Below are positions 1 through 64,000 of a stretch of 64,000 bases of DNA, piece after piece. The stretch lies in NCBI GenBank assembly GCA_000004985.1, contig GG738920.1; one strand, 5' to 3'. The position numbers and the translations under genes were made by a program. How positions within the stretch are numbered: position 1 is the first letter of the stretch; every line of letters begins with the position of its first letter. The notes below the pieces were generated by a model. That model was given only the letters and a program-made list of their open reading frames with translations, searched no databases and had not been told where the DNA came from. The stretch comes from Naegleria gruberi (lineage: Eukaryota).

Positions 1-1504
1 ACTCATTAATAGATGATAAGAAATATAATCAATGATATGAATCTTCACTAAGTAATCTCTTAAATAACCCAAATAAATCAACTCTGAATCCTAACCAAAC
101 CCATCAGGAGGAAATCTTGAATATAGAGAACCAAATCCTCAATCAACAAAATAATATACATATCAATCGATTGGAAATCGATAGTAAATCGAAAATATAA
201 TTTATTTTATGATTTGAAATCTCTCCTTGACATCTTTTAGTCAATTAAGACAATTAAGGATGACAATATAGGGAAAGTTACCAATCTCAAAATAAATGAT
301 AATATCATGTTCCACATCTCAAATAAAGTGGAATTTCATCAAATTATATAATTTCATTTCAAGAAATGCATTCTGTAGATAGTACATGGAGATATTTCAT
401 GAGAATGGAAATCTGAAAGATACAGAAACAACTCCATTTTCACTGAAATTGATATCATGGTATATATACACTCCAATTAGCATATGGTATCAATTTCATA
501 AATATTGGTTCAGTAGATGTCGAGATGTCAACTCTATCACTATACTATAGAACTTTGACATGAAATCAAAGATTATGCTCCAAATCGCTCATTATACATA
601 CAATCAATCTAGAATTGATACCACATAGAGTATACATCAGTTAAATACACTGTATATAGTTTGGAAACAATTCGTATTACTTTCAAATAGTGAGTCAGTT
701 AATGTTCAATGTCAATAGTGCTTTTATCCAAGTGTACACTCCATATCAGTGAACGTAAGTCCAATCATCATGTAACTTTACCAGATACATTTAAACACAC
801 TATTATACATATGGTATCAATTTTAGTCTATTAGAATTGAATTCAATATGATAATAATAACAATCTGTCAAATTGTCACATTTCAACATGTAGAATATAC
901 TCCATCTCATTCAATTTACAAAATATCATACAAGTATCAAATATGAATACACTCTCCTTGATGAGGAGAACAATTTGTGAAAGTGTCATATTGATGGCTC
1001 AATATCTTCAACAATTAAGGAACATCTAAGGGAATCAAAAGGGAACAATCTTATTTCGAAAATTAAATTTTACTATGATACTATACTCATTGAATAGTGA
1101 AATGCTTATACAAGAATCATATATTCAATTATTATATTCATGTCAGTAATCAGTGAAGGTGACACTTCTTCAACCTTAGTGTACCCATCTCCATATGTAG
1201 ACTGTCAATTCCACTATAAATTGAAATATTACCTATCTAGATGATATAATGATGACTCTCCATAGTAACATGTATGTGAAAACAAATATTGACACTTTTC
1301 ATCTTGTTGTATTTGTAGAGATGGTATCCAGCAGAGTCATCTCAGAATGTCAAATGTTGAAACTAGTTCTATATGATATATATGATGTATAGAAGTGTAT
1401 CTGATGATGTCAATACAGTATGAAATAATTTAGCGGAATTGACATTGTCTAGTCACAATAACATGACAAATAGACCATAGTTTACATTCCATCTCAGTCA
1501 TTTC

Positions 1505-1745
1505 AACAAGTTACTGATCAGTTTCACCACCATTATGTTTCTCACACGCTCTAGTACAATTAATATTTCAAGAGTGAGTTCTGTGGAAGACTCTGTAAGA
1601 AATAATACCATATATATAGTAATATCAATAAACTGAATGAAGAGTTAATTCATCTCATTTTCAAATAGATTATTCAATATAGAACACATCTAGATAGTTT
1701 CCAGATCATAAAAGTCAAGATACTATATATGGTCTTTGATTAAAT
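1505..1745. repeat. Dispersed ~240-bp repeat (R2), second copy at 12325-12560 with about 85% identity
   Basis: 'gtttcaccaccattatgtttctcaca...atatttcaag.gtga.ttctgtggaa...atatatagtaatatcaata...atagattatt.aatatagaacacatctag' is shared by the two loci. Confidence 0.8.
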
Positions 1746-2136
1746 TTAAAAATAGACTGCCGTTAATTACTGGAATATTAATTCAAAGCTTGATGATCAA
1801 GCTATTGATTGAAATCAAACCGATTATTGAATATTGATCATTGAATTGGTGAATAATCACTCTTGATAATGTTACTTATTCATATTGCATGCAAATCAAC
1901 CTGATTCAATCTACAAAGGTTGGTAGTTGCACCACTACGTGGCGAAACTACCCAACCACGATGAATCAACATGTGATTCACTTCCATTCAACTCAATTTG
2001 ACCGTTATAATCAATAAATCAATGAAATGTTCCTTTATTAGCAATACCTATTCAATCTAATGAGTAGATTCACGTCCCAAACATTTNNNNNNNNNNNNNN
2101 NNNNNNNNNNNNNNNNNNNNNNNNNNNNNNNNNNNN

Positions 2137-2334
2137 ACCAACCCAACCCAAACCCAAACCCAAACCCAAACCCAAACCCAAACCCAAACCCAAACCCAAA
2201 CCCAAACCCAAACCCAAACCCAAACCCAAACCCAGAACCCAAACCCAAACCCAAACCCAAACCCAAACCCAAACCCAAACCCAACCCAAACCCAAACCCA
2301 AACCCAAACCCAAACCCAAACCCAACCCAAACCC
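2137..2334 (+). repeat. Telomere-type hexamer array (CCCAAA)n with occasional CCCAA units, C-rich strand reading 5'->3' on the + strand
   Basis: Seen directly: 'acccaaacccaaacccaaa...' for about 200 bp. It is immediately preceded by a 50-N gap (2087-2136) and followed by 'ctgacttcttttagtcaattaagac'. Confidence 0.95.
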
Positions 2335-4104
2335 TGACTTCTTTTAGTCAATTAAGACAATTAAGGATATAACAATAGAAAAAGTTGACAATCTCAAAAT
2401 AAACTTTATTATCATGTAGTATATCTCAAATAAAGTGGACTGTATTCAAATTATATACTTTTATTTCAAGAAATGCATTCAGTAGATAGTACTTGGTGAT
2501 CTGTCAATGTGGCTAGAAATCTGAAAGGTCCAGAACCATATAAATAGAATCCTGAATCGAATACTCTTGATGCGTAGAACAATCTGAGAAAGTATCATAC
2601 TCATGACTCAATTCCTCTTGATCATTGTTGTATTTTTCATTCATGCGTAGATAAAAATAACGTACATTCAAAAATACTCTCAAAAATTCTACGCATCAAT
2701 ATGAATGACAACCAAATTGATTGAATATAAGTCCGTCCGCAAAGTGACGCAAACTAACGGAATATCGAAATCGTTACTACTTTCGAATAGCTTGAAAACA
2801 ACACATTTACACCACAACTCGATAACTAGATAAGAACTATATACTTTTTTTAAAACTTTACTAAAAAAACCAACAAAATACCCAAACGGCGCTTAATAAC
2901 CCTATATCAGATCATAAAGACCATGGAGCCACAGAAGAAACAAATCAAAACAACACGTTTCCAAACCCTTCAACCCAACCATCATAACTTGATATATATA
3001 AATATTTAACAATTTCACATCAGCCGTATATTGTGCCCCATTACCATCACCATCTTTTGACATCATTTGTGATATATATTGTTAATGTATTTAAGGAGAA
3101 AAGCTTAATAAATAGGGGTTGACATGGGATCCAAACCCTAAGGAAATATAAGGAAAGTTACCACTCTCAAAATAAATGATAATATCGTGTTCTACATCTC
3201 AAATAAGGTGGACTTTCATCAAATTATATGTTTTCATTTCAAGAAATGTATCCAGTAGATAGTACATGGTGATTTGTCAGGGTGGATTGATGGAAATCTG
3301 AAGGGTCCAGAAACAACTCCATTTTCACTGAAATTGATATCATGATATGTAGACACTCTAATTAGCATATAATATCAATTTCATGAATATTGGCTCAGTA
3401 GATATTGAGTTGTCAACTCTATCACTATACTATAAAACTTTGACATAAATTCAAAGATTATGCTCTAAATCACTTATTTTATATGAAACTAGTCTAGAAT
3501 TGATAACACAAATTCTGTACACCATTTATATACATCTATACAAGTTTAGAAACAATTCATGATACTTTCATTCAGTCAATCAGTAAATGTTCAATGTCAA
3601 TAGTGATTATATCCAATTGTACACACTGTCTCAATGAAAGTATATCCAAACATCATGTAACTTTACCAGATACATTTAGTCACACTGATATACATCTGGT
3701 ATCAATTTTAGTCTGTTAGAATTGAATTCAATATGATAATAATAACAATCTGTCAAATTGTCACATTTCAACATATAGAATGAATACCATCTCAGTCAAT
3801 TTACAAAATATCATACTAGTATCAAAAATGAATACACTTCCCTTGATGAGGAGAACAATCTGAGAAAGTTTTATATTCATGGCTCAATATCTTCAAGTCA
3901 ACTAAGGAACATCTAAGGTAATCAAAAGGGAAGAATCTTAATTCCAAAATTAAATTTTACCATCATGTCAAAATCATTGAATAATGCATTAATTATACAA
4001 GAATAATATATTCAATTGTTATATTCATGTCAGTAATCAGTGATGGTGACACTCNNNNNNNNNNNNNNNNNNNNNNNNNNNNNNNNNNNNNNNNNNNNNN
4101 NNNN

Positions 4105-4468
4105 ACCCAAACCCAAACCCAAACCCAAACCCAACCCAAACCCAAACCCAAACCCAAACCCAAACCCAAACCCAAACCCAACCCAAACCCAAACCCAACC
4201 CCAAACCCAAACCCAAACCCAACCAAAACCAAACCCAAACCCAAACCCAAACCCAAACCCAAACCCAAACCCAAACCCAAACCCAAACCCAAACCCAAAC
4301 CCAAACCCAAACCCAAACCCAAACCCAAACCCAAACCCAAACCCAAACCCAAACCCAAACCCAAACCCAAACCCAAACCCAACCCAACCCCAACCCCAAA
4401 CCCAAACCCAAACCCAAACCCAAACCCAAACCCAAACCCAAACCCAAACCCAAACCCAACCCAAACCC
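4105..4468 (+). repeat. Second telomere-type (CCCAAA)n array of about 364 bp, with some CCCAA/CCCCAA variants
   Basis: Seen directly. It is preceded by a 50-N gap (4055-4104) and followed by the same ~650-bp sequence as array 1. Confidence 0.95.
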
Positions 4469-5247
4469 TGACTTCTTTTAGTCAATTAAGACAATTAAGG
4501 ATATAACAATAGAAAAAGTTGACAATCTCAAAATAAACTTTATTATCATGTAGTATATCTCAAATAAAGTGGACTGTATTCAAATTATATACTTTTATTT
4601 CAAGAAATGCATTCAGTAGATAGTACTTGGTGATCTGTCAATGTGGCTAGAAATCTGAAAGGTCCAGAACCATATAAATAGAATCCTGAATCGAATACTC
4701 TTGATGCGTAGAACAATCTGAGAAAGTATCATACTCATGACTCAATTCCTCTTGATCATTGTTGTATTTTTCATTCATGCGTAGATAAAAATAACGTACA
4801 TTCAAAAATACTCTCAAAAATTCTACGCATCAATATGAATGACAACCAAATTGATTGAATATAAGTCCGTCCGCAAAGTGACGCAAACTAACGGAATATC
4901 GAAATCGTTACTACTTTCGAATAGCTTGAAAACAACACATTTACACCACAACTCGATAACTAGATAAGAACTATATACTTTTTTTAAAACTTTACTAAAA
5001 AAACCAACAAAATACCCAAACGGCGCTTAATAACCCTATATCAGATCATAAAGACCATGGAGCCACAGAAGAAACAAATCAAAACAACACGTTTCCAAAC
5101 CCAACCTTCAAACCCTAGCCCAAAATTATAAACTTATTCAAATATCATTAAATTTTATATCATTCGATTGGAAATGATGAGTAGAACAACGTAGTATATT
5201 TAGTTTTTCAATTTATAAAATATTAACTTTGTAAATAATGTCAGATT

Positions 5248-7300
5248 NNNNNNNNNNNNNNNNNNNNNNNNNNNNNNNNNNNNNNNNNNNNNNNNNNNNN
5301 NNNNNNNNNNNNNNNNNNNNNNNNNNNNNNNNNNNNNNNNNNNNNNNNNNNNNNNNNNNNNNNNNNNNNNNNNNNNNNNNNNNNNNNNNNNNNNNNNNNN
5401 NNNNNNNNNNNNNNNNNNNNNNNNNNNNNNNNNNNNNNNNNNNNNNNNNNNNNNNNNNNNNNNNNNNNNNNNNNNNNNNNNNNNNNNNNNNNNNNNNNNN
5501 NNNNNNNNNNNNNNNNNNNNNNNNNNNNNNNNNNNNNNNNNNNNNNNNNNNNNNNNNNNNNNNNNNNNNNNNNNNNNNNNNNNNNNNNNNNNNNNNNNNN
5601 NNNNNNNNNNNNNNNNNNNNNNNNNNNNNNNNNNNNNNNNNNNNNNNNNNNNNNNNNNNNNNNNNNNNNNNNNNNNNNNNNNNNNNNNNNNNNNNNNNNN
5701 NNNNNNNNNNNNNNNNNNNNNNNNNNNNNNNNNNNNNNNNNNNNNNNNNNNNNNNNNNNNNNNNNNNNNNNNNNNNNNNNNNNNNNNNNNNNNNNNNNNN
5801 NNNNNNNNNNNNNNNNNNNNNNNNNNNNNNNNNNNNNNNNNNNNNNNNNNNNNNNNNNNNNNNNNNNNNNNNNNNNNNNNNNNNNNNNNNNNNNNNNNNN
5901 NNNNNNNNNNNNNNNNNNNNNNNNNNNNNNNNNNNNNNNNNNNNNNNNNNNNNNNNNNNNNNNNNNNNNNNNNNNNNNNNNNNNNNNNNNNNNNNNNNNN
6001 NNNNNNNNNNNNNNNNNNNNNNNNNNNNNNNNNNNNNNNNNNNNNNNNNNNNNNNNNNNNNNNNNNNNNNNNNNNNNNNNNNNNNNNNNNNNNNNNNNNN
6101 NNNNNNNNNNNNNNNNNNNNNNNNNNNNNNNNNNNNNNNNNNNNNNNNNNNNNNNNNNNNNNNNNNNNNNNNNNNNNNNNNNNNNNNNNNNNNNNNNNNN
6201 NNNNNNNNNNNNNNNNNNNNNNNNNNNNNNNNNNNNNNNNNNNNNNNNNNNNNNNNNNNNNNNNNNNNNNNNNNNNNNNNNNNNNNNNNNNNNNNNNNNN
6301 NNNNNNNNNNNNNNNNNNNNNNNNNNNNNNNNNNNNNNNNNNNNNNNNNNNNNNNNNNNNNNNNNNNNNNNNNNNNNNNNNNNNNNNNNNNNNNNNNNNN
6401 NNNNNNNNNNNNNNNNNNNNNNNNNNNNNNNNNNNNNNNNNNNNNNNNNNNNNNNNNNNNNNNNNNNNNNNNNNNNNNNNNNNNNNNNNNNNNNNNNNNN
6501 NNNNNNNNNNNNNNNNNNNNNNNNNNNNNNNNNNNNNNNNNNNNNNNNNNNNNNNNNNNNNNNNNNNNNNNNNNNNNNNNNNNNNNNNNNNNNNNNNNNN
6601 NNNNNNNNNNNNNNNNNNNNNNNNNNNNNNNNNNNNNNNNNNNNNNNNNNNNNNNNNNNNNNNNNNNNNNNNNNNNNNNNNNNNNNNNNNNNNNNNNNNN
6701 NNNNNNNNNNNNNNNNNNNNNNNNNNNNNNNNNNNNNNNNNNNNNNNNNNNNNNNNNNNNNNNNNNNNNNNNNNNNNNNNNNNNNNNNNNNNNNNNNNNN
6801 NNNNNNNNNNNNNNNNNNNNNNNNNNNNNNNNNNNNNNNNNNNNNNNNNNNNNNNNNNNNNNNNNNNNNNNNNNNNNNNNNNNNNNNNNNNNNNNNNNNN
6901 NNNNNNNNNNNNNNNNNNNNNNNNNNNNNNNNNNNNNNNNNNNNNNNNNNNNNNNNNNNNNNNNNNNNNNNNNNNNNNNNNNNNNNNNNNNNNNNNNNNN
7001 NNNNNNNNNNNNNNNNNNNNNNNNNNNNNNNNNNNNNNNNNNNNNNNNNNNNNNNNNNNNNNNNNNNNNNNNNNNNNNNNNNNNNNNNNNNNNNNNNNNN
7101 NNNNNNNNNNNNNNNNNNNNNNNNNNNNNNNNNNNNNNNNNNNNNNNNNNNNNNNNNNNNNNNNNNNNNNNNNNNNNNNNNNNNNNNNNNNNNNNNNNNN
7201 NNNNNNNNNNNNNNNNNNNNNNNNNNNNNNNNNNNNNNNNNNNNNNNNNNNNNNNNNNNNNNNNNNNNNNNNNNNNNNNNNNNNNNNNNNNNNNNNNNNN
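5248..7300. other. Assembly gap of 2053 N inside the repeat block. There are also 50-N gaps at 2087-2136 and 4055-4104
   Basis: Runs of n. The left gap edge ends '...gtcagatt', which continues as 'gtcagattaaaaattat...' in the copy at 7662. The right edge starts 'acgtcccaaacattt', the same 15-mer that precedes the gap at 2087. Confidence 0.95.
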
Positions 7301-10300
7301 ACGTCCCAAACATTTGACTTCTCAAAGTCCATATTTCAAAAGTTAGTACTGACCTGACCTTTATATATCTATCAATACAAGAAATGAAAACATCAAATTT
7401 ACATTATTAATAGATGATAAGAATTATAATCAATGATATAAATCTTCACTAAGTAATATATTAAATAACCCAAATAAATCAACTCTGAATCCTAACCAAA
7501 CCCTTTGAACCTAAAATTGAAATACCAGACCCAATGTTTCAAAGTTCAAACCCTAGCCCAAATTATTGAATATTATATCATTCGATTGTAAATGATGAGT
7601 AGAACAATATATTATATTTAGTTTTTCAATTTATAAAATATTAACTTTGTAAATAATGTCAGATTAAAAATTATAAAATGAAACCATATGAAGAATGATA
7701 ATTTCAAAATCCTTTAATGAGATTATATAGTATATATCTTCACTAACAACATTCATAATCACTCTCATATGAAATTTCTAAACTTCATGTTGGTAGGTAT
7801 AAAAGTATCAAGTGAAAAGGGAAGATGTGAGGTAAAAGAGGTCAACAATAACTTTTGAGTTTCTCATCAAAACATATTAAATCCTAATATGAAAATGTTC
7901 CATTTGATTAGTAAACATCGAATATCAAATTTATTTTCACTTTCATATTTAAAGATTTCTTCCCTCAATCACACATGGTCAACTATGATGAAAAGGATGA
8001 AATCTTGAAAAAAGACCACTATTGAAACTTTACCAACATCATGCAGATGATCTATAATGTTGTAGATTTCAATTTCATATCATAAGAATCAGAAATGGTA
8101 CCATAGGAAAGTAAATGTTGATTTTACAAAGTTGACTGAAAGGAAAGACAAGTCAGATCAGTCTATCACAAACATCACTTCAATCAACAAAATATATATG
8201 AAAATGCTCCATTCAATCCGTAGAGATAGAATATCACGTTTATTTTAACTTTCATATTCATGATTTCATCCCTTTCATACCAACTAGTCAACTATGGACA
8301 TGAATGAAAATCTGGAAAATGACCACTCTATGAAACATTACCATCATGTTCAACATCTCAAATACTGTATATGATTCAAATTTCAGACATTTTGGAGAAT
8401 ATTCTATCTTTCAGTAAGGTAAAGGGTGAAATTTCAAGGTTGTCTTGGAAGATCAGGAGGAAATCTTGAATATAGAAAACCACGCCCTCAATCAACAAAA
8501 TATATCAATCGATTGGAAATCAATAGTACATCTCGAAAACATCATTTATTTTATGATTTGAAATCTCTCCTTTACCTCTTTTGGTCAATTAAGACAATTA
8601 AGGATGATACTATAGGAAAAGTTACCAATCTCAAAATAAATGATAATATCGTGTTCCACATCTCAAATAAAGTGGACTTTCATCAAATTATATAATTTCA
8701 TTTCAAGAAATGCATCCGTTAGATAGTACATGGTGATATTTCAAGGGAATGGATGGAAATCTGAAGGATATAGAAACAACTCCATTTGCACTGAAATTGA
8801 TACCATGATATGTAGACACTCTAATTAGCATATAATATCAATTTCATGAGTATTGGCTCAGTAGATATTGAGTTGTCAACTCTATCATTTTACTATAGAA
8901 CTTTGACATAAAATCAAAGATTATGCTCCAACTCACTTATTTTATATGCAATTAGTCTAGAACTGATAACACACATTCTATACACCATTTATATACATCT
9001 ATACAAGTTTAGAAACAATTCATGATACTTTCATTCAGTCAATCAGTAAATGTTCAATGTCAACACTTAATATATCTTAGTGAACACTCTATCTCAATGT
9101 AAGTACATCCAATCATCCTGTAACTTTACAAATTACGTTTAATCACACTATTATACATCTGGTATCAATTTCACAGTGTTAGAATTGAATTCAATATGAT
9201 AATAATAACAATCTTTCAAAATGTCACAATTCAATATATAGAATATACTCCATCTCAGTCAATTTACAATATATTGTACAAGTATCAAGTATGAATACAC
9301 TCCTCTAGATGAGGAGAACAATCCGAGAAAGTTTCATATTCATGGCTCAGAAAACCCTGATTAAAGACAAAAATGAGTAAAATGACCGAGAATCGATCGC
9401 ACGTCCATTAGTGAACATTGCCATTATACAACCGCTGAGCTAACAGCGCTATAGGTTTTATATCTAAAAATATCTATACAAACAAGAATATGTCGCATGA
9501 CAAATAAGAAGAACATTACTACCACTGCAAATAACAACAAGAATTAAATTATAATTTATTAATAATATTAATTTATTAATAATATTGAAGGGAGAAGTTG
9601 CTCCCTTCCAAATGATGGAAGGGAAGATCCAACTTGATGACCAAGAGGTGATACATCCACCAATCCAATCCAATTACATTATTAAAGCTATCCTAAATTT
9701 CCAATTAATTTTGCAACTTGGTGGAAGTGAGTGCCAAAGGCACCACACCTCCACCATTATAATAACTTCCAAATAAATATTATTCCAATTCCGAAACATC
9801 ATCTTCCAAATAATTCCAATCAATATATATTTTTAAAATTATTATGAAACAACTCCTGATGATATGATGATGATATGATACGATGATGATACGATGAGAT
9901 GATGAGATGATTGAATGAGGAAGAGAGAGGAGACATTACAACATTTTTTTTGTATGTTACTTTTCCAACCGACAATTTAAGAGCATCCGCACTCTCACCT
10001 CCATACAACCAAGACAAGAATGAATCAACTCTTTAATTACCAGCAAGGATTTCCAACAAGAATAATTAAATATTTAATCGGTGATAATTCAATAATTACT
10101 TAGTGAAATCCAAAAGTTGAAACACCAATCGATAGCAAATCATCTCTAGTATGACATATATTTTTTATTGATCAATTTCTGATCATTCTTTTACCTTTCC
10201 CTAGGAATAGTAAAATCGCAATATATTGAGGGAGGAATTGCTGATTATCTCAATAATTATATAACAAACTATACACAATCTATAGCCCACTGGATAGCTG

Positions 10301-11274
10301 AGATTGTAACCTATTTAATGATGTATATCATTGATTATGTATTTCAATAATAATGAAGATCCAATGAGTACGAAACGATAACCAAACCCTGAGTAATAGA
10401 AGTCAATATCTATATAATTGGAATGTCTGTCAAGCTACTTATCCAATTGATCAAAGGTAACATTCTTACATGTCAAATATTGTAACAATCAATTCATTTT
10501 CATTTTCATCATGTTGTAATCATCAAATACTCTCATAATATCAATTTTGGAATCATTTCAATATCATCTTAGATAGTTGTCATATGGCAAAGTGACTACC
10601 TTAGTGAACAACCCATGTCATTAAGAAAAGTTAAAATTGAAATATTTCAATCATATATACATATATACATCAAATAAAGTCTATAACATCAGTTTCATGA
10701 AATATAATCAATAATTGGTATTATGGCAATATTTCAATTAAGTATTGACATTGCGACATTTCCCAAATTGAATATATAGAAAATAAAATCATGATACCAG
10801 GTATTTGTCGATATAATACATAGATAAATGATATTATCAAATAAAATGTAGGTCCTTATGAAAGTTTAATAGTGTTGTTATTGACAGTATTCAATCAAAC
10901 TCAATATATTACATAGAGAAATATATCCAACAAACAATTATTTGTAACATTGTTGTATACATCACATAGCAGGGTTCCAATTTATATAAATAGATTATTT
11001 GCTAATTTGATTGAGTTTGAAGGTTGTCAAAGTTCTGTAATACTAAAAGCGGGAAAATTTCCGCGGGAAAATTTTATTGAAAAATGACCTCTAATCAGAG
11101 GCTATTTTTTCGAAAAGTACTTAAAGACAAGACTAGATATTAATATGGTAGATAGAAATAGATGTGCAGAAGGCATAGCTAAAAAATTTTAGGTCGAAAG
11201 GCAGGATTTTTGGACAAAATCGTCCGGCGCCAGGTTAACCAAACCCAACACCATACAGAAATCTGGTTTTCAAA

Positions 11275-12090
11275 ATGTTGGAAAGTGTTAAAGAATTTAA
11301 GAAAGAAGATGAAATCGTCCATATCATCAATGCTATTGAGGTATTCTGTGCAGGAGCAGCAACTTGGTGTACTTGGTGGAAGCAACCACATATCTTGAAA
11401 TTGCTTCTTGCAAAAAGTTCCCAAGAAAATGATATACCAAGACATACAAACCACCAAGAAATTCTTAATGTAAACGTACCAACCTATGGAGGTAACTATG
11501 TCATTGAATCAGAGATGCTCTTGAGAGAAGATATGTTGGCATTGATAAGATATTTGAGTCTTTGTTCTGGTGTGGAATTATCATATAGAAATACTACTAA
11601 GCAAGGGAGAGAGAAGAGAAATCTGTCTCGTAAACAAGCTCAATTCGATAGTAGACCAGCAGATACTGTGGCTAGAGGAATAGTTCCAACCAATGTTTCG
11701 ACAATAAGTGTTATCAAGAATTTCGTTCAAGGAGTGGAAGAAATGGAAAGGAAGAAGCTTGATGATTTTGCAGGAGAGCAAGCTGACGATTTGAATGACA
11801 AAGATTTTACTCCTACTGGATCCGTTGAACCTGCAAAACAAAAGAGAACCCCTCGAACTCCAAAGAAAGGCGTAAAAAGAGCAGCCAAGCCTTCACCCTC
11901 TCAAACTAAGAAGAAGTCAAAGGTGATTGAAGACGAATATTCCAGTAGCTCATCTGATGGATTTGAGAGTGCTGCCAGTAATTCTATTACTGATGAGTCC
12001 GAAAGTGAATCTGATTCCATTCGTGATACTGAGATATTCACAAGATCCAAAGGATTAATTGGAGATCCAAATAGATCTGAAAGTGCTTAA
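11275..12090 (+). CDS. Hypothetical protein, 271 aa, with a basic, S/E-rich C-terminus and no recognisable domain
   Basis: Complete ATG-started ORF with host-like codon usage. It is flanked by repeat fragments: an R2 copy at 12325-12560 and tandem 'cgggaaaattt' at about 11050. Confidence 0.35.
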   Translation: MLESVKEFKKEDEIVHIINAIEVFCAGAATWCTWWKQPHILKLLLAKSSQENDIPRHTNHQEILNVNVPTYGGNYVIESEMLLREDMLALIRYLSLCSGVELSYRNTTKQGREKRNLSRKQAQFDSRPADTVARGIVPTNVSTISVIKNFVQGVEEMERKKLDDFAGEQADDLNDKDFTPTGSVEPAKQKRTPRTPKKGVKRAAKPSPSQTKKKSKVIEDEYSSSSSDGFESAASNSITDESESESDSIRDTEIFTRSKGLIGDPNRSESA

Positions 12091-12962
12091 TTGAAAGCTG
12101 CTAGAAAACATGGTGTTGACTCTTCTAAAAGAATTTCTTTGTAATTTTAATAACAAATACCCAACAAATGTTGGAATTTTTGGTTTATTTGTTTCTTTTT
12201 CCAAAAACTTAATCGCAATTTTCATCTGGAGATTTTCGCCAATCTCCAATTTCATTAAGCGAATGAAACCATTCGCAAAATTCAAGTGGCGATTTTCGCC
12301 AATCGTCGATCGCCAAAATGTGTATACTCGTAAGTTTCACCACCATTATGTTTCTCACATACTCTAGTGCATTTTATATTTCAAGTGTGATTTCTGTGGA
12401 ATTTGTTATCCAAATACCTTATATATAGTAATATCAATAGTCGTTATATACTCAATTCAAGAGTTAATTTTATTTCTTCTTTTTTTCATATAGATTATTG
12501 AATATAGAACACATCTAGCCTGTTTTCAGACAATAAAAGTCCAGATCCCAAATATGGCAAAATGAATTCTTGGCGAGAGGGCAAGTTTTTCTGACAAATA
12601 CTAAACTTTATTGATTATCTCAATAAATATAGAATATTACACCTTCGTGTTTTTACCACATGTAGATCAGACTATTGTACATCACATTGATAAGCTATAA
12701 GATCCGAGCATGTGCGGATCCCAAACCAGAGAGATAATGACAGGTTACAAACAATAAACTTCCCAAAAAGGAAAGGCGGAAAATTTATTACAAAAAAACA
12801 AAATTTTTTCAAGTGATCAGTGGAACAACAAAACCGTTTAATGGTTGGTTGTATAAAAATTATGTTTTGTAAATTAAAGAAACAAGAAGATTTGTTCCAA
12901 GAAGCCTATTAATAATCCCATCTATCGCACTAGTAATTTATCAAATCTTAAAAAAAAACAGA

Positions 12963-13814
12963 ATGCCTCCCTTTGAAAAACAAACCAAAACAAAACCTTC
13001 CAAGGACATTAAATGTAGAACTTGTGTTTGTGGAGAGAAATCTTGTAAACACTTCAACAAGTTGTTTAAAGTAACTGGAAGAAAAAAACCTTTCCTTGGA
13101 GCCAGAAATTGGATTCTTTGTGAGATAATCTCCAAAAATCCAGAATTAGGAAACAACGCTGGAAATGAATTCGATATTGCATTCACAAAACAAGTCAGCA
13201 CATTGAAAAAGTTTTCCCAAAATGAAATTTCATGCATGAGTCAACCAGAATACAATGAAGTAATTTGTGAAAACTTGTATGATCCTCTTGGTTTGGAATT
13301 ACAAAATTGGAAACGAAAGAAAGTTAGTGATGAAATGGTGGAGAGTGAAAATGAAGATGATGATGAGAAAGAAGATAATCAAAGCAGTGATGAAGAGGAC
13401 AATATTCAAGATGGTGGCCAACTTTTTCTCTCCATTATAAACCAAGACTCAACAAATGTCAATGAACAACAATTGGACACGCCAACCACCCCACTAGTTG
13501 GTGAGATTGCAACAAATTCCTCAAGTACTTTCATGGCAGAAGTAAACACTACTGAAGTAGAAACTCCTTTTGAAAATGAAGATATTGATTTGAATGATCC
13601 TGATGAGTGTCCTATTTACAACACTAAACGTGCATGCTATGTTTATTTTGAGGAAGAAGTATTAGGAAATGTTATTGAGCTTTCCGAAAATTCATTGATA
13701 AACTATACTAATCTCAAAGAATATTTAAAGGTAAAGTTGAATAAGAATATTACTGATATTACTTATATGGAGAATTCATTTCCTTGTGAATTATCTTTGT
13801 CAAAATGTTCTTAA
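12963..13814 (+). CDS. Hypothetical protein, 283 aa, Cys-rich at the N-terminus (CRTCVCGEKSCKHF) with an acidic middle region
   Basis: Complete ORF from the track. The basic/acidic segmentation is typical of nuclear proteins. No confident domain assignment. Confidence 0.4.
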   Translation: MPPFEKQTKTKPSKDIKCRTCVCGEKSCKHFNKLFKVTGRKKPFLGARNWILCEIISKNPELGNNAGNEFDIAFTKQVSTLKKFSQNEISCMSQPEYNEVICENLYDPLGLELQNWKRKKVSDEMVESENEDDDEKEDNQSSDEEDNIQDGGQLFLSIINQDSTNVNEQQLDTPTTPLVGEIATNSSSTFMAEVNTTEVETPFENEDIDLNDPDECPIYNTKRACYVYFEEEVLGNVIELSENSLINYTNLKEYLKVKLNKNITDITYMENSFPCELSLSKCS

Positions 13815-13966
13815 TCTTGTTAAGGAAAGACTAACTGCTGTTAAATATGGATGGATGAATATAATTCTTCGTTGTACAACACAATAAATTAATTATTAAT
13901 AATATTAAAAGTAATCGAACACGTTTGTTGTTTAGCTCTTTTGGATAACAGGAAATAAATTATTTA

Positions 13967-16102
13967 TTAAGCCAATATTAAATATTGAACAAAGGTCAAA
14001 CATAACAAAATAATCAACAAAGTAAATTTGTTTGCAACACCCACACTCAGTGCAACAGTTCTATCCCCACTTTTCATTGGATTTACACTCGATTTCATTC
14101 CAATCACACTATTCACTGGGTCAATAAATGTTGCATTAAACAATTTGTATCCATAAACTTCAGTTCCAGCTCTGAAATAATAAAATCCATCATTTAGAAT
14201 CACTGCATTGAACATGAGCAACTTGTTTGGTTTGAAAATTAAAATGAATGAAAAATTGACTGGATTAATTTTGTAAAGTCCAGTTGAGCTGGTGATGAAA
14301 GTTTCATTTGTTTTTGGATGGCTGACAATGGAGTGTGGACCTTGTTCAACAAATATTCTATCAATGGTTCTGTTGTGAATGATCGAATCTGTCAATGGAT
14401 TGTAAACAAAGAATATTCTGGTGTCAGTATATCCGTAAATTAAATCATTTTCAGGACAATTGAACAATTCGTAATAGTGTCCAACGTTTTTGAATGGCTT
14501 GAATCGTTTAAGAACATTGAGGGTCGACAAATCGAATAGGAATAATTCAGATTCGGTCGCAATTTGTTGACCTCCTGTTCCAGGATCAGTCGTAGTTCCA
14601 CAAATAATAATGCTATTACTGGATTTCATACTAGACATGCTATAGATTGAATGATAAGGAATTAATTGAGTATGATTCAATACTATAACATTTTGTAATT
14701 TTCTATTATGGATTAATAAACCTCCTCCTGTTTTACCATATGCTGGTTTTCCTGACATGAGTACGTGTTCCATATTTGGATGAATTAGAACACAGCTAGG
14801 TCTGTTCACATGTGGTGAGGATGTTCCAATAAAAACTGGATTAGTTCGATTATTTCCAATTTCAGTATACACGTATGGCTTGGATGGAGAATAAGATAAT
14901 AATCTACCTTCTGGATAGGTCCCAATCCAAATATTCGAATCATATGGAACACTTTTAATGGTATTCCACTGATCTAGTGCTGGATTATTTTGTAAACTTT
15001 GAACTGGATTTCCATTCAAGGAAAACATGGTCATTGGAAAACTTGTAGCTCCAATTAATAAATTTCTATCTGGAGTGGCAACCATATCCATGATATTAGC
15101 ACCACGACAAGAATAGGTAAAGTCTCTATTCAATAAGGTTCCATTCGATAACTTGATTACAAAAGTCTTATCGACAGCATTGAAATCTTGTAAGAAATTT
15201 CCACTCTGGAAATATCTGTAAATATAATCTTGACTTCCAGCTAAGTAAACCTTGGCTGTTTTCTTTTTAGTAACATTGGAAATCATGGTACCATTATACA
15301 TTTTGTAAACAATTGATGAGCCACCTTGATTACCATAAACAGCACCATCCAAATCTCTGTACAACACACCAGTTCCATCCAATCTATTCACCTCATCAAT
15401 CAATGGATAATATTGACCTGTTTTTGGATTCAGAGCAATAAATTGTGATTTTGTAAAGGCAATTCCAATATAAATAAATCCCAAATCATCTGAAGCAATC
15501 GATCTTGGATACATGTCCCATGTTTGATTATACACAAATCCATAATCTTTCAATAAAGTATTATTTGGATTGAATGAAAATACACCACATTTAGGATAAG
15601 TTCCTCCCCAAATTTGTCCATAATCATCCATGGTTAGAGCCATAGCCATTCCATTATGAGTTCTTTGATAAAATGTAAAATTCATCAATTGAGCATCAAA
15701 CTGATAAAACGTAGCACCAAAATGTGCATAGTAAAATCTCTTCTCTCGATCTTCCAATAAACTGGCATAGTTGGAAGCAATCACTCCACCCAATGGATTG
15801 CCAGGAATTTCGACACTTGTGGATTCTCCACTAAGTGCATTAATAACCAACATGGCAAACATGGTAAATGAAGTAGATTCTGTAAAATCCATCAATAGAG
15901 ACAATATGCAATCAAATTGTTTACCAATTGGACCACATTTTGTAACAACAACTCCTCTTGTAGAACCCTTGTTGACGGCAACACCAAATTCATACAAGTT
16001 GGGACCAATTTCAAGAGGTACGAAGGCATTTAAAGTGGTGACTGTTGTGAGAAGGAGTAGCAGCAGCAGGAGGAAGAGAATGGCAGTGTGTGAAATATTC
16101 AT
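13967..16102 (-). CDS. Secreted or GPI-anchored glycoprotein, 711 aa. It has an N-terminal signal peptide, many N-x-S/T sites and a C-terminal hydrophobic tail, and is possibly a beta-propeller
   Basis: 'MNISHTAILFLLLLLLLLTTVTTLNA' has signal-like hydrophobicity and the C-terminus is 'FTLLIILLCLTFVQYLILA'. Single long exon. Confidence 0.6.
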   Translation of the reverse strand: MNISHTAILFLLLLLLLLTTVTTLNAFVPLEIGPNLYEFGVAVNKGSTRGVVVTKCGPIGKQFDCILSLLMDFTESTSFTMFAMLVINALSGESTSVEIPGNPLGGVIASNYASLLEDREKRFYYAHFGATFYQFDAQLMNFTFYQRTHNGMAMALTMDDYGQIWGGTYPKCGVFSFNPNNTLLKDYGFVYNQTWDMYPRSIASDDLGFIYIGIAFTKSQFIALNPKTGQYYPLIDEVNRLDGTGVLYRDLDGAVYGNQGGSSIVYKMYNGTMISNVTKKKTAKVYLAGSQDYIYRYFQSGNFLQDFNAVDKTFVIKLSNGTLLNRDFTYSCRGANIMDMVATPDRNLLIGATSFPMTMFSLNGNPVQSLQNNPALDQWNTIKSVPYDSNIWIGTYPEGRLLSYSPSKPYVYTEIGNNRTNPVFIGTSSPHVNRPSCVLIHPNMEHVLMSGKPAYGKTGGGLLIHNRKLQNVIVLNHTQLIPYHSIYSMSSMKSSNSIIICGTTTDPGTGGQQIATESELFLFDLSTLNVLKRFKPFKNVGHYYELFNCPENDLIYGYTDTRIFFVYNPLTDSIIHNRTIDRIFVEQGPHSIVSHPKTNETFITSSTGLYKINPVNFSFILIFKPNKLLMFNAVILNDGFYYFRAGTEVYGYKLFNATFIDPVNSVIGMKSSVNPMKSGDRTVALSVGVANKFTLLIILLCLTFVQYLILA

Positions 16103-16348
16103 TTTTTTTTCTTTGGAATCAATTGGTCACTTTTCATTAACGAGATTTAAATGTCAAATAGCGTTGATTGATGTGTCGCTTCCAGTATGGTGATCTTGAA
16201 AATGTTCCAATATAAGATGTTGAATGGTTTATTGTAAAGGTTTATGGCTTTATAACAAATATTGTAAAATTTAAATTATTATTAATAGAATTTCATTTAC
16301 AGTCATTGTATAATTTCCACATTATTTCCCGCCGAATTTCATGTAGTT

Positions 16349-17388
16349 TTGAGCTTGACAGTTCTAGTGTGTGAAAATGATTACAACAAAAAAATGTCAC
16401 AACTTGACGAGTCACTTGCCAGCAAGTGGAAAAAATTTAAATCTTTCAACTTTGAAGCAAACACACAATGGAAGGAATATCAAGAAAATTTAACATTTCC
16501 AGAAAATCTTTCAGCAGAGAAGAAACAATCCCTCCTTTCGAAATATCAAAAGAAATTTTATCTGAAACATGTTGATCCAACGTTGAAATCCTACGAAATT
16601 CCATATTCTGTTTCAGAATTGAACGGAGATTCTCATAATGCAACCATGATTTTTCTGCATGGTTTTGGAGATCAATCGGATGGTTGGTCTCAAACATTCG
16701 ACAGATTTCTTTCGGATGAAAAATTCAAGAAATTGAAATTTCTAGTTCCTAATGCTCCTTCACAACCTATTTCTCTTGGATTTGGAATGAGTTTTAAATC
16801 ATGGTACAATGTCAAAAGTCTTGCTGTTGAAGGTCCAGATGTCAATGAAGATGTTCCAAGTATGGAAGCATGTTTTGAAAAGATTACTCAATTAATTGAT
16901 AGAGAAATTAATGAATTTGGAGTTGATCCTAGCAGGATTATAATTTCTGGATTTTCCCAAGGAGGAAGTGGTGAGTAGTTCAGTATTTAAAATTTTTAAA
17001 CCCTATTGTAAATAATTATGGTAAACTTATTTGAAAATCTTGAATAGTTGCATTCTATTATGGATTAAGTTGCAAATACAAACTTGGAGGAATTGCAATC
17101 TTATCTTCCTGGCTTCCTCTTCGTACACAATTACAATCTCTTTTACAAAATCCAGAATTTGATTTCAAAAATTGTAAAACTCCAATTTTCATAGCTCACG
17201 GAGATGCTGATAATGTTCTGGAATACAAATATGGAGTTTCTAGTAAGGATTATTTGGTCAATCAAGTGTTGAATCAAGGAGGAGGTTCAGAGCATGTGGA
17301 ATTTCACACTTATAAAGGAATGGGACATTCTTCCAATGAGGAAGAATTGAGAGATTTAGGAAGGTTTATTGGAAAGGTGTTAAATTAA
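16349..17388 (+). CDS. Alpha/beta-hydrolase, phospholipase/carboxylesterase (acyl-protein thioesterase-like). Model is join(16349..16970,17048..17388) with a 77-nt intron
   Basis: Nucleophile elbow GFSQGG spans the splice junction. Exon 2 has 'IAHGDADNVLEY...GMGHS' with the catalytic Asp and His. The GTGAGT donor and TAG acceptor keep the frame. Confidence 0.7.
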
Positions 17389-17747
17389 ACTTCTTTCCAA
17401 CGATCAAATTAATAAATATTGGAACAAAAAGGTGGTTCGCATTTTCAAAGATGAGTACATAAACTTTCCAATGAATTCAAATTGAGTCCATTGATTAGTA
17501 TTCAACATACCTTGTATTGAAACCAGTCAAATCCTCTTGTTCGTAATTGAATCATGGTTCATGCCATGTGATTTATAATCCACAAGTCAAGCCAGAGTGC
17601 CAAAATTGAAACATCTTGCCTGCCAACTCTTAACTCTCATGCATTCATACTTTCCAACTTCCAAAAATGAAAAGCAGTCCTTTTGTTTAGATCCCACTTG
17701 AGGATAATTATTTGCAAATTTTGGTTAACATCCAATTTCCATATTTT

Positions 17748-18557
17748 TCAATCAGAATTCAAAATATAATCCAATGATAGTGGATAAATTTGCTTGAACA
17801 GCTTTGTATTGTCCTGACAGCTGTCAATATAATTATTTGGCCACTTTGTCAGACCTAGCTCTCCACGCAAAGCATAAAATCTTCTTTTCAGAGTCGAAAC
17901 ACTACATCCCAATCTAGAACTAGCTTGTTGTTGATTCAAATGCAAAACTCTAAGAATATCTTCCTTTGAAATTGAATCTGCTCCTCGTTTTAAAGTTGTC
18001 AATCGTCGATTCAAGTCATTTTGATTAATTTGAATGATTGTTGTGGAATGGAGTGTCTTTTCATTGAGATCCATGAGTTTAAAAGGTGCATGTTGCATAT
18101 AATCTTGTGAATAGTCGTCCAAGTCAAGTGATTTTTGACTTGTAATAACATAATGTTGATGACATGTGGCATGTTTTTGAGATGATGTCTTTTTCGCATC
18201 TGTGGATTGTTGGAATGCCACCAATTCATTGTTTTTAAATTTGTATTTCTTCTTTGGAGGATGTGAAGAGTTGCTGCCACATGTCACTTCATGTGAACCA
18301 AAACCTATTGTTGTTGTTGACAGACTATACTTTACACTTTGATTATTTGCATAGTCCTCAGAATGGTACATGTGTTGTTGTTTATCTGAACTCACATCTG
18401 TCATCCAATTACCATTCAAATTTTGCTGAACTTGATTAGTGGCATGTTGTGTCATGTGTTGTTCAGAAGGAGAAGAGGAAGATTTATTCTTCCTGTTTAC
18501 TACTGAACAGCGTTCACTTGATATGTTTTGAGGAGTTGATGAGTTGGCAGGTGGCAT
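17748..18557 (-). CDS. RWP-RK domain transcription factor, 269 aa
   Basis: The C-terminal 'LGCSVSTLKRRFYALRGELGLTKWP' matches the RWP-RK consensus (LGVS.T.LK..CR..GI.RWP). Single exon, ATG at 18557. Confidence 0.6.
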   Translation of the reverse strand: MPPANSSTPQNISSERCSVVNRKNKSSSSPSEQHMTQHATNQVQQNLNGNWMTDVSSDKQQHMYHSEDYANNQSVKYSLSTTTIGFGSHEVTCGSNSSHPPKKKYKFKNNELVAFQQSTDAKKTSSQKHATCHQHYVITSQKSLDLDDYSQDYMQHAPFKLMDLNEKTLHSTTIIQINQNDLNRRLTTLKRGADSISKEDILRVLHLNQQQASSRLGCSVSTLKRRFYALRGELGLTKWPNNYIDSCQDNTKLFKQIYPLSLDYILNSD

Positions 18558-19134
18558 GTTCGTGCGTTTTTTTGTTGTGGCAGAATGAAGGCATGAATGA
18601 TTGAGCTGTTTCAGAAAAGGATCCGATTATACTGTCTTCATTTATCAATTGCTGTTTCCAAATATAGAATTTTAGTTTCGAACAACTATTCGAAGCGCAC
18701 TCACAAGAGTTGTGTGCTTTGCTGGGTTAGTGTGAGGAAGTTAAAACACCTGTGATTAAATCTCTTAGTACTTGAGAAACAATCTCTGTACAGTATATTT
18801 TCCTTTTATGTAATTGAAGGTTCGTGATATCAATTGAATTCGGCTTGTGTATGAAGAGATAAAAACGAAACTAGACGAAAGAGAGATTTGAGTGCAAAGG
18901 ATGCTAGATCAGTTATTCCTCCGTAGTGGTTATGTTTCTTGATTGAAGCCTTATAGAGTTGGAGATACAAGCGATTACCCTAACTGCTAACAAAGAATCT
19001 TACAATAGAGTTTTACGAAGGTGCAGAAATTGAATTTAAGGCGAGATGTGTTTCGTATTATCTATTCGATAATTTCTCACATCCACAACATCATATTTAA
19101 AACTACACAACTTTTACATTTTATTCGAAACTGA

Positions 19135-20868
19135 CTACCAATAATCATACCAAACACTTGATAACAACGATTGACGAATATCAGCTAAAGTTTCTGGATC
19201 ATCCTCTTTCGGCAACGCCATTCGAATATCCTTCAAAGTATCCTTCGCCTCCACAAGATCATGAGCAGGATGAGATTTGTTTCTTCTCACTGCCAATCGA
19301 TAAGCTTCATACGGAGATTCAATTTTCAATATTTCGCCAAATGATAATTTTCCAAAATGACATTGTAATGAATTGATAAATGATTCCGCCAGTAATTTTG
19401 GAAAATCAATGACGAATTCTGGAGAAGTATTGAAGGCAAGACGGAGAAATGTTTCGTCTTGACCCCAGAAATCGTAGAGAGGTTTCAATTGTGAGAAAGT
19501 ATTGGAATAGCTATTCGAATGTTTCAACCAATTGGTTAAAAGTTGTAAATTGAATGGTCTGTCCTTTTTCAATGTTTCGTCCAGTGTTGGGTAAATATCA
19601 AAATTTGATAATACAGCTTTCTCTGCAATTTCCTTATCAGATTGTAAATCTTTTGGCAAGTTGGTGAATAACATGATTGAGTGTGAATTATCGTACAATG
19701 TAGATTCGAATATTTTCAAGGCAACTTTCTTATTCATTTGAATCTTATCTCCCAATCCGATTATTGACATGGATGCTGGATCTGATTCGATAATTTGTTT
19801 CAAAACCTTCTCTGATAACTTGGATTCCTTTGAGAGTTGTGTCAGGAAATTTCCCACAGCTGGATTCGATGAAGGTTTAACAATTCCAATGAGTTTGATT
19901 AAGAATTCATCACTTGTTGTTGATTTTCTCAAAATATTCTCATCCACAATTGAGCCATTCTTCAAGCTTTCCAAAATTAAATCATTATTGATCAATTCAC
20001 TTGGAATACTGGAAAGAGATCCTCTTTCAATGAATTGCTTGAGAATATCCTTATCCTTTTTAAGAGGGTCCGAAATGTGTGTATAATTCTCTGTATGATA
20101 TTTGATAGCTAACTGCACAATAGATTTTTCATTTCTTATCGAATTTGGAGCAAATTGTAATATTGGATAACTCTGAATTGCTAAATTGATTAATTTCTTA
20201 TCATTCTTTTGAGATTCTGTTAAATATTCATAGAGATATCCATACTGTTTCAACAATGTTCTCAAATCTTTCTCATTGCTTAAAACTTTCTGTACATTGA
20301 AGAGATTTACTTGCTTTCCTGAACAGGACGATTGCATCCACTGTTTGAAATTCATTCGAAGACTCTTCAATCCATCACTAAGCATTCCACTCTTTAAATC
20401 AATAAAAAGGCCACTGCCACCTGTCATTGTTCTAGTAGAACTGTCAATAAACCCAATTTGAACCTTTTGTGGTGAATGAAACCGCCAATCTTGAAAAGCA
20501 TTCAACCAACTCCAATGACTTCCCATCAAATCTTTCGAATTTTCATCCATTTCCTCTTGTAAATTAATTCTTCTTCCATTTGTAATTTTAATAAATTCCC
20601 TCAAGTGGAAAGGAAGTTTGTATCCAATTTTACACTCCACCATTTCAATCACCTCCTCCGGAACGCCTTCCTCACTCCACGGACTTTGTAAATATCGATT
20701 TTCCAATTCCATAATTCGTTGCAAATCTAAAACTTCCTCTTCCAAACAAACATTTCTAAATTTCAAGCAAGTTTTCTCAAAATTGGAACGAGTTTTATCA
20801 TCTGGAAGGAATTGGTAGACAAATGCCAAACTTTCAGGTGATAATATCACTCTAGGTTGTGATGCCAT
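19135..20868 (-). CDS. SMI1/KNR4 (SUKH)-like N-terminal domain followed by degenerate ~38-aa repeats resembling DUF4116, about 577 aa
   Basis: 'YKLPFHLREFIKITNGRRI...' resembles SUKH/SMI1. The later repeats 'KSDKEI...AV..N' and 'KKDKDILKQFIE' resemble those in the genes at 43912 and 62205. The track ORF extends to 20928 through a TTG, and the first ATG is at 20868. Confidence 0.5.
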   Translation of the reverse strand: MASQPRVILSPESLAFVYQFLPDDKTRSNFEKTCLKFRNVCLEEEVLDLQRIMELENRYLQSPWSEEGVPEEVIEMVECKIGYKLPFHLREFIKITNGRRINLQEEMDENSKDLMGSHWSWLNAFQDWRFHSPQKVQIGFIDSSTRTMTGGSGLFIDLKSGMLSDGLKSLRMNFKQWMQSSCSGKQVNLFNVQKVLSNEKDLRTLLKQYGYLYEYLTESQKNDKKLINLAIQSYPILQFAPNSIRNEKSIVQLAIKYHTENYTHISDPLKKDKDILKQFIERGSLSSIPSELINNDLILESLKNGSIVDENILRKSTTSDEFLIKLIGIVKPSSNPAVGNFLTQLSKESKLSEKVLKQIIESDPASMSIIGLGDKIQMNKKVALKIFESTLYDNSHSIMLFTNLPKDLQSDKEIAEKAVLSNFDIYPTLDETLKKDRPFNLQLLTNWLKHSNSYSNTFSQLKPLYDFWGQDETFLRLAFNTSPEFVIDFPKLLAESFINSLQCHFGKLSFGEILKIESPYEAYRLAVRRNKSHPAHDLVEAKDTLKDIRMALPKEDDPETLADIRQSLLSSVWYDYW

Positions 20869-21913
20869 TTTTTTTTGATTGTTTGAAGTTTGGCAAGTCC
20901 AGCAATGAGCGCCTGTTGACGTCAGCAAGGAAGTTTCAAATCATAATTTCAAAAAAATTAAAAATCATCCCAAACGGATAATGTGATTCTTTTAAAGCAA
21001 GTTTTCGAATTGGCGCCAAAATTTTGTCAGCCGTTTTGCTTGTTTTTGTTGTTTGACCATGAAAAATATAAATTTTAAATTTTAGAAAAAATACAAAGAA
21101 GAGAAAATGCTGAGAATGGATGAGGATGTGGATGTGGAGGATCTAGTAGTGTTAATAGTGGATGTATTGTTTGGATGATGATGTATTGATGGTGAGCACG
21201 GAAATTGTGGAGGATTTTTTTGGGAAATGATAACTTCATCGGAGCCTTGTTGATTTTGATCTTCAATTCAAGGATTTTAAAATTTTGATATTGAATGGTA
21301 CATTGAATGTATAGATATTTAGCAGTAAAAAGTGGAAATTTAATCAGCAACACTTTGCAACATTTCATCTCGTCATCCCAATATCATAGAGATGGTTCAA
21401 AAGGGTTCGTGGAAAATCATGATTTTCCCACCAAAGTTCATATTTTAATTAAATTTATTTCTATTCCAAATATTTTGTAATAATTAATAAATTTAAATAT
21501 CGGAATGGTCAAGGACATTGAATTTGAGAGTCATAGCTTTCCACCAACTGTTGGTGATGCTAGAATTCTAGCTTTTAAGGTGTCAAACCTTAACATCATG
21601 ATACCAACGTTTTAATTACAGGTAAAATTCGTAATGGATTGTAATATAGGTAAATTGATTGAGTTACTTGCTTTATTTAATGATTTCATTCCAAACAAGA
21701 CAATACATATCCAAAATTACATCACAAGATCTCAATGAGATGGAAGTTGTGCACTATAATTGAAAGTCAGCACTAAAGTATAGTATCTATTATGATATTT
21801 CCAATTATTGGTGATCGATAGGATTAATATAAGACAATGCGTGCAAGTCAAGCACAAGAGCTGCATATCACTGCCTTACTTGTGACCTAGTTGCCAATTT
21901 TATCCAAATATCA

Positions 21914-23542
21914 ATGTACTTAAGTGTTGAGAAACCTTTCTCACACATTCTCATATCAAAAAAAAAATCCAATCATCATGAGAACAAGCTATTGCTAACT
22001 CTTTTAATGGTGGCACTAATTGCCGTCATTCACTCAACTACAGCCACAAGTTTCAAACAAGCTTTGGGCAACTACGTCAATCAACCAGAAAGTGCCTATT
22101 CCTACAAATTAATTAACACCAGATCCATCACTGGTGCCACCATCTACACACTCAACGTTACCTCCTTAACTTGGTTGCCAACTTCAGAAGTCGGCCCAGC
22201 AAACACTTGGTTCCATTATCTTGAAATTACAATTCCAAATAATTTGAATAAGAATAATCGTGAAAGTTTATTCTTTATTTCTAATGGTGATAATAATTTG
22301 GCAGTCCCTGGTGCTACTGATTTGACTGCTTCTCCAATTCATGTTCCTACTTTCGTATATGATACTGCAGTTTCGACTAAAAGTGTTACTGCCATTGTTT
22401 ATATGGTTCCAAATCAACCAATGAGTTATAATTCAGATCCTACTCATGCTACTCGTGTGGAAGATGCTATTATTGGTTATGGATGGAATCGTTTCTTACA
22501 AAACACTACCAAGGCCAATCTCTTGTATGTCACTCAACTGCCACAAGTCAAGGGAAGTAAGATGGCAATGGATACTGTTGTTTCCTTTGTTAAGAAACAA
22601 GCCAATCACGTCATTGAAAAGTTTACAGTCAGTGGTGCTTCAAAGAGAGGGTAAGTATTTTAGTCAATGTAGCCATTTAACATTTTGACAGTTGGACAAC
22701 CATTCTTTTAGGCGCAATTGACAATCGTGTTGCTGCTATTGCACCAATGGTCATTCCAGTCTATGGAACTAAGGAATTCATTGTTAGAACTTATAACAAC
22801 ATGTGTGCTTGGCCTTGGGCTTTCTATGATTATGTCACTAATGGTGTCACTGATCAACTTTTTGATAAATCATTTGAAAGTTTGACAGATATTGTTGATC
22901 CACTGAATTATGGTAGATTGAAATCCATTCCAAAGTATCAAATTCTCGCCTTGGGTGATGAATTCTTTGCTCCGTAAGTTTCTTTAACTTTCCAATAATT
23001 TTTAATTCGATTCTCATAGTGACCTCAATAATTTGTTTTATTCCAAAATTAAGGGTGAAAAGTATGTACGTTACATTCCAAACACTGGCCACTTGATGCT
23101 CAATACCAATGTCTTACAAGTCCTCGGTTCTTTCTATGCATCTAGATTGAATAATCTCGTCATTCCAAAGTACACTTTCTCACATGAATTCGTCAATGGT
23201 GGTGTAATTATTTATGTCTCAGTTACCAATGGTATCAAACCAACAGCTGTCAAGTTGTGGTCTGCCACTAATCCAACAAGTCGTGATTTCAGAACTTCCA
23301 CAATTGGTGTTGATGTTTGGCAATCTACTAATTTGGTTGAAGTAAGAGAATTGGAATGGCAAGCTTTTGTAAGAAATCCAGCAACTGGTTATACAACTGC
23401 CACCATTGAATTGACATTTGCCAATGCTGTCAATGGTGTTGCATTGGAACCTTTAGTTTTCACATCCAATGCTTTTATTACACCAGATACTACTCCTTGT
23501 AATATCAATAAGAATAATTTACCAACTCATAAAATGGTTTAA
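21914..23542 (+). CDS. PhoPQ-activated pathogenicity-related protein (PqaA-type), alpha/beta-hydrolase-like. Model is join(21914..22650,22692..22973,23020..23542)
   Basis: Family-typical sequence. Has signal-peptide-like 'LLLTLLMVALIAVIHSTTA'. 'GASKRG' (GxSxG) is formed across the 41-nt intron 1. Intron 2 is 46 nt, and both introns are GTAAGT...AG and restore the frame. Confidence 0.6.
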
Positions 23543-23936
23543 ATAAACTTGGTTAAACTATTCGATGTATTCAAAACTTTTGAATCTTTTCAACCAATAC
23601 ATAAATTTGATTGTTGACAAGTTGTGTGTAAAACATGCAAGAATTCCTGTTAATATTTGCCAAGTTTTGAAAATTAGATTTTGTAACTATCAAAATGATT
23701 GTAAATTCAATGCACCTCTTTGATTTTTCAATCAATTACTTGAAAGCACGCATTAAATCCTTCTCACTTATTAAATTATATTAATAAGTTTAATTGCCCA
23801 TCCCATTCCATTGAAGAATCATCAATATCCAATTCAATTCGATGGTTAGTACTAACCTCAAACACATCCGAATCCTTAAGCTAAATTTAATTCGGAATGA
23901 AATTCGGAGTTTTAGGACATAAAGAAATTAAAGAAA

Positions 23937-25595
23937 ATGTCCCAACAACAACCACAAGCATTGGAAGATTCAATTTCTTCCTCATCATCATTATCAATAT
24001 CGCAACAACAACAATTAAAAACAATGACAACAATGAGCAGTATGGAAAATCCAGATAACGATTCTTCTTCACAACAATTCAAGTTGCCATCATTATCATC
24101 ATCACAATTATTAAATAATTCATCATCGGAATCGGAGCACATTATATATGAAATTAATCAACAACACGATGATGATAATGAAGAAATTGACCAAGAACCA
24201 ATTATTACATCTGGAAAAGAAGAGAAGAATCAATCATCTTCATCATCTTCACTCTCATCCAGAGTTTCAAAATTAATAGACTCCATTCCTCTACTAAAAT
24301 CAATGTTAGGCTGGTTAGCTTGTATTGCAGTGCATACACTCTTTGGTATTCATCCAATCTTTTCGAGGTATCTGCAATCAACATCTCCGAATAAGTTTCC
24401 TCCAATGTTATTGGTGACGAGTTGTCATGTGGCTGCAATTTTGCTATACTCTCCAAGGATTGTCTACTTGTTGATTGTTTATTTGAGGAATAAGTGGAAG
24501 AATAGGAAGGAAATCAAGGAAATGAAGGAAAGAACAATGAATGATGATGAGGAGCAACAGCAGCAGGTTGTGTCTAATACTGCACTATTTGAGAGAATTA
24601 AGAAGAGGATTAAATTCTTCTTACCAATCATTAGTTTCTTTGTTTCATTGGTATTGAGATCATTTACCAATGTTGTTTCGTCCAAATATACAAGTGCACT
24701 ATTTGTTCAATTGTTTGCATTGACCACTCCTTTCATTTTGGCCTTTTTAACAGTATTTGTTTATAACAGATGGTTTATTAGAGATGTAAATAATAAGGAA
24801 AAGTTTGGATTGAAAGCTGGATTGACAATGGTTGTGACATTTGTTGGAGGAGCAATTATAATTATTGGAAGTATTGTTCCAAAATCTGAGAATGTTTCAC
24901 TACCTTGGTATTCATTCATTTTCACATATCAAATTGATTTTAATTCCATTTCTGAAAATATTACATTGTGGGATTTATTGGGCATTGCTTCAAGTATTAT
25001 TTCAAGTGTTTGCCTCGTTTGGTACATGCTCTCATTGAGATATATGAAACAAGAAGAATCTCAGGGAAATGCAGTTAGTGTTACTGGAGAGAGTTTATTC
25101 ATTCTTCAATTGTTTATTCTTGCTTTGACATTTGTTGTACCAAGTTTAATTGTTGATGATTGGACTTTATGGACTAGATTGAATACCAAGGATTGGATCA
25201 TGTTCTTTGGATTTACAATTTTCGTATACATGATGGCTAATCATTTGAATATCTTTGCTATTAGCATGCTTGGATCTACGAGAGTTGGCTCCATGTTAGC
25301 TTTGAGATTAATTTCAACAATCTTTTTCAGTATTCTCATTTTACAAGAATCATTGAAGTCAATTTGGCAATTATTGGGTTGCATCATTGTCTTGGCGAGT
25401 GTGTCATATTTCATGTACTCTGAATCGCAACAAGAGAAGAAGAGTGCAACAGTTCAACAACCTTCCCCTCAAGAAGATGAAGAAGAACACAACAGTACTG
25501 AAATGGACACTGTTGAACTCATTACAAGAGATTCGAATGAAAATTCTCAAAGTGGACAAGTTAAAAACAAGGAGGGCGATATTATGGTCCATTAG
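23937..25595 (+). CDS. Multi-pass membrane transporter of the DMT/EamA-like superfamily, 552 aa, with an S/Q-rich N-terminal tail
   Basis: About 10 hydrophobic helices in two halves, for example 'LGWLACIAVHTLFGIHPIF' and 'IWQLLGCIIVLASVSYFMY'. Single exon. Confidence 0.55.
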   Translation: MSQQQPQALEDSISSSSSLSISQQQQLKTMTTMSSMENPDNDSSSQQFKLPSLSSSQLLNNSSSESEHIIYEINQQHDDDNEEIDQEPIITSGKEEKNQSSSSSSLSSRVSKLIDSIPLLKSMLGWLACIAVHTLFGIHPIFSRYLQSTSPNKFPPMLLVTSCHVAAILLYSPRIVYLLIVYLRNKWKNRKEIKEMKERTMNDDEEQQQQVVSNTALFERIKKRIKFFLPIISFFVSLVLRSFTNVVSSKYTSALFVQLFALTTPFILAFLTVFVYNRWFIRDVNNKEKFGLKAGLTMVVTFVGGAIIIIGSIVPKSENVSLPWYSFIFTYQIDFNSISENITLWDLLGIASSIISSVCLVWYMLSLRYMKQEESQGNAVSVTGESLFILQLFILALTFVVPSLIVDDWTLWTRLNTKDWIMFFGFTIFVYMMANHLNIFAISMLGSTRVGSMLALRLISTIFFSILILQESLKSIWQLLGCIIVLASVSYFMYSESQQEKKSATVQQPSPQEDEEEHNSTEMDTVELITRDSNENSQSGQVKNKEGDIMVH

Positions 25596-26190
25596 ATGGT
25601 GAAAAAATTATTAAACAAGGAAATTATTCTGAAAGTTTCTTTCTATGATCGTAGTAGTTCTGATTATTAATAAAATAAACATCACCTTTACAATTATGCC
25701 ATTAACTGTTGAAGTTTCAATATAATTATTGAATTTAAAATATAACCCACATTAACTGTTAAATATTTAGAAAAGATCAGGTCATGAAGTGATCCGAATG
25801 GTGGAATAAGTGGCGAGGGATAAGTAACCACACTGCAATAATTAATCTTCTCAGTCTTTATCCGTCGTGGTGAAAGCTGGGCAACTTGCCATGTGGATGG
25901 TGTGGTTTCTGTTACTGAACTCGCTCGCCATCTGCACCTGGGAAGTTGTCTTTTGAATATTTAAAGGTAGAAAACAAATGATATTAAAATTCACAATTTT
26001 CAAGCTGATATGAAAGAGGATTAATGCAATAAATCTCGATTTGAATTTTTCATCAACTTATTCAAAAAGAACGTTCCATTCTGTTTGCTTGAAAGAATTT
26101 CAAAATGATGAATAAATAGGTTAATCATATTTAAGCAAGAACTTTAACTAGGGTCAATTAAATTGTATCTTTAAGATTTAAGAAATGTAA

Positions 26191-26262
26191 TCGGGTGTGG
26201 TATAGTGGTAGCATTCCAGACTGTCACTCTGGCGACCCGGGTTCAATTCCCGGCACTCGAGA
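26191..26262 (+). tRNA. tRNA-Asp (anticodon GUC)
   Basis: Cloverleaf: acceptor TCGGGTG/CACTCGA, anticodon stem CCAGA/TCTGG with loop CTGTCAC, T-arm CCGGG-TTCAATT-CCCGG. Confidence 0.85.
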
Positions 26263-26658
26263 TTAATTTTTAACTCTATCTCCAATATTTGAGTTTTACT
26301 TTTTTCATCATATGAGTAATGATATGTAATCTAGCTAATTACCAATTTTCAAAGTTTCATCTCTAAAAACCACCGAGAAAATAAACAAAGATTTAACACT
26401 TTCATTTTTCCTCCTTAAAAATATTCTAAAAGTTCCAAGTTCCTTGCCTATCTTTCAAATTATTTCCGCTTATCAATCAAACTCGAAACAATTCTATTGG
26501 TTGATTCACCACCAATCTTTCAAAATTGTCTCCTTTCTACTCTCAATATGCAAACAAGTTCACTTTAAAATAGTTATAAATACTTAACTGTTATTCGAAA
26601 CTTTAGAAAAACAACAACAAAACAAATATCAAAACAACCAAACTCAAAACTAATCAAA

Positions 26659-27111
26659 ATGATGCTTAATTGTCAATTCAGTGATGAAATTATCAAAACC
26701 TACGAAGAAATGAGAATGGGAAAGGGTTCGAATAAGGATAAAAAGTTTCTCGTATTAAAAATGCAAGAAAGTTCCATTCAAATCGATCAAGAATTGTCCC
26801 AACTCTCTTCCTTGGACGAATTAACTGCCAATCTCCCACCAAAGAATTCTCGTTTCGTTTGCTATCATTTAAGTTTCGAAATGCCATCCCAAAACGAAAC
26901 TTGTCAAATCAGAGAAGGAACCAGAACCAAAATGATGTTTCTCACTTGGTGTCCAAACGAAACCAATGTTAAGGAAAAGTTTCAAGTTGCTGCCACTGTC
27001 AAAACAGTTAAACAAAAATTAAATGGTCTGAGTGCAACTATTCACTGCTCAACCAAGAGTGAAATTGATGAAAAGTCAATGATTGAAAAATGTTTAACTT
27101 TTATGAAATAA
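26659..27111 (+). CDS. Cofilin/ADF (actin-depolymerising factor homology domain), 150 aa
   Basis: Aligns with cofilin: 'SDEIIKTYEEMRMGK', 'LPPKNSRFVCYHLSFE', 'MMFLTWCPNETNVKEKFQVAATVKTVKQKLNG'. Confidence 0.75.
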   Translation: MMLNCQFSDEIIKTYEEMRMGKGSNKDKKFLVLKMQESSIQIDQELSQLSSLDELTANLPPKNSRFVCYHLSFEMPSQNETCQIREGTRTKMMFLTWCPNETNVKEKFQVAATVKTVKQKLNGLSATIHCSTKSEIDEKSMIEKCLTFMK

Positions 27112-27623
27112 TAGACATGAAAACCAACAATTATAAAAATGTAAATAAATGTTTTAAATACTAATCGATGTAATTATTCCAACAACTCTGAATTCTAAAA
27201 TTGAATCATATTTTAATTATTAATAAATTCAAACCACATGCAAAGAAATGCAGAAATAACATCACTTTGTAATAACGATGAATTTTTGCATGGTTCATAA
27301 GAAACATAACTGCAACCCAAACCAACAACAACATGCTGTCCAAACATCTGTTTCTGGTCTAAATATCTTTTCATTTTGCCGTGCAAATCGGAAACTATCT
27401 CGGGACATTGTTATTATTTGAAAACGTCAATTAAGAAAAACCTTAAAAGACTCAGATCAGAATTTTAACACTTGTATTAATAGCTGTTTCAATTGCAGCA
27501 AAACAGTAATTGAAGCTATTATTGCTCCTCAATATCAATAAAAACAGGCAAAATTGTTGTTTTGCCATATTTCAAACTTGATAAAGGACTTTGGCAATAA
27601 GCTTAGTGTAAAATTGGCAAAAA

Positions 27624-27741
27624 GACTACAGCACCACAGGTTCCCAAGTTGTCTCCAACCTCAGTACTGATGTGGCTCGACGATGCTTAACTTCTCAAAT
27701 CGGACGGGATGAGGTGTATTCATCGTGATATGGCCGTAGCC
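27624..27741 (-). rRNA. 5S rRNA gene, copy 1
   Basis: The reverse complement reads 'GGCTACGGCCATATCACGATGAATACACCTCATCCCGTCCGATTTGAGAAGTTAAGCATCGTCGAGCC...GGTTGGAGACAACTTGGGAACCTGTGGTGCTGTAGTC', about 118 nt, followed by a T-run. It matches the eukaryotic 5S consensus, including the box C region. Confidence 0.9.
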
Positions 27742-28141
27742 ATTCTTCATATAAAAACGTGGGAAATAAATCACAAATACAAACAACCTACTTGCAAACA
27801 TTCAAAAACAACCAACTTTGATTAATAAGGAATGATTTAAACAAGCTAATTTGTTGCTTTCCTATTTGGAAAACTCAAACATTTCATATTTAACATTTTG
27901 TAAAGTGTCTTTTATTGATTTTGAAAAGATGAAACAAGATCTTTTGAAACAACTGACATTGCAATGTCAAATTAAATGAAATTTATCACTCAATCAGAAA
28001 TTCTGACAACCACATCGTTAGATCTAGAATATCAAGTAACTGATCTTGAAGTAGATAATGAAATGTTGTTAATCGGACCTCAATTTCACAAAGATTCGTT
28101 CACACATCAAATGTCAAATCGTTTTCAAACAAATAAAAAAA

Positions 28142-31100
28142 ATGCCAAAACCCAAAAACCTAGCCGCCGATCCAGAAGATCAACAACAGCAAGACCAAAC
28201 ACCATCAACACCTCCCACCACATTAGACGAAACTCCATCGAACACAAACGAAACTCTTTCCGAAGAAGAACAAAAATTTCCAACATTTAAATTACGTTCC
28301 TATGAAGCACTTTTAAATCAAATTCCTCGATTTTCTGTTGATGTAGATATGAGTGAAGATACTACTGAAGTTGGAATGGATGAAAATTTGGATAATTACG
28401 AGTTTTCGAGTGATGATGAAGAAAGTTCGAGTTTGATGAGTGAGGAAATGAAATTGTTGAGACAATCGGAGAGGATGACGAGGAATAATGAGATGAATAG
28501 GTTGTCTGTTGGAAGGATTAGTCAGGAATCGAATGATTTGATGCCGTCGCCAAGACATAGACATGGTGGATTGATACTGAAAAAGGAAAATGCTATTTTG
28601 GTGAATAATTTGAAGGAAAAGATGGTTATTTTGAAGAGATTGATTAAACATGAGGCTAATTACTTGTTTGAATTGGATTTGTTGAGAGAGGTTTGTTTGA
28701 TTAATTAATTTTTTAATTTTTTAATTTATTCCAATTGTTTACATTTTTCAAATTTTTTACTTTTTTAATTTTTGGAAACATTTTAAAATAGAAATTCATT
28801 GGAACTCTCAAAAGATCTGATCTAATCAATTCTGAAGAAATGGAAAGATTATTCTGCTATTCTCAATTGAACATTATTTGGAATGTTAATTCTGAACTTT
28901 TGAATCAATTCGAAACTTTTTACACAACTCTTGAACATATTAATGAACAGAGCACTGTAGTTTCTCCAAGAGCATCCACCATTGGTCAAATCTTTATGAG
29001 ATTGACTCCATTTTTGAAGAATTACATTCAATATTCAAATCAGTTGGATACTTGCATTGTTGCAATTAATAATAAGCGATTGAAGGATTCGTATTTCAAG
29101 TCAATTGTTAAAAAGTTGGAGAGAATGTGCACTAAATTGGCATCTGCTGAGAGAAAGGACAGTTCATTTACTCTTTTACAAGCCATGAAGACTCCTCTTC
29201 AACAATTTGTACATTATAGGAAGGCCTTGATTGGTGAGTAGTTTTTTTCTATTAATTTATTCAATGAAAATTAATTTATTTCAATGTGTTATAATTTAAA
29301 TGTAACAATTGAATGGAATTTTCTAATTCAATAGACCTTCTCGCCATTTCACAATCATCCACTGATGAGTGTAACATATTGAACGATTCCTTGAAATTAA
29401 TCGAAGTTGTCAATCAAACTTTCGATCAATCATTGAAGGAAATGAAAAATCGAGAAAAATTCTATGAAATTAACAAGAAAATTTTTAAACAAGCAGAAAC
29501 TGGTGAAGTTGTAACAATAATCAAACCAAATAGAGTATTTATCAATGAGGCAGAGGTTTACATGACCTCCAGTGAGAATAATTATTTGGAAATTCGTAAG
29601 AAAAGGAAGAAGAAGAAGGATAATAATGCAAATGCCATCTCTGTTACTAAATTGGACATTCCAAATGAAAATTTCTTCAAGGATGAAAAGAACAAACTGG
29701 TAGTTTTCCATTTCAATGATTCCATTGTGATTTGTACTTCTACATTCGAAGCTCCAAAACCTCCAAGAAATTCCAATAGAGAAACAGCTGCAAAGAGAAA
29801 GAGATTGAAGCAAGTTGCCTCAATGATTGACTCTAAGAAATTGAGATTTAAAGAGTGCATTGATTTGGAATCGGATCCAGTTCCTTGGATTAGAAACATT
29901 GTTTCTCCAGACCCACCAATTGTTTCAACCTATGATCAAACAGGACAAGAAATTGTTTCTAGATCCAATTCTGATCTCTCTTTCATGTTCCAATTAATTA
30001 CATGGAGTAGAATTTATACATTCAAGTTCATGGATGAAAGTACAAAGACACAATGGATGTATGCTATTCAACAATCCTTGACAGAAATCAAAGTTTCCAG
30101 AAAACAAGACTTGGATTATCCTCATGCCAAATCAGGAGGTTATTTGGAAATTCCTCAATCTTGGGTTTTACCATCAATTCTCGCTATTCAATCGTATATT
30201 AGAAGTTATCTAGTCGTTCAGAAAACTTTGAGAATTAAAAAGAAATCCAGAAAGGGAAATAGAGCTAGATTGAGTGTCATTCATAGAATTAATCAACAGG
30301 ATAACAAATTATTACAAAATCAAGCATTTGCACAGAGCTATCCAAAGAAGGAGTCAATTACCTTGTTGAAGGATTATGAGGAAGATGTCAATGATTCGTA
30401 CATTGTAGTTGAAGAAGAGGAAGAAGATAAACACAACAAACCAAAGGAAACAATCAAGGTTGTTCAAGAAGTGAAGCAGGATCCTATTGTTGAGAGCCAA
30501 CCAGAAACTGTAGTACACACCACTACTGCTTCTACTTCAGTAGAGGAGAAGGTCATTCCAATTCCAATTCAAGACATTCCAGAAACTTCTACAAGAGAAG
30601 AAGAAGAAGAGAAACAAGCAACGGAAACAATTCAAGAAACTCCTCAACCAATTCAGTTGCCAACTAGAGAACCAATTCAACAAGAAGTAGTATCAACTCA
30701 ACAAGTAGTTATTGAAGAAGAAGTGGAAGAAGAATTAGAAGATGAATCACCAGTTACTACACCAGAAGTTAGAAAGGAAATGGTCGATGAAATCATTTAT
30801 GAGGATGAAAATGGTGCTCAATTCTATGTTCGTGTTGGAGATGAAATTGTCTATGAGGATGAATTTGGAAATCAAGTTGTGGAAATTGTAACTCAGGAAA
30901 AGTTTTGGGAAATTGTCAATGCAGCTGATTTGATGGAAGAAGAGGAAGAAATGGAAATGGCTAGCAGATTAACAGAAACTCAACAAGAAACTGTTTTGGA
31001 AACAAAGAATAATAATATTGGTAATGAAAATGTAATTGCCATTCAAAATCCTGTGGTAGAAACAATTGAAAGTATGAAAATTGTGGAAGAACCTCATGTA

Positions 31101-31856
31101 GAAGAAACTCCAATTCCAACCGCTACTCAGCAAGTTATTGAGCTACAACAAGAGCCAGTGTCTACTGTCCAAGATCTCCAACAACCTCTCACTGAACCTG
31201 CCAAAGATGAAGCACCACTTGTATCAACATCAAACAGTCAACCAACAGTTGTTGAAACAAAACAAGAAATTCTCCCTCCTGTTGAATCTGAATCTGAAAC
31301 TTCTCAACACATTGAAACCTTCACAACTGTAGAACCTAGCCCAGTTACCACTCCACAACCAATCAATCATCAAGAAACCACTCCAACTCAACCTCCAAAT
31401 ACCAAACCAATTATTCCAACATTGGATATTCTCAGAAAAACCTCAGACGTCGATGTTCAACAGCCACCTCAGATATTGCAATCTTCACAACCACCTTCTT
31501 CAACTCCACGTAGATCCATTGTAGCTCTCGATTCACCAAGAAAGAAGGAAGAAGAAATTGCACCATGGCAAAAAGAACTCTTAAACAAGTATAAGAATGA
31601 TGGTAAATTCAAATTTGTTACACAGACAGCTGAGGAAAAGATTGCAAGAGCTAGTTTTTCAGATGAGCATCTTCATGAACAAGAGAGTGCAATGATGATG
31701 ACTCCACGTTCTTCTGGTTTTGATCCGAACAATTCTGCAATTGATCCAGTAACAGCAAAGAATCTCAATCGTCAATCCATTAGAATTAGCTCTGATTTCC
31801 AAAACTTTTTGAAAAAGTTTAAAACTATTGAGCAAAAAGCAAATGAAGAACAGTAA
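28142..31856 (+). CDS. RhoGEF (Dbl-homology domain) protein. Model is join(28142..28690,28792..29233,29335..31856), about 1170 aa, with a long acidic/T/P/Q-rich C-terminal region
   Basis: The DH-domain signature spans exons 1-3 ('ILKRLIKHEANYLFELDLLREV', 'IGQIFMRLTPFLKNYIQYSNQ', 'LQAMKTPLQQFVHYRKALIDLL'). Both introns are 101 nt with GT...AG ends and keep the frame. Confidence 0.7.
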
Positions 31857-31967
31857 AATCATTTTCTAATAATTACAATTGTATCTTCATTAATTTCAGT
31901 ACCATTTCAGATTCAAATTAGCTTAGAATATTATCAAACAAGTTAGTAAACCTAGGTAGTAGAGAAT

Positions 31968-33095
31968 TTAGAGTCCAAAATCGTCATCAGTTTCAGAAGA
32001 ACTTGCAGTAGTTGGAGTGAAAGAACCTTCCTTGAATATGTCCTTCTTGAGAGGTGGTTGGATCTTCTTTTTCTTTTTCCTATTGTTGAGACCCAAATCC
32101 TTTGATGCGAGAGGTTGAGCAGATCCTAGAATGGCAGAGACATTACTCGTGTTGAGTTCAGGTGGGCCAGTTGTTGAGCCTGGTGTTGTGTTATTGGAAG
32201 AATTGAGATTATTACCCTTTGCTGGTTGTACTGCTGTGAGTGGATTTTGTCGAGCTGTTATTGAAGCAAGAGGTACATTCACTCTCTGTTTCTTTCCTCC
32301 AGAATTTTCCAAATCAGAATCAGAATCTCCTCCAGTCATCTCAATACCATTTGAATAAGCAAGAATACTCGAAGCAATACTAATCTCTCTAATGTTATTT
32401 CCAATTTGTACAGAACCATCGGAGAGGATTTTACGTGGAAGATTTTGACCACTTGATTTCTTACCTCCCTGTGTTGTTGTTTGTTCTTCATTGAGATCTT
32501 CCTCCCTAGGTCTGACAATGATTGGATGAACTCTTTCCAATCGATTGCATAATTCTCTTCCTGATTCCAAATGAATGTTGAAAAGTTCTATTTGTAATTT
32601 TACATCTCTTAGCTGTTGATTTGTTTCCAATAAAATTGAATAAGACAGAGTAAAACGAGAAAATTTTGATTGATGAAACTGAATGAGCTTCTATTATTTG
32701 TCTTAAAACTTACCATATTCTCCTTTTGTCTTTTAGTTCTAGTCAGTTTATGTAACGATGCTTCCCAATACCTATTTCCGTATCTATTATTTCATCACAC
32801 AGAAATTAAATAATTCACATGATTGAATATTTATACCATTGATCCATTCAAAATTAACTTACCTTTTTATAAAGGTATGAATAACATCCATATCAGCATC
32901 AATTTGTTCCAACTCTGCCACCAGAACAGTATAATATGTATCCAAAGTATTTACTACCTATTTAAATAGCATCCAAACACGATCAATTACAAGTTTTATC
33001 ATTCAATATTAATGTAATAAGGTTCGTTAAATATCGGATTAAATATTCATCAATTAATTAATCAAGTTACATACGGAGAGAAGGCTTTCAGTCAT
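31968..33095 (-). CDS. Hypothetical coiled-coil protein, about 276 aa. Model is join(31968..32612,32714..32783,32863..32957,33075..33095) on the minus strand
   Basis: Exon 1 is 'MTESLLS' followed by a GTATGT donor. Introns of 117, 79 and 101 nt restore one frame: '...VVNTLDTYYTVLVAELEQIDADMDVIHTFIKRYGNRYWEASLHKLTRTKRQKENMLRDVKLQIELFN...'. The C-terminal exon is in the ORF track. Confidence 0.45.
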
Positions 33096-33525
33096 TTTTT
33101 TAAATTTAATAACAACAGTAGATTTTTGGCGCGAAAATGTTTTCAAAAACCATCACTTTTAGAGAATTACACTTTACGATTGATTATTAAAATAATTTGA
33201 TGTTGTTCCGATATAATTTGTTCAAGAAGTGTTGACTACAAGTAAAACATTTTGTTATCGAATTGACTGGTGGCACTATTTATGCATAACGACATTTTGT
33301 TTTTTTCTATCAAACTTTCGATCCACTCACCTCCATTGTTGATTCAATCAGATTTTTCAAGCCAGGTCATCACCACATTAGCTAAAAAAAATTGGATCCA
33401 CTTTGAATTTTGTAAAGTCAAAAAATGAGAAAGACGTTACGGGTTTTAAAAGCTTATTTAAAATGCAAAGGCCTTCCAGCAATTACCAACACAAAACAAA
33501 ATTCACAACAACCTAGATAAATAAA

Positions 33526-34017
33526 ATGCCAGCCAAGACTAAGAAATCCACTGAAAGCAAGGATAAGACCAAGGAAACCAAGAAGGACAAGGTTACCAAG
33601 AAGACCACAAAGGCTTCCGGTGATGGTGAAGAAGGTGAAAAGGACGACAAGAAGAAGAAGTCTAGACATGAATCCTACTCTTCATATATCTACAAAGTCT
33701 TGAGACAAGTCCACTCTGATATTGGTATTTCCACCAAGGCTATGTCTATCATGAACTCCTTCATTCAAGATATCTTTGAAAGAATTGCCAATGAAGCTGC
33801 TCAATTGTGTAGAGTCAATGGTACTAAGACTTTGTCTTCTCGTGAAATCCAAACTGCTGTCAGATTGATCCTCCCAGGTGAATTGGCTAAGCACGCTGTT
33901 TCTGAAGGTACCAAGGCTGTTACCAAGTATCAAACTTCATCAGGAAAGACTGCTCCAAAGAAGAGAGAGAAGAAGGAAAAGAAGGAAAAGTCTGAAAAGA
34001 CTACTGAAAGCAAGTAA
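33526..34017 (+). CDS. H2B: Histone H2B, 163 aa, with a lysine-rich C-terminal extension
   Basis: '[30 protein letters not shown]...[32 protein letters not shown]' is canonical H2B. Single exon. TATA-like 'tatttaaaa' lies about 70 bp upstream. Confidence 0.9.
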
Positions 34018-34357
34018 TTCGATTACTAACATGACACAATTACCTTTTTGTAAATATCATTTACTGGGATGTGTACTGCATCCAACCTAGATTTCACAAC
34101 TTTTGTAACTCATTAAAACAATAACTTAAATTATTTCAATTTGTGTGAATTGTTTTAATATATTTCCGAATCAAAATTGCTAGATTTAGGATGGTGGTAT
34201 CAGTATGGACTTGCACCTTGATGAATTGCTCACTAGTGGGTTTTACACTAGATCAGTGATAATCAAACTTGGATGGCTTGCTCAGGTAGACACTCGATAA
34301 GTTGATTAGTCAGATAATCTATTTCAATCATAATCAGACAAGTCTTGGTGGTAAAAG

Positions 34358-35182
34358 TTAAATATTTAATGATGAAAGAACTCTCTTGAAGAGAATGTTA
34401 TTCTCCAAATGAACATGAATGTACAAGTTTTCTTCCAACTCGGTGAGCAATCTCTTTGTATTCTCCACAGTTTTGCAATAGTCAGGCAATTCCTTTCTCA
34501 TAGAAGCCAACAATTTAATCAACTTGCCAGCTTCATCATGATCCTCCATCAATGATGCTAGTTTACTCTTCAAGAATGGATTACTTTTATCTTGTTGTTC
34601 ATCATATTGAATGATTAGTGGAAAGACATCCTTCTCCTCCTTTACCAAGTGTACAAGCAATTCAGTGGCAAGACTTTGGAAGATCTTGTACATCTTCTCC
34701 ATCAATAGAATAGAAGGATGAGTTGAGGCTACATCTTGCTCATTCTCTCCTGATGATTGTCTGGCTTGTTGAATTAACTTTCCCATATGAACAGTGTAAA
34801 TCTTGAGTAAGAGTTGGGAAAGAACAGGAATATTCTCCCTGAGGTAATCATGATGATGATGAATAATGTGTTGTACAAGTTGGGAAGCTTTCCAATCAAC
34901 CATTCCTTGTTGAAGAGAGGTAGAGGTGTTGTTATTGTCTTCTTGTTGTTGGCAACATTGAATTTCCATCTCTTGTACTTGTTTAATGATTGAAAGACAT
35001 TCCTCTTCAATGTTACTAACAGAAGATGATTCTTGAACAACACTAATCAAACTTCTCTGACCACCACAACAATAGTCAATACCAAGCTTGTTCAATATGA
35101 GAGGTCCTCCTTTTGGATATTTGGCAATCAAATCACCGAGAAGAATTGATGAAGAAAGGTTGTTTTCAGTTTGTTGTTGCAT
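34358..35182 (-). CDS. Repair-of-iron-centres protein (RIC/YtfE/ScdA family): ScdA_N domain plus a hemerythrin-like di-iron domain, 274 aa
   Basis: N-terminal 'LGDLIAKYPKGGPLILNKLGIDYCCGGQRSL' is the ScdA_N (DUF542) motif. It is followed by paired H/E motifs ('HHHHDYLRE', 'HLVKEEKDVFPL', 'MEDHDEAG', 'HVHLENNILF'). Single exon with host-like codon usage. Confidence 0.75.
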   Translation of the reverse strand: MQQQTENNLSSSILLGDLIAKYPKGGPLILNKLGIDYCCGGQRSLISVVQESSSVSNIEEECLSIIKQVQEMEIQCCQQQEDNNNTSTSLQQGMVDWKASQLVQHIIHHHHDYLRENIPVLSQLLLKIYTVHMGKLIQQARQSSGENEQDVASTHPSILLMEKMYKIFQSLATELLVHLVKEEKDVFPLIIQYDEQQDKSNPFLKSKLASLMEDHDEAGKLIKLLASMRKELPDYCKTVENTKRLLTELEENLYIHVHLENNILFKRVLSSLNI

Positions 35183-35574
35183 TGTCAGTATTGTTATTGT
35201 ATTTGTTTTCTAAATTGATAATAACTTCTAATGACCATACAACAGCCTTTAATACTATCCATGATGAGCCATTATTATTTGTGGGGTTTCTTCTTCATTC
35301 CTTATCTATTAACCCATTTGTCCTCCATGATAAAGCCACTGAAGATTATTGTTGGAGAATTTTTTGTTATTTTGAAAATTTTCTCTTCTTGATTTCTGGC
35401 GAAGATGTTCTCAAGTTGTAGCACCAACAAAACCAATTCAACAACAATTCAATTCAATATATAAATAACTAAATATCCACTTCACTCTACTTCTCATCAT
35501 CTTTAAATCTTTCATCAAAATAAAAGAAGCCAAACAAAAAATAAAAAATTGTAAAAAATTTGAAAATATAAAAA

Positions 35575-38500
35575 ATGTTAAAAAGGGTCGCCTCTGTTGG
35601 AAGCAAAAATAATAAACTTGTCCGTAGACATTTGTTGGACGGGCGACTCTATCAAACTGCCTTCTTCAACACAACAAAGCCAAGTCTTTCATTGAAAAAA
35701 ACACTGGGAGTTGATTCAAAATTACAAAAGGAAGCTGATGAAGTTTCTTCGGCAACTATCGCTGAAGAGCTTGATGATATACAAATGGAAGCTGATGCTA
35801 AGGATTTTGATACTGAAGTCTTGGAAGAAATTTACTCTGGAGAATTGTTCGACGCCTATAGCAGAATGTCCTTGTTAGTTAAAAGAGAAAAGAAGCAAGG
35901 AGATGTTCCTTATGCTGAAGAACCATCTCTTGCTCCAAACTTCTCTGACGAGTTTGCATTGGAAGATGCCGATGCTGATAATGATGCAGACTTCAATGAC
36001 GCAAATACATTGTTGGATGCTGAAGAAACTGTAAAGGAAACCGGAGAAGAAGAAGATTATGAAGATATAGACGACTATGAAGACGTTGAAGATATAAATC
36101 CACACCAACAAGCTATGGAAGATATGGCTCTCCTCCTTGAAAAGAATGACCTATTGGGTTTAACTGATGCAGATGTTGCTGAAATGACAGCAGTGGACCA
36201 AGAATTAGATACTTTTGATGTTTCTGAATTTGATATTCATGCTAAACTTGTAGATAGAGTTTCTACCATCTCACAAAAAGCACCAAAGCAAGTTATGAAT
36301 GCCACAGTCTCGGAAAACGCTAAGGATGTTTCCAATACTATTAGCGAAGTTGGTAAACTTGTTCAAGAAATGTCTCCAATGATTAGTGTTGCTATTGGTT
36401 CTCTTGATATGACTGATAATAATGCTGCTCAAGATCCTCAATTTGTTAACCAAGCAAACAAGATTAATGAATTGGCCAAGTACTTGATTTATACTACCTT
36501 GATGAGAGAAAATCCAAAGGAAATTTCACCAGAACTTGCCAACTCTGCCAAGAGATTTGGTATTGATATTAGTGCTCTTCAACAAGAAGCTGCTTCTGGT
36601 AAGCAAATTGCTATTCCTTCTATTTTACAACAAGAATCAAGCACTTCCTCTTCGGAAGAATTTTCTTCATCTGAAGAAGAAGAGGTTAGCAAGGATATTT
36701 TGAGTATTCCAATGATTGAAGAAATTCAAAAGGAAGCTGAATTGGAACAACAAGCTGAAGTTGCTAAGGCTCTTGCTATTGAACAAACCTTAGCTGTCAG
36801 AGAAGCTGATGAAGTTGTTGAAGAATCGGAAGAAGCTGAAGAAGAAGAGGGTATTGATCTTTTCGATGATGAGGAATATCCAGAAGAAGAAGATGAGGAT
36901 CATGCTAGAGAAAAGGAAGAAAAGGAAATTAAGGAAAGATACAACTCTCCAGATTTGAGCTTAATTTCTCAATTTAACTTGCAAATGGGTGATGCTAAAG
37001 TTGAAGATGTTGTTGAAGAAGAAAGAGGAAAGCAAAGACCAGACGCTACTGTCAAATTCCCTAACTTTAGAAACAAGCCACAATTCAACAATAGAGAAGC
37101 TATTCCAGATTATATTCACGAACAAGATATTACCATTTCTCAATATTGTAATGTCTTTGATGCTGCCAAACAATTCGGTATTGAAGTTGATGAAGATGCC
37201 ATGTTGCCAGAACTTGACAGTTTGACTCAAAGTGAAAAGGCTGATTTCATTGAAAGACAACTTGAAATTGCTACCATGCCATTCCAATCTGTTCAAGCTC
37301 AAAGAAAGGAAATTAAGGAAAGACAAGCTCAAGAAAAGGGAGAAATTTATCAAACTGAAGTTGATCAATTTATGGAACATTTGAATGATCCTATTATTCA
37401 ATCACTCACAATTGATGAAGATGAATTGTTGGAAGATGATTTAGAAATTCAAGCTCAATTGAAGGAAGAAAGTGAAGAAGTCTTTGAAGTTGATTCTTTC
37501 CTCGATGCTGTCATTCTCAAGCAAGATAATCCATACGAACCATTCATGCTTGCTACTCATCCACATCTCTTTGTTGAAGGTTCAACTCATTTGAGAGAAA
37601 CTGATGTTGGTAAGATTTTCATCATTTCCCCAGAACATCATAAGAAGTACTTTGGTGTTACTGGTACTGGTGGTGATTTGGATAAGTCATTCGAACAAAT
37701 CTTACAAAGAGGTTTGCTTGTCAGAGAACCAGTTTTGCCAATCGTTAACGAAATTCAAAGCTTGTCTAAAAATAAGAAGAAGTTGACTACTGATCCAGGA
37801 TACTTGCTTATGGGTATTCAAGGAAGTGGTAAATCTGCTTGTTTGGCCACCTGTGTTTTCAATGCTTACACTAATGGAGTTTTGGTTGTTCATATTCCAT
37901 CTGCTTATCACTGGACTCAAGGAATTCACTTTGTTGAACCATCACCTGTTTTGCAAGGATACTTTGATGCTCCACTCCCAACTAGAGACTTTTTGAAGGC
38001 ATTCATGACTGCCAACACTGAAATTTTGAAGGGAATGAAGTTGAGCAGAGAATATACTCTTCCATTAGAATCTGGTCAAAAGGTTCCAACGACGCTCTAC
38101 GAATTGTGTGACTATGCTCTCCTTTCTGATGGTAATATTTCTGTTGTTTTCAAGTTTGTTCTTGATGAACTCATCAATGATAAGACAACTCCAATGCTCT
38201 TTGCTATTGATGATTATAATTTCTTACACGACTATACATGTTATCAATATGGTAACCTTGACGATTTCACTACAACTGTTCCACAAAAGGTACATGCTAA
38301 GAATTATACATTGGTGAGAGCCTTGTCAAGAATAATTCAACAAAATGCTCCAAACAAGCTCATTGTTGCTGCTAACACAAATAAGAATAAGACACCAAAT
38401 AAGGTTTACCTCATGGAAGAAAACGTTTTGGACCCAGTTTATGTTTCATCTAGATACTCATACCCAGAACTTGAAAACATTGTAGAATATTACCAAAGCT

Positions 38501-38601
38501 CTGCATTTGTGTTCGGAAATAAGGAAAACTTTATGGAAGATTTACTTTTCATGTCAGGTGGTGTTCCACAAAGAGTTTTCAAGCACATGTCTGTGTTCTA
38601 A
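35575..38601 (+). CDS. DAP3/mitoribosomal mS29-like P-loop protein, 1008 aa, with an acidic N-terminal extension of about 600 aa
   Basis: The C-terminal third has 'LLMGIQGSGKSACLATCVFNAYTNGVLVVHIPSAYHWTQG', which resembles the DAP3 family P-loop region. 'MLKRVASVGSKNNKLVRR' is presequence-like. The middle is D/E-rich low complexity. Confidence 0.5.
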   Translation: MLKRVASVGSKNNKLVRRHLLDGRLYQTAFFNTTKPSLSLKKTLGVDSKLQKEADEVSSATIAEELDDIQMEADAKDFDTEVLEEIYSGELFDAYSRMSLLVKREKKQGDVPYAEEPSLAPNFSDEFALEDADADNDADFNDANTLLDAEETVKETGEEEDYEDIDDYEDVEDINPHQQAMEDMALLLEKNDLLGLTDADVAEMTAVDQELDTFDVSEFDIHAKLVDRVSTISQKAPKQVMNATVSENAKDVSNTISEVGKLVQEMSPMISVAIGSLDMTDNNAAQDPQFVNQANKINELAKYLIYTTLMRENPKEISPELANSAKRFGIDISALQQEAASGKQIAIPSILQQESSTSSSEEFSSSEEEEVSKDILSIPMIEEIQKEAELEQQAEVAKALAIEQTLAVREADEVVEESEEAEEEEGIDLFDDEEYPEEEDEDHAREKEEKEIKERYNSPDLSLISQFNLQMGDAKVEDVVEEERGKQRPDATVKFPNFRNKPQFNNREAIPDYIHEQDITISQYCNVFDAAKQFGIEVDEDAMLPELDSLTQSEKADFIERQLEIATMPFQSVQAQRKEIKERQAQEKGEIYQTEVDQFMEHLNDPIIQSLTIDEDELLEDDLEIQAQLKEESEEVFEVDSFLDAVILKQDNPYEPFMLATHPHLFVEGSTHLRETDVGKIFIISPEHHKKYFGVTGTGGDLDKSFEQILQRGLLVREPVLPIVNEIQSLSKNKKKLTTDPGYLLMGIQGSGKSACLATCVFNAYTNGVLVVHIPSAYHWTQGIHFVEPSPVLQGYFDAPLPTRDFLKAFMTANTEILKGMKLSREYTLPLESGQKVPTTLYELCDYALLSDGNISVVFKFVLDELINDKTTPMLFAIDDYNFLHDYTCYQYGNLDDFTTTVPQKVHAKNYTLVRALSRIIQQNAPNKLIVAANTNKNKTPNKVYLMEENVLDPVYVSSRYSYPELENIVEYYQSSAFVFGNKENFMEDLLFMSGGVPQRVFKHMSVF

Positions 38602-38631
38602 ATCAGAAAAATAATAAAAAATTTGGCTATT

Positions 38632-41255
38632 TTATGCAACATAATTGTATGTCTTGTGATCTTCAACTTCCCTTGATAAAAAGTCTCTTTCAATTAAATT
38701 CTCAATTCTTCTCTTGACTTCTTGAGGGTTTGGTACAAACCTGCTTTGTAGTTGCTTTACAACTTCTGACATGAGTTCATTGTGGTGGAGCTTCTTTCTC
38801 GCTTTCATTACTCTCACAATAACAGCCTCAATAACAGGTTTTCTTTCCAATTCAATCTTGGATTCAGTTTCTTGAACTTCCTCAACAGTTTCCTTGGTGG
38901 AGGTGATGGCTAATCTTACTCTATAATTGGCATTCTTAAAGTCCTGATTCAAGACAAACTTGTGATTATCTTCCAAATTCTTTGTCTTTGGTTCTTTGGA
39001 AAGGATTTTGGTCTTGTTCATACATAAAATTGTAAGAGTCTTTTTTAAATCCTTTTCTGGTATTTGAGTTAATTCCTTAATCTTTGCATAGGTATATTCG
39101 GTATGTTCATTGTACAGCATTAAAATACAAATTTGATAGGTAGAAACGACAAGTTCATGTTTTTCACTCGAAAATCTTGCTGTCAAGATACCATCTCCCA
39201 GACTGGTTTGCCAAGTAAGTTTTCTTCCACTATGTACATGATTGTAAAATTTGGCAAATGACTCACAGCACAAATTAAGATCTGCTGGGAGAATGATGTT
39301 ATTGAGGGTATAGGCAGGCCAGAAAGAGTGAGTGAGAATATTTACATTAAAGTCCATTCTTTCTGGTTTGAGTTTGAATGCGTCATGTTGTTGATATTGT
39401 TCGTTGGTTTGGGCTGATATTTTCATATCATTGAACATGCCTTCAATTTTTGATGTAAAACTGTATCCACATTCCTTTTTCATTTTCAAGATGAACATTT
39501 TCTCAGAGTTTGCTTGATGTCCCTTGGAGAGTAATCTCTTTGAAAGATGAACCTTGTAGTAATTCTCAAAAATATCCTTGTCTCTCAAGAATCTGAAAAG
39601 AGCCATAGCATCCTCCATGATTGGTTCCAATTCTTGTTCTGAATCACCAAGAGTTCTGATTGTATTGTCCAAATAGAGGGAAAGATATTCTGAAACTCTC
39701 TTTTGTCTGGTACCATCTGAAAAGATGGAAAATCCTTCCTTTTGAGCTTGTTCAAATTTTGAATTGCTCTTGAAAGATTCTCGAGTAATTCTGTCGTATT
39801 TTCTCTTTTGTTCTAATAGACCTTCAATGAAGGTTACTGCAGATCCCTGTAATTTCTCTTCATCCATTACATAGGCAATACCAACATCGGTAATGTATTG
39901 CTTGTAGAGCTTTATCATGATGGATAAATGTTCTTCTTCATTACCCAAAAACAAATTGTACATTCTGTGCAATTCTGAAATCTTGTCATCCTTGAGGAAG
40001 GAAATGTATCCACTTGGACTCTCTGTAATAGTGTCCAAATGTTTGGTAATCATTTCTTGTCGTAAGATTTTTGAAATTTTTGGTTTTGTTGTAAAAGAGA
40101 GATAGTACTGTACACGGTTATCCTCCTCTCTTAATCTTTCATCGACTAGTTTCAAATAGTCGGTAATTGATGTCTGTGCCAATAAATCACGGGACAATTG
40201 CAAGTAGTATTGAGCACTGGTTTCTAAAAATGGTTCTTCCAATACATCATTATAACAGTTCATTTCACATAGCATTCTCACTACTTTTTTCAACAATAAT
40301 CTATCTACATATTCTCCACCTCTTTCCTTTCCAATCATTTCAATTACAATATTTTTAATTTTAACTCCTGATTGACTTTGATAAATAACTACTCTTTTGA
40401 ATATTTCTACACCATTATCATAGACGAATAATGTGTGTTTAACAGGTGTTTGATTTGCACCATTTCCACTACTTTGAGATTGTTGTTGCTGTAATTGTTT
40501 GAGAGCATAATTTGTATTCAAATACATCAAAACACTGCTCACTACAGATGTTTCTGTCTTGTATTCCTCCCAAACATTGCATATTGTCTTGAGAAATAAT
40601 TCATCAGGACACTTTTTCAAAACCTATTATTAATTCCGATCATCAATTAGATAAAAATTAAAATTTGCACACTGATTAATAAAAGGAGAAATCAAAACTT
40701 ACACTACTGAGAATGAATTCTACTTGCTCCAACATGCAGGCCTCTACATTTTCATAGAGTGATTCGCCATGTCTATTCAATACTATTTTATAGGTATTTC
40801 TATACAATTCCTCATAGGAAAGTTCAGAGCTCTTGTTGTGATAAATTTGTTGAATAGCTTGCTTGAGAAGTGTCCAAGTAGTGGAAAAGAAAGCCTCTGT
40901 TGTTGTACTCTCTGCTCGGGGAGCTTTAATCTCAAATTTCTTTCCTATTAATTGCCAAATTCAAAACAAGAAATAAACATGTTGTATACACAACCACCAT
41001 CATTGTGATCCAAAATTATTGATCATAAATTTGTATATTTTCATCATCCGATCCACACAATTCCAAAAATAACAAAATAACAATTCATGATCATCATCAA
41101 TGGTCATAATGGTAATACAATATTAAATAAAACATTAAAATTCCGCCATCAAATGTTTGTCATTGTGATCAAAATGAACAACAAGGGAATTCAGAACAAT
41201 TTTTAGAACAAAATCAGAAAGAGAGCGAGAACTTACCCGTTTGAACTTTTCTCAT
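38632..41255 (-). CDS. Cullin. Model is join(38632..40623,40703..40944,41237..41255) on the minus strand
   Basis: The N-terminus 'MRKVQTG|KKFEIK...FFSTTWTLLKQAIQQIYHNKSSELSYEELYRNTYKIVLNRHGESLYENV' is a cullin repeat 1 signature. The C-terminus 'VVKQLQSRFVPNPQEVKRRIENLIERDFLSREVED' is the neddylation/winged-helix region. Introns are 79 and 292 nt with GTAAGT donors. Confidence 0.8.
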
Positions 41256-41471
41256 TTTTTTTTGATAAGTTTTGGCGCCAAACTGTAAAACTTTTTTCAA
41301 TATCTGCTGGATTGACTTGTGAAATTTTCTTCACTCCAAATTGACCTTATTTATCAAACAAAGTTGTGTTAGAATTGAGACAAGAGAGAACAGACACCTT
41401 TTAAATCAGTCCTCTAATTTATTTGAGTTTTAAACTTGTCAAACATTTGATGGTTTTTTGTCAACTAAACA

Positions 41472-43227
41472 TTAAGGATTTGACTGATTGGTCTTCCAAG
41501 GATTATGAAACGATGAAAATGATCTGAAATCTTCACGAGAAGCAAATATTTGACATCCAAAGAATGCTTCCTTCGCATCACAAGATTCAATGATGGTGAG
41601 ATTTGAAAGGATTTTCTGAATGGAAATAAGAAAATCCTTTTCTAAATTCACAATAATGAGGTGAGTGGTTGTTTCATTCGTGATGATACTTGGCAGTAGG
41701 TCAATACATTCTGTAGAAATGGTTTCTAATTTTGGAGCACTGAATGAGTGGATATCGTCAGCAAGTGATTGATTATTCGAAACAACACTAATTGTAACAT
41801 TTACTCCACAATTCATGTCACCTACATCCTTTTCTATTACAATGCAATTGGGAGTGTTATGATAGTGAGCTAGCATGACATGTCTAGATACGAAACAACA
41901 CGCAGGCACTCTAGAATAAAGAACATAATCACTGAAATTTGAAAAGTAATCAGAAATGAGAAAACGTGGAGGAATTGAAATCACCAGTGAATGACCTTTT
42001 GATAGCTGAACTTTCGAATAAATTTCAGAAAAGAATCCATTCACATCTTCTCTCCTGTCCAATTTGTGATATCTATCATTTTTGTACATTGAATTAAATA
42101 AGAAAGTTGAACCAGGATTCAAACCAAGATAAAAGTAAACTTGCATTTCTGAACTTTAGTTGTTGGTTGACTGATAAAGAAAATTAAACTTACTGATCTA
42201 AAAGTTTGAAAAAGTATGGCTCAACAGAACGAGGTGTTTTCTCATTGAATAATTGAAAGAATGTCATCTCACTTGTAATATCAATACATAGTGGTGAAAA
42301 TAAGCGTTCTGTGAAGTTTCGAATATTATTGCAACAGTAATACCAATCTGTAAAGTCATTCCCTTCCCAAAATGAGTTAAAAGAAGTATCAGTCCAATAT
42401 CTCTGATAGATGGGTTTCCATACATGTGATGATCGTCCTGCACGATTCAAATTTCTATTCAATGGTAAAATCAATGAGCATATTTCACTTTCCTTCAGAT
42501 ATGAGAAAATAATTGCGAGTATTTCATCTGGAAGTTGTTCGAATTGATTTTCATATGTGTTTCTTTTCAATTCATCTTGTGGTCTGTTCAATAGATATTC
42601 GAATGTCTTGCCACTTTCAACGAGAAACTGTTGGGCAGCTCTATAACTTTTTGAAGCTGCCATGACGTCGCCATTCTTTTCCTGTTCCCTACTCTTCCTC
42701 AATAATTGCTCAATTTTCTTGTAGATTTCTGATTGATCGAATTTGTCATCTCTTGGACATGAGCTTGCATCCACTCTAAAATACATTATTTCAGTTCTAA
42801 GAATAAACTTGGTTCCCTTCCTAACAGAACAACCTTCATGGGCAAAATCTTGATTGAATAGAACAAGTTTACCCATGCTAGGTTTCACAGTATGAACGAG
42901 ATTATAGTAGGAGGAACTATTTCCATCCATCATCTCTGGATCATTGTAAAATCGCGTCTCTCCTCCTTTAAAATCATCATTCAAATAAATTAGTAAGGTA
43001 TAGATACTTCTTTCATTATTGTTTCTTTTGAATTGACCATCAGTGTGAATTTTGAAATATTCTCCGATTTGGTACTTGTTAAATCGCATCATTTCATTGA
43101 CTCCACAAGCTTTCCAAGTTCCTGCACTATCCACACCGAAAGGAGTTACCATTTTACTAATAGCATCCAAATCAATCCTAGTTTTCAGCTTATCAAATAT
43201 TAAACTTGCAAGATCGGCATCAATCAT
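41472..43227 (-). CDS. Prolyl 4-hydroxylase (2OG-Fe(II) oxygenase) fused to an F-box. Proposed model is join(41472..42153,42194..43227), about 571 aa, joined by a 40-nt intron. The alternative is two genes, 42190..43227 (P4H-F-box, 345 aa) and 41472..42146 (hypothetical, 224 aa)
   Basis: 'HTDGQ...FAHEGCSVRKG...ILRTEIMY' is the His-x-Asp...His, Arg/Lys P4H motif set. 'LPDEILAIIFSYLKESEICSLILPLNRNLNRAGRSSHVWKPI' is F-box-like. The TAA stop of the upstream ORF lies inside a GTAAGT donor ('gatca|gtaagt...aaag|ttcagaaATG'), and splicing keeps the frame into the downstream ORF. Confidence 0.5.
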
Positions 43228-43420
43228 CAACTCTCGGGTTGAATTTCTATACTCTTTTGGATATTCATCTTGAATTTCCTTAAAATGCTCCTCGGAGTTA
43301 TATTGTAAGATAGAGATTTATAAATTTCCTTGCAAGAGCCAGTTGGTAAGCAAAAGGATTGTTCCACTTTGCTATCTGGGATATTTAATAAATGAGGAAT
43401 ATTTTCAAAGTGAATAAGAT

Positions 43421-43492
43421 TCCCGTGTAGTCCAATGGCTAGGATACCTGGCTTTCACCCAGGAGGTCCGGGTTCAATTCCCGGCATGGGAG
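43421..43492 (+). tRNA. tRNA-Glu (anticodon UUC)
   Basis: 'TCCCGTGTAGTCCAATGGCTAGGATACCTGGCTTTCACCCAGGAGGTCCGGGTTCAATTCCCGGCATGGGAG' folds as a canonical cloverleaf with T-loop GGTTCAATTCC. Confidence 0.9.
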
Positions 43493-43599
43493 AATCATTT
43501 TGTTCATCTGGTGTTTTAATTATTTTGACATGCCAATAATTACAATTATTATCACTCAAGAAAAACCTTGAATTGATGAACAGCTTATCGTTTTCTTAT

Positions 43600-43673
43600 T
43601 CAATATTAAGATTTTGAGAAATTTCAAGGGGATTTTTCTCTTATTTCAATATTAAGATTTTGATGATTTGAAT
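43600..43673 (+). promoter_or_regulatory. Tandemly duplicated 5S upstream element ('cgttttcttattcaatattaagattttga' then 'ttttctcttatttcaatattaagattttga')
   Basis: The same ~30-bp TATA-like element occurs once upstream of 5S copy 3 (about 56453-56495 on the minus strand). Copy 1 has a different TATA-like 'tttttatatgaag' at the same distance. Confidence 0.5.
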
Positions 43674-43791
43674 GGCTACGGCCATATCACGATTCATGCA
43701 CCTCATCCCGTCCGATTTGAGAAGTTAAGCATCGTCGAGCCACATCAGTACTGAGGTTGGAGACAACTTGGGAACCTGTGGTGCTGTAGTC
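43674..43791 (+). rRNA. 5S rRNA gene, copy 2
   Basis: Differs from copies 1 and 3 only at positions 19-24 ('GATTCATGCA'). A TTTT terminator follows directly. It lies 182 bp downstream of tRNA-Glu. Confidence 0.9.
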
Positions 43792-43911
43792 TTTTAATTT
43801 TTCTTTCGTTATGAAAAACCGATTAGCAATCGATATCTTTATTTGAAATGTTGAAGTAGCTCACTTCTATGTTCTCCAATCTGTTGCAGATGAAATTTGA
43901 ACAGCCATCTG

Positions 43912-44889
43912 TCATTGTGCAAATGCTAACTTAAAATAACAACCAGATTGCTTAACAGCTGTAAGAACAACCTCTCTATCAACAGCCAATTCCTCAGAAG
44001 CATACATTCGAGCTTGGTAATCTCTCTTGACAGCTGTCATGACTATTTCTCTATCATTCTTCAATTCATCAGATGCAAACTCGAGTACTTTACCATATTG
44101 CTCCACAGCCAACATTACAATTTTCCTATCATTCCTACTTTCTTCAGAAGCATTTTCAAGTGCCCAACCATTTTGCTTAACAGCTTCCATAACAATTTCT
44201 CTGTCACTTTTCAATTCTTCAGAAGCAAATTCCAGTGAACAACCTTTTGATTTAACTGCTGCCAAGACAATTTCTCTATCTTTTGTTATCTCTTCTGAAG
44301 CAAACTGGAGTGCATAACCACAGTGCTCAACTGCAAACTTGACAATTTCTCCATCTTTTTGAAAATCAGTGGCATATCCTAAAGCATCAACACTTCGTTG
44401 AACTGCCAATAAGACAAATGGTCGATAATTCCACAAGTTGAACAATGAAGCAAGCCAACACATTTCGCTATTGCTGAATAGAGAAATGCACAAATCACAA
44501 AGTTGAAATCTTTCTTTTTTACTGTCAATTCCTGATTCTTGAATCAATTGAATTGCTTCTTCTTCTTGTTCGAAACCGAGTTTCAATATGCGATAGGCAA
44601 ATTTGCGGACTTTCTCCTTGTTTCGATCATCTCTACCACAAAATAAGTGTTGTTTCAGATAAGTGGATGCGATATTCGAATCAAGAGTTAGTATTACGGA
44701 ATCTGAATTATCAATATTTTGAAATGAGAATGATTCAGTGTTTGTTTTTTGTATCTTTGAGGATCGACGTTCGTCCTCACTTTCGAATAGTTTTGAAGAA
44801 TCCTTTCTTTTCATTTTTTCCAGTAAATGATTATTTAAAGCATTTAACAAAATTGTAAAATGGCTATTCGATTTTGTAAAACAATTCAT
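43912..44889 (-). CDS. Repeat protein resembling DUF4116, 325 aa, with about six ~38-aa 'DREIVLxAVKQNGxALEFASEELKxDREIV' repeats
   Basis: The periodic repeat is obvious in the translation. Single exon. It ends 120 bp from 5S copy 2. Confidence 0.6.
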   Translation of the reverse strand: MNCFTKSNSHFTILLNALNNHLLEKMKRKDSSKLFESEDERRSSKIQKTNTESFSFQNIDNSDSVILTLDSNIASTYLKQHLFCGRDDRNKEKVRKFAYRILKLGFEQEEEAIQLIQESGIDSKKERFQLCDLCISLFSNSEMCWLASLFNLWNYRPFVLLAVQRSVDALGYATDFQKDGEIVKFAVEHCGYALQFASEEITKDREIVLAAVKSKGCSLEFASEELKSDREIVMEAVKQNGWALENASEESRNDRKIVMLAVEQYGKVLEFASDELKNDREIVMTAVKRDYQARMYASEELAVDREVVLTAVKQSGCYFKLAFAQ

Positions 44890-44903
44890 AACCTTAAAAA
44901 AAA

Positions 44904-45520
44904 ATGAATCAACACATGAGCTTCATTAGCGAGGAGGAATTTGTTTTTTCATGTTTGGACACTGATCGAGTGGAAACTGTGAGAACCATGCTAGAAAATG
45001 GCGCCAATCCAGAATCGGAATTTGTAGGTTATTTTGCTGCTAACCACCAATGTGAAGAATCAACTCGTCGGATCACGAATATTTTAAATTTATTTTAAAT
45101 TTATTTGATGATGATGGAATTGTTATTGATGAATGGAATAATGAAAATTATAATAATAATAATGAAGAATGGATCGAGTGCATTGATGGTTGCTTGTTTT
45201 TCTGGAAATTCAAAAGTTGTCCGAATGCTTATTCAATGTGGAGCAAGCCTTGATAGGAAAAATCAGGAAGATGAAGGTGTTGTATTTGTGGCTGCAAAGA
45301 ATAATCAAGTGGAAGTGTTGAGGATTTTACTGGAGCATATGGCTCCTCTTCTTCCCAACAAGGTAATTGTCATAATTTAAATTAATATTATTAATTTAAT
45401 ATTTAATTATTGTATAATTGATAATATTAGGATGGTTTAACTCCGTATCAAATTGCTTCAAAACTTAACCATGTGGAATGTGCAAGAACAATCAGTGATT
45501 ATATGAAATCCATTTATTAA
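44904..45520 (+). CDS. Small ankyrin-repeat protein, about 134 aa. Model is join(44904..45023,45168..45362,45431..45520)
   Basis: Three to four ANK-like units ('NGSSALMVACFSGNSKVVRMLIQCGASLDRKN', 'EGVVFVAAKNNQVEVLRILLEH', 'DGLTPYQIASKLNHVECARTI'). Introns are 144 and 68 nt with GTAGGT and GTAATT donors and are frame-consistent. Confidence 0.5.
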
Positions 45521-45700
45521 TCATGTAATATTTTGTAATTGAAAGTTAAAATTAAAAAAATGGAAAAGCAATGAATCACAAAACGATAGAGAAATAATTC
45601 GAATCACTAATTCACACAAAAAGAACGAGTAACAATAATATTAACTTATTGTGAGGAAGGACCCGGTCGGAGAATTCACATTGAAATTCACCAAAAAAAA

Positions 45701-48700
45701 ATGCACAACTCCTCACCACAATTCCTTAATAACATAACAAGGAACATCACAGGGAGAAGAAATTCGCTTTTCCTTTTTATGATGATGACTGTCATCATGA
45801 TCCTAATAACAAATTCATTAGAAATAACTGGTAGTGCAAATAATCAGATGAAACCACTCTCTTACAAGATATCGACAATCGCTGGTCAGGGTTTGATTTC
45901 GGAACAAGATAATTTGAAAGCAAGTTTTGGTTTTGCATCAATGATCTTTATGAATAGGAATGAGAAGGGAGAACAAGTTGAAGATATACTTCTTGTTGAT
46001 GATATCAATTTAGCTGTTAGGAGATTAACTTTTAGAAAGAATGATCAGAATGAGTTCATACCTTCGACAGTAAAAGTATTGGCTGGTGGTATTCCTATGG
46101 AACCTTCACTAGCATATATGAAACCTAAGTTATTGACAATTTCTGAAGGAGGTGATGATGATGAGAATGGTAGAGGAGAAATTTATGTGTTTGAGGAGAG
46201 GAATGGAGGAATGATCAAGAAGATTGACAGGAAGGGAGATTTGCAATTAATTGCCAAATCCTCGAGTGATTCATTCGTATGTGAAGAAGTGAGCTTGGAT
46301 AAGGCAAATTGGGTCTCAATTTCGGATATGAAATATTCAAGAGAAGGAATGGAGGAGGTTTTATATCTTGTTGATTCTAAAAAGATTATTTTGAGAGCTT
46401 CCCTAACAAGAAGAACTATCAAAGCAATAACTAAATGTGTAAAAGATATTACAAATGCTATAATTGATAGTGCCGATCCTTCAGATTTCATTGAAATTAA
46501 TAGTATTTTTGTAAGAAAGAATAGCGAAAATAAGGTAATTCTATATGTTGCTGACAGTAACTCATTGAAAAAGATTGAGCAAGATGGAAATGTATCCAAA
46601 ATTGCTGGAAATGGAAAAGATTACCTGACTGATGCAGATGTATCTACCAACGCACTAAACACAACAGTTTATCCAACCAAGATATTTGTAAATTCTGGAG
46701 GAGAAATTTTATTCACAGAAATGAAGTTTAACAAAATCAGAAAGTTAGACATTCATGGAAATGTTGTATCTATCCAAAGAAATCCGTTTGTCCTCTCGAA
46801 GGGAGTGCTTCAGTCACCTCTCACTAATAATATTTACTTTGAGGAACATAATATAATTTACAAAATGACAGATAAGGGAAATGAACCAATGTTTGGAAAT
46901 GGAACTATTAACAGTCTTAATGGAGTACATGCCATGCAAGCAAGAATTAATCCAATTTCAGTACAAGTTTCATCCAAATCTGGAAAGGATATTATTACTG
47001 TTTTGGATTCTGAGGAATATTTCAAATCAAGAGTAATTGATGAAAATCAAATTATTCAAACAGTAATAGGAGGAGGAATATATAATTTATTGGATATTGA
47101 AGGGATTGATGCATTGAGTGTTCAATTTGTAAAGAATGTTAAAAATTCATTCAGATCCAACAATGGAGATCAATATATTGTGCTGAGCTCAGAATTATTC
47201 AAAATCAATGATGAAGGTAAACTGGTTAGAGTTATTGGATCTGGTTCAAAATTTGCAGGAGATGGTCATAGTGCTTTGTCAGCTATCCTTAATGAACCAA
47301 GTGGTGTTTTTTATTCGAAAACATTAGGAAAAACCTTTATTGCAGATTCAAAGAATGACAGAGTTAGAGTTATTTCTAAAGAGGGTGTTATCTCAACTAT
47401 CATTGGTAAATTGGAGGGCACTGTAGATAACCCAAGAGATGTGATGGAAAGAAATGGATATTTGTACTACGCTGAAAGATCAATTATTTGCAAAATTGAT
47501 TTGGTATCGAATGAACTAGAAGTTATGGTTGGTAATAGACAAACTTCTTTTAATGGTGATGGAAAGAAAGGAAATGAAACATCTATTGGTCCAGAGAGTA
47601 TTTATGTGACTGAAGAAGGTGATATTTACTTTGCTGACATTTCAAATCATCGAATTAGAAAGTGGACAAGAAAAACCGATCTAGTTTCAACAATTGCTGG
47701 AACTGGTGTGCAAGGCTCCAGTGAAGATGGAATTCTGGCAACAAATTCCACAATTGACTCACCATCTGGTGTCTATTTGAATAGAAAGGGAGAGGTTTAT
47801 TTTGTGGAAAGTGAGAGCCATAAAATCAGAAAGATTACATCTGAAGGCAAACTCTTAACCCTCTTCCAAGTGAGATCTCCACACCGATTGATTGTTACAA
47901 GTAATGACGAAGTTATTGTTTCACATGATGCATTCATTACCAAATATTCGAATGGTGAGGTAACAGCAGTTGCAGGATCTAGAATGAAATCGTATCCCGA
48001 ATTGGACGATGATCCATTCGAAACATATTTTGGTTCAATTGGTGGTCTTTCATTTGGAGAGACAGAATCGGATTTACTCTTTGCCAATCCAAAATTTGAT
48101 TTAATTAGAAAGATTTCAAATGGATCCCTATCGAATGTTGCAGGTAGTCATGGAGACGGATTGAATGCACTCGAAGCTAGATTTATGGATATTTCCTCTG
48201 TGGTAGTGAGTCCAGACAATGAGTTGTTCATTGCCGATTCAATGGATCATACTATTAGAAAAGTTTCTAGTGACGGTATTGTTTCAACCATTGCTGGTGT
48301 CTCACAAATTCATGGCTATAACTTATATGATCCACAAGAGAGCATTCTCAATGGACCTACTTCACTTTCTAGTGCAAAAAATGGTGATTTATTCTTCATC
48401 GATCAAAAGAATTATGTCATTCGAAAGATTTCCAATGGAATAGTTACCACAATTATTGGAACACCAAACGAGAGATGCGATATGGAAGAAGGAAAGAGAG
48501 GAAGAGAAACCTGTTTGAGTATGCCACAAAGTCTCGCAGTTTCACCAGGAGGAGATGCTCTTGTTTTTTCTGATCTCTCAACAATAGGAATTTTCCATTA
48601 CAACCTCAATGATGAGAATGCAGTTATTAGACGAATTGCTGGATTTGAAAATGTTATAGGATATAATGGAGATGGAGAAGCCACTACAACATTGATTTCA

Positions 48701-49168
48701 CATGTGCCAAGTTTGGCATTCTCTAACGATGGTTTATCCGTCTATTTTGTTGATAGCAGTAATAATCTTATTAGAAAGCTATCACCTTATTGTCCAGAGG
48801 ATTATGAACTCTCTGAAAAATTACAACAATGCACTGAGAAAGTCATTCCACATCCTAACGAGAGTCCAAAGAAACCAAAACCTCATTTCTCAATGTTCAT
48901 TCCAGGGAATTCTAACATGAGTGGAATGATTAGTGAAAATCTTATGGCTCTACTTCTAGTAACAATTGGATCTGTACTCATTTTGTCAATCATTCTGGCA
49001 GGAGCTATTTATTACTTGCTCAAGAATAGAGAAAGTCAAAAACATTATCAGAAAGTTGAAAGAGATGAAATTCCTGAAGATGTGGATGATAATGATATAG
49101 GAAAATTCTCACTTGGAGCTGATCTTGAAGAAGAAGAAGAAGAAACAGAGGATATTGAAATGATTTAA
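45701..49168 (+). CDS. Type I membrane protein with many NHL repeats (six-bladed beta-propeller type), 1155 aa, with an N-terminal signal or anchor and an acidic cytoplasmic tail
   Basis: Recurrent 'AD(S/I)xNHRIRK(I/W)' NHL motifs (for example 'ADSKNDRVRVIS', 'ADISNHRIRKW', 'VESESHKIRKIT', 'ADSMDHTIRKVS', 'IDQKNYVIRKIS'). TM helix 'LMALLLVTIGSVLILSIILAGAIYYLL'. Single exon. Confidence 0.7.
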   Translation: MHNSSPQFLNNITRNITGRRNSLFLFMMMTVIMILITNSLEITGSANNQMKPLSYKISTIAGQGLISEQDNLKASFGFASMIFMNRNEKGEQVEDILLVDDINLAVRRLTFRKNDQNEFIPSTVKVLAGGIPMEPSLAYMKPKLLTISEGGDDDENGRGEIYVFEERNGGMIKKIDRKGDLQLIAKSSSDSFVCEEVSLDKANWVSISDMKYSREGMEEVLYLVDSKKIILRASLTRRTIKAITKCVKDITNAIIDSADPSDFIEINSIFVRKNSENKVILYVADSNSLKKIEQDGNVSKIAGNGKDYLTDADVSTNALNTTVYPTKIFVNSGGEILFTEMKFNKIRKLDIHGNVVSIQRNPFVLSKGVLQSPLTNNIYFEEHNIIYKMTDKGNEPMFGNGTINSLNGVHAMQARINPISVQVSSKSGKDIITVLDSEEYFKSRVIDENQIIQTVIGGGIYNLLDIEGIDALSVQFVKNVKNSFRSNNGDQYIVLSSELFKINDEGKLVRVIGSGSKFAGDGHSALSAILNEPSGVFYSKTLGKTFIADSKNDRVRVISKEGVISTIIGKLEGTVDNPRDVMERNGYLYYAERSIICKIDLVSNELEVMVGNRQTSFNGDGKKGNETSIGPESIYVTEEGDIYFADISNHRIRKWTRKTDLVSTIAGTGVQGSSEDGILATNSTIDSPSGVYLNRKGEVYFVESESHKIRKITSEGKLLTLFQVRSPHRLIVTSNDEVIVSHDAFITKYSNGEVTAVAGSRMKSYPELDDDPFETYFGSIGGLSFGETESDLLFANPKFDLIRKISNGSLSNVAGSHGDGLNALEARFMDISSVVVSPDNELFIADSMDHTIRKVSSDGIVSTIAGVSQIHGYNLYDPQESILNGPTSLSSAKNGDLFFIDQKNYVIRKISNGIVTTIIGTPNERCDMEEGKRGRETCLSMPQSLAVSPGGDALVFSDLSTIGIFHYNLNDENAVIRRIAGFENVIGYNGDGEATTTLISHVPSLAFSNDGLSVYFVDSSNNLIRKLSPYCPEDYELSEKLQQCTEKVIPHPNESPKKPKPHFSMFIPGNSNMSGMISENLMALLLVTIGSVLILSIILAGAIYYLLKNRESQKHYQKVERDEIPEDVDDNDIGKFSLGADLEEEEEETEDIEMI

Positions 49169-49254
49169 AATTAAATTATATAATACTTAATACTTTACAA
49201 TCACTATTTAAAAAAAATATAAAAAAATATAAAAAAAAAAATTTAAAAAAAAAT

Positions 49255-49641
49255 ATGGCCAACACCTCACGAAGCCTTCTCGATCTAGGCGTTCTCATCA
49301 AATTCCTCCTCCAACTCCCGGTTCGTCTCCTCAACACTGCTACTACACTCTCCAAGAATGCCCTCTACATGATGACCCTAGTATTATTTGCCGATTACTT
49401 GTACCTGAGAAATCAAATTCTAAAACGACAATACAAACAATTAACAGGTCGGTTGTATGTTCCATTGCATAATCGATTGGGAGAGTTGGTTGGATCGGCT
49501 ACGTATCTTTCACTTCCTTCACCGAATACAACAAGATCGATTAGAATGGCTTCTGGTTCTTCTGGTGCTTCCATTGGAGGTGCTTTAGGAGAAGAGGAAG
49601 AGAGTGGTTCCTTGATTAATTATAATGGAAGAAGAAATTAA
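49255..49641 (+). CDS. Hypothetical small protein, 128 aa
   Basis: Complete ORF with an A-rich Kozak-like context. No domain recognised. Confidence 0.35.
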   Translation: MANTSRSLLDLGVLIKFLLQLPVRLLNTATTLSKNALYMMTLVLFADYLYLRNQILKRQYKQLTGRLYVPLHNRLGELVGSATYLSLPSPNTTRSIRMASGSSGASIGGALGEEEESGSLINYNGRRN

Positions 49642-50117
49642 TTATTGTTGTTAATTTTGATGATGAAGATGATGTTAGTAAATGATGCTATGATATGATG
49701 AATACTATTTAATTGAGATTTTGATCAAAGATGCATGCAGAGATGATGTGGGACGGATGTGCATATCGGATTTATATTTCAATTAGATCTTTCTATATAA
49801 GAATTATTGAACGGACGTGAAAATCATGAATCCAAAATTGTAAATTATGAACACATGATTGATGATGATTGAATACACAAACCATGTTTTGTATTATTAT
49901 CGTGACTATTGCATGACGTTTTGCAGGACTCCAATCACATGATCAGTTGAGACCTCACTTTGAGACTCCAATCAAGAATGTGGCTGCCATGCTGAATATT
50001 TCATTGAGCATTAGCATGCATGAAATATCTAATGATATTTAAACTAGAGTAAATGCATGAGATGGATGAGAATGCATACATATATTAAACCAACTTGATA
50101 TAACATTTGGAATTACA

Positions 50118-51143
50118 TTAATGACCAGTTTTAGCTTTTACATATTGATAAAAATCAGAGCTGAACAATGAAACTCTCCATGTATGTTTGCTCTGCTTGA
50201 ATAGATGTGGATTCTCCTTAGCCAATCGTTTGAATTCCTCACTAGTTAGAACTAATTTACATTCCTTCTCTGGAAACTCCTTTTCAAACATGGGAACAAA
50301 ATTGACCAACACGCGAGTTCTGGAGCTGATTGCTTTGAATGCTCCCACGAGGTAATACGTTTTCGAACCCCAATTGACCACCATTTGAGAAGGATCAATC
50401 TCGCTATGGTCTGAACTAGATGATTCATCAAATGCCATTGAACTAAATGTAATGCATGCGGGTGTAGAAGATGATGATGGAGTTTTTCCATTAGAATTAG
50501 ATGTTTTTCTCTTAGTTGGGGTTGATTCTCGAATGCATTCATCTCTCTTCCTCTTAAATTGCGCAATTTCATCCTTTAATTGCTTATTTTCCATTTGTAA
50601 TTGATTAATAATTAGCATTTGCTGCTCACATCTATGTTCCAGATTAATGTTTTCAAATTGAGATTTGGACATGTGCATGTTAGATGTGTCCTGCATTTCA
50701 TTCTTCATGTTTACACGTTGATAATTAGTAGTGGAAAGTATTACATCTTGTTTTAACTCCATGATGTTAGATGGCGATGCAACATGTTGATGTAACATCT
50801 TACTTGGTTGTTGATAAGATGGAGCTGTGTAAATTACATGTGATATTTGAGAAGGTCGAAGAACTGGAGGTGATGTGTGTTTCAATGTGTCCATGCTTGT
50901 TACTACAAATGGGTTTGCAATTGAACCATTGCTATGGATATTAGGTATTGAGTTGATTCTTTGAGTGGAAAACACATCGTGTTGAGATTCATGTGGTGGT
51001 AGATGGTTAAGAGAAGGATGACTATTCGAAACTAGATCCTTTATGGATGGTAGCATGTTTGTTGTTGGTAAATGTTGTAAACATGTGTTGGTATTCATTG
51101 GGACATTATTTGCAATGACATTTGTTTGCTGGTTATTAGACAT
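50118..51143 (-). CDS. Hypothetical protein, about 341 aa, with a basic region plus a leucine-zipper-like coiled coil (LQMENKQLKDEIAQFKRKRDE)
   Basis: ORF from the track, with the first ATG at 51143 (the track start at 51200 is GTG). Confidence 0.45.
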   Translation of the reverse strand: MSNNQQTNVIANNVPMNTNTCLQHLPTTNMLPSIKDLVSNSHPSLNHLPPHESQHDVFSTQRINSIPNIHSNGSIANPFVVTSMDTLKHTSPPVLRPSQISHVIYTAPSYQQPSKMLHQHVASPSNIMELKQDVILSTTNYQRVNMKNEMQDTSNMHMSKSQFENINLEHRCEQQMLIINQLQMENKQLKDEIAQFKRKRDECIRESTPTKRKTSNSNGKTPSSSSTPACITFSSMAFDESSSSDHSEIDPSQMVVNWGSKTYYLVGAFKAISSRTRVLVNFVPMFEKEFPEKECKLVLTSEEFKRLAKENPHLFKQSKHTWRVSLFSSDFYQYVKAKTGH

Positions 51144-51754
51144 TGCTATTTTTTTAAGTTGAGATTCGAATATTCGGCGCCAGCCGCACCTCAGCTTCAC
51201 GTTGCGGAGTATTCCTGTGCCACAACTTTTTCAAAAAATGGCACCAAACATCTACCAAAACATCGTTGATAGATGTCGACATGCATTTGAAATACTATAT
51301 ATTTCGAATAAATTGAATTCAATGATTGATCATATCTCTCAATTCTGAATGAAGATCATAAAATGACAACGTTCACCTTACGGTACCAATTAACTCTTCA
51401 TGAAGAAATGTTCTAAATGAGTGTAGAAAAAAGTAATTGAAGTCAATGATTCCTCTGTGTCCATTGACATCTAGTTACAGTAGTCGATGGTGTGTATGAT
51501 GAGTATGATGAAAATGAACCTTTTATTGATTTGTTGATGTATTCATAATTATCATTTATCGTCGATCAATATTTAATTCAGGTATGGAAATGCCAAATTT
51601 ATCATTTAGGTCGCGACAAAGTTCGGTAGCTCACTGAAATCTGGTTGCGAGAGATTTGTTGTGATTTACCAAACATTTATTAAAATTATCATTCAACATT
51701 TAAACATGTTTCAACTTTTCAAATGTTCATTTAATTACAAATTTAAGCTTCATT

Positions 51755-52348
51755 TCAACACAATTTTGAAACTTGTAAATTAATGCAAACTTCATTATCA
51801 GGCGTATAGACTCTCTCATGTGGAATGGTTTTTGTCTTTTTACTGATATGAGCCAATTCAGTACAATCTACAATCTCCACAAAATCCTCTCCATTCCTAA
51901 ATGTTTCTCTCTTTTTAATTCCTAATTGTAAATCCCTCCTCCTCTTAATTGGCTCCAATTCTGGTGAATAATCAGGATCCCACTGAGCTCTAGTCAACCC
52001 AGCTCCAGCTCCTTTCAATCTTGCCTTTTTCAAAATATCATCATAGGCACTTTTTTTCAACCACAACCCAAGAATTCTTGTCTGATTTTGCTTAGTTGCA
52101 TAATTTGATCGATACATCATCCATAGCCAATTGGATTTCACCCAGGTCATTCGGGTATCATTATACGAAGGACATCCATCAAACTTTTGATGTTTGACCG
52201 CATAATCTGCAATTTCATCATTAAATGCTTGATAAACAAGAACCGCATCCTCGGTATAGCTTGCAATTATGTGATTTCCGTCATCGGGCCACTCGTTTCT
52301 TGCCTCTCCGTACGGAATAAGCGTGAGGGTTCGTTGATTGTTTGCCAT
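51755..52348 (-). CDS. Conserved hypothetical protein, 197 aa (resembles DUF4291-type proteins)
   Basis: Complete ATG-to-stop ORF. 'WVKSNWLWMMYRSNYATKQNQTRILGLWLKKSAYDDIL' is the conserved core. Family assignment is from memory. Confidence 0.45.
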   Translation of the reverse strand: MANNQRTLTLIPYGEARNEWPDDGNHIIASYTEDAVLVYQAFNDEIADYAVKHQKFDGCPSYNDTRMTWVKSNWLWMMYRSNYATKQNQTRILGLWLKKSAYDDILKKARLKGAGAGLTRAQWDPDYSPELEPIKRRRDLQLGIKKRETFRNGEDFVEIVDCTELAHISKKTKTIPHERVYTPDNEVCINLQVSKLC

Positions 52349-53850
52349 TTTTTTTTTGTTGAGATTTTTAATTTTAGATTTTGTAAATTTTATAAATTTG
52401 GAACTGAAAATTAAGGATTTACATTTGGAAATTGAAATTGTAAAGTTGTGTGAATTGACAAATAATTTTCAATAGAGGAATCGTCTATGCTATCTGAAAT
52501 ATCTGATGCCACGTCTGGAGATTGGCTTTGCACATGATTTTAAGCAATTTGGCAAAACAACTTTTTTGTGTTTTAAAATTCTTTATTTTGAAACAAGACA
52601 AGAAATCAAACAACAAGCTTTTGATAATTAGCTGAAGATTGAGCCAACTTTGAAATCTTTTCAAATAACATAAGTCTTTTCAATAATTGCCAAATCCTTA
52701 ACATTTTCATCTCACGATATGGCAATGAAATTTGATGTAAACGCGCTACATCTCAGTTCACAACCATCAATGATTGTTTTCGGACACCAAATCAATGACA
52801 CTTATTGAATTCACGTTCCATAAGTTTATTCTGAGTTTCGAATAATCTCTCTATTATCATCTCTCTCCTGTTGGCCACGTACGTTTGTCACAACACATTG
52901 ATGTGTTTTTCTGAGAAAAATACAATTTCCTTTTTTGCATTTTCATAAAAGGCATAAAAAATAGCCGTTTAATAACGAAAATTTGTAATTTTTATGAAAT
53001 TCATGGCATCGAACACACATCTATTTGATGTGAATTGATAAATTTGAATTGATACAATTCTCTTCCAAATTTGGAAAAATGTTGAATTTGGAAATTATTC
53101 GAATATGGTGCGAGTTGAATGTGAGGAATTATGCCTTACTATTGTACCGAAACGAAACTGAAATTTAGTATAGACTTTCTAATACTAAAATACTATTTAA
53201 TATATTTTTCAATGAAAATGAATGTATAATTTATCAATGCTTGTTAATCAAAACGTGTTTTTCAATTTTCATGTTACATTGCAAATTAATAAAAACAAGA
53301 TTGAGAACAAGTAATTATACTAATGGGTATTAAAGCTCAGGGACTGTTACACCTTTAAGGTGATTCAGCCTTGAGACCTGCTTTAATGGATATAAATCTT
53401 TATTAGCAGGTCCCGAGATTAATAAATATGGCTCTTATAAAAAAACTTATCAATAGTATTAGTAAAGATAAGAAAAAAATTAGGAGGTGCGAATAGGATG
53501 GCATAACTAAACTGAAATTAAAATAAAAAAGATATCATTTGATGATATCTGAAACCTCACTTCAATGAACACTTACCAAGAATCATTGAGAGCGTAAAAA
53601 AGGTTGAATAAGGGTGGGACTAATTGGGTGGGAGTTATCTGCAGAAGGTGAGCTAAGGTCTTTCGTTTTCTTGTTGTTCTTTGGTGTAGTTGGTGTTGGG
53701 GCCATTGTGATAATTTTTTGAGCATGGAAAAATACTCAACTTATATTTTATTAAGTTTACAATGAAAACAAGTCCATTCTTCACTTCGCTCAGAATTAGA
53801 CATCACGTTTGCTAAATTAAGAAAGATCAAAAACTTTCAAACATAAAAAA

Positions 53851-55164
53851 ATGTCAAATCTTCGCTCACGAATTAGCAGCTCCATTATTGATCAGAAAAC
53901 ATTGATTTCGACGGAGGATGAAGTGACCAACGAGTTGGAACACATTTTTCTCTACTTGTCAAATTTTAAACCATTGGAAGAGGAGAATTCTGATGGAGAA
54001 ATTGTTATTCGAAATCAGACGAATGATTCCAATGACCAGGAAGATGAACTGGATTCGAATGTTGATGATGATGATGAATTTTTATATTATAGAAGTGAAA
54101 TTGTTGATCAAATGTCTGAAATATTCGAAAGGAGAAGAAGCAATTCTTCATCTTTCGTATTAGTTTACAATAATGTTCATTATTTGAACGAACCAGTTGT
54201 ATTTGGTAATATTCTAGATTATTATTTCAAACCAAACGATTCAGATTTTAATCCAAAGAAAGCAGGCGGAACTTCTTCCACTTTCTTACACTTTCTAACA
54301 TTGAGAGAGGTCTGTAAATCTTGGAAGAAATACATAGACGAAAGGTATGGCAGAAGCTTCATTCTCTCCATTTTCCAAGACAGAATTCAATATCAAGATT
54401 GTAAACCAAATATGGATTTGTGTTTGTTTCGTCTATGTGGTCTACCTTTCTCCCTAGCTCTCATTCCAGCAGTTATGGCTTTCGAATATTCAAAAGATGA
54501 ATGCACACAAGCAATTTCTATGTGGCTCTCCTTTCGTCTAACTTGGATGATCGTGAGTGGCTATCCAGTTTTAGTTCCAGCTATTTGTTGTGCAACTTTG
54601 GTTGATTTGGCCATTGAAAAGATGCGTGAAAGAAGTTTCTTCCAAAGATTAGAAAGCAGATACGAAACTATGGAACACAGTGTCATGAGTGAAATTACGT
54701 ATTTTGAAAAGTGTGAGATTGTTGCAACCATTCAAGATTCCTCAAAAACATTTAACAAACATTCATGTTTCTATATCATTGAGGTTACGCTTAATGTGAA
54801 TGGAAAGTTGTTGGGCTTTCGAATACAGAAAAAGTATACTCAATTCAAAATATTGTTCGATATCATGTGTAAATGTGTTGATAATAATAATAATAGGGAT
54901 GGAACTTTAGAGGTCAATTCGAATGAGAGAATTGAATTTCCACTCAAGAGATGGTCTCTATTTACGAATCCAGACGAAATCATTGAAGAAAGAAAGCATG
55001 TTTTCCAGAAAATGTTGAATCTCATTGTTGAGCATTCGAATATTTTCCACAACTCTGAAATTTACACATTCTTTTACGATAGAAAAAATCAACAAGTTTT
55101 GTTGGGAAATTGTGCTAGAGAAAGTGGTGAAGAGGAGGGCTTTCTTCTAGTTGATAATGAATAG
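53851..55164 (+). CDS. PX (phox) domain protein, 437 aa, with central hydrophobic segments
   Basis: The C-terminal 'FYIIEVTLNVNGKLLGFRIQKKYTQFKILFD...IEFPLKRWSLFTNPDEIIEERKHVFQKMLN' matches PX architecture. Confidence 0.5.
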   Translation: MSNLRSRISSSIIDQKTLISTEDEVTNELEHIFLYLSNFKPLEEENSDGEIVIRNQTNDSNDQEDELDSNVDDDDEFLYYRSEIVDQMSEIFERRRSNSSSFVLVYNNVHYLNEPVVFGNILDYYFKPNDSDFNPKKAGGTSSTFLHFLTLREVCKSWKKYIDERYGRSFILSIFQDRIQYQDCKPNMDLCLFRLCGLPFSLALIPAVMAFEYSKDECTQAISMWLSFRLTWMIVSGYPVLVPAICCATLVDLAIEKMRERSFFQRLESRYETMEHSVMSEITYFEKCEIVATIQDSSKTFNKHSCFYIIEVTLNVNGKLLGFRIQKKYTQFKILFDIMCKCVDNNNNRDGTLEVNSNERIEFPLKRWSLFTNPDEIIEERKHVFQKMLNLIVEHSNIFHNSEIYTFFYDRKNQQVLLGNCARESGEEEGFLLVDNE

Positions 55165-55393
55165 TGTAAGATTGTCTGATGTCTTGATGAATAAACTTGG
55201 GGATTGTTCCCTTCTTCATTGTCAATCGAGTTTGTGAAATAATAATTGATAAATGACTTATCAGATAGGAGAATTAAACAATTGACTGCAATTATTTCAA
55301 GATCAGCTAAAAAAGTTAGAATACAATTGATTTTTTCCAAATCCTGTGTGAGTATCTATTTCCATTCAAAAAAGACGTGAAACCAAAATGATT

Positions 55394-55465
55394 CTCCCAT
55401 GCCGGGAATTGAACCCGGACCTCCTGGGTGAAAGCCAGGTATCCTAGCCATTGGACTACACGGGA
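55394..55465 (-). tRNA. tRNA-Glu (UUC), identical to the 43421-43492 copy, in inverted orientation
   Basis: Exact reverse complement of the + copy. About 35 bp of 5' flank is also conserved. Confidence 0.9.
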
Positions 55466-56334
55466 ATCTTATTCTCTTTAAAAATATTCCTCATCTATAA
55501 AATAGCATTGGTTGTAACGAAAAATTAATTATTCCAATCATTTAAGTTCTTTCTAGATCAGAAAGCATACAGTGTAGTAGTTCCTTACAAAAATCTAAAC
55601 CAAAACCATCTTGAAAAACAAGCTCTATACCTAGTCCAGAGTCTCAAGAAGAAATTGGACGAAAATTTATAAAGTTTTAAGAAAAGATAAAGTTGCAATA
55701 TTTCTGAGTTTTCTGGATATTCAAAAAGTGAAATATTCCGAATGTTAAATTGAAATACTTATTACCAGGTTAGCTAGCCATTCTTAAAATTCGTCATCAT
55801 ACATGCTCGGAATTTGACAAATACTCAATTTTGCTCTGATTGAGATTTCTTTGTGCAATGATTTTTCAATTAATTAAAAGAGTTAGGTGGCTCCTAATCT
55901 GACGGTTTGTGCAATGTCTGATTGAAACCAAATCAAAGTGAGCAATTAAGCTCAAACCCTGATCCCTACAAAAAATTGAGTTAATAGTAGATGCAACCCG
56001 TGAGCTGCTTTCAGCTATTAAACTGAAAAGAACAGATACTACACTCGATCAAAGCCAATTGGCCGAGAAAGATGGTTTTGAGAATTGCATAAGGAACAGA
56101 GTTTTTATTCTGTTGGTTGTGGAGCGAAGAATGGCAAAATGTTTGTGGTATTTTAATAAATTTTAATGCCTTGTTCGACTATTGATATTGAACATGTAGC
56201 GAATCTTAATAATCAATATTTATGATGGAGCAGTTCAATCAGAACTTGGAAAGAATGTGAGAAGCAAACTTGACCAACAATTAAGGGGGATTGATAAGTA
56301 AACGTGAACTAGTGAAAAAACAAATAAACAAAAA

Positions 56335-56452
56335 GACTACAGCACCACAGGTTCCCAAGTTGTCTCCAACCTCAGTACTGATGTGGCTCGACGATGCTTA
56401 ACTTCTCAAATCGGACGGGATGAGGTGCGTTCATCGTGATATGGCCGTAGCC
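56335..56452 (-). rRNA. 5S rRNA gene, copy 3
   Basis: The reverse complement matches copies 1 and 2 except at positions 19-24 ('GATGAACGCA'). T-run terminator. It carries the upstream element shared with copy 2. Confidence 0.9.
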
Positions 56453-56672
56453 ACTCAGATTATCAAAATCTTAATATTGAATAAGAAAACGGTCAGCTGT
56501 TTGAAGCTGTTGATAATCAGAAAGAAATCTTCCACTTGGGTGTGATAATAAATAAGAGGAATTCCCCTTGAAATTTTGGTACAAAAAGGTTGTTCTCTTT
56601 ATTAAATTTACAAAACATAGGATATCTAATATCCTCTTGTAACAGCAATGGTGTAAGATGAAATTAAAATTA

Positions 56673-56759
56673 TCCGATGAGACGGAATCGAACCGCCGAC
56701 CACAGGATGACAGTTTTTCTTGCTACAGTCCCATGCTCTACCAGCTGAGCTATCATCGG
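56673..56759 (-). tRNA. tRNA-Tyr (GUA) with a ~14-nt intron 3' of the anticodon
   Basis: Reverse complement 'CCGATGATAGCTCAGCTGGTAGAGCATGGGACTGTAG[caagaaaaactgtc]ATCCTGTGGTCGGCGGTTCGATTCCGTCTCATCGGA'. The intron position is as in other eukaryotic tRNA-Tyr genes. Confidence 0.8.
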
Positions 56760-57299
56760 TTACAATGAATTCAAAGTTATTAAGGATTGTCCAGAAATAA
56801 GACAACTCATTGTTTGGTTTTCGATAAATTGGGGCAAAATGATTTTTTAAAGGATTTTGTTCTCTTAATTTTCAATTTTGCTGACCATTTGTGGTCTTTT
56901 TTAAATTTTCATCGTCGTACAGATTAGGTGGTAAGGCTTTAATTTTGGTAATTTTCAAAATTAATTTATTGGAAAGTTGTTAATAAATTAATAATTTTTA
57001 TTATTTCACAATGTCCTTATTCTCCAAGCAAGATTACACTCAAGAGGAAGAAGCAACTGATGATACCAATGTGTTCGAGGAGGATGGATCGAAGAAGCTT
57101 ATTGATGAATCATCACAGAGTCAACATGATGAACAGTCGGGTTGACAGCTGTTTATGTAAATAACAATCATTGTTACTATTCATCTATTAATATTGTTAA
57201 TGTTACTCAATTCATATCCATTCATATCATGTGATTACATAGATGATAACCAAACAAGTTATTCAATATTAAACAGCAACCAGAAAATTAAAAATCAGA

Positions 57300-57373
57300 T
57301 ACCGACAATGGGGCTCGAACCCACGACCCCAGGATTAGAAGTCCTGTGCTCTATCCAACTGAGCTATGACGGC
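57300..57373 (-). tRNA. tRNA-Arg (UCU)
   Basis: Reverse complement 'GCCGTCATAGCTCAGTTGGATAGAGCACAGGACTTCTAATCCTGGGGTCGTGGGTTCGAGCCCCATTGTCGGTA'. The acceptor stem has one U-U mismatch. Confidence 0.75.
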
Positions 57374-58386
57374 TTTATGATCACTATAAATTGTATTCCA
57401 ATAATAACTAATATTCTGTCCCAAGATTGTGGCATGTGTTATCCTTTATGAGCTGGCTAATGAAGCTCCAGAGGTTTTATCTCATTCTCCACTGTTTAGA
57501 AGCTAACCATACATAATTCATTACAATATTTGCAAATGATCGAATTTCATAAATTTTATGGGGAAATTCCTTCTTTTTTCACCTTCACAACGGCTCTTGT
57601 TCTTTACTTGTTCTCCTGAAGCAACGAAAGGTAATTAATTTCCATCAACAGATATAGATTTGATAATTCAGCACCTTGTTCGTTCACTCCATTGATAACA
57701 ATAATAATGACATTATTACAATGCTTTGTGAACAAGACCATATCGTTACATTATTCTAAAAAGGCAAGCTAGAGAATTGGAGCGAAACATTATGCAAACT
57801 CTCTTTACAGAAGAAACTCTATTCGATTTACAGCAAAGAGGTCCACAAAAACCTTGAATAGTCTCAATGTTACTAAGACTTTAATTGTCTTTCGAACCCT
57901 GAACAGTCATAGGGATCGTTCGAAAGTATTTTGTTGACAGGTCACGCTCACTTGTACTTTCTGGAAAAGGATTCCCATAAAATTCCAACTTGTAGAAATG
58001 ACAGATAATAATGCCAGGAACTTTTTGGAGTCTCTCATGATTTACAACTCCAATTGTTGTATTGACTCAAAGATAAATGAGAAGTTGAGGTGAATTTTGC
58101 AACAGCTATCAATTTGTTCTTCTTTTGGAGAATGGCTAGAATTTTGAGGTATTTTCACTATCAAAGAATATTATTGGGTTACCAGTACATCATGCTCTTT
58201 GGTTCAACTGTTTTGACTGGTAATTTAACGCATCCTTCACTTGTCAGCCTTCTTTAAAAAAAAATTCTAACGTAACTGCCGCGTCGCAAACAAAAACACA
58301 CTCATCAAACGGCAGAAGTGTTCTGAGTCATTCATCATTTAAAACATTCAACTCACAAACATCAAAACTTCATCAAAACATTTAAA

Positions 58387-60324
58387 ATGGGTCAAGCCTG
58401 TGGTCTAGGAAGTAACAACGGAAAACAAATTGACCAAAAGGTTAATGATATGCTCCGTGATGATAGATTAAACGATAGCGAGATTAAATTACTCTTGTTA
58501 GGTGCTGGTGAATCTGGCAAATCTACATTGTTCAAGGTATGTTGTTGTTAATGATGATAATTTGGTGGATAACAATAATGTTTTTAATGTCTTGTTGTCT
58601 TGTTACCCATTTACAATTTTATTCATAATTATATACTATGGATAATTCATATCTTCATTCCTAATCATAACAATCATGGCGATGACGAATGGCAATGAAC
58701 CTCATCCTGTGCTTGTGCTTGTTCTTTTTTACTGTAAATTTTGGCATCCCACATGAAACCGTTACTATTTGTTTCCCTCCAAAAATTATTTCTGTTTTAA
58801 AAACTTATTGCTAATGATGATGCTGTTATCCAATGATAATCATCATGATGACAATATGATGTTGATGACGATCATCGTTTGGGTTCATTCACCACCACCA
58901 AATATCAACTTCCATGGAATGTGAACACCTGTTACTACCACTACTACCTAACAAAATATGTGAACCGTATTCCATTATATTCTCTTCCTTCCTTTCTAAC
59001 GTCATTCATCATACTATCTATTCTATTATTATTCAATATTATATATTTATTATATTCACTAATCAAATTCTATAATTTATAATCATAATACCACAGCAAA
59101 TCAGAATTATACACGACGGAGGTTATAATGAACACGAATTACTTGGTTTCGTTGATACTATTCACTCCAACGTTCTCCAATCTATGCAAGCTCTTATTCA
59201 AGCCTCTCATGATCTCAACATTCCTATTGAGAACCCAGAGAATAGACAAAAGGCTGCTAAAATCCTTGAATTACAAAACGACTCACTCTTGAATATTAAC
59301 AAGGTCTACAATGAAGCCTTTGCCAATGACTTGAAGGATTTATGGGAAGATGCTGGTATACAGACTGTTTATAAACGTAGAAACGAATTCCAATTGTTGG
59401 ACTCTACTGAGTAGTAAGTATTTACTTAGAACAACAATAACAATAATTATTATTTAATTATTATTATTATATAATCATAACAATAACAACAACAATATAC
59501 AGCTTCTATACAAACTTGAAGAGAATCTCTCAAAAAGACTATGTTCCTAACCAACAAGATGTCCTCCACTGCAGAATAAAAACCACTGGTGTGGTTCAGC
59601 TGAGGTTCGAAATTGATGAACTCAAAATGTAAGTAACAAACACAATCCAAAATACTAATTAGATACTTTGACATTCTGATGACATTCCTTGATGTTTCCC
59701 TTCATCATACAACAATGATAATAATAATTACAATAATATAGGCTTCTCATTGACGTTGGTGGTCAAAGAAACGAACGTAAGAAATGGTACGTATTCTCAT
59801 CTCTCCCATCCTTTTATTTACCACATTAATTATACACACAATAATTTAATAATTAATAATTTATAATTTTCAATAATAATAATAGGATTCACTGCTTTGA
59901 TGATGTCACTGCCATTATTTTCGTTGCCAGTTTGAGTGAATTTGATCAAAAGTGTTACGAAGATGATAGTACAAACCGTTTGGACGAATCCATACTTTTA
60001 TTTGATGAAATTGTCAATTCTCACTTCTTTGAAAAGACACCTGTTATCTTGTTCTTGAATAAGAGTGACTTGTTTTCTAAAAAGTTGAATGAACGTGGTG
60101 TTTTCAAGAGAGTTTTCCCAGAATTTGAAGGAGATGACACCAATTTGAGACAATGTGCAGATCACATCAAGGACAAATTCATTTCTCGTGTTGAAGATAA
60201 GGATGAAAAGAAGATTGATGTCAGGATAACATGTGCCACTGATACTGAGGCCATCAAGACAGTATTCGACAATGTTAAGGAAGCCATTGTCAAGAACACC
60301 GTTATTGGTAAAAACAACTTTTAA
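58387..60324 (+). CDS. Heterotrimeric G-protein alpha subunit, 358 aa. Model is join(58387..58536,59097..59413,59503..59628,59742..59786,59886..60324)
   Basis: 'MGQACG', 'LLLLGAGESGKSTLFKQIRIIH', 'DVLHCRIKTTGVV', 'LLIDVGGQRNERKKWIHCF', 'ILFLNKSDLF' and 'TCATDT' are G1-G5 boxes formed only after splicing. Introns are 560, 89, 113 and 99 nt, all GT...AG. Confidence 0.85.
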
Positions 60325-60967
60325 TTTCTAAAGTTATTACTGAGACAGAACAAAGTTTCATTCCTTTCCATATCATTGTCACATTTCAATGATTCCCTTT
60401 CCTTCTTTACAAGTTAATCCACACAATTTAATGTGAATATAATCTTCTAGACCACACACAGTATTTTCATCATCTTCACTACTACACACACAAGTATAAT
60501 AATATTATAAAAATAAAATTTAATTTATCATAAATTTAATTATTAATATTTCAATATGTTCAAATATATTGAGATCTGAAATAATTGAAGTTGAGTGTTT
60601 AATGAATGATGACAGGTAGGTGAACGGTAACATCAGAATCTCCTTAAAATCACTACAGAACAAACTCTACTATCTTGAGAATTATTCAATTGAAGAAGTT
60701 TTTGTAAAACATGAAGCCAAACCTCAATGGTTTTTGCATAACCTCTCAACCATGCAACTTTTTCTTGCAACTCTTTACAATTTCACATCATTCACTTACA
60801 AAATATCTTGCAATCAATTTCAAACTGCGGATCTGACACCCGCATGACAAGCATTCATTCCACCTCTATTGGTCCACTTCTCATATATTTTGTAAAATCC
60901 AGACAAATTTTAGCTTTAAAAACTACATATTCTCCCACAGGATTCTCATCAATTCAAACAAAAAAAA

Positions 60968-62158
60968 ATGTTTACACTCATTCTCATCTGCTTTTTGATA
61001 TTTTGCCTCCTATTTTACGTGGTTGCTTCTCGAGTGGGAGGACCATTGTTCTGTCTTGCAAAAATCATTCACTTCCTATTGACTATCAAGGAAAAGTTCA
61101 TCTCCGATACAAGGAAAATTTATGGAGATTTGTGTAGCCCCGAAGGAAGAGCTTTCATGTTGTTGGCCTCGACTTCAGTGAACGATTCGGAACCAAAGAG
61201 AAAGCTCAATCATGATGATTTTAAGAAAATTGTGGCCAAGTTGGAATTTGCCACTCGTGTCTTGTACAAATCAGATTTTGAAGTGGAAAGAGCTAGAAAT
61301 TCGAATGAAATTTCAATTGAATCATTTTCTAGAGGTAGAGAACGAAATAATGTGTGGATTTCACATAAGAAGGATGCCAAGGAGAGAAAGACTTTGATAT
61401 TTATTCATGGTGGAGGATTTTTCTTTGGATCAACTCATTCTTATGCTGGTCTTTTCATTCCATTTGTGGAAAAGTTTGGCATTAATGTTTATTTGGTTGA
61501 TTATGGATTATCTCCTAAGGTTGATTATAAGGAAATTTTCCCTGAAGTTCTTGGAGAGGTCAAGACTGCTATTTCAGAACTGGGTTTGAATCCTGAATTA
61601 GTTACTCTTGGAGGTGATTCTGCAGGGTAAGTTGATCAAATTTTTATTCGAAAGGATTGAAATTTAACTTGTTCATTTTCAAATAGTGGTAACTTGGTTA
61701 TGAACACACTGAGATTTTTAAAACAATCCAACTCTCCACTTTATTCTCAATTGAATAACATTTTACTGATGAGTCCTTGGTGTGATCTCTGTTTGGAAAC
61801 TAAAAGTATTGTGGCAGCTGGTAATAGAAATGAAATTAGTCTTTCTCGTCGTTTAATTCTCGATTGTGACAATTCGCAAGTTCCATTCACATCTGATCCA
61901 AAGGAATTCTCAATTGCTCACTGGCCAGAGATTGATGTTTTGCATGGAAAGAGAGTTTTCTTCAATTATGGATCTAAGGAACGTTTGATTGATGAATTGA
62001 GTGTTTTTGAGAAGAGATTGGTGAAAGATCAAGATTTGATGAAGGAATTGAAGATTTTGGTTGGAAGAGATTTGTTCCATGATTATCCATTGTTTTATAA
62101 TTTCATTCCAGAAGGAAGAGAATTCTTTGAGCAATTAGCCAAGTTCATTAAAAATTAA
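60968..62158 (+). CDS. Alpha/beta-hydrolase fold-3 esterase/lipase (HGGGF...GDSAG type, arylacetamide-deacetylase/HSL-like). Model is join(60968..61626,61687..62158) with an N-terminal membrane anchor
   Basis: 'LIFIHGGGFFFGS' oxyanion motif and 'LGGDSAGGNLV' nucleophile elbow. The elbow spans a 60-nt GTAAGT...TAG intron. Confidence 0.75.
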
Positions 62159-62204
62159 TCCACCTTCTTAATTATTGTATTGATTATTAATATAGTATTA
62201 CAAA

Positions 62205-63866
62205 TTAATAACGTATTTGATAATATTTTTCTACATGTTCCAATTCAGGATAGGTGACTGATAATCTGTGATAATGTTGTTGTTTGGAATAGGTAGAAAA
62301 ATATCCAAAATGTTCCAAACCTATTGCTGTAATTTCTGGATTATTTTCATAAACAAAATCAATGACAAGCTTGAAATTTTGTTTTGCAATTTGCTTTACG
62401 AATTCAAAATTTCGTGACAAGTTTCCATATAATTCAGGTGAGGTAATTCTTCCAACACGAACATTCTTGATGACATCGATATCATTTTGCAACTCCTCTG
62501 ATGCAAATTGAAGAGATGACCCATCAATTTGAACCACCTGAATAACAAATTCCTTATCATTTTGCAACTCTTCGGTGGCATAGATGAATGGCTGAACGAA
62601 AGGTTCTGCCTCTTTCTTAGATTCCAAGATAATAGCTTCCAAAACAATTTCCTTGTCTGAGCGAAGCTCCTCAGATGCATAATCAAGGTTTGTAGTGTTA
62701 ATTCTAATGGCCTCGAGTACAATTTCTCTGTCTGCTTCTATTTCTTCTGAGGCATACTCCAAAGAACCATTATTTCTTAATGCTTCCAATACCATTTCTC
62801 TATCATCTTGAAAATGTTCAAAGAAAAAGAGTAAAGTACCATCTTGTTTGATTGCTTGCATGACCAACTCTCTGTCTTTTTTCAATCCAGAAGATGCAAA
62901 TCGAATGGAGCTTGCACACTTTTGAATGGCCGTACTAACAATTTCTCTATCATTTTTCAGTGCGGAAGAGGCATACTCCAGAGCTTCTCCATTTTGCTTC
63001 ACAGCAGCAAGTACTATTTCTCTATCTGATTTGAAATCAATCGATACTGATTTGAGGGAAGCACCAGAGTGAGAGACAGAGGATAGAATAATTTCTCTGT
63101 TAGATTTGAAGGAGTTTGGGGCAAAGTCTATAGGGAACTTTTTTGATTCAGGACTAGCTCTATATTTAACAGCTTCCACTATTATTTCCCTATCGAATAG
63201 AAACTTTTTGTCAATAAACTCAATGACCATTCCATTCATTTTGATACATTGTAAAATAAAGTCCCTATCAGATTGCAACTCCTCTGCTGCTTCTCTAATA
63301 GATTTAGGAAATTTTGCAACATGTTGCAAAGTAATTTCTCTATCAGATCTAATTTCATAAGAGGCCAATCCAAATGCTTGTCCATTATAACACCCATCTT
63401 GAATAATTTTCATAAAGATTTCCTTATCACTCTTCAAATGATTTGGCAAGAATGAAGATAAATTCGGATTATTCTCAATGGACAGCAACGCCAGCTCTTT
63501 ATCATTCTTCAATTCTTGTGGAAGCATATAATAGGCTCCAACATAGGTTTTCATCACCTTCCTAATCACCTCCTTATCAAAGCTATACTCCTTCGGTGCC
63601 CTATTAATAAAAGTTCCATTCACTTCCAATAACTTGTCGAGAAACTGTAAATTCATCACTCCTTCCTCACTCTGCAATAACAATGGAGAAAACTTAAATT
63701 GAATATCTCGATGAAAAAGTGAAACTTCCTTTCCCTTCCTTCTCAAAGCATCAAACAAATTAAACACATAGCCTCCATCATGATAATACTCGATCGGAAT
63801 AAAATCATCATTAATTTTAAAAGAATTTTCAAAGTATTTTCGGGTGGAGGAGGAAATTCTGCTCAT
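62205..63866 (-). CDS. Repeat protein resembling DUF4116, about 554 aa, with 10 or more ~38-aa 'DREIVLEAV..NG.AL.YASEEL..DREIV' repeats
   Basis: Paralogue of 43912-44889. The first ATG is at 63866 (the track ORF starts at a TTG at 63902). It runs close to the window edge. Confidence 0.6.
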   Translation of the reverse strand: MSRISSSTRKYFENSFKINDDFIPIEYYHDGGYVFNLFDALRRKGKEVSLFHRDIQFKFSPLLLQSEEGVMNLQFLDKLLEVNGTFINRAPKEYSFDKEVIRKVMKTYVGAYYMLPQELKNDKELALLSIENNPNLSSFLPNHLKSDKEIFMKIIQDGCYNGQAFGLASYEIRSDREITLQHVAKFPKSIREAAEELQSDRDFILQCIKMNGMVIEFIDKKFLFDREIIVEAVKYRASPESKKFPIDFAPNSFKSNREIILSSVSHSGASLKSVSIDFKSDREIVLAAVKQNGEALEYASSALKNDREIVSTAIQKCASSIRFASSGLKKDRELVMQAIKQDGTLLFFFEHFQDDREMVLEALRNNGSLEYASEEIEADREIVLEAIRINTTNLDYASEELRSDKEIVLEAIILESKKEAEPFVQPFIYATEELQNDKEFVIQVVQIDGSSLQFASEELQNDIDVIKNVRVGRITSPELYGNLSRNFEFVKQIAKQNFKLVIDFVYENNPEITAIGLEHFGYFSTYSKQQHYHRLSVTYPELEHVEKYYQIRY

Positions 63867-64000
63867 CTTTTCCCGGAGATAATTGTTGTTGAGTTTTTGC
63901 AATTGGAATTGATCGGAGGCTTGATTATCGAGGAAGAGAATGACGCGCTCATTTTCTTCGTTAGCACTTTTAATTTTTTTAAAGTTTGTTTCATTGATTG

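Follow-up and report, generated by a model that had tools for sequence, protein, structure and literature searches.

Probable chromosome-end contigs and a non-coding subtelomeric mosaic in a Naegleria gruberi scaffold

Layout of the locus and the telomere-type arrays

The stretch of DNA analysed here comprises 64,000 nucleotides of Naegleria gruberi (hereafter the window), the first ~11 kb of which are filled by a non-coding repeat family that we call R. The first 11.2 kb contain no non-artefactual ORF of at least 100 aa and accordingly no Y'-type helicase ORF, and both Rfam searches of positions 1-12 kb and tRNA searches of the subtelomeric part returned no match. A telomerase RNA was likewise not recovered by the Rfam search of 1-12 kb; to our knowledge none has been described for Heterolobosea. 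The rest of the window bears genes, and its long ORFs yielded neither a reverse transcriptase nor a transposase. These ORFs require the standard code and run cleanly up to 1,185 aa; where the one coding for a cullin aligns with an N. gruberi protein, the blocks are 100% identical. The statement in the first-pass annotation that this genome is not that of a ciliate is therefore borne out. A ciliate origin was itself considered as a candidate and rejected: reading the window with the table 6 code approximately triples the overlapping stop-free frames without added coherence, and the proteins are those of Naegleria. The block of cullin, DAP3, hemerythrin and histone genes is conserved in Naegleria lovaniensis; since either end of the 521-kb contig that carries it there is over 100 kb away, it is uninformative with respect to a chromosome end.

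Three assembly gaps divide the window into four contigs, which we term 0, A, B and C. The features of the subtelomeric part are the following:

1-2086, + strand: contig 0, consisting of R copy 1 (the "long" form), with no ORF of at least 100 aa
2072-2086, + strand: 15-mer ACGTCCCAAACATTT at the end of contig 0, recurring identically as 7301-7315, where contig C begins
2087-2136, no strand: assembly gap of 50 N, by N-run count
2137-2334, + strand: telomere tract 1, (CCCAAA)n, ~33 units, C-rich strand reading inward
2335-2968, + strand: element F copy 1, 634 bp, ending in CCAAACCC; 634/634 identical to 4469-5102
2969-3144, + strand: spacer found in contig A only, starting with degenerate telomere-like TTCAACCCAACC and ending at a CCAAACCC relic (3131-3138)
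3145-4054, + strand: R copy 2, truncated by the gap at what would be R 1166; identity 86% with copy 1, 90% with copy 3
4055-4104, no strand: assembly gap of 50 N, by N-run count
4105-4468, + strand: telomere tract 2, (CCCAAA)n, ~61 units
4469-5102, + strand: element F copy 2, identical to copy 1
5103-5247, + strand: degenerate telomere-like AACCTTCAAACCCTAGCCCAAAA, then the start of an M-like module (5144-5247 matches 7562-7665 at 93%)
5248-7300, no strand: assembly gap of 2,053 N, by N-run count
7301-7503, + strand: start of contig C with the 15-mer, a linker and the beginning of R copy 3, ending in CCAAACCC at 7496-7503
7504-8451, + strand: module M, 948 bp, present in R copy 3 and not in copy 1; also in metagenome contig L002
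8452-9349, + strand: R copy 3, equivalent of R 103-1001
9350-10389, + strand: module U, 94% identical to L002 2-1116, ending in CCAAACCC at 10382-10389
10390-11207, + strand: module V, absent from L002
11208-11248, + strand: 41-nt segment with the innermost CCAAACCC relic (11239-11246); the first gene ATG (11275) is directly downstream

Tandem Repeats Finder delimits the first tract as 2140-2334 (period 6, 32.8 copies, 96% matches) and the second as 4105-4468 (period 6, 61.7 copies, 95% matches). By unit count, tract 1 consists of 28 CCCAAA and three CCCAA units with a few other variants, and tract 2 of 49 CCCAAA and seven CCCAA units with a few CCCCAAA or CCCCAA. In both contigs CCCAAA stands on the + strand at the 5' end with the genes to the right, as at a left chromosome end, and an array in the TTTGGG orientation is absent from the whole window. 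The earlier description of the arrays as telomere-type and in left-end orientation thus agrees with the period-6 repeats, the inward-reading C strand and the rightward genes; that each array starts right after a placeholder gap is equally confirmed, as the first base of each tract directly follows an N run that ends at 2136 or 4104.

An in-silico survey (Fulneckova et al. 2013, Genome Biol Evol, PMC3622300) put forward TTTGGG, from the genome assembly, as the candidate telomere hexamer of N. gruberi; the survey judges candidates by position and orientation and calls for experimental confirmation. The first-pass remark that the hexamer is unusual as a telomere motif outside ciliates hence points to no new oddity, the candidate having been in print since 2013 (PMC3622300). 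The best explanation of the (CCCAAA)n tracts is that they are the N. gruberi telomere repeat, of the telomerase type, with (TTTGGG)n on the G strand.

Element F, repeat R and the relics at module junctions

Both tracts are followed by the same telomere-adjacent flank, element F, and the identity of the two loci also covers 52 telomeric nt at the junction, including one CCCAA variant common to both tracts. From 2969 and 5103 inward the two loci are unrelated, so that F constitutes a conserved element immediately under the telomere at more than one locus, with unlike inner flanks. The shared flank had been recognized previously as 2335-2985 and 4469-5100; the flank is real, while these coordinates are slightly off, the identical sequence being exactly 634 nt long.

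Segments of R copy 1 recur further along the window: 5-102 matches 7406-7503 (96%), 103-1001 matches 8452-9349 (86%) and 265-1166 matches 3145-4053 (86%). F can be aligned with the same repeat, 2332-2538 matching R 225-430 (82%) and 2553-2612 matching R 944-1003 (77%), with the latter F segment being 82% identical to R copy 2 at 3829-3888. These matches identify F as a deleted form of R: judging from the alignments, it is a truncated and internally deleted derivative of this non-coding subtelomeric repeat, and its homology to R begins exactly at the telomere junction.

The motif CCAAACCC occurs 88 times as against 1.1 occurrences expected from shuffled sequences, which excludes chance. Outside the arrays, there are seven occurrences on the + strand in the first 11.25 kb versus a single one, lying on the - strand, in the remaining 52.7 kb. 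Similarly, CAAACCC outside the arrays is found nine times on the + strand and never on the - strand in the first 11.25 kb; elsewhere in the window the counts are one (+) and four (-). The relics are always telomere-oriented and each is located at a module boundary, the insertion point of module M, for instance, being exactly the CCAAACCC relic; the established internal relics are degenerate and 8-25 nt long.

Tract 1, F and R copy 2 are contained in one gap-free contig (2137-4054), and R copy 3 shares another (7301-64000) with the Naegleria genes. A scan of metagenomes with an R 22-mer retrieved one contig, L002, and the same scan of prokaryotic genome contigs and viral contigs gave no match. 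U, the 41-mer, M and R are all found in L002, where their order is different and CCAAACCC again forms the joints; the modules of L002 are arranged as R-U-M-R, implying a tandem unit of ~2.96 kb. The 41-nt segment is 100% identical to L002 1116-1156, with the adjoining modules being 91-94% identical. Taken at the level of these comparisons, the 11-kb subtelomere is a mosaic of the modules R, M, U, V and F joined at oriented telomere relics.

As to the origin of this arrangement, the start of the F-R homology at the junction suggests that a break inside an R-like element was healed by telomerase, which would have left F under the telomere. On the basis of the two copies, we further propose that recombination later transferred the terminal block, namely F together with the innermost ~50 nt of the telomere, to one or more other ends. 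Break-induced replication or gene conversion would be the likeliest route, starting from a short telomere-like internal seed, CCAAACCC, at which the identity of the two loci stops.

Contig order and the placement of the arrays

Even with two mismatches allowed, the 15-mer ACGTCCCAAACATTT has only two matches in the window and both are exactly at contig ends, one terminating contig 0 and the other beginning contig C; the order of the contigs is therefore unreliable. This shared sequence shows that contig 0 should belong beside contig C or inside the gap preceding it. The contigs distal to the gaps lack terminal telomere repeats, contig A stops in the middle of R, and no contig of the window joins either array, on its distal side, to non-telomeric sequence. 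The scaffold order, unreliable as it is, would suggest tandem copies with telomere tracts between them, as in Y' elements, with both junctions being gaps. When an interstitial telomeric sequence is defined by contiguous non-telomeric sequence on both sides, the short CCAAACCC relics belong to this category, and the long arrays, each with an N gap on its distal side, do not.

We consider it probable, from this contig structure, that two genuine chromosome-end contigs were threaded into one scaffold via common repeats and that the arrays are terminal. A scaffolder threading repeat-linked end contigs in this manner would make the arrays look internal despite their terminal location. Concatenation of chromosome-end contigs by a scaffolder was also the reading favoured by the first-pass annotation, and it is the best-supported one in view of the distal contigs without telomere ends, the common 15-mer and the stop within R.

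It is somewhat unlikely that the scaffold order is right and the arrays are truly internal, as part of tandem subtelomeric units each starting with a telomere tract in the manner of the yeast Y' elements. The scaffold does have sequence distal to both arrays in consistent orientation, presumably placed there from mate pairs, which speaks against terminal arrays. The distance of ~2,885 bp between the first two R copies of the scaffold comes near the L002 unit and could hint at a real periodicity; L002 further illustrates that the modules can be tandem, while the short relics between modules indicate that telomeric sequence becomes internalised at this locus. However, no contig holds the distal junction into an array, and a 198-bp tract should, by reasoning rather than computation, be crossed by Sanger-length reads. 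Further, since contig A stops at R 1166, the nominal 50-N gap would have to accommodate either a novel junction or another 900 bp or more of R, and the contig order on which internal arrays depend is undermined by the 15-mer common to contig ends. The short, degenerate state of the established relics also differs from the 200-360 nt of near-perfect repeats in the arrays.

A related scheme, which we regard as rather unlikely, has long internal (TTTGGG)n tracts nested between tandem F/R units, or F as a non-autonomous element repeatedly added onto chromosome ends at CCAAACCC seeds. If true, it would mean that telomerase is not the sole agent in this heterolobosean, whose ends would be kept or rebuilt in part through recombination or the terminal addition of elements.

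The first-pass annotation had offered as an alternative that one end was assembled twice; this fails, as the loci have nothing in common further than 634 nt from the telomere junction. In the wider version, by which a single end is represented by two structurally different haplotypes or by a partly chimeric duplicate contig, this explanation is very improbable. The complete identity of F and the innermost 52 telomeric nt would agree with it, as would the tail of contig B, which is 93% identical to 7562-7665 of contig C as a diverged allele might be. Nevertheless, nothing is common to the loci beyond the 634 nt, where one locus has a 176-bp spacer followed by R (265 onward) and the other has module M, and contig B is separated from contig C by an estimated gap of 2,053 bp instead of being overlaid on it as an allele would be.

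It is barely credible that F is a non-autonomous telomere-targeting retroelement comparable to HeT-A/TART or the endonuclease-deficient Penelope-like Athena elements. In this scheme a 3' end complementary to the telomere would allow reverse transcription of F onto the G-strand overhang, and telomerase would afterwards cap it anew. The two 100% identical copies with sharp boundaries fit such an element, as does their polarity, with the 5' end distal under a new telomere and older degenerate telomere-like sequence abutting the CCAAACCC that closes the A-rich 3' region; however, F is simply a deleted R variant, the window's long ORFs include no reverse transcriptase, and the "old telomere" remnants are merely 14-25 nt and degenerate despite the identity of the copies. 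Moreover, the same 5' junction and the same variants in the 52 telomeric nt of the two copies argue for co-inheritance by recombination, and signs of independent insertion, such as variable 5' ends or independent capping repeats, are not seen in these copies.

Returning to the favoured reading of terminal arrays, the consequence for curation is that the scaffold should be treated as containing end contigs in unreliable order, and that it would be a mistake to take the arrays for interstitial telomeres, for signs of chromosome fusion or for a ciliate-like feature.

Comparison with known chromosome ends

The closest precedent is the candidate (TTTGGG)n of the 2013 survey (PMC3622300), which concerns the same organism, the same hexamer and the same type of draft assembly, and which, like the present work, proceeds in silico from position and orientation. 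Our literature search found no description of Naegleria telomeres or subtelomeres beyond this survey. The motif alone is reported in its accessible portion; the present analysis adds the arrangement of the F/R/M modules, the relics of CCAAACCC at their junctions and the problem with the scaffolding, none of which is in the searchable literature. For the specialist the surprise is small, since the telomere motif had already been published as a candidate. What is added is a first sketch of a heterolobosean subtelomere, with a 634-bp element identical at two loci, a non-coding mosaic and oriented relics at its junctions.

Paramecium telomeres are a mixture of TTGGGG and TTTGGG. The arrays described here are similar in having TTTGGG as the main unit and occasional TTGGG or TTGGGG-type variants; in contrast, the window has the standard code and Naegleria genes, and the identity of the motif would be convergent or ancestral only.

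The telomere-specific retroelements, such as HeT-A/TART/TAHRE of Drosophila, TRAS/SART of Bombyx and Athena, resemble F in having telomeric sequence on both sides and an A-rich end towards the centromere. F differs from them in having neither a reverse transcriptase nor 5' truncation, in the proximal repeat pattern common to its copies and in its derivation from R.

In the yeast X/Y' regions and the human subtelomeric duplicons, internal degenerate telomere-like islands lie at block boundaries, and in budding yeast internal TG1-3 tracts are found between tandem Y' elements. The N. gruberi modules differ in being non-coding, short (0.6-2 kb) and devoid of the Y' helicase ORF. They share with the yeast and human subtelomeres a conserved telomere-adjacent element at more than one end, a mosaic of blocks with oriented relics at the junctions and a probable homogenisation by recombination. 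The heterolobosean subtelomere thus follows the same logic, which suggests that both break healing and end-to-end recombination are ancient and general.

Arrays, gaps and repeat modules at the start of the window

By direct reading and with Tandem Repeats Finder, two period-6 arrays were located within positions 1-6000, both built of the unit CCCAAA on the + strand, with minor CCCAA units (three in array 1, seven in array 2) and a few of the form CCCCAAA or CCCCAA. Each begins at the first base after a 50-N gap; the first-pass annotation had described just this arrangement, and the sequence reading, the repeat finder and the N-run positions all bear it out. No array in the opposite orientation occurs within the 64-kb window. 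Comparison of the window with itself revealed a non-coding repeat family (R) in the first 11 kb, where the following features are found:

Features of the first 11 kb
1-2086: R copy 1, long form
2087-2136: gap 1, 50 N
2140-2334 (+): array 1 (Tandem Repeats Finder span), 32.8 copies, 96% matches
2335-2968: element F, R-derived, first copy
3145-4053: R copy 2, 86-90% identical, ending at a gap at R position 1166
4055-4104: gap 2, 50 N
4105-4468 (+): array 2, 61.7 copies, 95% matches
4469-5102: element F, R-derived, second copy
5248-7300: gap 3, 2,053 N
7406-7503 and 8452-9349: R copy 3, in two parts with module M between them
7504-8451: module M, 948 bp, inside R copy 3

The first ~11 kb contains no ORF of at least 100 aa except artefacts running through the arrays and gaps, and neither an Rfam match nor a tRNA was found in the subtelomeric modules. 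Deeper in the window the modules recur only as one 77% match (1512-1732 versus 12325-12557); hence, the repeats are subtelomere-specific, with R-type material extending at least 12.5 kb inward. The inner segment of this match, similar to a piece of the R long form, is intergenic between the first and second genes. Module M has an internal direct duplication of ~150 bp (7887-8039 versus 8196-8347, 76% identity), which is also present in the related metagenome contig VFQN01031297.1 (L002).

Element F and telomere relics at module junctions

The two copies of F are identical at 634/634 nt, so that the identical downstream flank claimed at first pass stands, its end coordinates having been a few bases off. 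The 52 telomeric nt next to the F junction are also identical in both arrays, including one common CCCAA variant, and outward of these the arrays differ. Relative to R, F has an internal deletion and a 350-bp tail specific to it: 2332-2538 corresponds to R 225-430 (82%) and 2553-2612 to R 944-1003 (77%; 82% with R copy 2). The homology sets in precisely at the border with the telomere tract (R ...CTCTCCTTGACATC, F ...AAACCCTGACTTC), a pattern that would be expected from a telomerase-healed break inside an R-like element. Past F the two loci diverge: in locus A (2137-4054) it is followed by TTCAACCCAACC..., a spacer of 176 bp, CCAAACCC and R, entered at position 265, and in locus B (4105-5247) by AACCTTCAAACCCTAGCCCAAAA and a module resembling M, of which 5144-5247 is 93% identical to 7562-7665.

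Outside the arrays, the telomere-like word CCAAACCC is found on the + strand at 95, 2961, 3131, 5095, 7496, 10382 and 11239, and elsewhere in the window only once, on the - strand at 38726 (shuffle expectation: 1.1 per window). Shorter words show the same bias: the +/- counts are 9/0 in the first 11.27 kb and 1/4 in the rest of the window for CAAACCC, and 10/0 and 4/10 for AAACCC. Every relic lies at a boundary:

Boundaries marked by relics
102/103 and 7503/7504: insertion site of module M
2968 and 5102: ends of F
3138: start of R copy 2
10389: end of module U
11246: 28 nt upstream of the ATG of the first gene

L002 (2,627 bp), the sole metagenome contig matching a 22-mer of R, carries the window's modules rearranged in the order R-U-41mer-M-R: its positions 2-1116 match window 9305-10390 (94%), 1116-1156 match 11208-11248 (100%), and 1147-2627 match 7491-8967 (91%). 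Its modules are likewise joined at CCAAACCC, one time as CCAAACCCAAACC. This order supports a putative shuffling of modules at telomere-like seeds and shows that they can stand in tandem with a unit of ~2.96 kb. The locally GC-rich 41-nt segment (TTTTGGACAAAATCGTCCGGCGCCAGGTTAACCAAACCCAA) is 100% identical between window 11208-11248 and L002 1116-1156, as against 91-94% for the adjoining modules; in the window, its end and the ATG of the first gene are 27 nt apart, and in L002 it lies between U and M. Such an element may have been conserved as a boundary, as a promoter or as a site of protein binding.

Position of the arrays and origin of F

We consider it probable that the arrays are terminal. 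In both cases the array starts at base 1 of its contig; the contigs placed distal to the arrays end without telomere repeats, and the one before the second array breaks in the middle of R. Were that array internal, a nominal 50-N gap would have to conceal either 900 bp or more of R or a new junction. Sanger-length reads would normally be expected to cross an internal array of 198 bp with non-identical flanks. Moreover, contig 1-2086 ends in a 15-mer (ACGTCCCAAACATTT) with which contig 7301-64000 begins and which occurs nowhere else in the window, even at 2 mismatches. This implies that an overlap was missed or that a repeat has its boundary here. Contig 1-2086 therefore goes directly before contig 7301-64000 or into the preceding 2,053-N gap; since the scaffold sets 5.2 kb and both telomere contigs between the two copies, its order is unreliable. 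The 15-mer (2072-2086 and 7301-7315) includes one telomere unit (CCCAAAC).

It is rather unlikely that the arrays are truly internal, in the manner of the tandem Y' units of yeast, a reading that draws on the scaffolder's own placement with consistent orientation, on the distance of 2,885 bp between R copies 1 and 2, which is like the L002 unit, and on the relics, which prove that telomeric sequence can become internalised in the N. gruberi subtelomere. The loci diverge completely past 634 nt, which contradicts the earlier suggestion that a single end had been assembled two times; it could be saved only by a haplotype of divergent structure, for which we see a slim chance. That F is a telomere-targeting retroelement is highly improbable, given that no reverse transcriptase is found among the window's long ORFs, that the 5' junctions and adjoining repeat variants are identical in both copies, and that of the "old telomere" only degenerate stretches of 14-25 nt are left.

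The region combines a correctly oriented telomere-type repeat, an identical R-derived terminal element common to both arrays and oriented junction relics, all without coding capacity. F would have been born from a healed break in an R-like element and, in one block with the proximal telomere, may have been copied between ends via break-induced replication or gene conversion, with a CCAAACCC seed as the likely inner limit of the copied block. The distal repeats would have diverged afterwards by normal telomere turnover, accounting for identity that stops after 52 nt.

In N. lovaniensis (PYSW02000030.1, 397473-419902), the cullin-DAP3-hemerythrin/ScdA-...-histone order of window 33.5-40.6 kb is conserved in a block more than 100 kb from both ends of a 521-kb contig; so the N. 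gruberi chromosome end is not conserved there.

Host, motif and comparison with other subtelomeres

From ~11.2 kb onward, long ORFs are densely packed under the standard code, the longest reaching 1,185 aa, and the ciliate code adds only overlapping noise. Over the blocks that align, the cullin ORF at 38635-40623 (-) shows 100% identity with a protein that NCBI lists as "predicted protein [Naegleria gruberi]" and whose gene is on a record of 218,836 bp, its next-best matches being N. lovaniensis and N. fowleri (68-70%). The window is therefore N. gruberi and, as first judged, not a ciliate. The public cullin model (P0001) drops 52 residues located within the uninterrupted ORF; its predicted intron is probably an annotation error. 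Three DUF4116-repeat proteins are encoded at 19138-20868, 43915-44922 and 62208-63866 (all -), one of them containing a 75-bp tandem repeat (44030-44355). The adjacent ORFs 21833-22651 and 23006-23539 (+) correspond to the N- and C-terminal parts of PhoPQ_related (PF10142) and are most likely a single gene split by an intron or frameshift. Two tRNA-Glu(TTC) genes in opposite orientation, 43420-43493 (+) and 55393-55466 (-), lie 12 kb apart, besides tRNA-Asp (26191) and tRNA-Arg (57300).

The variable gap sizes suggest a draft scaffolded by mate pairs, which we take to be the original Sanger draft of the 2010 genome paper. The arrays can be classed with ordinary telomeres of the telomerase type, and (TTTGGG)n would be made by telomerase. 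For N. gruberi, TTTGGG has been published before as a candidate telomere motif, in a survey that screened 143 genome assemblies for minisatellites with terminal position and correct orientation (Fulneckova et al., 2013; PMC3622300); our literature search found no later papers on Naegleria telomeres or subtelomeres. These observations are of value mainly as a caveat on the assembly and as a first account of how a heterolobosean subtelomere is built. As a mosaic, it is like the X/Y' subtelomeres of yeast, although the N. gruberi version is non-coding; it likewise resembles the human duplicon mosaics with their internal telomere-like islands, yet again without coding sequence.

What the first reader, a model, noticed from the sequence alone, without database searches (positions are those of the whole stretch)
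22651..23019. A class of very short (40-46 nt) GTAAGT...AG introns alongside 60-145-nt introns
The PqaA-like gene needs a 41-nt intron (22651-22691) and a 46-nt intron (22974-23019) to restore its frame. Using the first builds a GxSxG hydrolase motif ('GASKRG') across the junction. A 40-nt intron of the same type (42154-42193) joins two ORFs in frame. All other introns in the window are 60-145 nt, plus one of 560 nt. A two-size-class intron length distribution matters for gene prediction in this genome, because ORF-based annotation will split genes at mini-introns.
Basis: partly seen in the sequence, partly recalled or inferred. Interest (0 to 1): 0.5.

Follow-up and report, generated by a model that had tools for sequence, protein, structure and literature searches.

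The report
Three very short Naegleria spliceosomal introns
The three 40-46-base segments are genuine, ordinary GT-AG introns of Naegleria gruberi that are already in the public gene annotation, and they look like the short end of one continuous intron-length range, not a special class.

Summary
The window is a Naegleria gruberi NEG-M scaffold (exact ORF products equal EFC37211.1, EFC37215.1 and others). All three segments exist as described: 22651-22691 (41 nt, +), 22974-23019 (46 nt, +) and 42154-42193 (40 nt, minus strand). Each is GTAAGT...AG in phase 2.

They are real introns. Removing them gives gap-free alignments across invariant residues. N. lovaniensis homologues carry introns at the same codon positions but of 62-208 nt. 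An environmental N. gruberi strain has a 1-nt indel inside the 40-nt segment and none in 1,769 nt of flanking exon.

They are not new. The product of join(21914..22650,22692..22973,23020..23542) is exactly EFC37210.1. EFC37253.1 contains the junction made by the 40-nt intron.

A separate size class is not supported. Fifteen supported introns measure 40, 41, 46, 60, 77, 79, 79, 89, 99, 101, 101, 101, 113, 292 and 560 nt. One- and two-component fits tie, and the mini-introns share donor, composition and phase with the rest.

The annotation warning holds only for prokaryote-style ORF callers, which split both genes in a metagenome. A paralogue's reference model (EFC49721.1) also appears truncated at a 49- or 64-nt intron. 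The motif 'GASKRG' is GxSxxG, not GxSxG.

Verdict: confirmed, ordinary, low interest.

The parts
22651..22691 (+). Mini-intron 1 (41 nt, GTAAGT...CAG, phase 2) of the PqaA-like gene. It splits the codon of invariant Gly215 in the G-x-S-K-R-G-W motif.
   Evidence: Three N. lovaniensis paralogues have introns of 87, 174 and 208 nt at the same site. The exact spliced product is EFC37210.1. Environmental strain: 40/41 identical, no indel.
22974..23019 (+). Mini-intron 2 (46 nt, GTAAGT...TAG, phase 2) of the PqaA-like gene. It splits the codon of invariant Pro309 in G-D-E-F-F-x-P.
   Evidence: N. lovaniensis paralogues have introns of 62, 90 and 105 nt at the same site. In EFC37210.1. Environmental strain: 46/46 identical.
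21914..22650 (+). Exon 1 of the PqaA-like (PF10142 PhoPQ_related) gene NAEGRDRAFT_74998.
22692..22973 (+). Exon 2 of the PqaA-like gene.
23020..23542 (+). Exon 3 of the PqaA-like gene, ending at its stop codon.
42154..42193 (-). Mini-intron 3 (40 nt, GTAAGT...AAG, phase 2, inside a His codon CA|T) of the prolyl-4-hydroxylase/F-box gene NAEGRDRAFT_75006.
   Evidence: N. lovaniensis P0123 has a 67-nt intron in the same His codon. The reference protein EFC37253.1 reads ...KLLDHSEMQVY... across the junction. The environmental strain has a 1-nt insertion here (41 nt) and no gaps in 1,769 nt of flanking exon.
42194..43227 (-). Upstream coding exon of the P4H/F-box gene (2OG-FeII_Oxy_3 and F-box-like domains). 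The reference model starts at an internal Met (MVTPFG...) inside this exon.
41472..42153 (-). Downstream exon of the P4H/F-box gene (C-terminal domain, with stop codon).

Best explanation
The three segments are ordinary U2-type GT-AG spliceosomal introns of Naegleria gruberi that lie at the short end of the organism's intron-length range.

Proposed mechanism, with what is shown and what is inferred:
- Each begins with the consensus donor GTAAGT, which I take (from general knowledge) to pair fully with the U1 snRNA 5' end.
- Each ends in an A-rich NAG acceptor like the other introns of the window (shown).
- Each has a TNAAY-like candidate branch site 11-14 nt from the 3' end (inferred).
- At this size they would be recognised across the intron ('intron definition'; inferred).

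Because all three are phase 2, failure to splice terminates translation one codon later. In the PqaA-like protein that would separate the invariant Ser212, Asp304 and His333 motifs, which lie in exons 1, 2 and 3. The triad assignment is inferred, not tested.

The introns are old. Their positions are shared with N. lovaniensis, but they are shorter in N. gruberi (41/46/40 nt against 62-208 nt). All three are already spliced in the public N. gruberi gene models.
For: Organism: exact ORF products equal N. gruberi proteins on a 218,836-nt scaffold. GC of 0.33 matches the published 33% (PMC8296547).

Sequence and frame: GTAAGT...AG at the stated coordinates, giving an open 1542-nt CDS with full-length PF10142, E 5e-96.

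Homology across the junctions:
- Alignment A1 is gap-free across both junctions, with invariant GxSKRGW and DxFFxP.
- In alignment A2, N. lovaniensis and N. fowleri proteins span the third junction.

Conserved intron positions with different lengths:
- N. lovaniensis PqaA paralogues: 87/62, 174/90 and 208/105 nt.
- N. lovaniensis P4H orthologue: 67 nt in the same His codon, plus a separate 50-nt intron.

Strain comparison:
- Introns 1 and 2: 86 of 87 nt identical, no indel. Adjacent 3'UTR/intergenic DNA: 84% identical with 41 gap columns.
- Intron 3: a 1-nt insertion, against zero gaps in the flanking exons.

Public annotation: the 513-aa spliced product equals EFC37210.1 / XP_002669954.1 / D2W0V9. 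EFC37253.1 (546 aa) contains the junction ...LLDHSEMQ....

Same kind as the other introns:
- Donor and acceptor scores fall in the range of the other introns.
- AT content is 0.71-0.76 against 0.70-0.87 for the others.
- 10-11 of the 16 GTAAGT hexamers in the window are intron donors.

Machinery: a U2 snRNA gene with the canonical GUAGUA branch-recognition sequence lies in the window.

Length continuity. N. lovaniensis sample: 50-208 nt.
Against: - Splicing is inferred from homology, comparative data and the public models.
- Branch sites are only weak matches to TACTAAC. The best match in the 40-nt intron lies 2 nt from the 3' end and is mutated in the other strain, so it cannot be the branch site.
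- The census holds only 15 introns from one 64-kb window. A genome-wide second mode at about 40-46 nt cannot be excluded. The post-hoc test of the specific 46-to-60 gap gives p of about 0.05-0.06.
- The near-perfect conservation of introns 1 and 2 between strains hints at constraint beyond the splice sites.
Confidence: 0.93

Rival explanations
1. N. gruberi has a genuinely separate population of 'minimal' introns of about 40-46 nt, at the physical lower limit of its spliceosome. These would be under selection on both length and sequence, distinct from the main 60-115-nt population.
For: - Three of 15 supported introns cluster within 40-46 nt, and none lies between 47 and 59 nt.
- The specific 46-to-60 gap has a post-hoc p of about 0.05.
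- Introns 1 and 2 are 86/87 identical with no indel between strains, while the neighbouring intergenic DNA is 84% identical.
- The homologous N. lovaniensis introns are all longer.
Against: - Mixture BIC is equal for one and two components.
- A largest gap of the observed size occurs in 36-65% of unimodal simulations. The 60-to-77 gap is just as large.
- No distinguishing donor, acceptor, composition or phase feature was found.
- Intron 3 tolerates a 1-nt length change between strains.
- The sister species shows a continuous 50-208-nt series.
- Two of the three mini-introns are in one gene, so they are not independent.
Confidence: 0.12
2. The segments are not introns. The loci would instead be frameshifted pseudogenes, assembly errors, or pairs of separate adjacent genes.
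For: - The downstream ORF of the P4H/F-box gene begins with an in-frame ATG 7 nt after the segment (41472-42146).
- ORF callers report the pieces as separate genes.
- The window contains assembly gaps.
Against: - The GTAAGT...AG boundaries are exact. They fall at positions that carry introns of other lengths in N. lovaniensis.
- Removal restores invariant residues without gaps.
- The same segments occur in an independently assembled environmental strain with intact boundaries.
- N. lovaniensis and N. fowleri encode both halves of the P4H protein in one polypeptide.
Confidence: 0.02
3. The genes are spliced here but with other junctions, for example a downstream in-frame acceptor that gives a longer intron.
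For: Other in-frame acceptors exist on paper: 22651-22787 (137 nt), 22974-23145 (172 nt) and 42193-42073 (121 nt). In the related contigs L004 and L007 two in-frame acceptors 15 nt apart cannot be told apart.
Against: - The longer alternatives delete 27-42 conserved residues that align without gaps to all homologues.
- For intron 3, the nearby AGs at +5 and +14 break the frame (sequence read).
- The public models use the short junctions.
Confidence: 0.03

Closest known systems
Annotated GT-AG spliceosomal introns of Naegleria gruberi NEG-M (JGI/GenBank models EFC37210.1 = NAEGRDRAFT_74998 and EFC37253.1 = NAEGRDRAFT_75006)
   Same: They are identical. The exact spliced products are the deposited proteins.
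   Different: Nothing differs for these three introns. Published summary statistics give only a mean intron length of 203 bp for N. gruberi (PMC8296547). The short tail is therefore not described in the papers I could read.
The 'short intron' population seen in many eukaryotes (Iwata & Gotoh 2011, PMC3033335: length histograms fitted as two Frechet components, with short introns making up more than 80% in many fungi and protists)
   Same: A narrow population of short introns with strong 5' splice sites plus a thin long tail. In this window that means 40-113 nt against 292 and 560 nt.
   Different: The known split is short against long.
Homologous introns in N. lovaniensis (PqaA paralogues C9374_001477, C9374_011094, C9374_000818; P4H/F-box C9374_004061)
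   Same: Same codon position, same phase, and a GTAAGT or GTAGGT donor.
   Different: Lengths are 62-208 nt against 40-46 nt. N. lovaniensis also has a 50-nt intron elsewhere in the P4H gene.
Extremely short introns of ciliates and nucleomorphs (Paramecium and the Bigelowiella natans nucleomorph, mentioned in PMC3488318)
   Same: They lie near a lower length limit, and retention is detected through premature stops.
   Different: Those are said to have weak splice signals. From my own memory they also have a very narrow genome-wide length peak of about 18-30 nt. Here the signals are strong and the lengths merge into a broad distribution.

Membership tests
U2-type GT-AG spliceosomal intron | GT at the 5' end and AG at the 3' end | tested here: met
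   All three are GTAAGT...NAG.
U2-type GT-AG spliceosomal intron | Removal restores a continuous reading frame and conserved protein sequence | tested here: met
   Open 1542-nt CDS, full-length PF10142, and gap-free alignments across invariant residues.
U2-type GT-AG spliceosomal intron | Intron position shared with homologous genes while the sequence and length are free to vary | tested here: met
   Same codon and phase in four N. lovaniensis genes, with lengths of 62-208 nt. A 1-nt indel between strains in intron 3.
U2-type GT-AG spliceosomal intron | Branch site complementary to the U2 GUAGUA sequence, 10-40 nt upstream of the 3' splice site | tested here: inconclusive
   The U2 gene in the window has GUAGUA. 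Introns 1 and 2 have TTAAC or TTAAT at 11-14 nt from the 3' end. Intron 3 has only TCAAC at 13 nt. Several longer introns also lack a YTRAY match.
U2-type GT-AG spliceosomal intron | Spliced transcripts observed | not testable with these tools
   No RNA-seq or EST access. The only indirect support is that the public gene models use these junctions.
   n = 15. BIC for k=1 against k=2 is 36.0 against 36.1 (all introns) and 14.7 against 14.4 (introns of 113 nt or less). Largest-gap p is 0.36-0.65. Power is low.
   Donor and acceptor scores, AT content and phase all fall within the range of the other introns.
PhoPQ-activated pathogenicity-related / PqaA family (Pfam PF10142) | Full-length match to the family profile above the curated cut-off | tested here: met
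   322 bits against a cut-off of 20.3, profile positions 2-367 of 367.
   The motif is G-A-S-K-R-G-W, that is GxSxxG, and it is invariant in 11 homologues. No solved relative was found by sequence. A catalytic role was not tested.

The most novel reading that the evidence does not exclude
N. gruberi might harbour a genome-wide sub-population of about 40-46-nt 'minimal' introns at the lower working limit of its spliceosome. These would be under purifying selection on nearly every position and on length. That would explain why introns 1 and 2 are as conserved between strains as the exons, while homologous introns in N. lovaniensis are 1.5-5 times longer.
Probability: 0.12. Interest if true: 0.3.

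Novelty: already known. Interest (0 to 1): 0.1.

Why it matters
Scientifically this matters little, because these are canonical introns that are already annotated.

There are three practical points:
- RNA-seq aligners and gene finders used on Naegleria need a minimum intron length of 40 nt or less. The N. fowleri study set 30 bp (PMC8296547).
- Prokaryote-style ORF calling on metagenomic contigs fragments Naegleria genes at such introns. This is seen for both genes in ERZ929261.
- At least one reference model, the paralogue EFC49721.1, appears to stop by reading through a short intron. It thereby loses a C-terminal domain of about 216 aa, so the annotation is not uniformly reliable at short introns.

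Tried and rejected
- First guess of a dictyostelid origin (AT-rich genome with a PqaA/AprA homologue): rejected once the best hits were Naegleria and exact matches to N. gruberi proteins were found.
- First two versions of my own exon-chaining gene finder: one split every gene and the other chained everything into one mega-gene. I replaced them with a full-parse version. That version still produced false gene merges through 'introns' of 480 nt or more, which I discarded. One search was wasted.
- The 257-nt G-alpha 'intron': rejected because the product lacked the DVGGQ switch II. It is really two introns around a 45-nt exon.
- Looking for N. gruberi intron-length quartiles in the supplement of PMC6142364: the stored table is truncated and has no N. 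gruberi row. It gave only 10,688 annotated introns in 15,709 genes.
- The N. gruberi genome paper itself is not held.
- The look-up of encoding contigs does not hold the N. gruberi assembly, so no further N. gruberi introns could be sampled.
- Guessing the reference models of the G-alpha, cullin and Abhydrolase_3 genes by exact look-up failed.
- A weak tblastn hit to the paralogue N-terminus at 43674-43700 is a chance match inside a 5S rRNA gene.
- Two N. lovaniensis genes in L003 could not be resolved into exons with my thresholds.
- Structure prediction to test the Ser/Asp/His triad was considered and not run, because it is peripheral to the intron question.

Full report
**Source of the window.** The window is AT-rich (GC about 0.33) and contains three runs of N, which are assembly gaps. 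The translations of five intron-less ORFs are identical to deposited Naegleria gruberi proteins, all on one 218,836-nt scaffold: EFC37211.1, EFC37215.1, EFC37219.1, EFC37247.1 and EFC37256.1. The published GC content of N. gruberi NEG-M is 33% (PMC8296547).

**The observation.** The three segments are exactly as described.
- 22651-22691 is GTAAGT...CAG, 41 nt.
- 22974-23019 is GTAAGT...TAG, 46 nt.
- 42154-42193 is GTAAGT...AAG, 40 nt. It lies on the minus strand, which the finding did not say.

All three sit between the second and third base of a codon. An unspliced message therefore adds one residue and then meets the TAA of G|TAA|GT. This is why the mechanical ORFs end ...SKRG*...FFAP* and ...LLDQ*. 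Joining 21914-22650, 22692-22973 and 23020-23542 gives an open 1542-nt CDS. Its product matches Pfam PF10142 (PhoPQ_related) end to end at 322 bits.

**More than chance.** I scanned both strands for pairs of a strong donor and a strong acceptor 25-59 nt apart. Nine pairs exist. Only these three are flanked by long open frames with coding-like codon usage (272/94, 97/173 and 374/226 codons). The other six have no ORF context. The site matrices were trained on a set that included the three, but the ORF criterion is independent of that. GTAAGT itself is not enriched (16 found against 19.8 expected). However, 10-11 of the 16 copies are intron donors, so the hexamer is largely reserved for that role.

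**Evidence from homology.**
- The spliced PqaA-like protein aligns without gaps to three N. lovaniensis proteins (52-59% identity), to bacterial PqaA-family proteins and to animal AprA-like proteins.
- The first junction falls in the codon of invariant Gly215, inside the invariant G-x-S-K-R-G-W motif.
- The second junction falls in the codon of invariant Pro309, in D-x-F-F-x-P.
- The gene holding the 40-nt intron encodes a 2OG-Fe(II) oxygenase (prolyl-4-hydroxylase-like) domain and an F-box. The N. lovaniensis and N. fowleri homologues (743 and 744 aa) span its junction and continue into the C-terminal domain.

**Evidence from conserved intron positions.** I mapped the N. lovaniensis proteins exactly onto their loci.
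- All three PqaA paralogues have introns at the same two codon positions and phases, with lengths 87/62, 174/90 and 208/105 nt.
- The P4H/F-box gene has a 67-nt intron in the same His codon (CA|GTAGGT...CAG|C) and a further 50-nt GTAAGT...TAG intron.

Shared position with free length is the signature of old spliceosomal introns.

**Evidence from a second strain.** Metagenome ERZ929261 contains contigs of an N. gruberi-like strain.
- Over the PqaA-like gene, the exons are 98.2-99.7% identical. Intron 1 is 40/41 identical and intron 2 is 46/46, with no indels. The downstream non-coding DNA is only 84% identical, with 41 gap columns.
- Over the P4H/F-box gene, the flanking exons (1,769 nt) have no gaps. 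The 40-nt segment carries a 1-nt insertion, making it 41 nt, which would shift the frame if the segment were coding.

**Already annotated.** The 513-aa product of the three-exon join is exactly EFC37210.1 / XP_002669954.1 / UniProt D2W0V9 (NAEGRDRAFT_74998). The reference protein of the other gene is EFC37253.1 / D2W0W8 (546 aa). It starts at an internal Met and reads ...FFKLLDHSEMQVYFY..., which is exactly the junction made by removing the 40-nt intron. All three mini-introns have therefore been in the public annotation since the genome was released.

**Is there a size class?** I built an exon-chaining gene finder, using codon log-odds trained on the long ORFs plus donor and acceptor matrices. 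I checked its models against Pfam. Domain matches run continuously across the junctions in:
- the cullin gene (79-nt intron);
- the G-alpha gene (560, 89, 113 and 99 nt);
- the RhoGEF gene (101 and 101 nt);
- the Abhydrolase_2 gene (77 nt);
- the Abhydrolase_3 gene (60 nt).

Adding two GTAAGT introns of an unnamed gene (79 or 91 nt, and 101 nt) and a 292-nt intron after the first 19 coding bases of the cullin gene gives the supported set: 40, 41, 46, 60, 77, 79, 79, 89, 99, 101, 101, 101, 113, 292 and 560 nt.

The statistics do not favour two classes.
- The 46-to-60 step (ratio 1.30) is no larger than the 60-to-77 step (1.28). The biggest break is 113-to-292.
- One- and two-component log-normal mixtures have equal BIC.
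- A largest gap of the observed size appears in 36-65% of unimodal simulations.
- Only the post-hoc test of that particular gap approaches 0.05.

The mini-introns also share their donor, acceptor type, AT content (0.71-0.76) and phase with the longer introns. Eleven N. lovaniensis introns form a continuous 50-208-nt series. The simplest reading is one short-intron population with a mode near 80-100 nt and a tail reaching 40 nt, plus a few long introns. This is the short/long pattern described for many eukaryotes (PMC3033335). With 15 introns from one window, a genome-wide second mode cannot be excluded.

**Mechanism.**
- Shown: canonical termini, the strong GTAAGT donor, A-rich NAG acceptors, and a U2 snRNA gene in the same window (55882-56075, minus strand) with the canonical GUAGUA branch-recognition sequence.
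- Inferred: branch sites at TTAAC, TTAAT and TCAAC, 11-14 nt from the 3' end. The better-looking ACTAA in intron 3 is 2 nt from the acceptor and is mutated in the other strain, so it is not the branch site.
- Inferred from general knowledge: recognition across the intron, and rapid loss of unspliced messages because of the immediate stop codon.

**Consequences for annotation.**
On contig L006 the PqaA-like gene is reported as 116-, 76- and 169-aa genes. On L008 the P4H/F-box gene is reported as 362- and 233-aa genes, the second starting from an ATG created inside the intron.
- The warning is not specific to mini-introns, because any intron does this. Contig L004 is split at a 47- or 62-nt intron.
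- The reference annotation handled the three window introns correctly.
- The paralogue EFC49721.1 (451 aa) ends ...GRYTGGQ, exactly where the homologous intron lies. On the near-identical contig L007, the sequence is GGC CA|GTAAGT..., followed 49 or 64 nt later by an open frame. That frame encodes a 216-aa homologue of the missing C-terminal domain. This reference model therefore appears to be truncated by read-through of a short intron. The NEG-M DNA of that scaffold could not be examined.

**The motif claim.** 'GASKRG' is G-x-S-x-x-G, not GxSxG. It is invariant in the family. Together with the invariant Asp304 (GDEFF) and His333 (NxGH), it could form a Ser/Asp/His triad spread over the three exons. 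No solved relative exists by sequence, and I did not test the fold.

**Verdict.** The feature is already known and ordinary.

Noticed in passing
window 2087-2136, 4055-4104, 5248-7300: These are runs of N, that is scaffold gaps. They explain the GC 0.09 bin and the multi-frame, both-strand 'ORFs' of about 700 aa listed at 5200-7346, which are artefacts.
   Followed up: yes
L007:1590-1780 (ENA ERZ929261 contig); protein P0122 = EFC49721.1 of N. gruberi: The reference model of a P4H/F-box paralogue (451 aa) ends ...GGQ*, as expected from read-through of CA|GTAAGT. On the near-identical contig a 49- or 64-nt intron is followed by a 216-aa ORF (P0137) homologous to the missing C-terminal domain. 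The reference model therefore looks truncated.
   Followed up: partly
window 59629-59885 (+): The G-alpha gene has a 45-nt microexon (59742-59786) encoding ...LLIDVGGQRNERKKW (switch II), flanked by introns of 113 and 99 nt. Simple ORF joining skips it and predicts a single 257-nt intron.
   Followed up: yes
window 55882-56075 (-): A full-length U2 snRNA gene (Rfam RF00004, 115 bits) with the canonical GUAGUA branch-site recognition sequence.
   Followed up: partly
window 27623-27741 (-), 43674-43792 (+), 56334-56452 (-): Three dispersed 5S rRNA genes. Two lie near tRNA-Glu(TTC) copies (43420-43493 +, 55393-55466 -). The stretch at 55.3-57.4 kb holds tRNA-Glu, U2, 5S, another tRNA and tRNA-Arg.
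   Followed up: no
window 56673-56759 (-): An 87-nt tRNA match in Rfam (54.8 bits) that ARAGORN did not report. It may be a tRNA with a long variable arm or an intron.
   Followed up: no
window 43231-43950 (-): The window's P4H/F-box gene lacks the roughly 85-aa N-terminal region present in its paralogues (MGNKH...RLMVIPNFF...). The upstream DNA instead carries a tRNA-Glu and a 5S rRNA gene on the other strand. The reference model starts at an internal Met.
   Followed up: partly
protein P0134 = EFC36302.1 (N. gruberi, another scaffold of 99,287 nt): A 144-aa model at least 90% identical to part of exon 1 of the PqaA-like gene, ending ...GASKRH at the position of mini-intron 1. It may be a partial duplicate or allelic fragment truncated at the same place.
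   Followed up: no
window 22651-23019 against L006; 42154-42193 against L008: Between NEG-M and the environmental strain, the two PqaA mini-introns are as conserved as the exons (86/87 nt, no indel). The adjacent 3'UTR/intergenic DNA is 84% identical with many indels. The sample is small, but this hints at constraint on very short introns.
   Followed up: partly
window, both strands: GTAAGT occurs 16 times (19.8 expected from shuffles), and 10-11 of these are intron donors. The remaining copies at 755, 9099, 39215, 53576(-) and 60799(-) were not explained. The copy at 53576 could start a 65-nt intron of a small unannotated gene.
   Followed up: no

Follow-up and report, generated by a model that had tools for sequence, protein, structure and literature searches.

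Three intact, dispersed 5S rRNA genes with loop B variants among protein-coding, tRNA and U2 genes of Naegleria gruberi

The window analysed here, a 64,000-nt stretch of contig GG738920.1 corresponding to Naegleria gruberi scaffold_76, contains three full-length 5S rRNA genes (Table 1), each of which matches Rfam RF00001 over model positions 1-120 with E-values of 1e-20 to 3e-22 and scores of 100-106 bits, above the gathering score of 38. They lie where an initial annotation, made from the letters alone, had placed them and, as it also stated, they are embedded among protein-coding genes, each copy occupying a short spacer between distinct ORFs. Distances of 16 and 12.6 kb separate the copies, which do not all lie on one strand; no additional 5S fragment was found in the 64-kb window, and an Rfam search of the window returned no SSU or LSU rRNA match, and hence no rDNA unit beside the 5S genes; their proposed position outside any tandem array or rDNA unit is thereby borne out. 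The three 5S genes are genuine, intact and dispersed.

Table 1. Coordinates of 5S rRNA genes, shared upstream blocks and neighbouring RNA genes in the window (offsets relative to the 5S gene)
Feature	Position	Strand	Details
5S rRNA copy 1	27623-27741	-	Rfam RF00001, 106 bits; pentamer 21-25 GAATA at 27717-27721
5S rRNA copy 2	43674-43792	+	Rfam RF00001, 100.3 bits; pentamer TCATG at 43694-43698; U21.C57 mismatch at helix II end
5S rRNA copy 3	56334-56452	-	Rfam RF00001, 105.2 bits; pentamer GAACG at 56428-56432
Distal A-block, copy 2	43589-43617	+	CGTTTTCTTATTCAATATTAAGATTTTGA, -85..-57; preceded by patches AACAGCTT and TTATTATCAC, also in copy 3
B-block, copy 2	43619-43646	+	AAATTTCAAGGGGATTTTTCTCTTATTT; between the two A-blocks; 14-mer and 9-mer in common with copy 3, offsets 69 and 70
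Proximal A-block, copy 2	43645-43664	+	TTCAATATTAAGATTTTGAT, -29..-10; TATA-like TATTAA at -24..-19; exact 19-mer, same diagonal as copy 3
A-block, copy 3	56462-56491	-	-39..-10
B-block, copy 3	56550-56576	-	AAATTTCAAGGGGAATTCCTCTTATTT, -124..-98
tRNA-Asp(GTC)	26191-26261	+	1.36 kb from copy 1, convergent; 150-aa ORF between
tRNA-Glu(TTC)	43420-43493	+	180 nt upstream of copy 2, same strand; T4 run after
tRNA-Glu(TTC)	55393-55466	-	Last gene of copy 3 cluster
U2 snRNA	55882-56075	-	258 nt downstream of copy 3, same strand; Rfam RF00004, 115 bits
tRNA-Tyr(GTA), intron	56673-56759	-	220 nt upstream of copy 3, same strand; T4 run after; Rfam 54.8 bits
tRNA-Arg(TCT)	57300-57373	-	First gene of copy 3 same-strand cluster

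Copy 2 forms a tRNA-Glu / 5S pair (43420-43792), and copy 3 belongs to an entirely minus-strand cluster, tRNA-Arg / tRNA-Tyr / 5S / U2 / tRNA-Glu (55393-57373), whose tRNA-Glu is a paralogue of the one in the pair (91% identity over 141 nt, flanks included). A same-strand tRNA gene is thus found 180-220 nt upstream of two of the three 5S copies, a placement with a chance probability, by arithmetic, of ~3e-4 if 5 tRNA genes are positioned randomly in 64 kb. The association is not general: the tRNA gene nearest to copy 1 is 1.36 kb off, beyond an ORF, and the 1,964-bp contig of an environmental Naegleria 5S copy (L006), ~1.3 kb of it upstream of the gene, carries no tRNA gene. A dicistronic tRNA-5S arrangement of the Yarrowia type was considered and rejected because the spacers measure 180 and 220 nt and each opens with the tRNA gene's own T4 run; given these runs, read-through from the upstream tRNA genes is not expected. 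Protein-coding genes of the same window include one for an NHL protein, 100% identical to an N. gruberi predicted protein, and one for a cullin (92% for the raw ORF).

Table S1 of Feng, Sun, Xin & Wen (2012, PLoS One 7:e36878, PMC3369914) lists 279 putative N. gruberi 5S genes, and its entries on scaffold_76 (27622-27738, 43677-43793 and 56333-56452) are copies 1, 2 and 3, so the dispersed arrangement and these three loci were already known and the finding, though real, is ordinary. When that table is parsed, 264 of the 279 entries are near-full-length (>=110 nt), spread over 113 scaffolds; the distance between adjacent 5S genes has a median of 33 kb and never falls below 1,104 bp, and the published list contains neither a constant period or tandem array nor a small scaffold with several copies. 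Feng et al. describe the 5S genes as unlinked to rDNA, and the entry 'tandem arrangement: Y' for N. gruberi in their Table 1 is contradicted by their own coordinate list. The lack of an array in that list speaks against the possibility, raised in the initial annotation, that these are pseudogene fragments of a canonical tandem array. When the Table S1 entries are grouped by similarity score, the main class has 161 members and the three copies belong to smaller classes of 13, 27 and 40 (copy 2 is in the class of 27, which may include more than one sequence), and none of the three carries the commonest 5S sequence. On environmental Naegleria contigs 5S genes occur singly, and their flanks are unrelated. 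The main text and Table S1 of Feng et al. (PMC3369914) make no mention of the variation in loop B, the rearrangement of the upstream block or the tRNA/U2 neighbours described here.

In register, the three genes are identical at 115 of 119 positions and vary only at 21, 22, 24 and 25, with position 23 invariant (pentamers in Table 1); random placement would bring four variable sites into a stretch of 5 nt in a gene of 119 nt with P ~6e-5. These sites comprise loop B and its two closing pairs and leave box A and box C unaffected. Confinement of the differences to the helix II/loop B region, as first claimed, is therefore upheld, but the range given for it (19-24) is not, and the hexamers quoted in its support (GAATAC / TTCATG / GAACGC) were mutually out of register. 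The environmental copy L006 adds a fourth variant, GAAAG, in a gene that is otherwise identical. All four known variants yield the canonical 5S MFE fold with three helix arms, and in a comparison of 14 related 5S genes pairing holds in 98.7% of the structure cells, with double changes at 13 pairs (versus 0/500 shuffles). Positions 24-25 read CG, TG or TA, a series that looks like neutral CpG decay, and both A25-U52 and G25.U52 pair. The initial annotation left the choice between tolerated variation and copy-specific function; because the variants lie outside box A/C and all four fold canonically, tolerated variation is the simpler reading, and copy-specific function is without support.

Within the gene, the box A pattern NSYYAANCNNNNNNN has a single match (+50-64), the best box C match (+80-97) departs at 2 positions from the pattern that Feng et al. 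applied, and a T4-T5 run (oligo-T terminator) ends each copy. Feng et al. (2012, PMC3369914) report that the 5S genes of N. gruberi possess a TATA box in addition to the internal control region. The sequence TATTAA occurs at -24..-19 in copies 2 and 3, and L006 shows TTATAG at about -24..-19 (read by eye). Copy 1 does lack the block shared by the other two, as noted initially, but the single different TATA-like element ascribed to it resolves into a pair of AT-rich candidates, ATTTATTT (-30..-23) and TTTTTATATG (-16..-7), with TATAT at -12..-8. Such upstream boxes are not above chance in DNA of 66% A+T, and a comparison of the upstream windows of 7 independent Pol III genes found no common k-mer.

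The AT-rich, TATA-like block common to copies 2 and 3 is confirmed by an exact 19-mer match: TTCAATATTAAGATTTTGA occurs exactly three times in the window, at 43599-43617, 43645-43663 and 56463-56481 (minus strand), and at <=3 mismatches there are 5 matches compared with 0.44 expected from shuffles. The proximal block lies at an identical distance (-29..-10) from both genes. Before copy 2 the block is indeed repeated, but the duplication is not tandem in the head-to-tail sense originally described: the two units form a direct repeat with an offset of 46 nt, the B-block, also shared, lies between them, and TRF finds no array. Homology between copies 2 and 3 is limited to the gene, patches within ~125 nt upstream and 8 nt downstream. 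Both blocks are absent from copy 1, from L006 and from the upstream regions of the neighbouring tRNA genes, and the shared block is therefore best read as the flank of two paralogues ~12.5 kb apart, a mark of that pair and not a general 5S/Pol III promoter element. The 20-nt A-block core is identical in 3/3 occurrences and the gene-proximal 9 nt differ at 3 sites, a conservation that hints at constraint on the core, maybe as a working promoter element of this subfamily beyond passive flank.

We consider it very probable that the three copies are ordinary, probably functional members of a dispersed N. gruberi 5S family of ~264 near-full-length copies on >110 scaffolds, their function being suggested by their intactness. 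Each copy would be a stand-alone RNA polymerase III unit with its own promoter parts and terminator, comprising box A, the box C-like stretch, an AT-rich TATA-like stretch ~15-30 nt upstream and the T4-T5 run. The family may have spread by DNA-level duplication of tiny modules, each a gene plus at most ~125 nt of the sequence before it; one such duplication would have given the paralogous pair of copies 2 and 3, after which the upstream region of copy 2 appears to have been rearranged at a TCTTATT microhomology, giving the repeated A-block. Purifying selection, possibly together with gene conversion, would hold 115 of the 119 positions identical, and the 5' strand of loop B with its two closing pairs would tolerate change.

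Copy 2, and perhaps others, might instead be decaying or weakly functional, its RNA made poorly or kept out of ribosomes. The GA-to-TC change in this copy costs one base pair: G21-C57 is lost, and the resulting U21.C57 mismatch, also marked in the Rfam alignment, has no counterpart elsewhere, since in a set of 11 distinct sequences no other helix II cell is unpaired. Its fold has an MFE of -37.6 kcal/mol, whereas the others reach about -41 kcal/mol (a deficit of 3.6 kcal/mol relative to copy 1), its Rfam score is the lowest of the three, and given the broken pair together with the rearranged promoter it may be impaired. Yet copy 2 is unchanged at the remaining 115 positions and retains an intact box A, box C-like stretch and terminator, the proximal A-block keeps the distance it has in copy 3, and the 27 listed copies in its score class (Table S1, PMC3369914) make it unlikely that copy 2 is a lone decaying copy. 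Overall, we regard decay as unlikely.

A second alternative is that the A- and B-blocks are essential promoter elements which, with the nearby tRNA genes, recruit TFIIIB/TFIIIC without TFIIIA, in a departure from the type 1 promoter. Feng et al. (2012, PMC3369914) did not find TFIIIA in N. gruberi by BLAST/PSI-BLAST, so the textbook internal-promoter mechanism may not fully apply; the basis of that reported absence is BLAST-type searches only. The perfect A-block core beside differing adjacent bases and the low chance probability of the two upstream tRNA genes point the same way, as does the possibility of tRNA-driven, TFIIIA-independent 5S expression in Yarrowia (PMC2566860). On the other hand, copy 1 and L006 lack the blocks, L006 has no tRNA gene within ~1.3 kb upstream, each upstream tRNA gene has a T4 run behind it, and box A and the box C-like stretch occupy canonical positions. 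We hold an essential role for the blocks to be decidedly unlikely.

It is very unlikely, in our estimation, that the variants are functionally distinct 5S classes with their own promoter families, used in different stages (amoeba, flagellate, cyst). Three pentamers across three copies, at least two upstream flank types, several score classes of tens of members each in the published list (PMC3369914) and stage-specific 5S types elsewhere, for example those described for zebrafish (PMC5340908), would all suit such classes. However, copies 2 and 3 have the same proximal block and different pentamers, so flank and variant are uncoupled in the sole testable pair; the changes are also few, affect the region of the molecule where change is best tolerated, clear of box A/C, and include the series that resembles neutral CpG decay. 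A long shot would join these ideas: if TFIIIA is lacking, the ~264 5S genes could be driven by A-block-like elements or nearby tRNA genes, with loop B variants marking promoter-defined stage classes, which, if true, would amount to promoter-coupled ribosome heterogeneity in a free-living protist. It is scarcely credible that the dispersal reflects faulty assembly or that the copies are stray pseudogenes from a collapsed or missed tandem array: the 2010 assembly is a draft with N gaps in the scaffold, and Table 1 of Feng et al. has its tandem label (PMC3369914), but each copy has unique flanks and distinct protein-coding ORFs around it, no published pair is <1.1 kb apart or small scaffold multi-copy, and environmental contigs carry single copies with unrelated flanks.

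Read as ordinary members of a dispersed family, the three genes have little importance beyond annotation. The window does provide a clean case of a protist with hundreds of scattered, near-identical 5S genes while loop B drifts, and it holds 5S and tRNA genes (Pol III) and a U2 snRNA gene in small islands resembling those of Leishmania. If N. gruberi is truly without TFIIIA, its mode of 5S transcription is a question worth pursuing.

N. crassa and S. pombe have numerous 5S genes dispersed as single units, their flanks unrelated and a TATA-like box near -30, and the N. crassa copies include sequence variants; N. gruberi is like both in its scattered single units, and its upstream TATA-like boxes are candidates for a further likeness. 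Zebrafish has maternal and somatic 5S types (PMC5340908) and Xenopus oocyte and somatic ones. In both animals the types occupy separate tandem arrays and have proven differential expression. N. gruberi resembles these vertebrates in having several 5S sequence variants within one genome, although its variants are single scattered genes, unlike those arrays, and differ at 2-3 sites. Yarrowia lipolytica has 108 dispersed 5S copies, 48 of them joined directly to the 3' end of a tRNA gene (Acker et al. 2008, PMC2566860); it shares the dispersal but differs in its tRNA-5S dicistrons. In Leishmania major all 11 5S genes lie beside tRNA genes (Padilla-Mejia et al. 2009, PMC2695483), compared with ~264 5S genes in N. 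gruberi, where tRNA association is not universal: unlike the trypanosomatid-type rule, copy 1 and L006 have no adjacent tRNA gene. The resemblance concerns gene position, and any action of tRNA boxes on the 5S or U2 genes here would be hypothetical. Both organisms belong to Discoba, and in both, dispersed 5S genes occur in short clusters with tRNA and snRNA genes, separated by spacers of a few hundred bases (mean 202 nt in L. major, 180-540 nt in the N. gruberi window; PMC2695483).

Scanning the whole window with Rfam identifies nine RNA genes: three 5S rRNA genes, one U2 snRNA gene and five tRNA genes. The three 5S genes lie where the initial annotation had placed them and score 100-106 bits (gathering score, 38); neither a further fragment of 5S nor any large rRNA gene was found anywhere in the window. 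Each copy occupies a short spacer flanked by coding ORFs. These 5S genes are real, dispersed and intact.

RNA genes of the window, with strand and, where applicable, source of the assignment
Feature	Position	Strand	Source
5S rRNA copy 1, full-length	27623-27741	-	Rfam
5S rRNA copy 2, full-length	43674-43792	+	Rfam
5S rRNA copy 3, full-length	56334-56452	-	Rfam
U2 snRNA	55882-56075	-	Rfam, 115 bits
tRNA-Asp-GTC	26191-26261	+	
tRNA-Glu-TTC	43420-43493	+	
tRNA-Glu-TTC	55393-55466	-	
tRNA-Tyr-GTA, intron-containing	56673-56759	-	Rfam
tRNA-Arg-TCT	57300-57373	-	

The tRNA-Tyr gene, with an intron of ~13-14 nt, was detected by Rfam and missed by ARAGORN. The U2 gene lies on the same strand as copy 3, 258 nt downstream of it, and is directly followed by CTTTTAA; U2 is a Pol III transcript in trypanosomatids.

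Scattered 5S genes that have TATA-like boxes and vary in sequence are known in several fungi and protists, and both the arrangement in N. gruberi and these very loci are already published. Searching the JGI assembly of N. gruberi, Feng et al. 2012 (PLoS One 7:e36878, PMC3369914) compiled a Table S1 of 279 putative 5S genes. The scaffold_76 entries of that table (27622-27738, 43677-43793 and 56333-56452; PMC3369914) agree with the window coordinates, which makes the window the initial 64 kb of scaffold_76, and its three 5S genes had been catalogued. For a genome-wide census we parsed this published table. Its 264 entries of at least 110 nt are spread over 113 scaffolds, the distance between neighbors on the same scaffold is 33 kb at the median and never below 1,104 bp, and the parse reveals no recurring period in the spacing, indicating a dispersed, loosely clustered family without tandem arrangement. 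The idea that the window copies are stray fragments of a tandem array, raised initially as a possible refutation, finds no support in this spacing. Table 1 of Feng et al. nevertheless scores N. gruberi 5S as 'tandem: Y' (PMC3369914), which is inconsistent with the 1.1 kb minimum, 33 kb median and 113 scaffolds of their own Table S1. By similarity score in Table S1, the window copies belong to smaller classes (13, 27 and 40 members), the main class having 161 copies. The same study describes N. gruberi 5S genes as unlinked to rDNA, reports a TATA box plus an internal control region for them, and found no TFIIIA homolog (PMC3369914). The sole thread here that holds some promise is the mode of 5S transcription should N. 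gruberi truly lack TFIIIA.

Copies 1-3 agree at 115 of 119 positions and differ only at 21, 22, 24 and 25, where the pentamer spanning bases 21-25 reads GAATA, TCATG and GAACG, respectively; the chance of four variable sites falling inside a 5-nt span is ~6e-5. The initial observation of variation confined to one small site thus stands, with a small correction of register, the reported positions 19-24 and their hexamers being 1-2 nt out. Mapping onto the Rfam structure places G21-C57 as the pair closing helix II, positions 22-24 as the 5' strand of loop B, and position 25 opposite U52 at the base of helix III, where both A25-U52 and G25.U52 pair. A pair is broken in copy 2 only (U21.C57); its predicted stability is -37.6 versus about -41 kcal/mol, and its minimum free energy fold is still canonical. 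Box A has a unique match at +50-64, and a box C-like stretch at +80-97 departs from the pattern at 2 positions; because the variable site lies outside both, no effect on transcription is expected. Positions 24-25 read CG, TG and TA among the three copies, a series that would be expected under CpG decay. Most simply, the variable site represents tolerated drift in loop B. At positions 21-22, the GA of copy 1 (27720-27721) is replaced in copy 2 (43694-43695) by TC, the dinucleotide's reverse complement, turning ATGAAT into ATTCAT, its own reverse complement; this may reflect a micro-inversion or chance.

Variation among related 5S genes points to the same region. A 30-nt core from the 5S gene, scanned against metagenome contigs, matched 13 of them, all 13 carrying one 5S gene each. 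The gene on one environmental Naegleria contig (L006) is identical to the window copies apart from a fourth pentamer, GAAAG, and has unrelated flanks. Eleven contigs from two assemblies (VFQM and VFQO; L002-L005, L007-L013) belong to a eukaryote whose FGGY kinase matches many unrelated eukaryotes at only ~40% identity. The flanks of their single 5S genes are unrelated, and the genes differ from one another by compensated helix II changes (GCGTA/TGCGC, GTGTA/TGCAC, GCATA/TGTGC, GCTGA/TCAGC). Pairing holds for 98.7% of structure cells across all 14 full-length 5S genes, and both sides are changed in 13 pairs, with neither value matched in any of 500 shuffles. Helix II and loop B are thus where these related 5S genes vary, within structural limits.

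The initial interpretation as a whole is partly right. The upstream block reported as common to copies 2 and 3 and repeated before copy 2 is real, with wider homology than first seen, and is confined to one paralogous pair. There are exactly three occurrences of the 19-mer TTCAATATTAAGATTTTGA, at -29..-11 (nucleotides upstream of the 5S gene) in copies 2 and 3 and at -75..-57 in copy 2. Upstream of copy 3 the order is B-block (AAATTTCAAGGGGAATTCCTCTTATTT, -124..-98), TTATTATCAC, AACAGCTT, A-block and 5S gene, versus TTATTATCAC, AACAGCTT, A-block, B-block, partial A-block and 5S gene at copy 2. The repeat before copy 2 had been taken for a tandem duplication; it is instead a direct repeat 46 nt apart, not head-to-tail, and TRF found no head-to-tail array. 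Duplication of a B...A unit, followed by loss of the DNA between the TCTTATT motif of B and that of A, would account for the copy 2 order. Downstream, similarity between the two copies stops 8 nt beyond the gene. Copies 2 and 3 are thus a paralogous pair, 12.5 kb apart in inverted orientation, and for this pair retroposition is rejected as the means of spreading because they have untranscribed upstream sequence in common.

Neither block is present at copy 1 or on L006, and among seven independent upstream windows of Naegleria Pol III genes no 4- to 6-mer is common to most. The blocks therefore mark a paralogous pair rather than a promoter element of general use, and an upstream motif general to Naegleria Pol III genes is likewise rejected. 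The sole feature standing out in these seven regions is an A+T content of 0.71-0.87 versus a background of 0.66. TATTAA at -24..-19 may be a TATA-like box of the type described by Feng et al. (PMC3369914). The A-block core is identical in all three occurrences and 3 of 9 gene-adjacent bases differ, a weak hint of constraint. A lenient blastn alignment of the copy 1 and copy 2 flanks (~85 nt at ~58% identity) is at chance level for AT-rich DNA and was rejected as homology, and a permissive Rfam search for a tRNA relic or other known RNA returned only noise in the spacers preceding copies 2 and 3.

Proteins of typical eukaryotic kinds are encoded by the neighboring ORFs: a cullin, DAP3, DUF4116 repeat proteins and an NHL-repeat protein. 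On one 218,836-bp N. gruberi contig, the NHL protein has a 100% identical predicted counterpart, and the raw cullin ORF matches another predicted protein at 92% identity, the shortfall probably being read-through of an intron. This NHL-repeat membrane protein, encoded beside copy 2 (45701-49168(+), 1155 aa), has next-best matches at ~25% identity, the two with a source name being bacterial, and our search found no ortholog of it in other Naegleria species. Pfam assigns ORFs 43912-44889(-) and 62205-63902(-) to the DUF4116 repeat proteins, the former ORF containing a 75-nt-period DNA repeat (43940-44302) just downstream of copy 2; ORF 19135-20928(-) has a similar repeat pattern. Near the scaffold start, (CCCAAA)n arrays at 2140-2334 and 4105-4468 (~33 and ~62 units) adjoin assembly gaps, and their resemblance to telomere-type TTTGGG repeats suggests that scaffold_76 starts at or near a chromosome end. 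N runs (assembly gaps) lie at 4056-4104 and from 5249 to about 7330. An apparent 9% GC stretch with ~700-aa multi-frame ORFs on both strands at 5200-7346 was dismissed as gap artefact.

The N. lovaniensis locus of the cullin ortholog (L001) has no 5S or tRNA gene and is colinear with the window at 29.3-41.0 kb only, stopping short of copy 2; it is uninformative on the conservation of the 5S sites. Four further N. fowleri, N. lovaniensis and Willaertia loci (88 kb) contain no 5S gene and one tRNA gene.

Two of the copies have a same-strand tRNA gene upstream, tRNA-Glu at 180 nt from copy 2 and tRNA-Tyr at 220 nt from copy 3. Around copy 3, tRNA-Arg, tRNA-Tyr, 5S, U2 and tRNA-Glu form a same-strand island whose spacers measure 220-540 nt. 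The two tRNA-Glu(TTC) genes are paralogs (141 nt at 91% identity, 43382-43520 versus 55364-55504, including 38 nt of upstream and ~27 nt of downstream flank), and their location on opposite sides of their 5S partners indicates that tRNA and 5S modules were duplicated or moved separately. Copy 1 is separated from its nearest tRNA by a 150-aa ORF and the L006 contig has no tRNA gene, so the link between 5S and tRNA genes is not universal in Naegleria. Unlike the tRNA-5S dicistrons of Yarrowia (PMC2566860), both upstream tRNA genes stand at a distance from the 5S gene and end in a T4 run of their own. The closest described arrangement is that of Leishmania major, in which 11 dispersed 5S genes are always clustered with tRNA genes, some clusters also containing snRNA, with spacers averaging 202 nt (PMC2695483); Naegleria differs in that its tRNA association is not universal.

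What the first reader, a model, noticed from the sequence alone, without database searches (positions are those of the whole stretch)
34358..35182. Bacterial-type RIC/YtfE (repair of iron centres) di-iron protein encoded as an intron-less gene
The ScdA_N 'GIDYCCGG' motif plus a four-helix hemerythrin-like H/E ligand set is a family that is overwhelmingly bacterial and only patchily reported in eukaryotes. Codon usage and AT content match neighbouring genes, so this is not contamination. It is more likely an old horizontal acquisition, potentially involved in nitrosative or oxidative stress repair of Fe-S proteins.
Basis: partly seen in the sequence, partly recalled or inferred. Interest (0 to 1): 0.55.

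Follow-up and report, generated by a model that had tools for sequence, protein, structure and literature searches.

The report
Bacterial-origin RIC di-iron gene in Naegleria
The amoeba Naegleria gruberi carries an intact, intron-less copy of a bacterial stress-protection gene (a "repair of iron centres" di-iron protein) that its ancestors took from bacteria long ago; this is a solid but fairly ordinary case of gene transfer into a microbial eukaryote.

Summary
Window 34358-35182 (-) is a 274-aa ORF, 100% identical to the uncharacterised Naegleria gruberi protein NAEGRDRAFT_53830. It has the RIC/YtfE/ScdA architecture: an ScdA_N domain with vicinal Cys38-Cys39 and a four-helix bundle keeping all six YtfE di-iron ligands. 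The AlphaFold model (pLDDT 89) matches only YtfE and ScdA structures.

The gene is native. Codon usage matches its neighbours, and DAP3-RIC-H2B order is conserved in N. fowleri and N. lovaniensis (dN/dS 0.09). Willaertia magna has an orthologue, and an environmental Naegleria-like copy has gained a 37-nt spliceosomal intron.

These five sequences form one clade (98-99.7% NJ bootstrap) with shared indels. Below it, every hit whose origin could be determined is bacterial, mostly Clostridia and Bacilli at 28-36% identity, apart from one unidentified eukaryote. This fits an old bacteria-to-eukaryote transfer before the Naegleria/Willaertia split. The donor is unresolved.

That unidentified eukaryote (Percolomonas-like neighbour gene) carries a much more Clostridia-like RIC.

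Function is inferred: a cytosolic di-iron protein managing nitrosative or oxidative stress, as nitrite-to-NO reductase and/or iron donor.

Eukaryotic RICs are already known (Trichomonas, Cryptococcus), so this is a new member of a known kind. No searched paper reports it in Naegleria.

The parts
34358..35182 (-). Complete intron-less CDS (274 codons plus stop) of the RIC/YtfE/ScdA-family di-iron protein, identical to N. gruberi NAEGRDRAFT_53830 / XP_002669995.1 / UniProt D2W0W5
   Evidence: ORF; 100% identity to P0001; accessions; TIGR03652 E=2e-39
35027..35146 (-). ScdA_N domain (residues ~13-52). It starts almost at the N-terminus, leaving no room for a targeting presequence.
   Evidence: Pfam PF04405 at residues 15-52; aligns from ScdA residue 6; short helices 15-21, 25-32 and 45-52 in the AF2 model
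35066..35071 (-). Vicinal cysteines Cys38-Cys39 (= YtfE Cys30/Cys31) within the invariant D-x-C-C-G-G motif
   Evidence: Invariant columns D36, C38, C39 and G41 in the 59-sequence alignment; role in electron delivery to the di-iron site described in PMC9052748
34889..35026 (-). Inter-domain linker (residues 53-98) with a Q/N/E-rich low-complexity expansion that is longest in N. gruberi
   Evidence: Alignments; AF2 helix 58-83, with pLDDT falling to 66 around residues 81-90
34370..34888 (-). Hemerythrin-like four-helix bundle (residues 99-271). Di-iron ligands are H111, H178, E182, H215, H256 and E260. Conserved H132 (= YtfE H105), E174 (= E125) and C236 (= C184) are also present. D214 replaces YtfE E159.
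   Evidence: Invariant columns, mapped on the YtfE motif H84(x44)H129(x3)E133(x26)H160(x43)H204(x3)E208 from PMC8117158; AF2 helices 99-144, 156-196, 202-231 and 237-271; Foldseek top 12 hits all YtfE or S. aureus RIC
34703..34768 (-). Clade-specific insertion (residues 139-160) in the helix 1 / helix 2 hairpin. It is present in all Naegleria, Willaertia and environmental copies and absent from every bacterial RIC aligned.
   Evidence: Alignments; lower pLDDT of 74-83 across residues 131-160
35183..35574 (.). 392-bp divergent intergenic region shared with the DAP3-domain gene. It presumably holds both promoters; this is inferred, not tested.
   Evidence: Coordinates; sequence; the same head-to-head arrangement in N. 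fowleri and N. lovaniensis
35575..38601 (+). Neighbour gene: 1008-aa protein with a C-terminal DAP3 (mitochondrial ribosomal protein) domain. It serves as a syntenic anchor.
   Evidence: Pfam PF10236 E=3e-34; orthologues of 1019 and 1009 aa lie next to RIC in N. fowleri and N. lovaniensis
33526..34017 (+). Neighbour gene: H2B-type core histone (163 aa). It serves as a syntenic anchor.
   Evidence: Pfam PF00125 E=1.3e-19; a histone gene lies on the same side in N. fowleri and N. lovaniensis

Best explanation
This is a functional, nuclear, intron-less Naegleria gruberi gene for a Repair-of-Iron-Centres (RIC; YtfE/ScdA) di-iron protein. An ancestor of Naegleria and Willaertia (vahlkampfiid Heterolobosea) acquired it from a bacterium, most likely a Clostridia-like member of the Bacillota. 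It has since been fully domesticated. Its codon usage is native, its chromosomal position is conserved within Naegleria, it carries clade-specific indels, and one lineage has gained a spliceosomal intron.

How it works is inferred from the family. A four-helix bundle holds an oxo-bridged di-iron site ligated by H111, H178, H215 and H256 and bridged by E182 and E260. The N-terminal ScdA_N domain carries Cys38-Cys39, which relay electrons to the metal site. With no presequence, the protein should act in the cytosol during nitrosative or oxidative stress.

Two activities are described for bacterial RICs, and the sequence keeps what both need. One is high-affinity reduction of nitrite to NO, which NO-consuming enzymes then remove; N. 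gruberi expresses a hybrid-cluster protein, Hcp/priS. The other is donation of iron to rebuild damaged Fe-S clusters. I lean slightly to the nitrite/NO-handling role. The bacterial iron-donor partners (IscS/IscU, SufBCD) are mitochondrial or absent in the Naegleria cytosol.

Shown here: homology, ligand conservation, fold, native genomic residence, purifying selection, a clade restricted to heteroloboseans, and bacterial nearest relatives. Inferred: iron binding, activity, localisation and donor lineage.
For: Family and fold:
- TIGR03652 E=2e-39; Pfam Hemerythrin and ScdA_N; PDB ScdA and YtfE at E=1e-15 and 3e-14.
- All six YtfE ligands, the CC pair, and the H105, E125 and C184 equivalents are invariant (motif from PMC8117158).
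- AF2 pLDDT 89.2, pTM 0.81. The only significant Foldseek PDB hits are YtfE and S. aureus RIC, TM 0.82-0.87 on the target.

Native gene:
- 100% identical to the N. gruberi protein on a 218,836-bp scaffold.
- RSCU correlation 0.83, GC3 0.345, both within the neighbours' range.
- Cullin-DAP3-RIC-(B9)-H2B synteny in N. fowleri and N. lovaniensis.
- dN/dS 0.09 between N. fowleri and N. lovaniensis.
- A 37-nt GT..AG intron in the environmental copy, L087:6991-7027. Removing it restores the frame and the conserved 'MYR-LF-MKLST'.

Transfer:
- In the exhaustive HMMER scan of 1.84 billion representatives, only Naegleria (508 bits), Willaertia (225 bits) and the two halves of the environmental gene (168 and 156 bits) score above all other hits (at most 151 bits).
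- The heterolobosean profile gives 389-455 bits for the four members, then a drop to 168 bits. Every named hit below that is bacterial, nearly all Bacillota.
- The GTDB genome scan finds Clostridiaceae, Paenibacillaceae, Bacillaceae, Acidobacteriota and Bacteroidota at 24-35% identity.
- The closest bacterial sequences are demonstrably bacterial. L004 has a Shine-Dalgarno sequence and a terminator. L006 reads nrdD-nrdG-RIC-flavodiiron protein, L008 has sucCD next to RIC, and L170 reads Crp-RIC-flavodiiron protein.
- NJ trees give heterolobosean monophyly 98% and 99.7%. When the sister group contains named taxa, it almost always includes Clostridia.
- Shared indels: a 15-22-aa insertion (longer in Willaertia) and a 3-aa deletion before Cys236.

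Mechanism background: PMC9052748, PMC12412097, PMC8117158, PMC12720416, PMC9268430. Expressed N. gruberi Hcp/priS: PMC1484493.
Against: - The Naegleria/Willaertia proteins score 136-151 bits on TIGR03652, below the 204.7 equivalog cutoff. N. gruberi also just misses the ScdA_N gathering score. The clade is divergent, so a shift in function cannot be excluded.
- D214 replaces YtfE E159, which H-bonds ligand H129. An E159L mutant loses one iron, although E159N behaves like wild type (PMC8117158).
- The bacterial sister group has essentially no bootstrap support. The trees are only NJ with a Kimura correction.
- Other eukaryotic RICs (T. vaginalis RIC1/RIC2, C. neoformans CNA2870) could not be included in the tree.
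- A second eukaryotic RIC (P0134 on L168) falls among the same Clostridia. The number and depth of transfers is therefore uncertain.
- No expression, metal-content, activity or localisation data were available.
Confidence: 0.8

Rival explanations
1. Single deeper origin. RIC entered an early heterolobosean (or wider discoban) ancestor once. The Clostridia-like RIC on the unidentified eukaryotic contig L168 is a slowly evolving orthologue, and the Naegleria/Willaertia branch simply evolved fast and picked up indels.
For: P0134 is the best-scoring non-member in the exhaustive Naegleria-profile scan (150.7 bits). Its contig is eukaryotic: a RabGAP-TBC gene and an FA_hydroxylase gene each have two 33-40-nt GT..AG introns. 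The spliced FA_hydroxylase has Percolomonas cosmopolitus, a heterolobosean, as its best named relative at 51% identity. P0134 shares the 'CKTV' motif after the conserved Cys. It falls in the sister clade of the heteroloboseans in 25% of bootstraps.
Against: P0134 is 49-51% identical to Clostridiaceae and Alkaliphilus RICs but only about 39-42% identical to Naegleria and Willaertia. It lacks both clade-specific indels. It carries no more heterolobosean signature residues (4 of 23) than the bacterial L008. It is the exclusive sister of the heterolobosean clade in only 1.3% of bootstraps, and its own sister is Clostridia in 62%. The identity of the L168 organism rests on one neighbouring gene.
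Confidence: 0.15
2. Vertical inheritance. RIC was present in an early eukaryote, or came with the mitochondrial endosymbiont, and was lost almost everywhere, so no lateral transfer into heteroloboseans is needed.
For: RICs do occur in a few other eukaryotes: T. vaginalis RIC1/RIC2 and C. neoformans CNA2870 (PMC9268430). I could not place these in the tree.
Against: Neither top-120 list contains another named eukaryote or eukprot-sourced protein. All named hits are bacterial. The nearest relatives are Bacillota, not alphaproteobacteria. T. vaginalis RIC2 is reported as 49% identical to E. coli YtfE, whereas the Naegleria protein is 28% identical to YtfE, which points to different sources. This scenario would require very many independent losses.
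Confidence: 0.04
3. Neofunctionalised or degenerate RIC. Like T. vaginalis RIC2, which is isolated without iron and binds DNA, the divergent Naegleria protein no longer works as a di-iron stress enzyme.
For: Sub-threshold equivalog scores of 136-151 bits against a 204.7 cutoff, while the other eukaryotic copy P0134 scores 224.5. There are clade-specific insertions in the bundle hairpin and the linker. E159 is replaced by Asp.
Against: All six metal ligands, the CC pair, and the H105, E125 and C184 equivalents are invariant across five heterolobosean sequences, despite 40-54% overall identity to N. gruberi. dN/dS is 0.09. The YtfE-like fold is predicted with confidence. Asp is a conservative replacement for E159, and E159N is reported as wild-type-like.
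Confidence: 0.1
4. Bacterial contamination or assembly artefact in the N. gruberi scaffold.
For: The family is overwhelmingly bacterial. The scaffold does contain N gaps and a telomere-like repeat about 30 kb away.
Against: The ORF is flanked within 340-392 bp by a histone H2B gene and a DAP3 gene. Composition and codon usage are native. Orthologues lie at the same position in two independently assembled Naegleria genomes, and Willaertia has one too. One relative carries a spliceosomal intron.
Confidence: 0.01

Closest known systems
Escherichia coli YtfE (RIC; PDB 5FNN, 7BHA)
   Same: Same two-domain architecture. Same ligand motif: H84/H129/E133/H160/H204/E208 correspond to H111/H178/E182/H215/H256/E260. 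The vicinal Cys pair, H105, E125 and C184 equivalents are also present. It is the best structural match to the AF2 model, with TM 0.82-0.86 on the target.
   Different: Only 28% identity. The Naegleria protein has a longer inter-domain linker, a 22-aa insertion in the helix 1/2 hairpin and a 3-aa deletion before Cys236. D214 replaces E159. It is a monocistronic eukaryotic gene, so the NsrR control described for bacterial ytfE cannot apply.
Staphylococcus aureus ScdA / RIC (PDB 9R7J, 9J47)
   Same: Best PDB sequence hit (E=1.2e-15). It belongs to the Bacillota, as do the nearest relatives of the Naegleria protein. Same ligands (H87, H132, E136, H167, H211, E215) and the same CC pair. Reported both as a nitrite reductase (PMC12412097) and as an iron donor to the SUF scaffold (PMC12720416).
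   Different: No SUF system is expected as a partner in the Naegleria cytosol (established knowledge, not tested here). The Naegleria-specific indels are absent from ScdA.
Clostridia RICs encoded next to flavodiiron NO/O2 reductases (e.g. L006, L008, L170, P0004)
   Same: These are the closest bacterial sequences: 33-36% identity by BLAST, up to 40% over trimmed columns. Some share the 'CKTV' motif. They are the most frequent named sister group in bootstraps.
   Different: They are operon-embedded (nrdDG-RIC-FDP; Crp-RIC-FDP-DUF1858-hemerythrin), 230-240 aa long and lack the insertions. They score above the TIGR03652 cutoff (P0004 233.5 bits).
Trichomonas vaginalis RIC1 and RIC2 (Nobre et al. 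2016, cited in PMC9268430)
   Same: These are the precedent for RIC genes in a microbial eukaryote. RIC1 binds two Fe, repairs Fe-S clusters and is induced by nitrosative stress. By my recollection of the abstract, which is not held in the library, RIC1 is cytoplasmic.
   Different: They come from a different eukaryotic supergroup. RIC2 is reported as 49% identical to YtfE and iron-free. They do not appear among the top hits of the Naegleria or heterolobosean profile searches.
Classical O2-binding hemerythrins (including the Naegleria hemerythrin studied in iron-limitation work, PMC7326272)
   Same: Four-helix bundle with a di-iron site; Pfam PF01814 matches.
   Different: In RICs two glutamates bridge the irons, whereas hemerythrins use one Glu and one Asp (PMC8117158). 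RICs also have an extra ScdA_N domain. The protein here has the RIC pattern.

Membership tests
RIC / YtfE / ScdA (TIGR03652; PF04405 + PF01814) | Two-domain architecture: N-terminal ScdA_N domain followed by a hemerythrin-like four-helix bundle | tested here: met
   Pfam hits at residues 15-52 and 105-267. AF2 model with short N-terminal helices plus four long helices. Foldseek top 12 hits are all YtfE or S. aureus RIC.
RIC / YtfE / ScdA (TIGR03652; PF04405 + PF01814) | Di-iron ligand motif H(x44)H(x3)E(x26)H(x43)H(x3)E: four His plus two bridging Glu | tested here: met
   H111, H178, E182, H215, H256 and E260 are invariant in the 11- and 59-sequence alignments. Motif from PMC8117158. The H111-H178 spacing is longer (x66) because of the clade-specific insertion.
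RIC / YtfE / ScdA (TIGR03652; PF04405 + PF01814) | Vicinal cysteine pair in the N-terminal domain (YtfE C30/C31) | tested here: met
   C38-C39 lie within the invariant D-x-C-C-G-G motif.
RIC / YtfE / ScdA (TIGR03652; PF04405 + PF01814) | Conserved second-shell and channel residues (YtfE H105, E125, E159, C184) | tested here: inconclusive
   H132, E174 and C236 are conserved. E159 is Asp214 in N. gruberi, N. fowleri and N. lovaniensis, and Glu in the environmental copy and Willaertia. E159N is reported as wild-type-like and E159L loses one Fe.
RIC / YtfE / ScdA (TIGR03652; PF04405 + PF01814) | Score above the curated HMM thresholds (operational, equivalog level) | tested here: not met
   TIGR03652 135.6 bits against a 204.7 cutoff, although E=2e-39. 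PF04405 30.9 against 32.5. PF01814 46.6 against 25.3, which passes. Orthologues score 148-151 bits, with full model coverage in N. lovaniensis and N. fowleri. I therefore file it as a divergent homologue within the RIC family, not as a guaranteed functional equivalog.
RIC / YtfE / ScdA (TIGR03652; PF04405 + PF01814) | Binds two Fe per monomer and shows nitrite-reductase and/or Fe-S repair activity; induced by NO or H2O2 | not testable with these tools
   This needs recombinant protein, spectroscopy, enzyme assays and expression data.
Classical O2-carrying hemerythrin | Single-domain bundle whose bridging carboxylates are one Glu and one Asp | tested here: not met
   The protein has the RIC pattern of two bridging Glu, plus an extra ScdA_N domain. 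The distinction is stated in PMC8117158.
Bacteria-to-eukaryote laterally transferred gene | Resides in genuine eukaryotic chromosomal context and is inherited within the recipient lineage | tested here: met
   Flanked by H2B and DAP3 genes. Syntenic orthologues in N. fowleri and N. lovaniensis. Orthologue in Willaertia. Native codon usage. Intron gain in one relative.
Bacteria-to-eukaryote laterally transferred gene | The recipient clade is nested within donor-domain diversity, and no closer eukaryotic homologues exist | tested here: inconclusive
   All named non-heterolobosean hits are bacterial. The clade has 98-99.7% bootstrap, but its bacterial sister is unsupported and the trees are only NJ. 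One other eukaryotic RIC (P0134/L168) sits among the Clostridia. Trichomonas and Cryptococcus RICs were not available for the tree.

The most novel reading that the evidence does not exclude
RIC entered Heterolobosea from Clostridia-like anaerobes, possibly more than once given the far more Clostridia-like copy on L168. In the Naegleria/Willaertia lineage it then evolved rapidly, gaining a helix-hairpin insertion, a longer linker and sub-equivalog divergence. The result would be a eukaryote-specific cytosolic nitrite/NO-handling module working with other laterally acquired anaerobe enzymes (hybrid-cluster protein, cytosolic [FeFe]-hydrogenase). This would be a piece of bacterial nitrosative-stress physiology rebuilt in an amoeba, and it could matter for how N. 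fowleri withstands host-derived NO.
Probability: 0.2. Interest if true: 0.5.

Novelty: new member of a known kind. Interest (0 to 1): 0.35.

Why it matters
RIC proteins help bacterial pathogens, and Trichomonas, survive nitric oxide and peroxide from host immunity. The brain-eating amoeba N. fowleri has a conserved orthologue under purifying selection. This gives a concrete, testable candidate for its tolerance of nitrosative and oxidative stress, and the protein has no human counterpart.

In evolutionary terms this is a clean, datable bacteria-to-eukaryote transfer. It is fixed before the Naegleria/Willaertia split and shows full amelioration, clade-specific indels and one intron gain. It adds to the set of anaerobe-type genes (Hcp, hydrogenase) in Naegleria.

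It does not change what is known about the family. Eukaryotic RICs were already known, and the gene is already in public databases as an uncharacterised or 'hemerythrin-like' protein.

Tried and rejected
- **Literature.** Searches for Naegleria with 'repair of iron', 'iron-sulfur cluster repair' or ScdA found nothing relevant. Neither did searches for the accessions NAEGRDRAFT_53830, FDP41_008121, XP_002669995, D2W0W5 and C9374_007766. Overton 2008 and Nobre 2016 are not held, so I could not read their lists of eukaryotic RICs.
- **P0004 as a possible protist sequence.** At 36% identity it is the closest non-Naegleria hit of the first search. I rejected a protist origin because its contig has an AAGGAG Shine-Dalgarno sequence and a hairpin plus T-run terminator.
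- **Misbinned eukaryotic contigs.** I checked whether the MAG contigs nearest to the eukaryotic RICs (L006, L008) might be eukaryotic. They are not: both carry tight bacterial operons.
- **Signature residues.** This test asked whether P0134 shares derived states with the Naegleria clade. It was uninformative: P0134 has 4 of 23, the same as the bacterial L008.
- **Synteny outside the gruberi/fowleri/lovaniensis group.** There is none in Willaertia (ERG4/ERG24, TauE, adaptin) or in the environmental contig L087 (glutamate dehydrogenase, 2OG-Fe(II) oxygenase).
- **The apparent 9%-GC block at window 6-8 kb.** It is an assembly gap of Ns, not real sequence.
- **Contamination and classical hemerythrin.** I rejected both readings, as set out in the rival explanations and the membership test.
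Full report
**1. Observation**

Window 34358-35182 on the minus strand is a single ATG-to-stop ORF of 274 codons. It contains 'LGIDYCCGGQ' at residues 33-42.

- Pfam finds Hemerythrin (PF01814, E=6e-12, residues 105-267) and ScdA_N (PF04405, 30.9 bits, just under the 32.5 gathering score, residues 15-52).
- NCBIfam finds TIGR03652 'iron-sulfur cluster repair di-iron protein' at E=2e-39. The score is 135.6 bits, below the 204.7 equivalog cutoff.
- The best solved relatives are S. aureus ScdA (9r7j, E=1.2e-15) and E. coli YtfE (5fnn, E=3e-14).

**2. Organism and annotation status**

The protein is 100% identical to 'predicted protein [Naegleria gruberi]' (NAEGRDRAFT_53830, XP_002669995.1, UniProt D2W0W5) on a 218,836-bp scaffold. 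Orthologues are annotated only as hypothetical or 'hemerythrin-like domain-containing' proteins. They occur in N. lovaniensis (C9374_007766, 52% identity) and N. fowleri (FDP41_008121, 51%).

No paper in the searchable library links Naegleria with RIC, ScdA, YtfE-type repair proteins or these accessions. The 2022 review of the family names only Trichomonas vaginalis and Cryptococcus neoformans as eukaryotic carriers (PMC9268430).

**3. Family membership**

I aligned the protein with E. coli YtfE (fetched from NC_000913) and with bacterial RICs.

- All six crystallographic ligands are invariant. The YtfE motif is H84(x44)H129(x3)E133(x26)H160(x43)H204(x3)E208 (PMC8117158). The Naegleria equivalents are H111, H178, E182, H215, H256 and E260.
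- Also invariant are the vicinal cysteines C38/C39 (= C30/C31) and H132 (= H105), E174 (= E125, iron-exit channel) and C236 (= C184).
- The one notable change is D214 in place of E159.
- An AlphaFold2 model built on a 59-sequence alignment is confident (pLDDT 89.2, pTM 0.81). It shows the small N-terminal domain followed by four long helices.
- Foldseek against the PDB returns only YtfE and S. aureus RIC chains as significant matches (E down to 7e-8, TM 0.82-0.87 on the target).

The protein is therefore a true RIC homologue with an intact metal site. The sub-threshold equivalog scores mark it as a divergent subfamily. N. gruberi scores 135.6 bits, N. lovaniensis 148.2, N. fowleri 151 and Willaertia 149.4. 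A bacterial neighbour scores 233.5.

**4. A native eukaryotic gene**

- GC (0.361), GC3 (0.345) and the RSCU correlation with the other 20 large ORFs of the window (0.83) all lie within the neighbours' range of 0.68-0.96.
- N. fowleri and N. lovaniensis have the same Cullin / DAP3 (-) / RIC (+) / H2B (-) arrangement, with single-exon RIC models. The only difference is a B9-C2 gene between RIC and H2B, which is missing from the N. gruberi window.
- dN/dS between N. fowleri and N. lovaniensis is 0.09, with dS near saturation at 1.49.

**5. Wider distribution**

I ran an exhaustive HMMER scan of 1.84 billion cluster representatives with the three-Naegleria profile. It gave 2800 hits at E<=1e-3.

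- Above all other hits (at most 151 bits) it found only the Naegleria representative (508 bits), P0131 (225 bits) and two fragments, P0132 (168 bits) and P0133 (156 bits).
- P0131 is Willaertia magna ABK040_004522. It is a single-exon gene in a different genomic neighbourhood.
- P0132 and P0133 lie 40 bp apart on one metagenome contig, L087. Removing a 37-nt GT..AG intron (L087:6991-7027) joins them in frame and restores the conserved 'MYR-LF-MKLST'. The result is a 242-aa RIC, 63% identical (full-length alignment) to the N. fowleri and N. lovaniensis proteins. A gene of bacterial ancestry has thus gained a spliceosomal intron in one lineage.
- All five heterolobosean proteins share a 15-22-aa insertion (longer in Willaertia) in the helix 1/2 hairpin. 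They also share a 3-aa deletion before the conserved Cys. Both features are absent from every bacterial sequence aligned.

**6. Origin**

- A profile of the five sequences gives 389-455 bits for the four members in the database, then a drop to 168 bits. Every named hit below that is bacterial. Nearly all are Bacillota: Chengkuizengella, Clostridiaceae, Alicyclobacillus, Anoxybacillus, Cellulosilyticum and Orenia, among others.
- The GTDB scan gives Clostridiaceae, Paenibacillaceae, Bacillaceae, Acidobacteriota and Bacteroidota at 24-35% identity.
- The nearest bacterial sequences sit in clearly bacterial contexts. L004 has a Shine-Dalgarno sequence and a terminator. L006 reads nrdD-nrdG-RIC-flavodiiron protein and L008 has sucCD upstream of RIC. 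L170 reads Crp-RIC-flavodiiron protein-DUF1858-hemerythrin.
- NJ trees (205 sequences, 228 columns) give 98% (200 replicates) and 99.7% (300 replicates) support for heterolobosean monophyly, and 100% for Naegleria plus the environmental copy.
- The bacterial sister group is unresolved. When it contains named taxa it almost always includes Clostridia. Bacilli alone occur in 1.3% of replicates, and Acidobacteriota never form the sister on their own.

Together these results indicate a bacterium-to-eukaryote transfer before the Naegleria/Willaertia divergence, probably from a Clostridia-like donor. I could not add the Trichomonas or Cryptococcus RICs to the tree. The review reports T. vaginalis RIC2 as 49% identical to YtfE, whereas the Naegleria protein is 28% identical. 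That argues indirectly for separate origins.

**7. A second eukaryotic RIC**

P0134 is the best-scoring hit outside the heterolobosean clade. It lies on a Logan contig (L168, GC 32.7%) that is eukaryotic.

- A RabGAP-TBC gene and an FA_hydroxylase gene on the contig each have two 33-40-nt GT..AG introns.
- The spliced FA_hydroxylase has Percolomonas cosmopolitus, a heterolobosean, as its best named relative at 51% identity.
- P0134 is about 50% identical to Clostridiaceae RICs but only about 39-42% identical to Naegleria and Willaertia. It lacks their indels and passes the equivalog cutoff at 224.5 bits.

Either a related protist acquired RIC independently from similar bacteria, or there was one deeper acquisition followed by acceleration in the Naegleria/Willaertia branch. 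The data do not decide between these.

**8. Mechanism (inferred)**

The ScdA_N domain starts at about residue 13, and the N-terminus (MQQQTENNLSSS...) has no basic presequence. The protein is therefore probably cytosolic.

Two activities are documented for bacterial RICs:

- iron donation for Fe-S cluster repair or assembly, through IscS/IscU or SufBCD (PMC8117158, PMC12720416);
- high-affinity reduction of nitrite to NO, with the Cys pair delivering electrons, working with the NO consumers Hcp and Hmp (PMC9052748 for YtfE, PMC12412097 for ScdA).

The Naegleria protein retains the elements both activities need. I lean modestly to the nitrite/NO-management role, for two reasons. The ISC machinery is mitochondrial in eukaryotes, which is established knowledge and was not tested here. 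And N. gruberi expresses a hybrid-cluster protein (priS/Hcp; PMC1484493). Neither activity was testable here.

**9. Verdict**

The finding is a new, divergent member of a known kind, since eukaryotic RICs are already known. It is already in the databases but is uncharacterised and, in the literature I could search, unreported. It is a clean example of an old, fully domesticated bacterial gene in heterolobosean amoebae, and it has some relevance to stress tolerance in N. fowleri. Interest is moderate to low.

Noticed in passing
L168:1-5956 (Logan SRR32607924 contig); RIC at 4001-4708: An unidentified AT-rich eukaryote (GC 32.7%, introns of 33-40 nt, standard stop codons) carries an intron-less RIC (P0134). 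It is about 50% identical to Clostridiaceae RICs and passes the TIGR03652 cutoff. A neighbouring sterol-oxidase-like gene is closest to Percolomonas cosmopolitus (51%). This may be a second, less diverged bacterial-to-protist RIC acquisition.
   Followed up: partly
L087:6991-7027 (JGI metagenome 3300002220 contig MLSBCLC_10144160): A 37-nt GT..AG spliceosomal intron interrupts the RIC gene of an environmental Naegleria-like organism. The prokaryotic gene caller therefore split the gene into two 'proteins' (P0132, P0133). The flanking genes (glutamate dehydrogenase, 2OG-Fe(II) oxygenase) show no synteny with the N. gruberi locus.
   Followed up: yes
window 34018-34357; L001:9033-9572; L003:8903-9442: A 179-aa B9-C2 domain gene (ciliary transition-zone family) lies between RIC and H2B in N. 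fowleri and N. lovaniensis. It is absent from the 340-bp spacer in N. gruberi and from the whole window (tblastn best E=2.1). This is a local loss or relocation in N. gruberi, or a gain in the other lineage.
   Followed up: partly
window 4055-4468 and ~5249-7340: A 61.7-copy (ACCCAA)n array, which reads (TTGGGT)n on the other strand and is telomere-like, lies at 4105-4468 directly after a run of N. A second N gap of about 2.1 kb follows at ~5249-7340. That gap produced the apparent 9% GC and the spurious ORFs in many frames. This is possibly a chromosome end scaffolded internally, or an interstitial telomere-like tract.
   Followed up: partly
window 35575-38601 (+): The DAP3 (mitochondrial ribosomal protein S29) homologue is unusually long at 1008 aa. 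The DAP3 domain occupies only residues 714-1003, behind an acidic, low-complexity N-terminal extension of about 700 aa. The length is conserved in N. fowleri (1019 aa) and N. lovaniensis (1009 aa).
   Followed up: no
L006:242-4876; L170:3083-7454; L008:2983-5298: In the closest bacterial relatives, RIC sits beside flavodiiron proteins (metallo-beta-lactamase plus flavodoxin domains), Crp-family regulators, DUF1858 and stand-alone hemerythrins. These are typical NO/O2-stress operons of anaerobes. None of these partner genes accompanied RIC into the Naegleria locus.
   Followed up: partly
window 26191-26261, 43420-43493, 55393-55466, 57300-57373: Four tRNA genes are scattered among the protein-coding genes: Asp-GTC, two Glu-TTC on opposite strands, and Arg-TCT.
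   Followed up: no
window 33526-34017 (+): The H2B-type histone is long (163 aa), with Lys/Glu-rich tails at both ends, including a C-terminal [14 protein letters not shown] tail. Willaertia has a 510+ aa histone-domain gene model 6.7 kb from its RIC (L086:15603-16927).
   Followed up: no

What the first reader, a model, noticed from the sequence alone, without database searches (positions are those of the whole stretch)
41472..43227. Prolyl-4-hydroxylase / F-box fusion, probably continuing through a 40-nt intron into a 224-aa C-terminal domain
A cytosolic-type P4H catalytic domain (HxD...H, basic 2OG-binding residue) is followed in the same exon by an F-box-like motif. F-box proteins normally carry a substrate-binding domain after the F-box, and the downstream ORF (41472-42146) is in frame once a GTAAGT...AAG mini-intron containing the apparent stop is removed. 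The resulting P4H - F-box - unknown-domain architecture would put a prolyl hydroxylase into an SCF ubiquitin-ligase adaptor. In dictyostelids and some other protists Skp1 itself is prolyl-hydroxylated, so the combination is suggestive. I do not recognise it as a described protein family.
Basis: inference. Interest (0 to 1): 0.65.

Follow-up and report, generated by a model that had tools for sequence, protein, structure and literature searches.

The report
Prolyl-hydroxylase, F-box, actin-fold fusion gene
This is an unannotated Naegleria gruberi gene in which an oxygen-dependent hydroxylase domain, an F-box (the handle that plugs a protein into an SCF ubiquitin ligase) and a stripped-down actin-like domain form one protein, and it belongs to a widespread protist and fungal family that I could not find studied in the literature I searched.

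Summary
On the minus strand, ORF 43227-42194 encodes a prolyl-hydroxylase-like 2OG/Fe(II) oxygenase with intact H61-x-D63, H130 and R144, followed by an F-box. A 40-nt GTAAGT...AAG intron (42193-42154) joins it in frame to 42153-41475.

Comparative evidence supports the splice; there is no RNA evidence.
- The intron has the same position and phase in three relatives.
- The split codon encodes a near-invariant His.
- One protein domain straddles the junction.

The "unknown" C-terminal domain is a divergent actin/Arp fold that already starts in exon 1. Against rabbit actin, hhalign gives 99.2% probability, covering actin residues 7-360. Subdomain 4 is missing and the nucleotide-binding motifs are degenerate.

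The window is N. gruberi, and this locus has no annotated protein. The same three-domain architecture occurs in Heterolobosea, Amoebozoa, chytrids and a choanoflagellate; a related foraminiferan protein shows only the oxygenase and F-box. All carry only automatic names.

The 5' end is wrong in the finding. Conserved coding continues upstream of ATG 43227 without a start codon. The ancestral N-terminus is disrupted, and a tRNA-Glu gene lies there.

Function is inferred: an O2/2OG-dependent hydroxylase built into an SCF adaptor whose receptor module is actin-like. The closest analogues are KDM2A/B and Dictyostelium JcdI.

The parts
43228..43290 (-). In-frame conserved coding (EHFKEIQDEYPKEYRNSTREL) upstream of the first ATG. 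It belongs to the oxygenase domain's conserved 'EYPxxYRNxxR' block. How it is translated is unresolved: either through an upstream exon or not at all.
   Evidence: tblastn of orthologues extends to 43284-43287. Nucleotide homology with L002 starts abruptly at about 43286. E, Y, R and R of this block are at least 90% conserved in the family. There is no ATG between TAA 43320-43318 and 43227.
42194..43227 (-). Main exon, from ATG 43227 to the splice donor. It encodes the oxygenase, a helical linker, the F-box and the first ~35 residues of the actin-fold domain.
   Evidence: ORF list and translation. Identity to orthologues is 55-61%.
42796..43086 (-). Core of the prolyl-hydroxylase-like 2OG/Fe(II) oxygenase domain (residues 48-144), with H61, D63, H130, K140 and R144.
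   Evidence: Pfam PF13640 at 54.7 bits. The residues were checked directly and are invariant in alignment A6. The AlphaFold model (pLDDT 64) matches Pseudomonas PPHD, B. anthracis P4H, PhyA, PHD2 and OGFOD1.
42553..42735 (-). Helical linker (consensus S..LEK.GD...A...Y..AQ) between the oxygenase and the F-box.
   Evidence: Two long helices in the model, at model residues 188-225. The motif is conserved across the family.
42400..42540 (-). F-box (EQLPDEILAIIFSYLKESEICSLILPLNRNLNRAGRSSHVWKPIYQR).
   Evidence: Pfam F-box-like scores 24.1 bits against a threshold of 24.3, and F-box scores 15.7 against 20.5. Aligned relatives score up to 45.7 bits. Of 60 relatives, 38 hit F-box-like.
42194..42300 (-). 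Start of the actin-fold domain (FSPLCIDITSEMTFFQLFNEKTPRSVEPYFFKLLD, plus the first two bases of the His codon). It corresponds to about actin residues 7-40.
   Evidence: hhalign of the family alignment against rabbit actin gives probability 99.2% and E 1.9e-19, aligning window residues 310-560 with actin 7-360.
42154..42193 (-). Phase-2 spliceosomal intron of 40 nt, GTAAGT...AAG. It contains the apparent stop TAA at 42192-42190.
   Evidence: Sequence. The position and phase match L002 (65 nt), N. lovaniensis (67 nt) and N. fowleri (93 nt as annotated). The joined codon CA|T encodes His, which is near-invariant.
41508..42153 (-). Remainder of the actin-fold domain (residues 345-560). It lacks most of actin subdomain 4 and has degenerate nucleotide-binding motifs.
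41472..41507 (-). C-terminal tail (HNPWKTNQSNP) and the TAA stop at 41474-41472.
43530..43632 (-). Possible decayed remnant of the ancestral N-terminal coding region (EKNPLEISQNLNIE*ENDKLFINSRFFLSDNNC), with an in-frame stop. The evidence is weak.
   Evidence: Smith-Waterman score of 39 against the N. gruberi paralogue P0002 residues 50-81. Only 3% of random segments of this window reach that score.
43420..43493 (+). tRNA-Glu(UUC) gene on the opposite strand. It lies between the putative remnant and the conserved coding part and marks the rearranged 5' region.
   Evidence: ARAGORN. An identical copy lies at 55393-55466.

Best explanation
The locus is a single, currently unannotated Naegleria gruberi gene on the minus strand. 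Its product has at least 571 residues and three parts: a prolyl-hydroxylase-like 2OG/Fe(II) oxygenase, an F-box, and a compact, probably nucleotide-free actin/Arp-fold domain. A 40-nt phase-2 intron lies inside the actin-fold domain. This much is shown by sequence and comparative analysis.

The mechanism is inferred. The F-box would dock the protein on Skp1 in an SCF-type ubiquitin ligase. The actin-fold domain sits where F-box proteins carry their substrate or partner receptor. It most plausibly binds actin, an Arp, or an actin-binding protein, in the way Arps pair with actin. The N-terminal oxygenase would use O2, 2-oxoglutarate and Fe(II) to hydroxylate a protein held in that complex: the recruited partner, an SCF subunit, or itself. 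Ubiquitylation, or the adaptor's own stability, would then depend on oxygen and metabolic state.

This copy is an old paralogue. Its ancestral N-terminal ~90 residues have been disrupted, with a tRNA-Glu gene now in that region. Its true 5' end (ATG 43227 or an unrecognised upstream exon) remains open.
For: One gene:
- The intron position and phase are conserved in four loci.
- The codon split by the intron gives His, which is at least 90% conserved in 20 family members.
- The actin-fold domain aligns to actin 7-360 across the junction, with hhalign probability 99.2% and E 1.9e-19.
- Only 43 nt separate the apparent stop from the next ATG.

Oxygenase:
- Pfam PF13640 scores 54.7 bits.
- H61, D63, H130 and R144 are invariant.
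- The model matches prolyl hydroxylases.

F-box:
- The LPxEIL..IF motif is present and the Pfam score is near threshold.
- Aligned relatives are well above threshold.

Actin fold:
- Pfam Actin scores 50-75 bits in relatives and hits 27 of 60 long representatives.

Family breadth:
- Members with all three domains occur in Naegleria, Willaertia, chytrids, Arcella, and Choanoeca. The Arcella and Choanoeca sequences come from transcriptomes, so there they are single transcripts.
- P0030 (Bolivina) has oxygenase + F-box only in Pfam, and the dictyostelid members were matched by the family profile but not domain-scanned.

Constraint:
- 572 codons are open.
- Identity to the outgroup is 44.4% for this copy, against 45.6-48.5% for its relatives, so there is no rate acceleration.
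Against: - There is no transcript evidence for this locus. No near-identical protein exists among 5.8 billion clusters, and the gene is absent from the N. gruberi annotation.
- The intron is shorter (40 nt) than its counterparts (65-93 nt) and ends in AAG rather than CAG or TAG. A CAG 5 nt further downstream would shift the frame and truncate the protein.
- The N-terminal strand and helix (LSxEEC..LI) conserved in the family are missing or decayed here, with in-frame stops upstream. A 13-codon uORF overlaps ATG 43227.
- The F-box is marginally below the Pfam threshold.
- The actin motifs DxGS, DxGxG and GG are degenerate in this clade (CIDITSE, EKDVGD, IIVNLE), so actin-like behaviour cannot be assumed.
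- Substrate, Skp1 binding and catalysis are entirely inferred.
- The structure models have low to moderate confidence (pLDDT 50 and 64).
Confidence: 0.6

Rival explanations
1. The locus is a non-functional, decaying paralogue. An insertion or rearrangement carrying a tRNA-Glu gene destroyed the 5' coding region, and the remaining open frame is a relic that is no longer expressed as protein.
For: - The locus is unannotated in N. gruberi.
- Homology to orthologues stops abruptly at about 43286.
- Upstream there are only weak, stop-containing remnants.
- No ATG precedes the conserved EYPKEYRN block.
- The intron is unusually short and has a weak acceptor.
- The actin motifs are degenerate.
Against: - 572 codons remain open in 33% GC DNA.
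- All invariant catalytic residues and the family-specific residues H345, G359 and G544 are retained.
- Divergence from the outgroup equals that of intact relatives in both halves: 44.4% against 45.6-48.5%, and 28.0% against 24.7%.
- The upstream remnant is far more decayed than the body. This implies the body stayed under selection after the disruption.
Confidence: 0.2
2. The protein is a real three-domain protein, but the F-box does not make it a substrate receptor. As reported for Dictyostelium JcdI, the F-box mainly ties the enzyme to Skp1 for solubility or for control of its own abundance. The oxygenase then acts on targets independently of ubiquitylation.
For: In JcdI/Fbxo13 the O2-sensing effect needed catalytic activity but not the F-box, and Skp1 co-expression was needed for solubility (PMC9485057). 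The oxygenase is the most conserved part of this family, present in 60 of 60 representatives against about 38 of 60 with a detectable F-box.
Against: In this family the F-box is followed by a dedicated globular domain in the canonical receptor position. JcdI, by contrast, lacks an obvious receptor domain. The order oxygenase, F-box, actin fold is conserved across four eukaryotic supergroups.
Confidence: 0.25
3. The tethered hydroxylase modifies Skp1 itself, as PhyA does in Dictyostelium and Toxoplasma, acting in cis once the F-box has docked.
For: The domain belongs to the same Pfam family as PhyA and PHD2. Dictyostelium PhyA (6t8m) is among the structural matches (rank 23).
Against: PhyA is not a closer match than bacterial PPHD, PiuC, B. 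anthracis P4H or Phytophthora P4H. Nothing specific links this domain to Skp1. From my own knowledge of the West-lab literature, Skp1 bound to F-box proteins is a poor PhyA substrate.
Confidence: 0.1
4. There are two separate genes. One is a P4H-F-box protein ending at TAA 42192-42190. The other is an independent 224-aa protein starting at ATG 42146.
For: Both ORFs are complete as read from the DNA. The database models for the N. gruberi paralogue and the metagenomic homologue also stop there.
Against: - Those models simply read through the same GTAAGT intron, ending in ...G(G/V)Q*.
- Only 43 nt separate the two ORFs.
- The actin-fold domain would be cut at about residue 40.
- The annotated N. 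lovaniensis and N. fowleri genes and the transcriptome-derived Choanoeca and Arcella proteins are continuous.
Confidence: 0.04

Closest known systems
KDM2A/KDM2B (FBXL11/FBXL10), animal and fungal JmjC-F-box-LRR proteins
   Same: The domain order matches: an N-terminal Fe(II)/2OG oxygenase, then an F-box, then a C-terminal protein-interaction module. In both cases an oxygenase is built into a Skp1-binding adaptor (my own knowledge).
   Different: The KDM2 oxygenase is a JmjC histone demethylase, not a PHD/P4H-type domain. The C-terminal module is LRR, not an actin fold. KDM2 proteins also have CXXC and PHD fingers. There is no sequence relationship outside the F-box.
Dictyostelium JcdI/Fbxo13 and JcdH (JmjD6-like F-box proteins conserved in protists)
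   Same: These are protist F-box proteins carrying an O2-dependent non-haem dioxygenase. Skp1 binding through the F-box was shown experimentally (PMC9485057).
   Different: The F-box is N-terminal to a JmjC domain, there is no actin-fold domain, and the oxygenase clade is different.
PHD-type prolyl hydroxylases (Pseudomonas PPHD, B. anthracis P4H, Dictyostelium/Toxoplasma PhyA, human PHD2, OGFOD1/Tpa1)
   Same: They share the Pfam family (PF13640), the HxD...H triad and a basic 2OG-binding residue. They are the best structural matches.
   Different: Those enzymes are stand-alone or have other partner domains, and none has an F-box or an actin domain. Sequence identity is only 14-26%. The substrate here is unknown, and in this copy the N-terminal elements of the fold are missing.
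Actin-related proteins (Arp4, Arp5, Arp6, Arp8, Arp1, Arp11)
   Different: The domain here is fused behind an F-box. It is about 250 residues with subdomain 4 largely deleted, and its phosphate-binding and adenosine motifs are degenerate in the Naegleria clade. It is not an orthologue of any numbered Arp.
Poxvirus C4/C10 (C16) PHD2-like domain
   Same: There is a weak Pfam match (PF03336, 23.2 bits) and a structural match to the vaccinia C16 N-terminal domain (rank 43).
   Different: From my own knowledge, the viral domain is catalytically inactive and acts by binding PHD2. The domain here keeps the full catalytic set.

Membership tests
2OG/Fe(II) oxygenase, prolyl-hydroxylase-like (Pfam PF13640 / SMART P4Hc) | Profile score above the curated threshold | tested here: met
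   54.7 bits against a threshold of 27, E 2.1e-14.
2OG/Fe(II) oxygenase, prolyl-hydroxylase-like (Pfam PF13640 / SMART P4Hc) | Iron-binding facial triad HxD...H | tested here: met
   H61, D63 and H130 are present and invariant in 20- and 60-member alignments.
2OG/Fe(II) oxygenase, prolyl-hydroxylase-like (Pfam PF13640 / SMART P4Hc) | Basic residue on the last core strand that binds the 2OG C5 carboxylate | tested here: met
   R144 in KFILRTEIMY is invariant, and K140 is also invariant. Their role is assigned by analogy with PHD2 and P4H, which is an inference.
2OG/Fe(II) oxygenase, prolyl-hydroxylase-like (Pfam PF13640 / SMART P4Hc) | Double-stranded beta-helix fold resembling solved prolyl hydroxylases | tested here: met
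   The model has pLDDT 64. Foldseek matches PPHD 4j25 at E 2.8e-6, then B. anthracis P4H, PhyA, PHD2 and OGFOD1. Model confidence is moderate.
2OG/Fe(II) oxygenase, prolyl-hydroxylase-like (Pfam PF13640 / SMART P4Hc) | Complete N-terminal part of the domain as conserved in this family (LSxEEC..LI helix and preceding strand) | tested here: not met
   This part is absent from the open frame. Upstream there are only stop-containing, weakly similar remnants.
2OG/Fe(II) oxygenase, prolyl-hydroxylase-like (Pfam PF13640 / SMART P4Hc) | Hydroxylation of peptidyl proline | not testable with these tools
   This needs enzyme assays and mass spectrometry.
F-box proteins (SCF substrate adaptors) | F-box profile score above the curated threshold | tested here: not met
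   The window protein scores 24.1 on F-box-like (threshold 24.3) and 15.7 on F-box (threshold 20.5). This is a marginal miss.
F-box proteins (SCF substrate adaptors) | Homology of the segment to bona fide F-boxes, with the LPxE(I/L)L..I(F/L) motif | tested here: met
   The motif LPDEILAIIFSYL is present. The aligned segment in relatives scores up to 45.7 bits (F-box) and 43.5 bits (F-box-like). Of 60 relatives, 38 hit F-box-like.
F-box proteins (SCF substrate adaptors) | Binding to Skp1 and assembly with Cul1 and Rbx1 | not testable with these tools
   This needs co-immunoprecipitation or co-expression. The neighbouring cullin gene is Cul3/Cul4-like, not Cul1, so it gives no support.
Actin / actin-related protein family (Pfam PF00022) | Profile score above the threshold in the protein itself | tested here: not met
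   The window's own C-terminal region gives no Actin hit. The N. lovaniensis and N. fowleri orthologues reach E 6.6e-7. More distant relatives score 50-75 bits against a threshold of 27.
Actin / actin-related protein family (Pfam PF00022) | Homology to actin over the whole fold | tested here: met
   hhalign of the family alignment, with the window sequence as master, against rabbit actin gives probability 99.2% and E 1.9e-19. It aligns 312 columns, actin residues 7-360.
Actin / actin-related protein family (Pfam PF00022) | Actin/ASKHA three-dimensional fold | tested here: met
Actin / actin-related protein family (Pfam PF00022) | Nucleotide-binding motifs (phosphate-1 DxGS/G, phosphate-2 DxGxG, adenosine GG) | tested here: not met
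   The window has CIDITSE, EKDVGDMNCG and IIVNLE at these positions. Other family members keep D.GS and TGG. This copy is probably not an ATPase.
Actin / actin-related protein family (Pfam PF00022) | All four subdomains present | tested here: not met
   The alignment to actin skips roughly residues 180-270, which is subdomain 4, in the window sequence.
JmjC-type oxygenase F-box proteins (KDM2A/B, JcdI/JcdH) | JmjC catalytic domain | tested here: not met
   There is no JmjC or Cupin hit in Pfam. The oxygenase is PF13640. The protein is analogous to these, not a member.

The most novel reading that the evidence does not exclude
The family would be an ancient eukaryotic module, present in Heterolobosea, Amoebozoa, chytrid fungi, choanoflagellates and possibly Rhizaria, and lost in animals, plants and yeasts. 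In it, an actin-fold domain serves as the substrate receptor of an SCF ubiquitin ligase, and a tethered prolyl-hydroxylase makes the reaction depend on O2 and 2-oxoglutarate. This would be a direct oxygen and metabolite sensor acting on actin or on actin-binding proteins in amoeboid cells.
Probability: 0.2. Interest if true: 0.8.

Novelty: new variant of a known kind. Interest (0 to 1): 0.6.

Why it matters
Oxygen sensing in protists is known to run through SCF ligases, via PhyA-dependent hydroxylation and glycosylation of Skp1 and via the dioxygenase F-box protein JcdI.

A second, widely distributed class of F-box proteins would add a testable branch to that picture. It carries a catalytically intact PHD/P4H-type hydroxylase and uses an actin-fold domain as its putative receptor. 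This branch could connect oxygen or 2-oxoglutarate levels to the actin cytoskeleton, which drives crawling and phagocytosis in Naegleria and its relatives, including the pathogen N. fowleri.

There is also a practical point for annotation. This locus is missing from the N. gruberi annotation. The paralogue's database model is truncated because gene callers read the TAA inside a GTAAGT intron as a stop. Some of the "78 actins and Arps" counted in N. gruberi may be proteins of this kind.

Tried and rejected
- Single-sequence searches with the window's C-terminal region found nothing useful in Pfam or in PDB sequences. A 4-sequence profile against actin reached only 2% probability. The link to actin became clear only through more distant relatives and a 20-sequence profile.
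- A second search of the 5.8-billion protein set with the 20-sequence alignment returned the same five proteins and added nothing.
The actin-fold model is therefore of the N. lovaniensis orthologue, and only the window's oxygenase part was modelled directly. Both alignments were shallow (4-6 rows), so confidence is low to moderate.
- The afdb50 library was unavailable.
- The N. gruberi paralogue's locus could not be fetched, so I could not check its intron at the DNA level.
- I tried to rebuild a 5' exon structure by hand and found no convincing model (own reading). Candidates were donor GTAGCC at 43680 or GTAATT at about 43543, joined to acceptors at 43291, 43279 or 43270. Each gave only a 9-residue first exon, a stop, or no start codon.
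- The upstream match 'CMNRDMAV' that I first took for a remnant is not significant: 19% of random segments score as high.
- I rejected the adjacency to the cullin gene as functional evidence, because that cullin is Cul3/Cul4-like.
- Six literature searches found no description of a P4H-F-box-actin protein.
Full report
**What is at the locus**

The window is Naegleria gruberi. Six long ORFs of the window are identical to annotated N. gruberi proteins from one 218,836-bp scaffold. GC content is about 33%.

Two adjacent ORFs lie on the minus strand: 43230-42190 (346 aa) and 42146-41472 (224 aa). The first scores 54.7 bits on Pfam 2OG-FeII_Oxy_3 (threshold 27). It scores 24.1 bits on F-box-like (threshold 24.3) and gives a weak Pox_C4_C10 hit. 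The second ORF has no Pfam hit.

The catalytic set was read directly from the DNA:
- H61 (43047-43045)
- D63 (43041-43039)
- H130 (42840-42838)
- R144 (42798-42796)

The 40-nt sequence GTAAGTTTAATTTTCTTTATCAGTCAACCAACAACTAAAG (42193-42154) contains the apparent stop. Removing it joins the two ORFs in frame into a 571-residue product.

**Is the intron real?**

There is no RNA evidence, but the comparative evidence is strong.

The closest homologues are P0001 (metagenomic contig L002, 61% identity) and the N. gruberi paralogue P0002 (55%, on another scaffold). Their database models end ...G(V/G)Q*, at the position equivalent to the window's ...LLDQ*.

In L002 the DNA reads CA|GTAAGT...(65 nt)...TACAG|T, followed by a same-strand 203-aa ORF. 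In the annotated N. lovaniensis and N. fowleri genes (743 and 744 aa) there is an intron at the identical codon position and phase: CA|GTAGGT, 67 nt, and CA|GTAAGT, 93 nt.

In all four loci the unspliced reading gives Gln followed by a stop, and in the three checked in detail the spliced reading gives His. In a 20-member family alignment that His (H345) is conserved in at least 90% of sequences. G359 just after it is invariant.

Most tellingly, one protein domain spans the junction (see "The C-terminal domain" below).

Two caveats apply.
- The window's intron is the shortest of the set and ends in AAG. The two cullin introns next door are about 80 and about 290 nt long and end in TAG.
- A CAG 5 nt further downstream would shift the frame.

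**The C-terminal domain is an actin fold**

Searching 1.84 billion representatives with a full-length profile gave 8,128 hits, 625 of them below 1e-30.

Pfam scans of the top long hits show that 2OG-FeII_Oxy_3 + F-box + Actin is the family's usual architecture. Actin scores reach 50-75 bits against a threshold of 27. Among 60 long representatives:
- 60 have the oxygenase.
- 38 hit F-box-like and 29 hit F-box.
- 27 hit Actin at E<1e-3, the best at 9e-36.

The C-termini of the N. lovaniensis and N. fowleri orthologues hit Actin at E 6.6e-7. hhalign of the 20-sequence alignment, with the window protein as master, against rabbit actin gives 99.2% probability and E 1.9e-19. It aligns window residues 310-560 with actin residues 7-360.

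The domain therefore begins in exon 1 (FSPLCIDITSE..., 42300) and continues in exon 2.

An AlphaFold model of the N. lovaniensis F-box + C-terminal region has low overall confidence (pLDDT 50; 70-87 in the second lobe). Its best matches are nonetheless almost all actins or Arps:
- Foldseek top 50: best E 4.6e-8, about 285 aligned columns.

The Naegleria clade's version is reduced. The part matching about actin 180-270 (subdomain 4) is missing. The phosphate-1, phosphate-2 and adenosine motifs are degenerate (CIDITSE, EKDVGD..., IIVNLE), whereas other family members keep D.GS and TGG. It is probably a binding module, not an ATPase.

**The oxygenase and the F-box**

The AlphaFold model of the window's oxygenase region (43290-42547, pLDDT 64) has these best PDB matches:
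- Pseudomonas PPHD (E 2.8e-6)
- PiuC
- B. anthracis P4H
- Phytophthora P4H
- Dictyostelium PhyA
- the PBCV-1 collagen P4H
- Tpa1, PHD2 and OGFOD1
- vaccinia C16

By sequence, B. anthracis P4H is the only weak PDB match (E 0.03). The domain therefore sits in the prolyl-hydroxylase-like clade. It is no closer to the Skp1 hydroxylase PhyA than to the others.

Two long helices follow the oxygenase (consensus S..LEK.GD...A...Y..AQ), and then comes the F-box (LPDEILAIIFSYL..., 42540-42400).

**The 5' end is not as reported**

Orthologues carry about 90-100 more N-terminal residues. These include a conserved LSxEEC..LI helix and an EYPxxYRNxxR block.

In the window the second block is present, in frame, directly upstream of ATG 43227 (EHFKEIQDEYPKEYRNSTREL, 43290-43228). 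There is no ATG before the in-frame TAA at 43320-43318.

Nucleotide similarity to L002 begins abruptly at about 43286. Further upstream lies a tRNA-Glu gene on the other strand (43420-43493). Beyond it there is only a weak, stop-containing resemblance to the paralogue's N-terminus (43632-43530; 3% of random segments score as high).

I could not build a consistent upstream exon. Either an unrecognised exon is spliced in near 43291, or this paralogue is 5'-truncated and starts at 43227, which a 13-codon uORF overlaps.

The locus has no annotated protein and no near-identical protein anywhere in the 5.8-billion-cluster set.

Three points argue against a dead gene.
- The frame is open for 572 codons.
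- All invariant residues are retained.
- Divergence from the N. lovaniensis outgroup equals that of the intact relatives in both halves. It is 44.4% against 45.6-48.5% over 338 columns, and 28.0% against 24.7% over 186 C-terminal columns.

**Distribution and the literature**

Named sources of three-domain family members are N. lovaniensis (at least four paralogues), N. fowleri, Willaertia magna, the chytrids Rhizophlyctis rosea and Nowakowskiella, and Arcella intermedia. Choanoeca flexa also belongs here, although its Actin hit is weak (E 0.0026). The Arcella and Choanoeca sequences come from transcriptomes.

Other named hits are less complete. Bolivina argentea and one Nowakowskiella protein show only the oxygenase and F-box in Pfam. 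Cavenderia fasciculata and Dictyostelium purpureum were matched by the family profile but were not domain-scanned. All carry only automatic names.

Six full-text searches found no description of this architecture. The Dictyostelium actinome paper does not mention F-box proteins. N. gruberi is said to have 78 actins and Arps (PMC7594500).

Oxygenase-bearing F-box proteins are known. One is Dictyostelium JcdI/Fbxo13, a JmjC dioxygenase whose F-box binds Skp1 (PMC9485057). Another, from my own knowledge, is KDM2A/B.

**How it most likely works**

The anatomy is shown: a hydroxylase with an intact active site, then a linker, an F-box, and an actin-fold domain in the receptor position.

The mechanism is inferred. 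The F-box docks on Skp1 and Cul1. The actin-fold domain recruits actin, an Arp, or an actin-binding protein. The hydroxylase modifies a protein in that complex using O2 and 2OG, so that ubiquitylation or adaptor stability depends on oxygen and metabolic state.

I put the anatomical statement at about 0.85 and the mechanistic statement at about 0.3-0.4.

The rivals are:
- a decaying paralogue (0.2);
- a JcdI-like arrangement in which the F-box regulates the enzyme rather than recruiting substrates (0.25);
- Skp1 as the substrate (0.1);
- two separate genes (0.04).

The adjacent cullin gene is Cul3/Cul4-like (Cul3 403 bits, Cul4B 386, Cul1 276). It says nothing about SCF.

**Verdict**

The main corrections are the identity of the C-terminal domain (an actin fold that starts in exon 1), the unresolved and rearranged 5' end, and the fact that this is one divergent member of a large, uncharacterised but database-visible family. 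It is a new variant of a known kind, the oxygenase-carrying F-box proteins, and is of moderate to high interest.

Noticed in passing
window 43420-43493 (+) and 55393-55466 (-): There are two identical tRNA-Glu(UUC) genes. The first sits about 190 nt upstream of ATG 43227, inside what was the ancestral N-terminal coding region of the hydroxylase gene. It may have arrived with the rearrangement that truncated that gene.
   Followed up: partly
window 38632-41254 (-): A Cul3/Cul4-like cullin gene starts 218 bp downstream of the target gene's stop, on the same strand. Its ATG is at about 41254, and its two introns of about 290 and 80 nt both run GTAAGT...TAG. It is closer to Cul3 (403 bits) and Cul4B (386) than to Cul1 (276), so the adjacency to an F-box gene is probably coincidental.
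   Followed up: partly
protein P0002 (N. gruberi, other scaffold) and locus L002 1606-3632: The database models of the paralogue (451 aa) and of the metagenomic homologue (447 aa) end in G(G/V)Q*. This is read-through into the same GTAAGT intron. In L002 the actin-fold part is called as a separate 203-aa gene. These public models are probably truncated.
   Followed up: partly
locus L003 5527-5619 (N. fowleri): The annotated intron is 93 nt. An AACAG acceptor like that of N. lovaniensis lies about 26 nt earlier, so the annotated acceptor may differ from the one actually used. The 26-nt difference is not a multiple of 3.
   Followed up: no
window 43267-43229 (-): A 13-codon upstream ORF (MNIQKSIEIQPES*) ends 2 nt before ATG 43227. 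It would interfere with initiation there if the transcript starts further upstream.
   Followed up: no
window 2087-2136, 4055-4104, 5248-7300; 4105-4468: There are three assembly gaps (runs of N). The low GC value and the six-frame 'ORFs' at 5200-7346 are artefacts of the largest gap. About 62 tandem copies of ACCCAA (TTGGGT on the other strand) directly abut the gap at 4104. This is a telomere-like repeat inside the scaffold.
   Followed up: partly
window 43912-44889 (-) and 45701-49168 (+): Two neighbouring genes were seen: a DUF4116-repeat protein (239 bits) immediately upstream, and a 1155-aa ORF beyond it. Neither exact ORF product is in the protein collection, so the public gene models here differ from the simple ORFs.
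   Followed up: no
proteins P0023 and other members of alignment A9: Some family members carry extra N-terminal domains in front of the oxygenase: NADAR, Macro, rhodanese, ankyrin repeats or a RanBP zinc ribbon. NADAR and Macro point to ADP-ribose-related signalling in some lineages.
   Followed up: no
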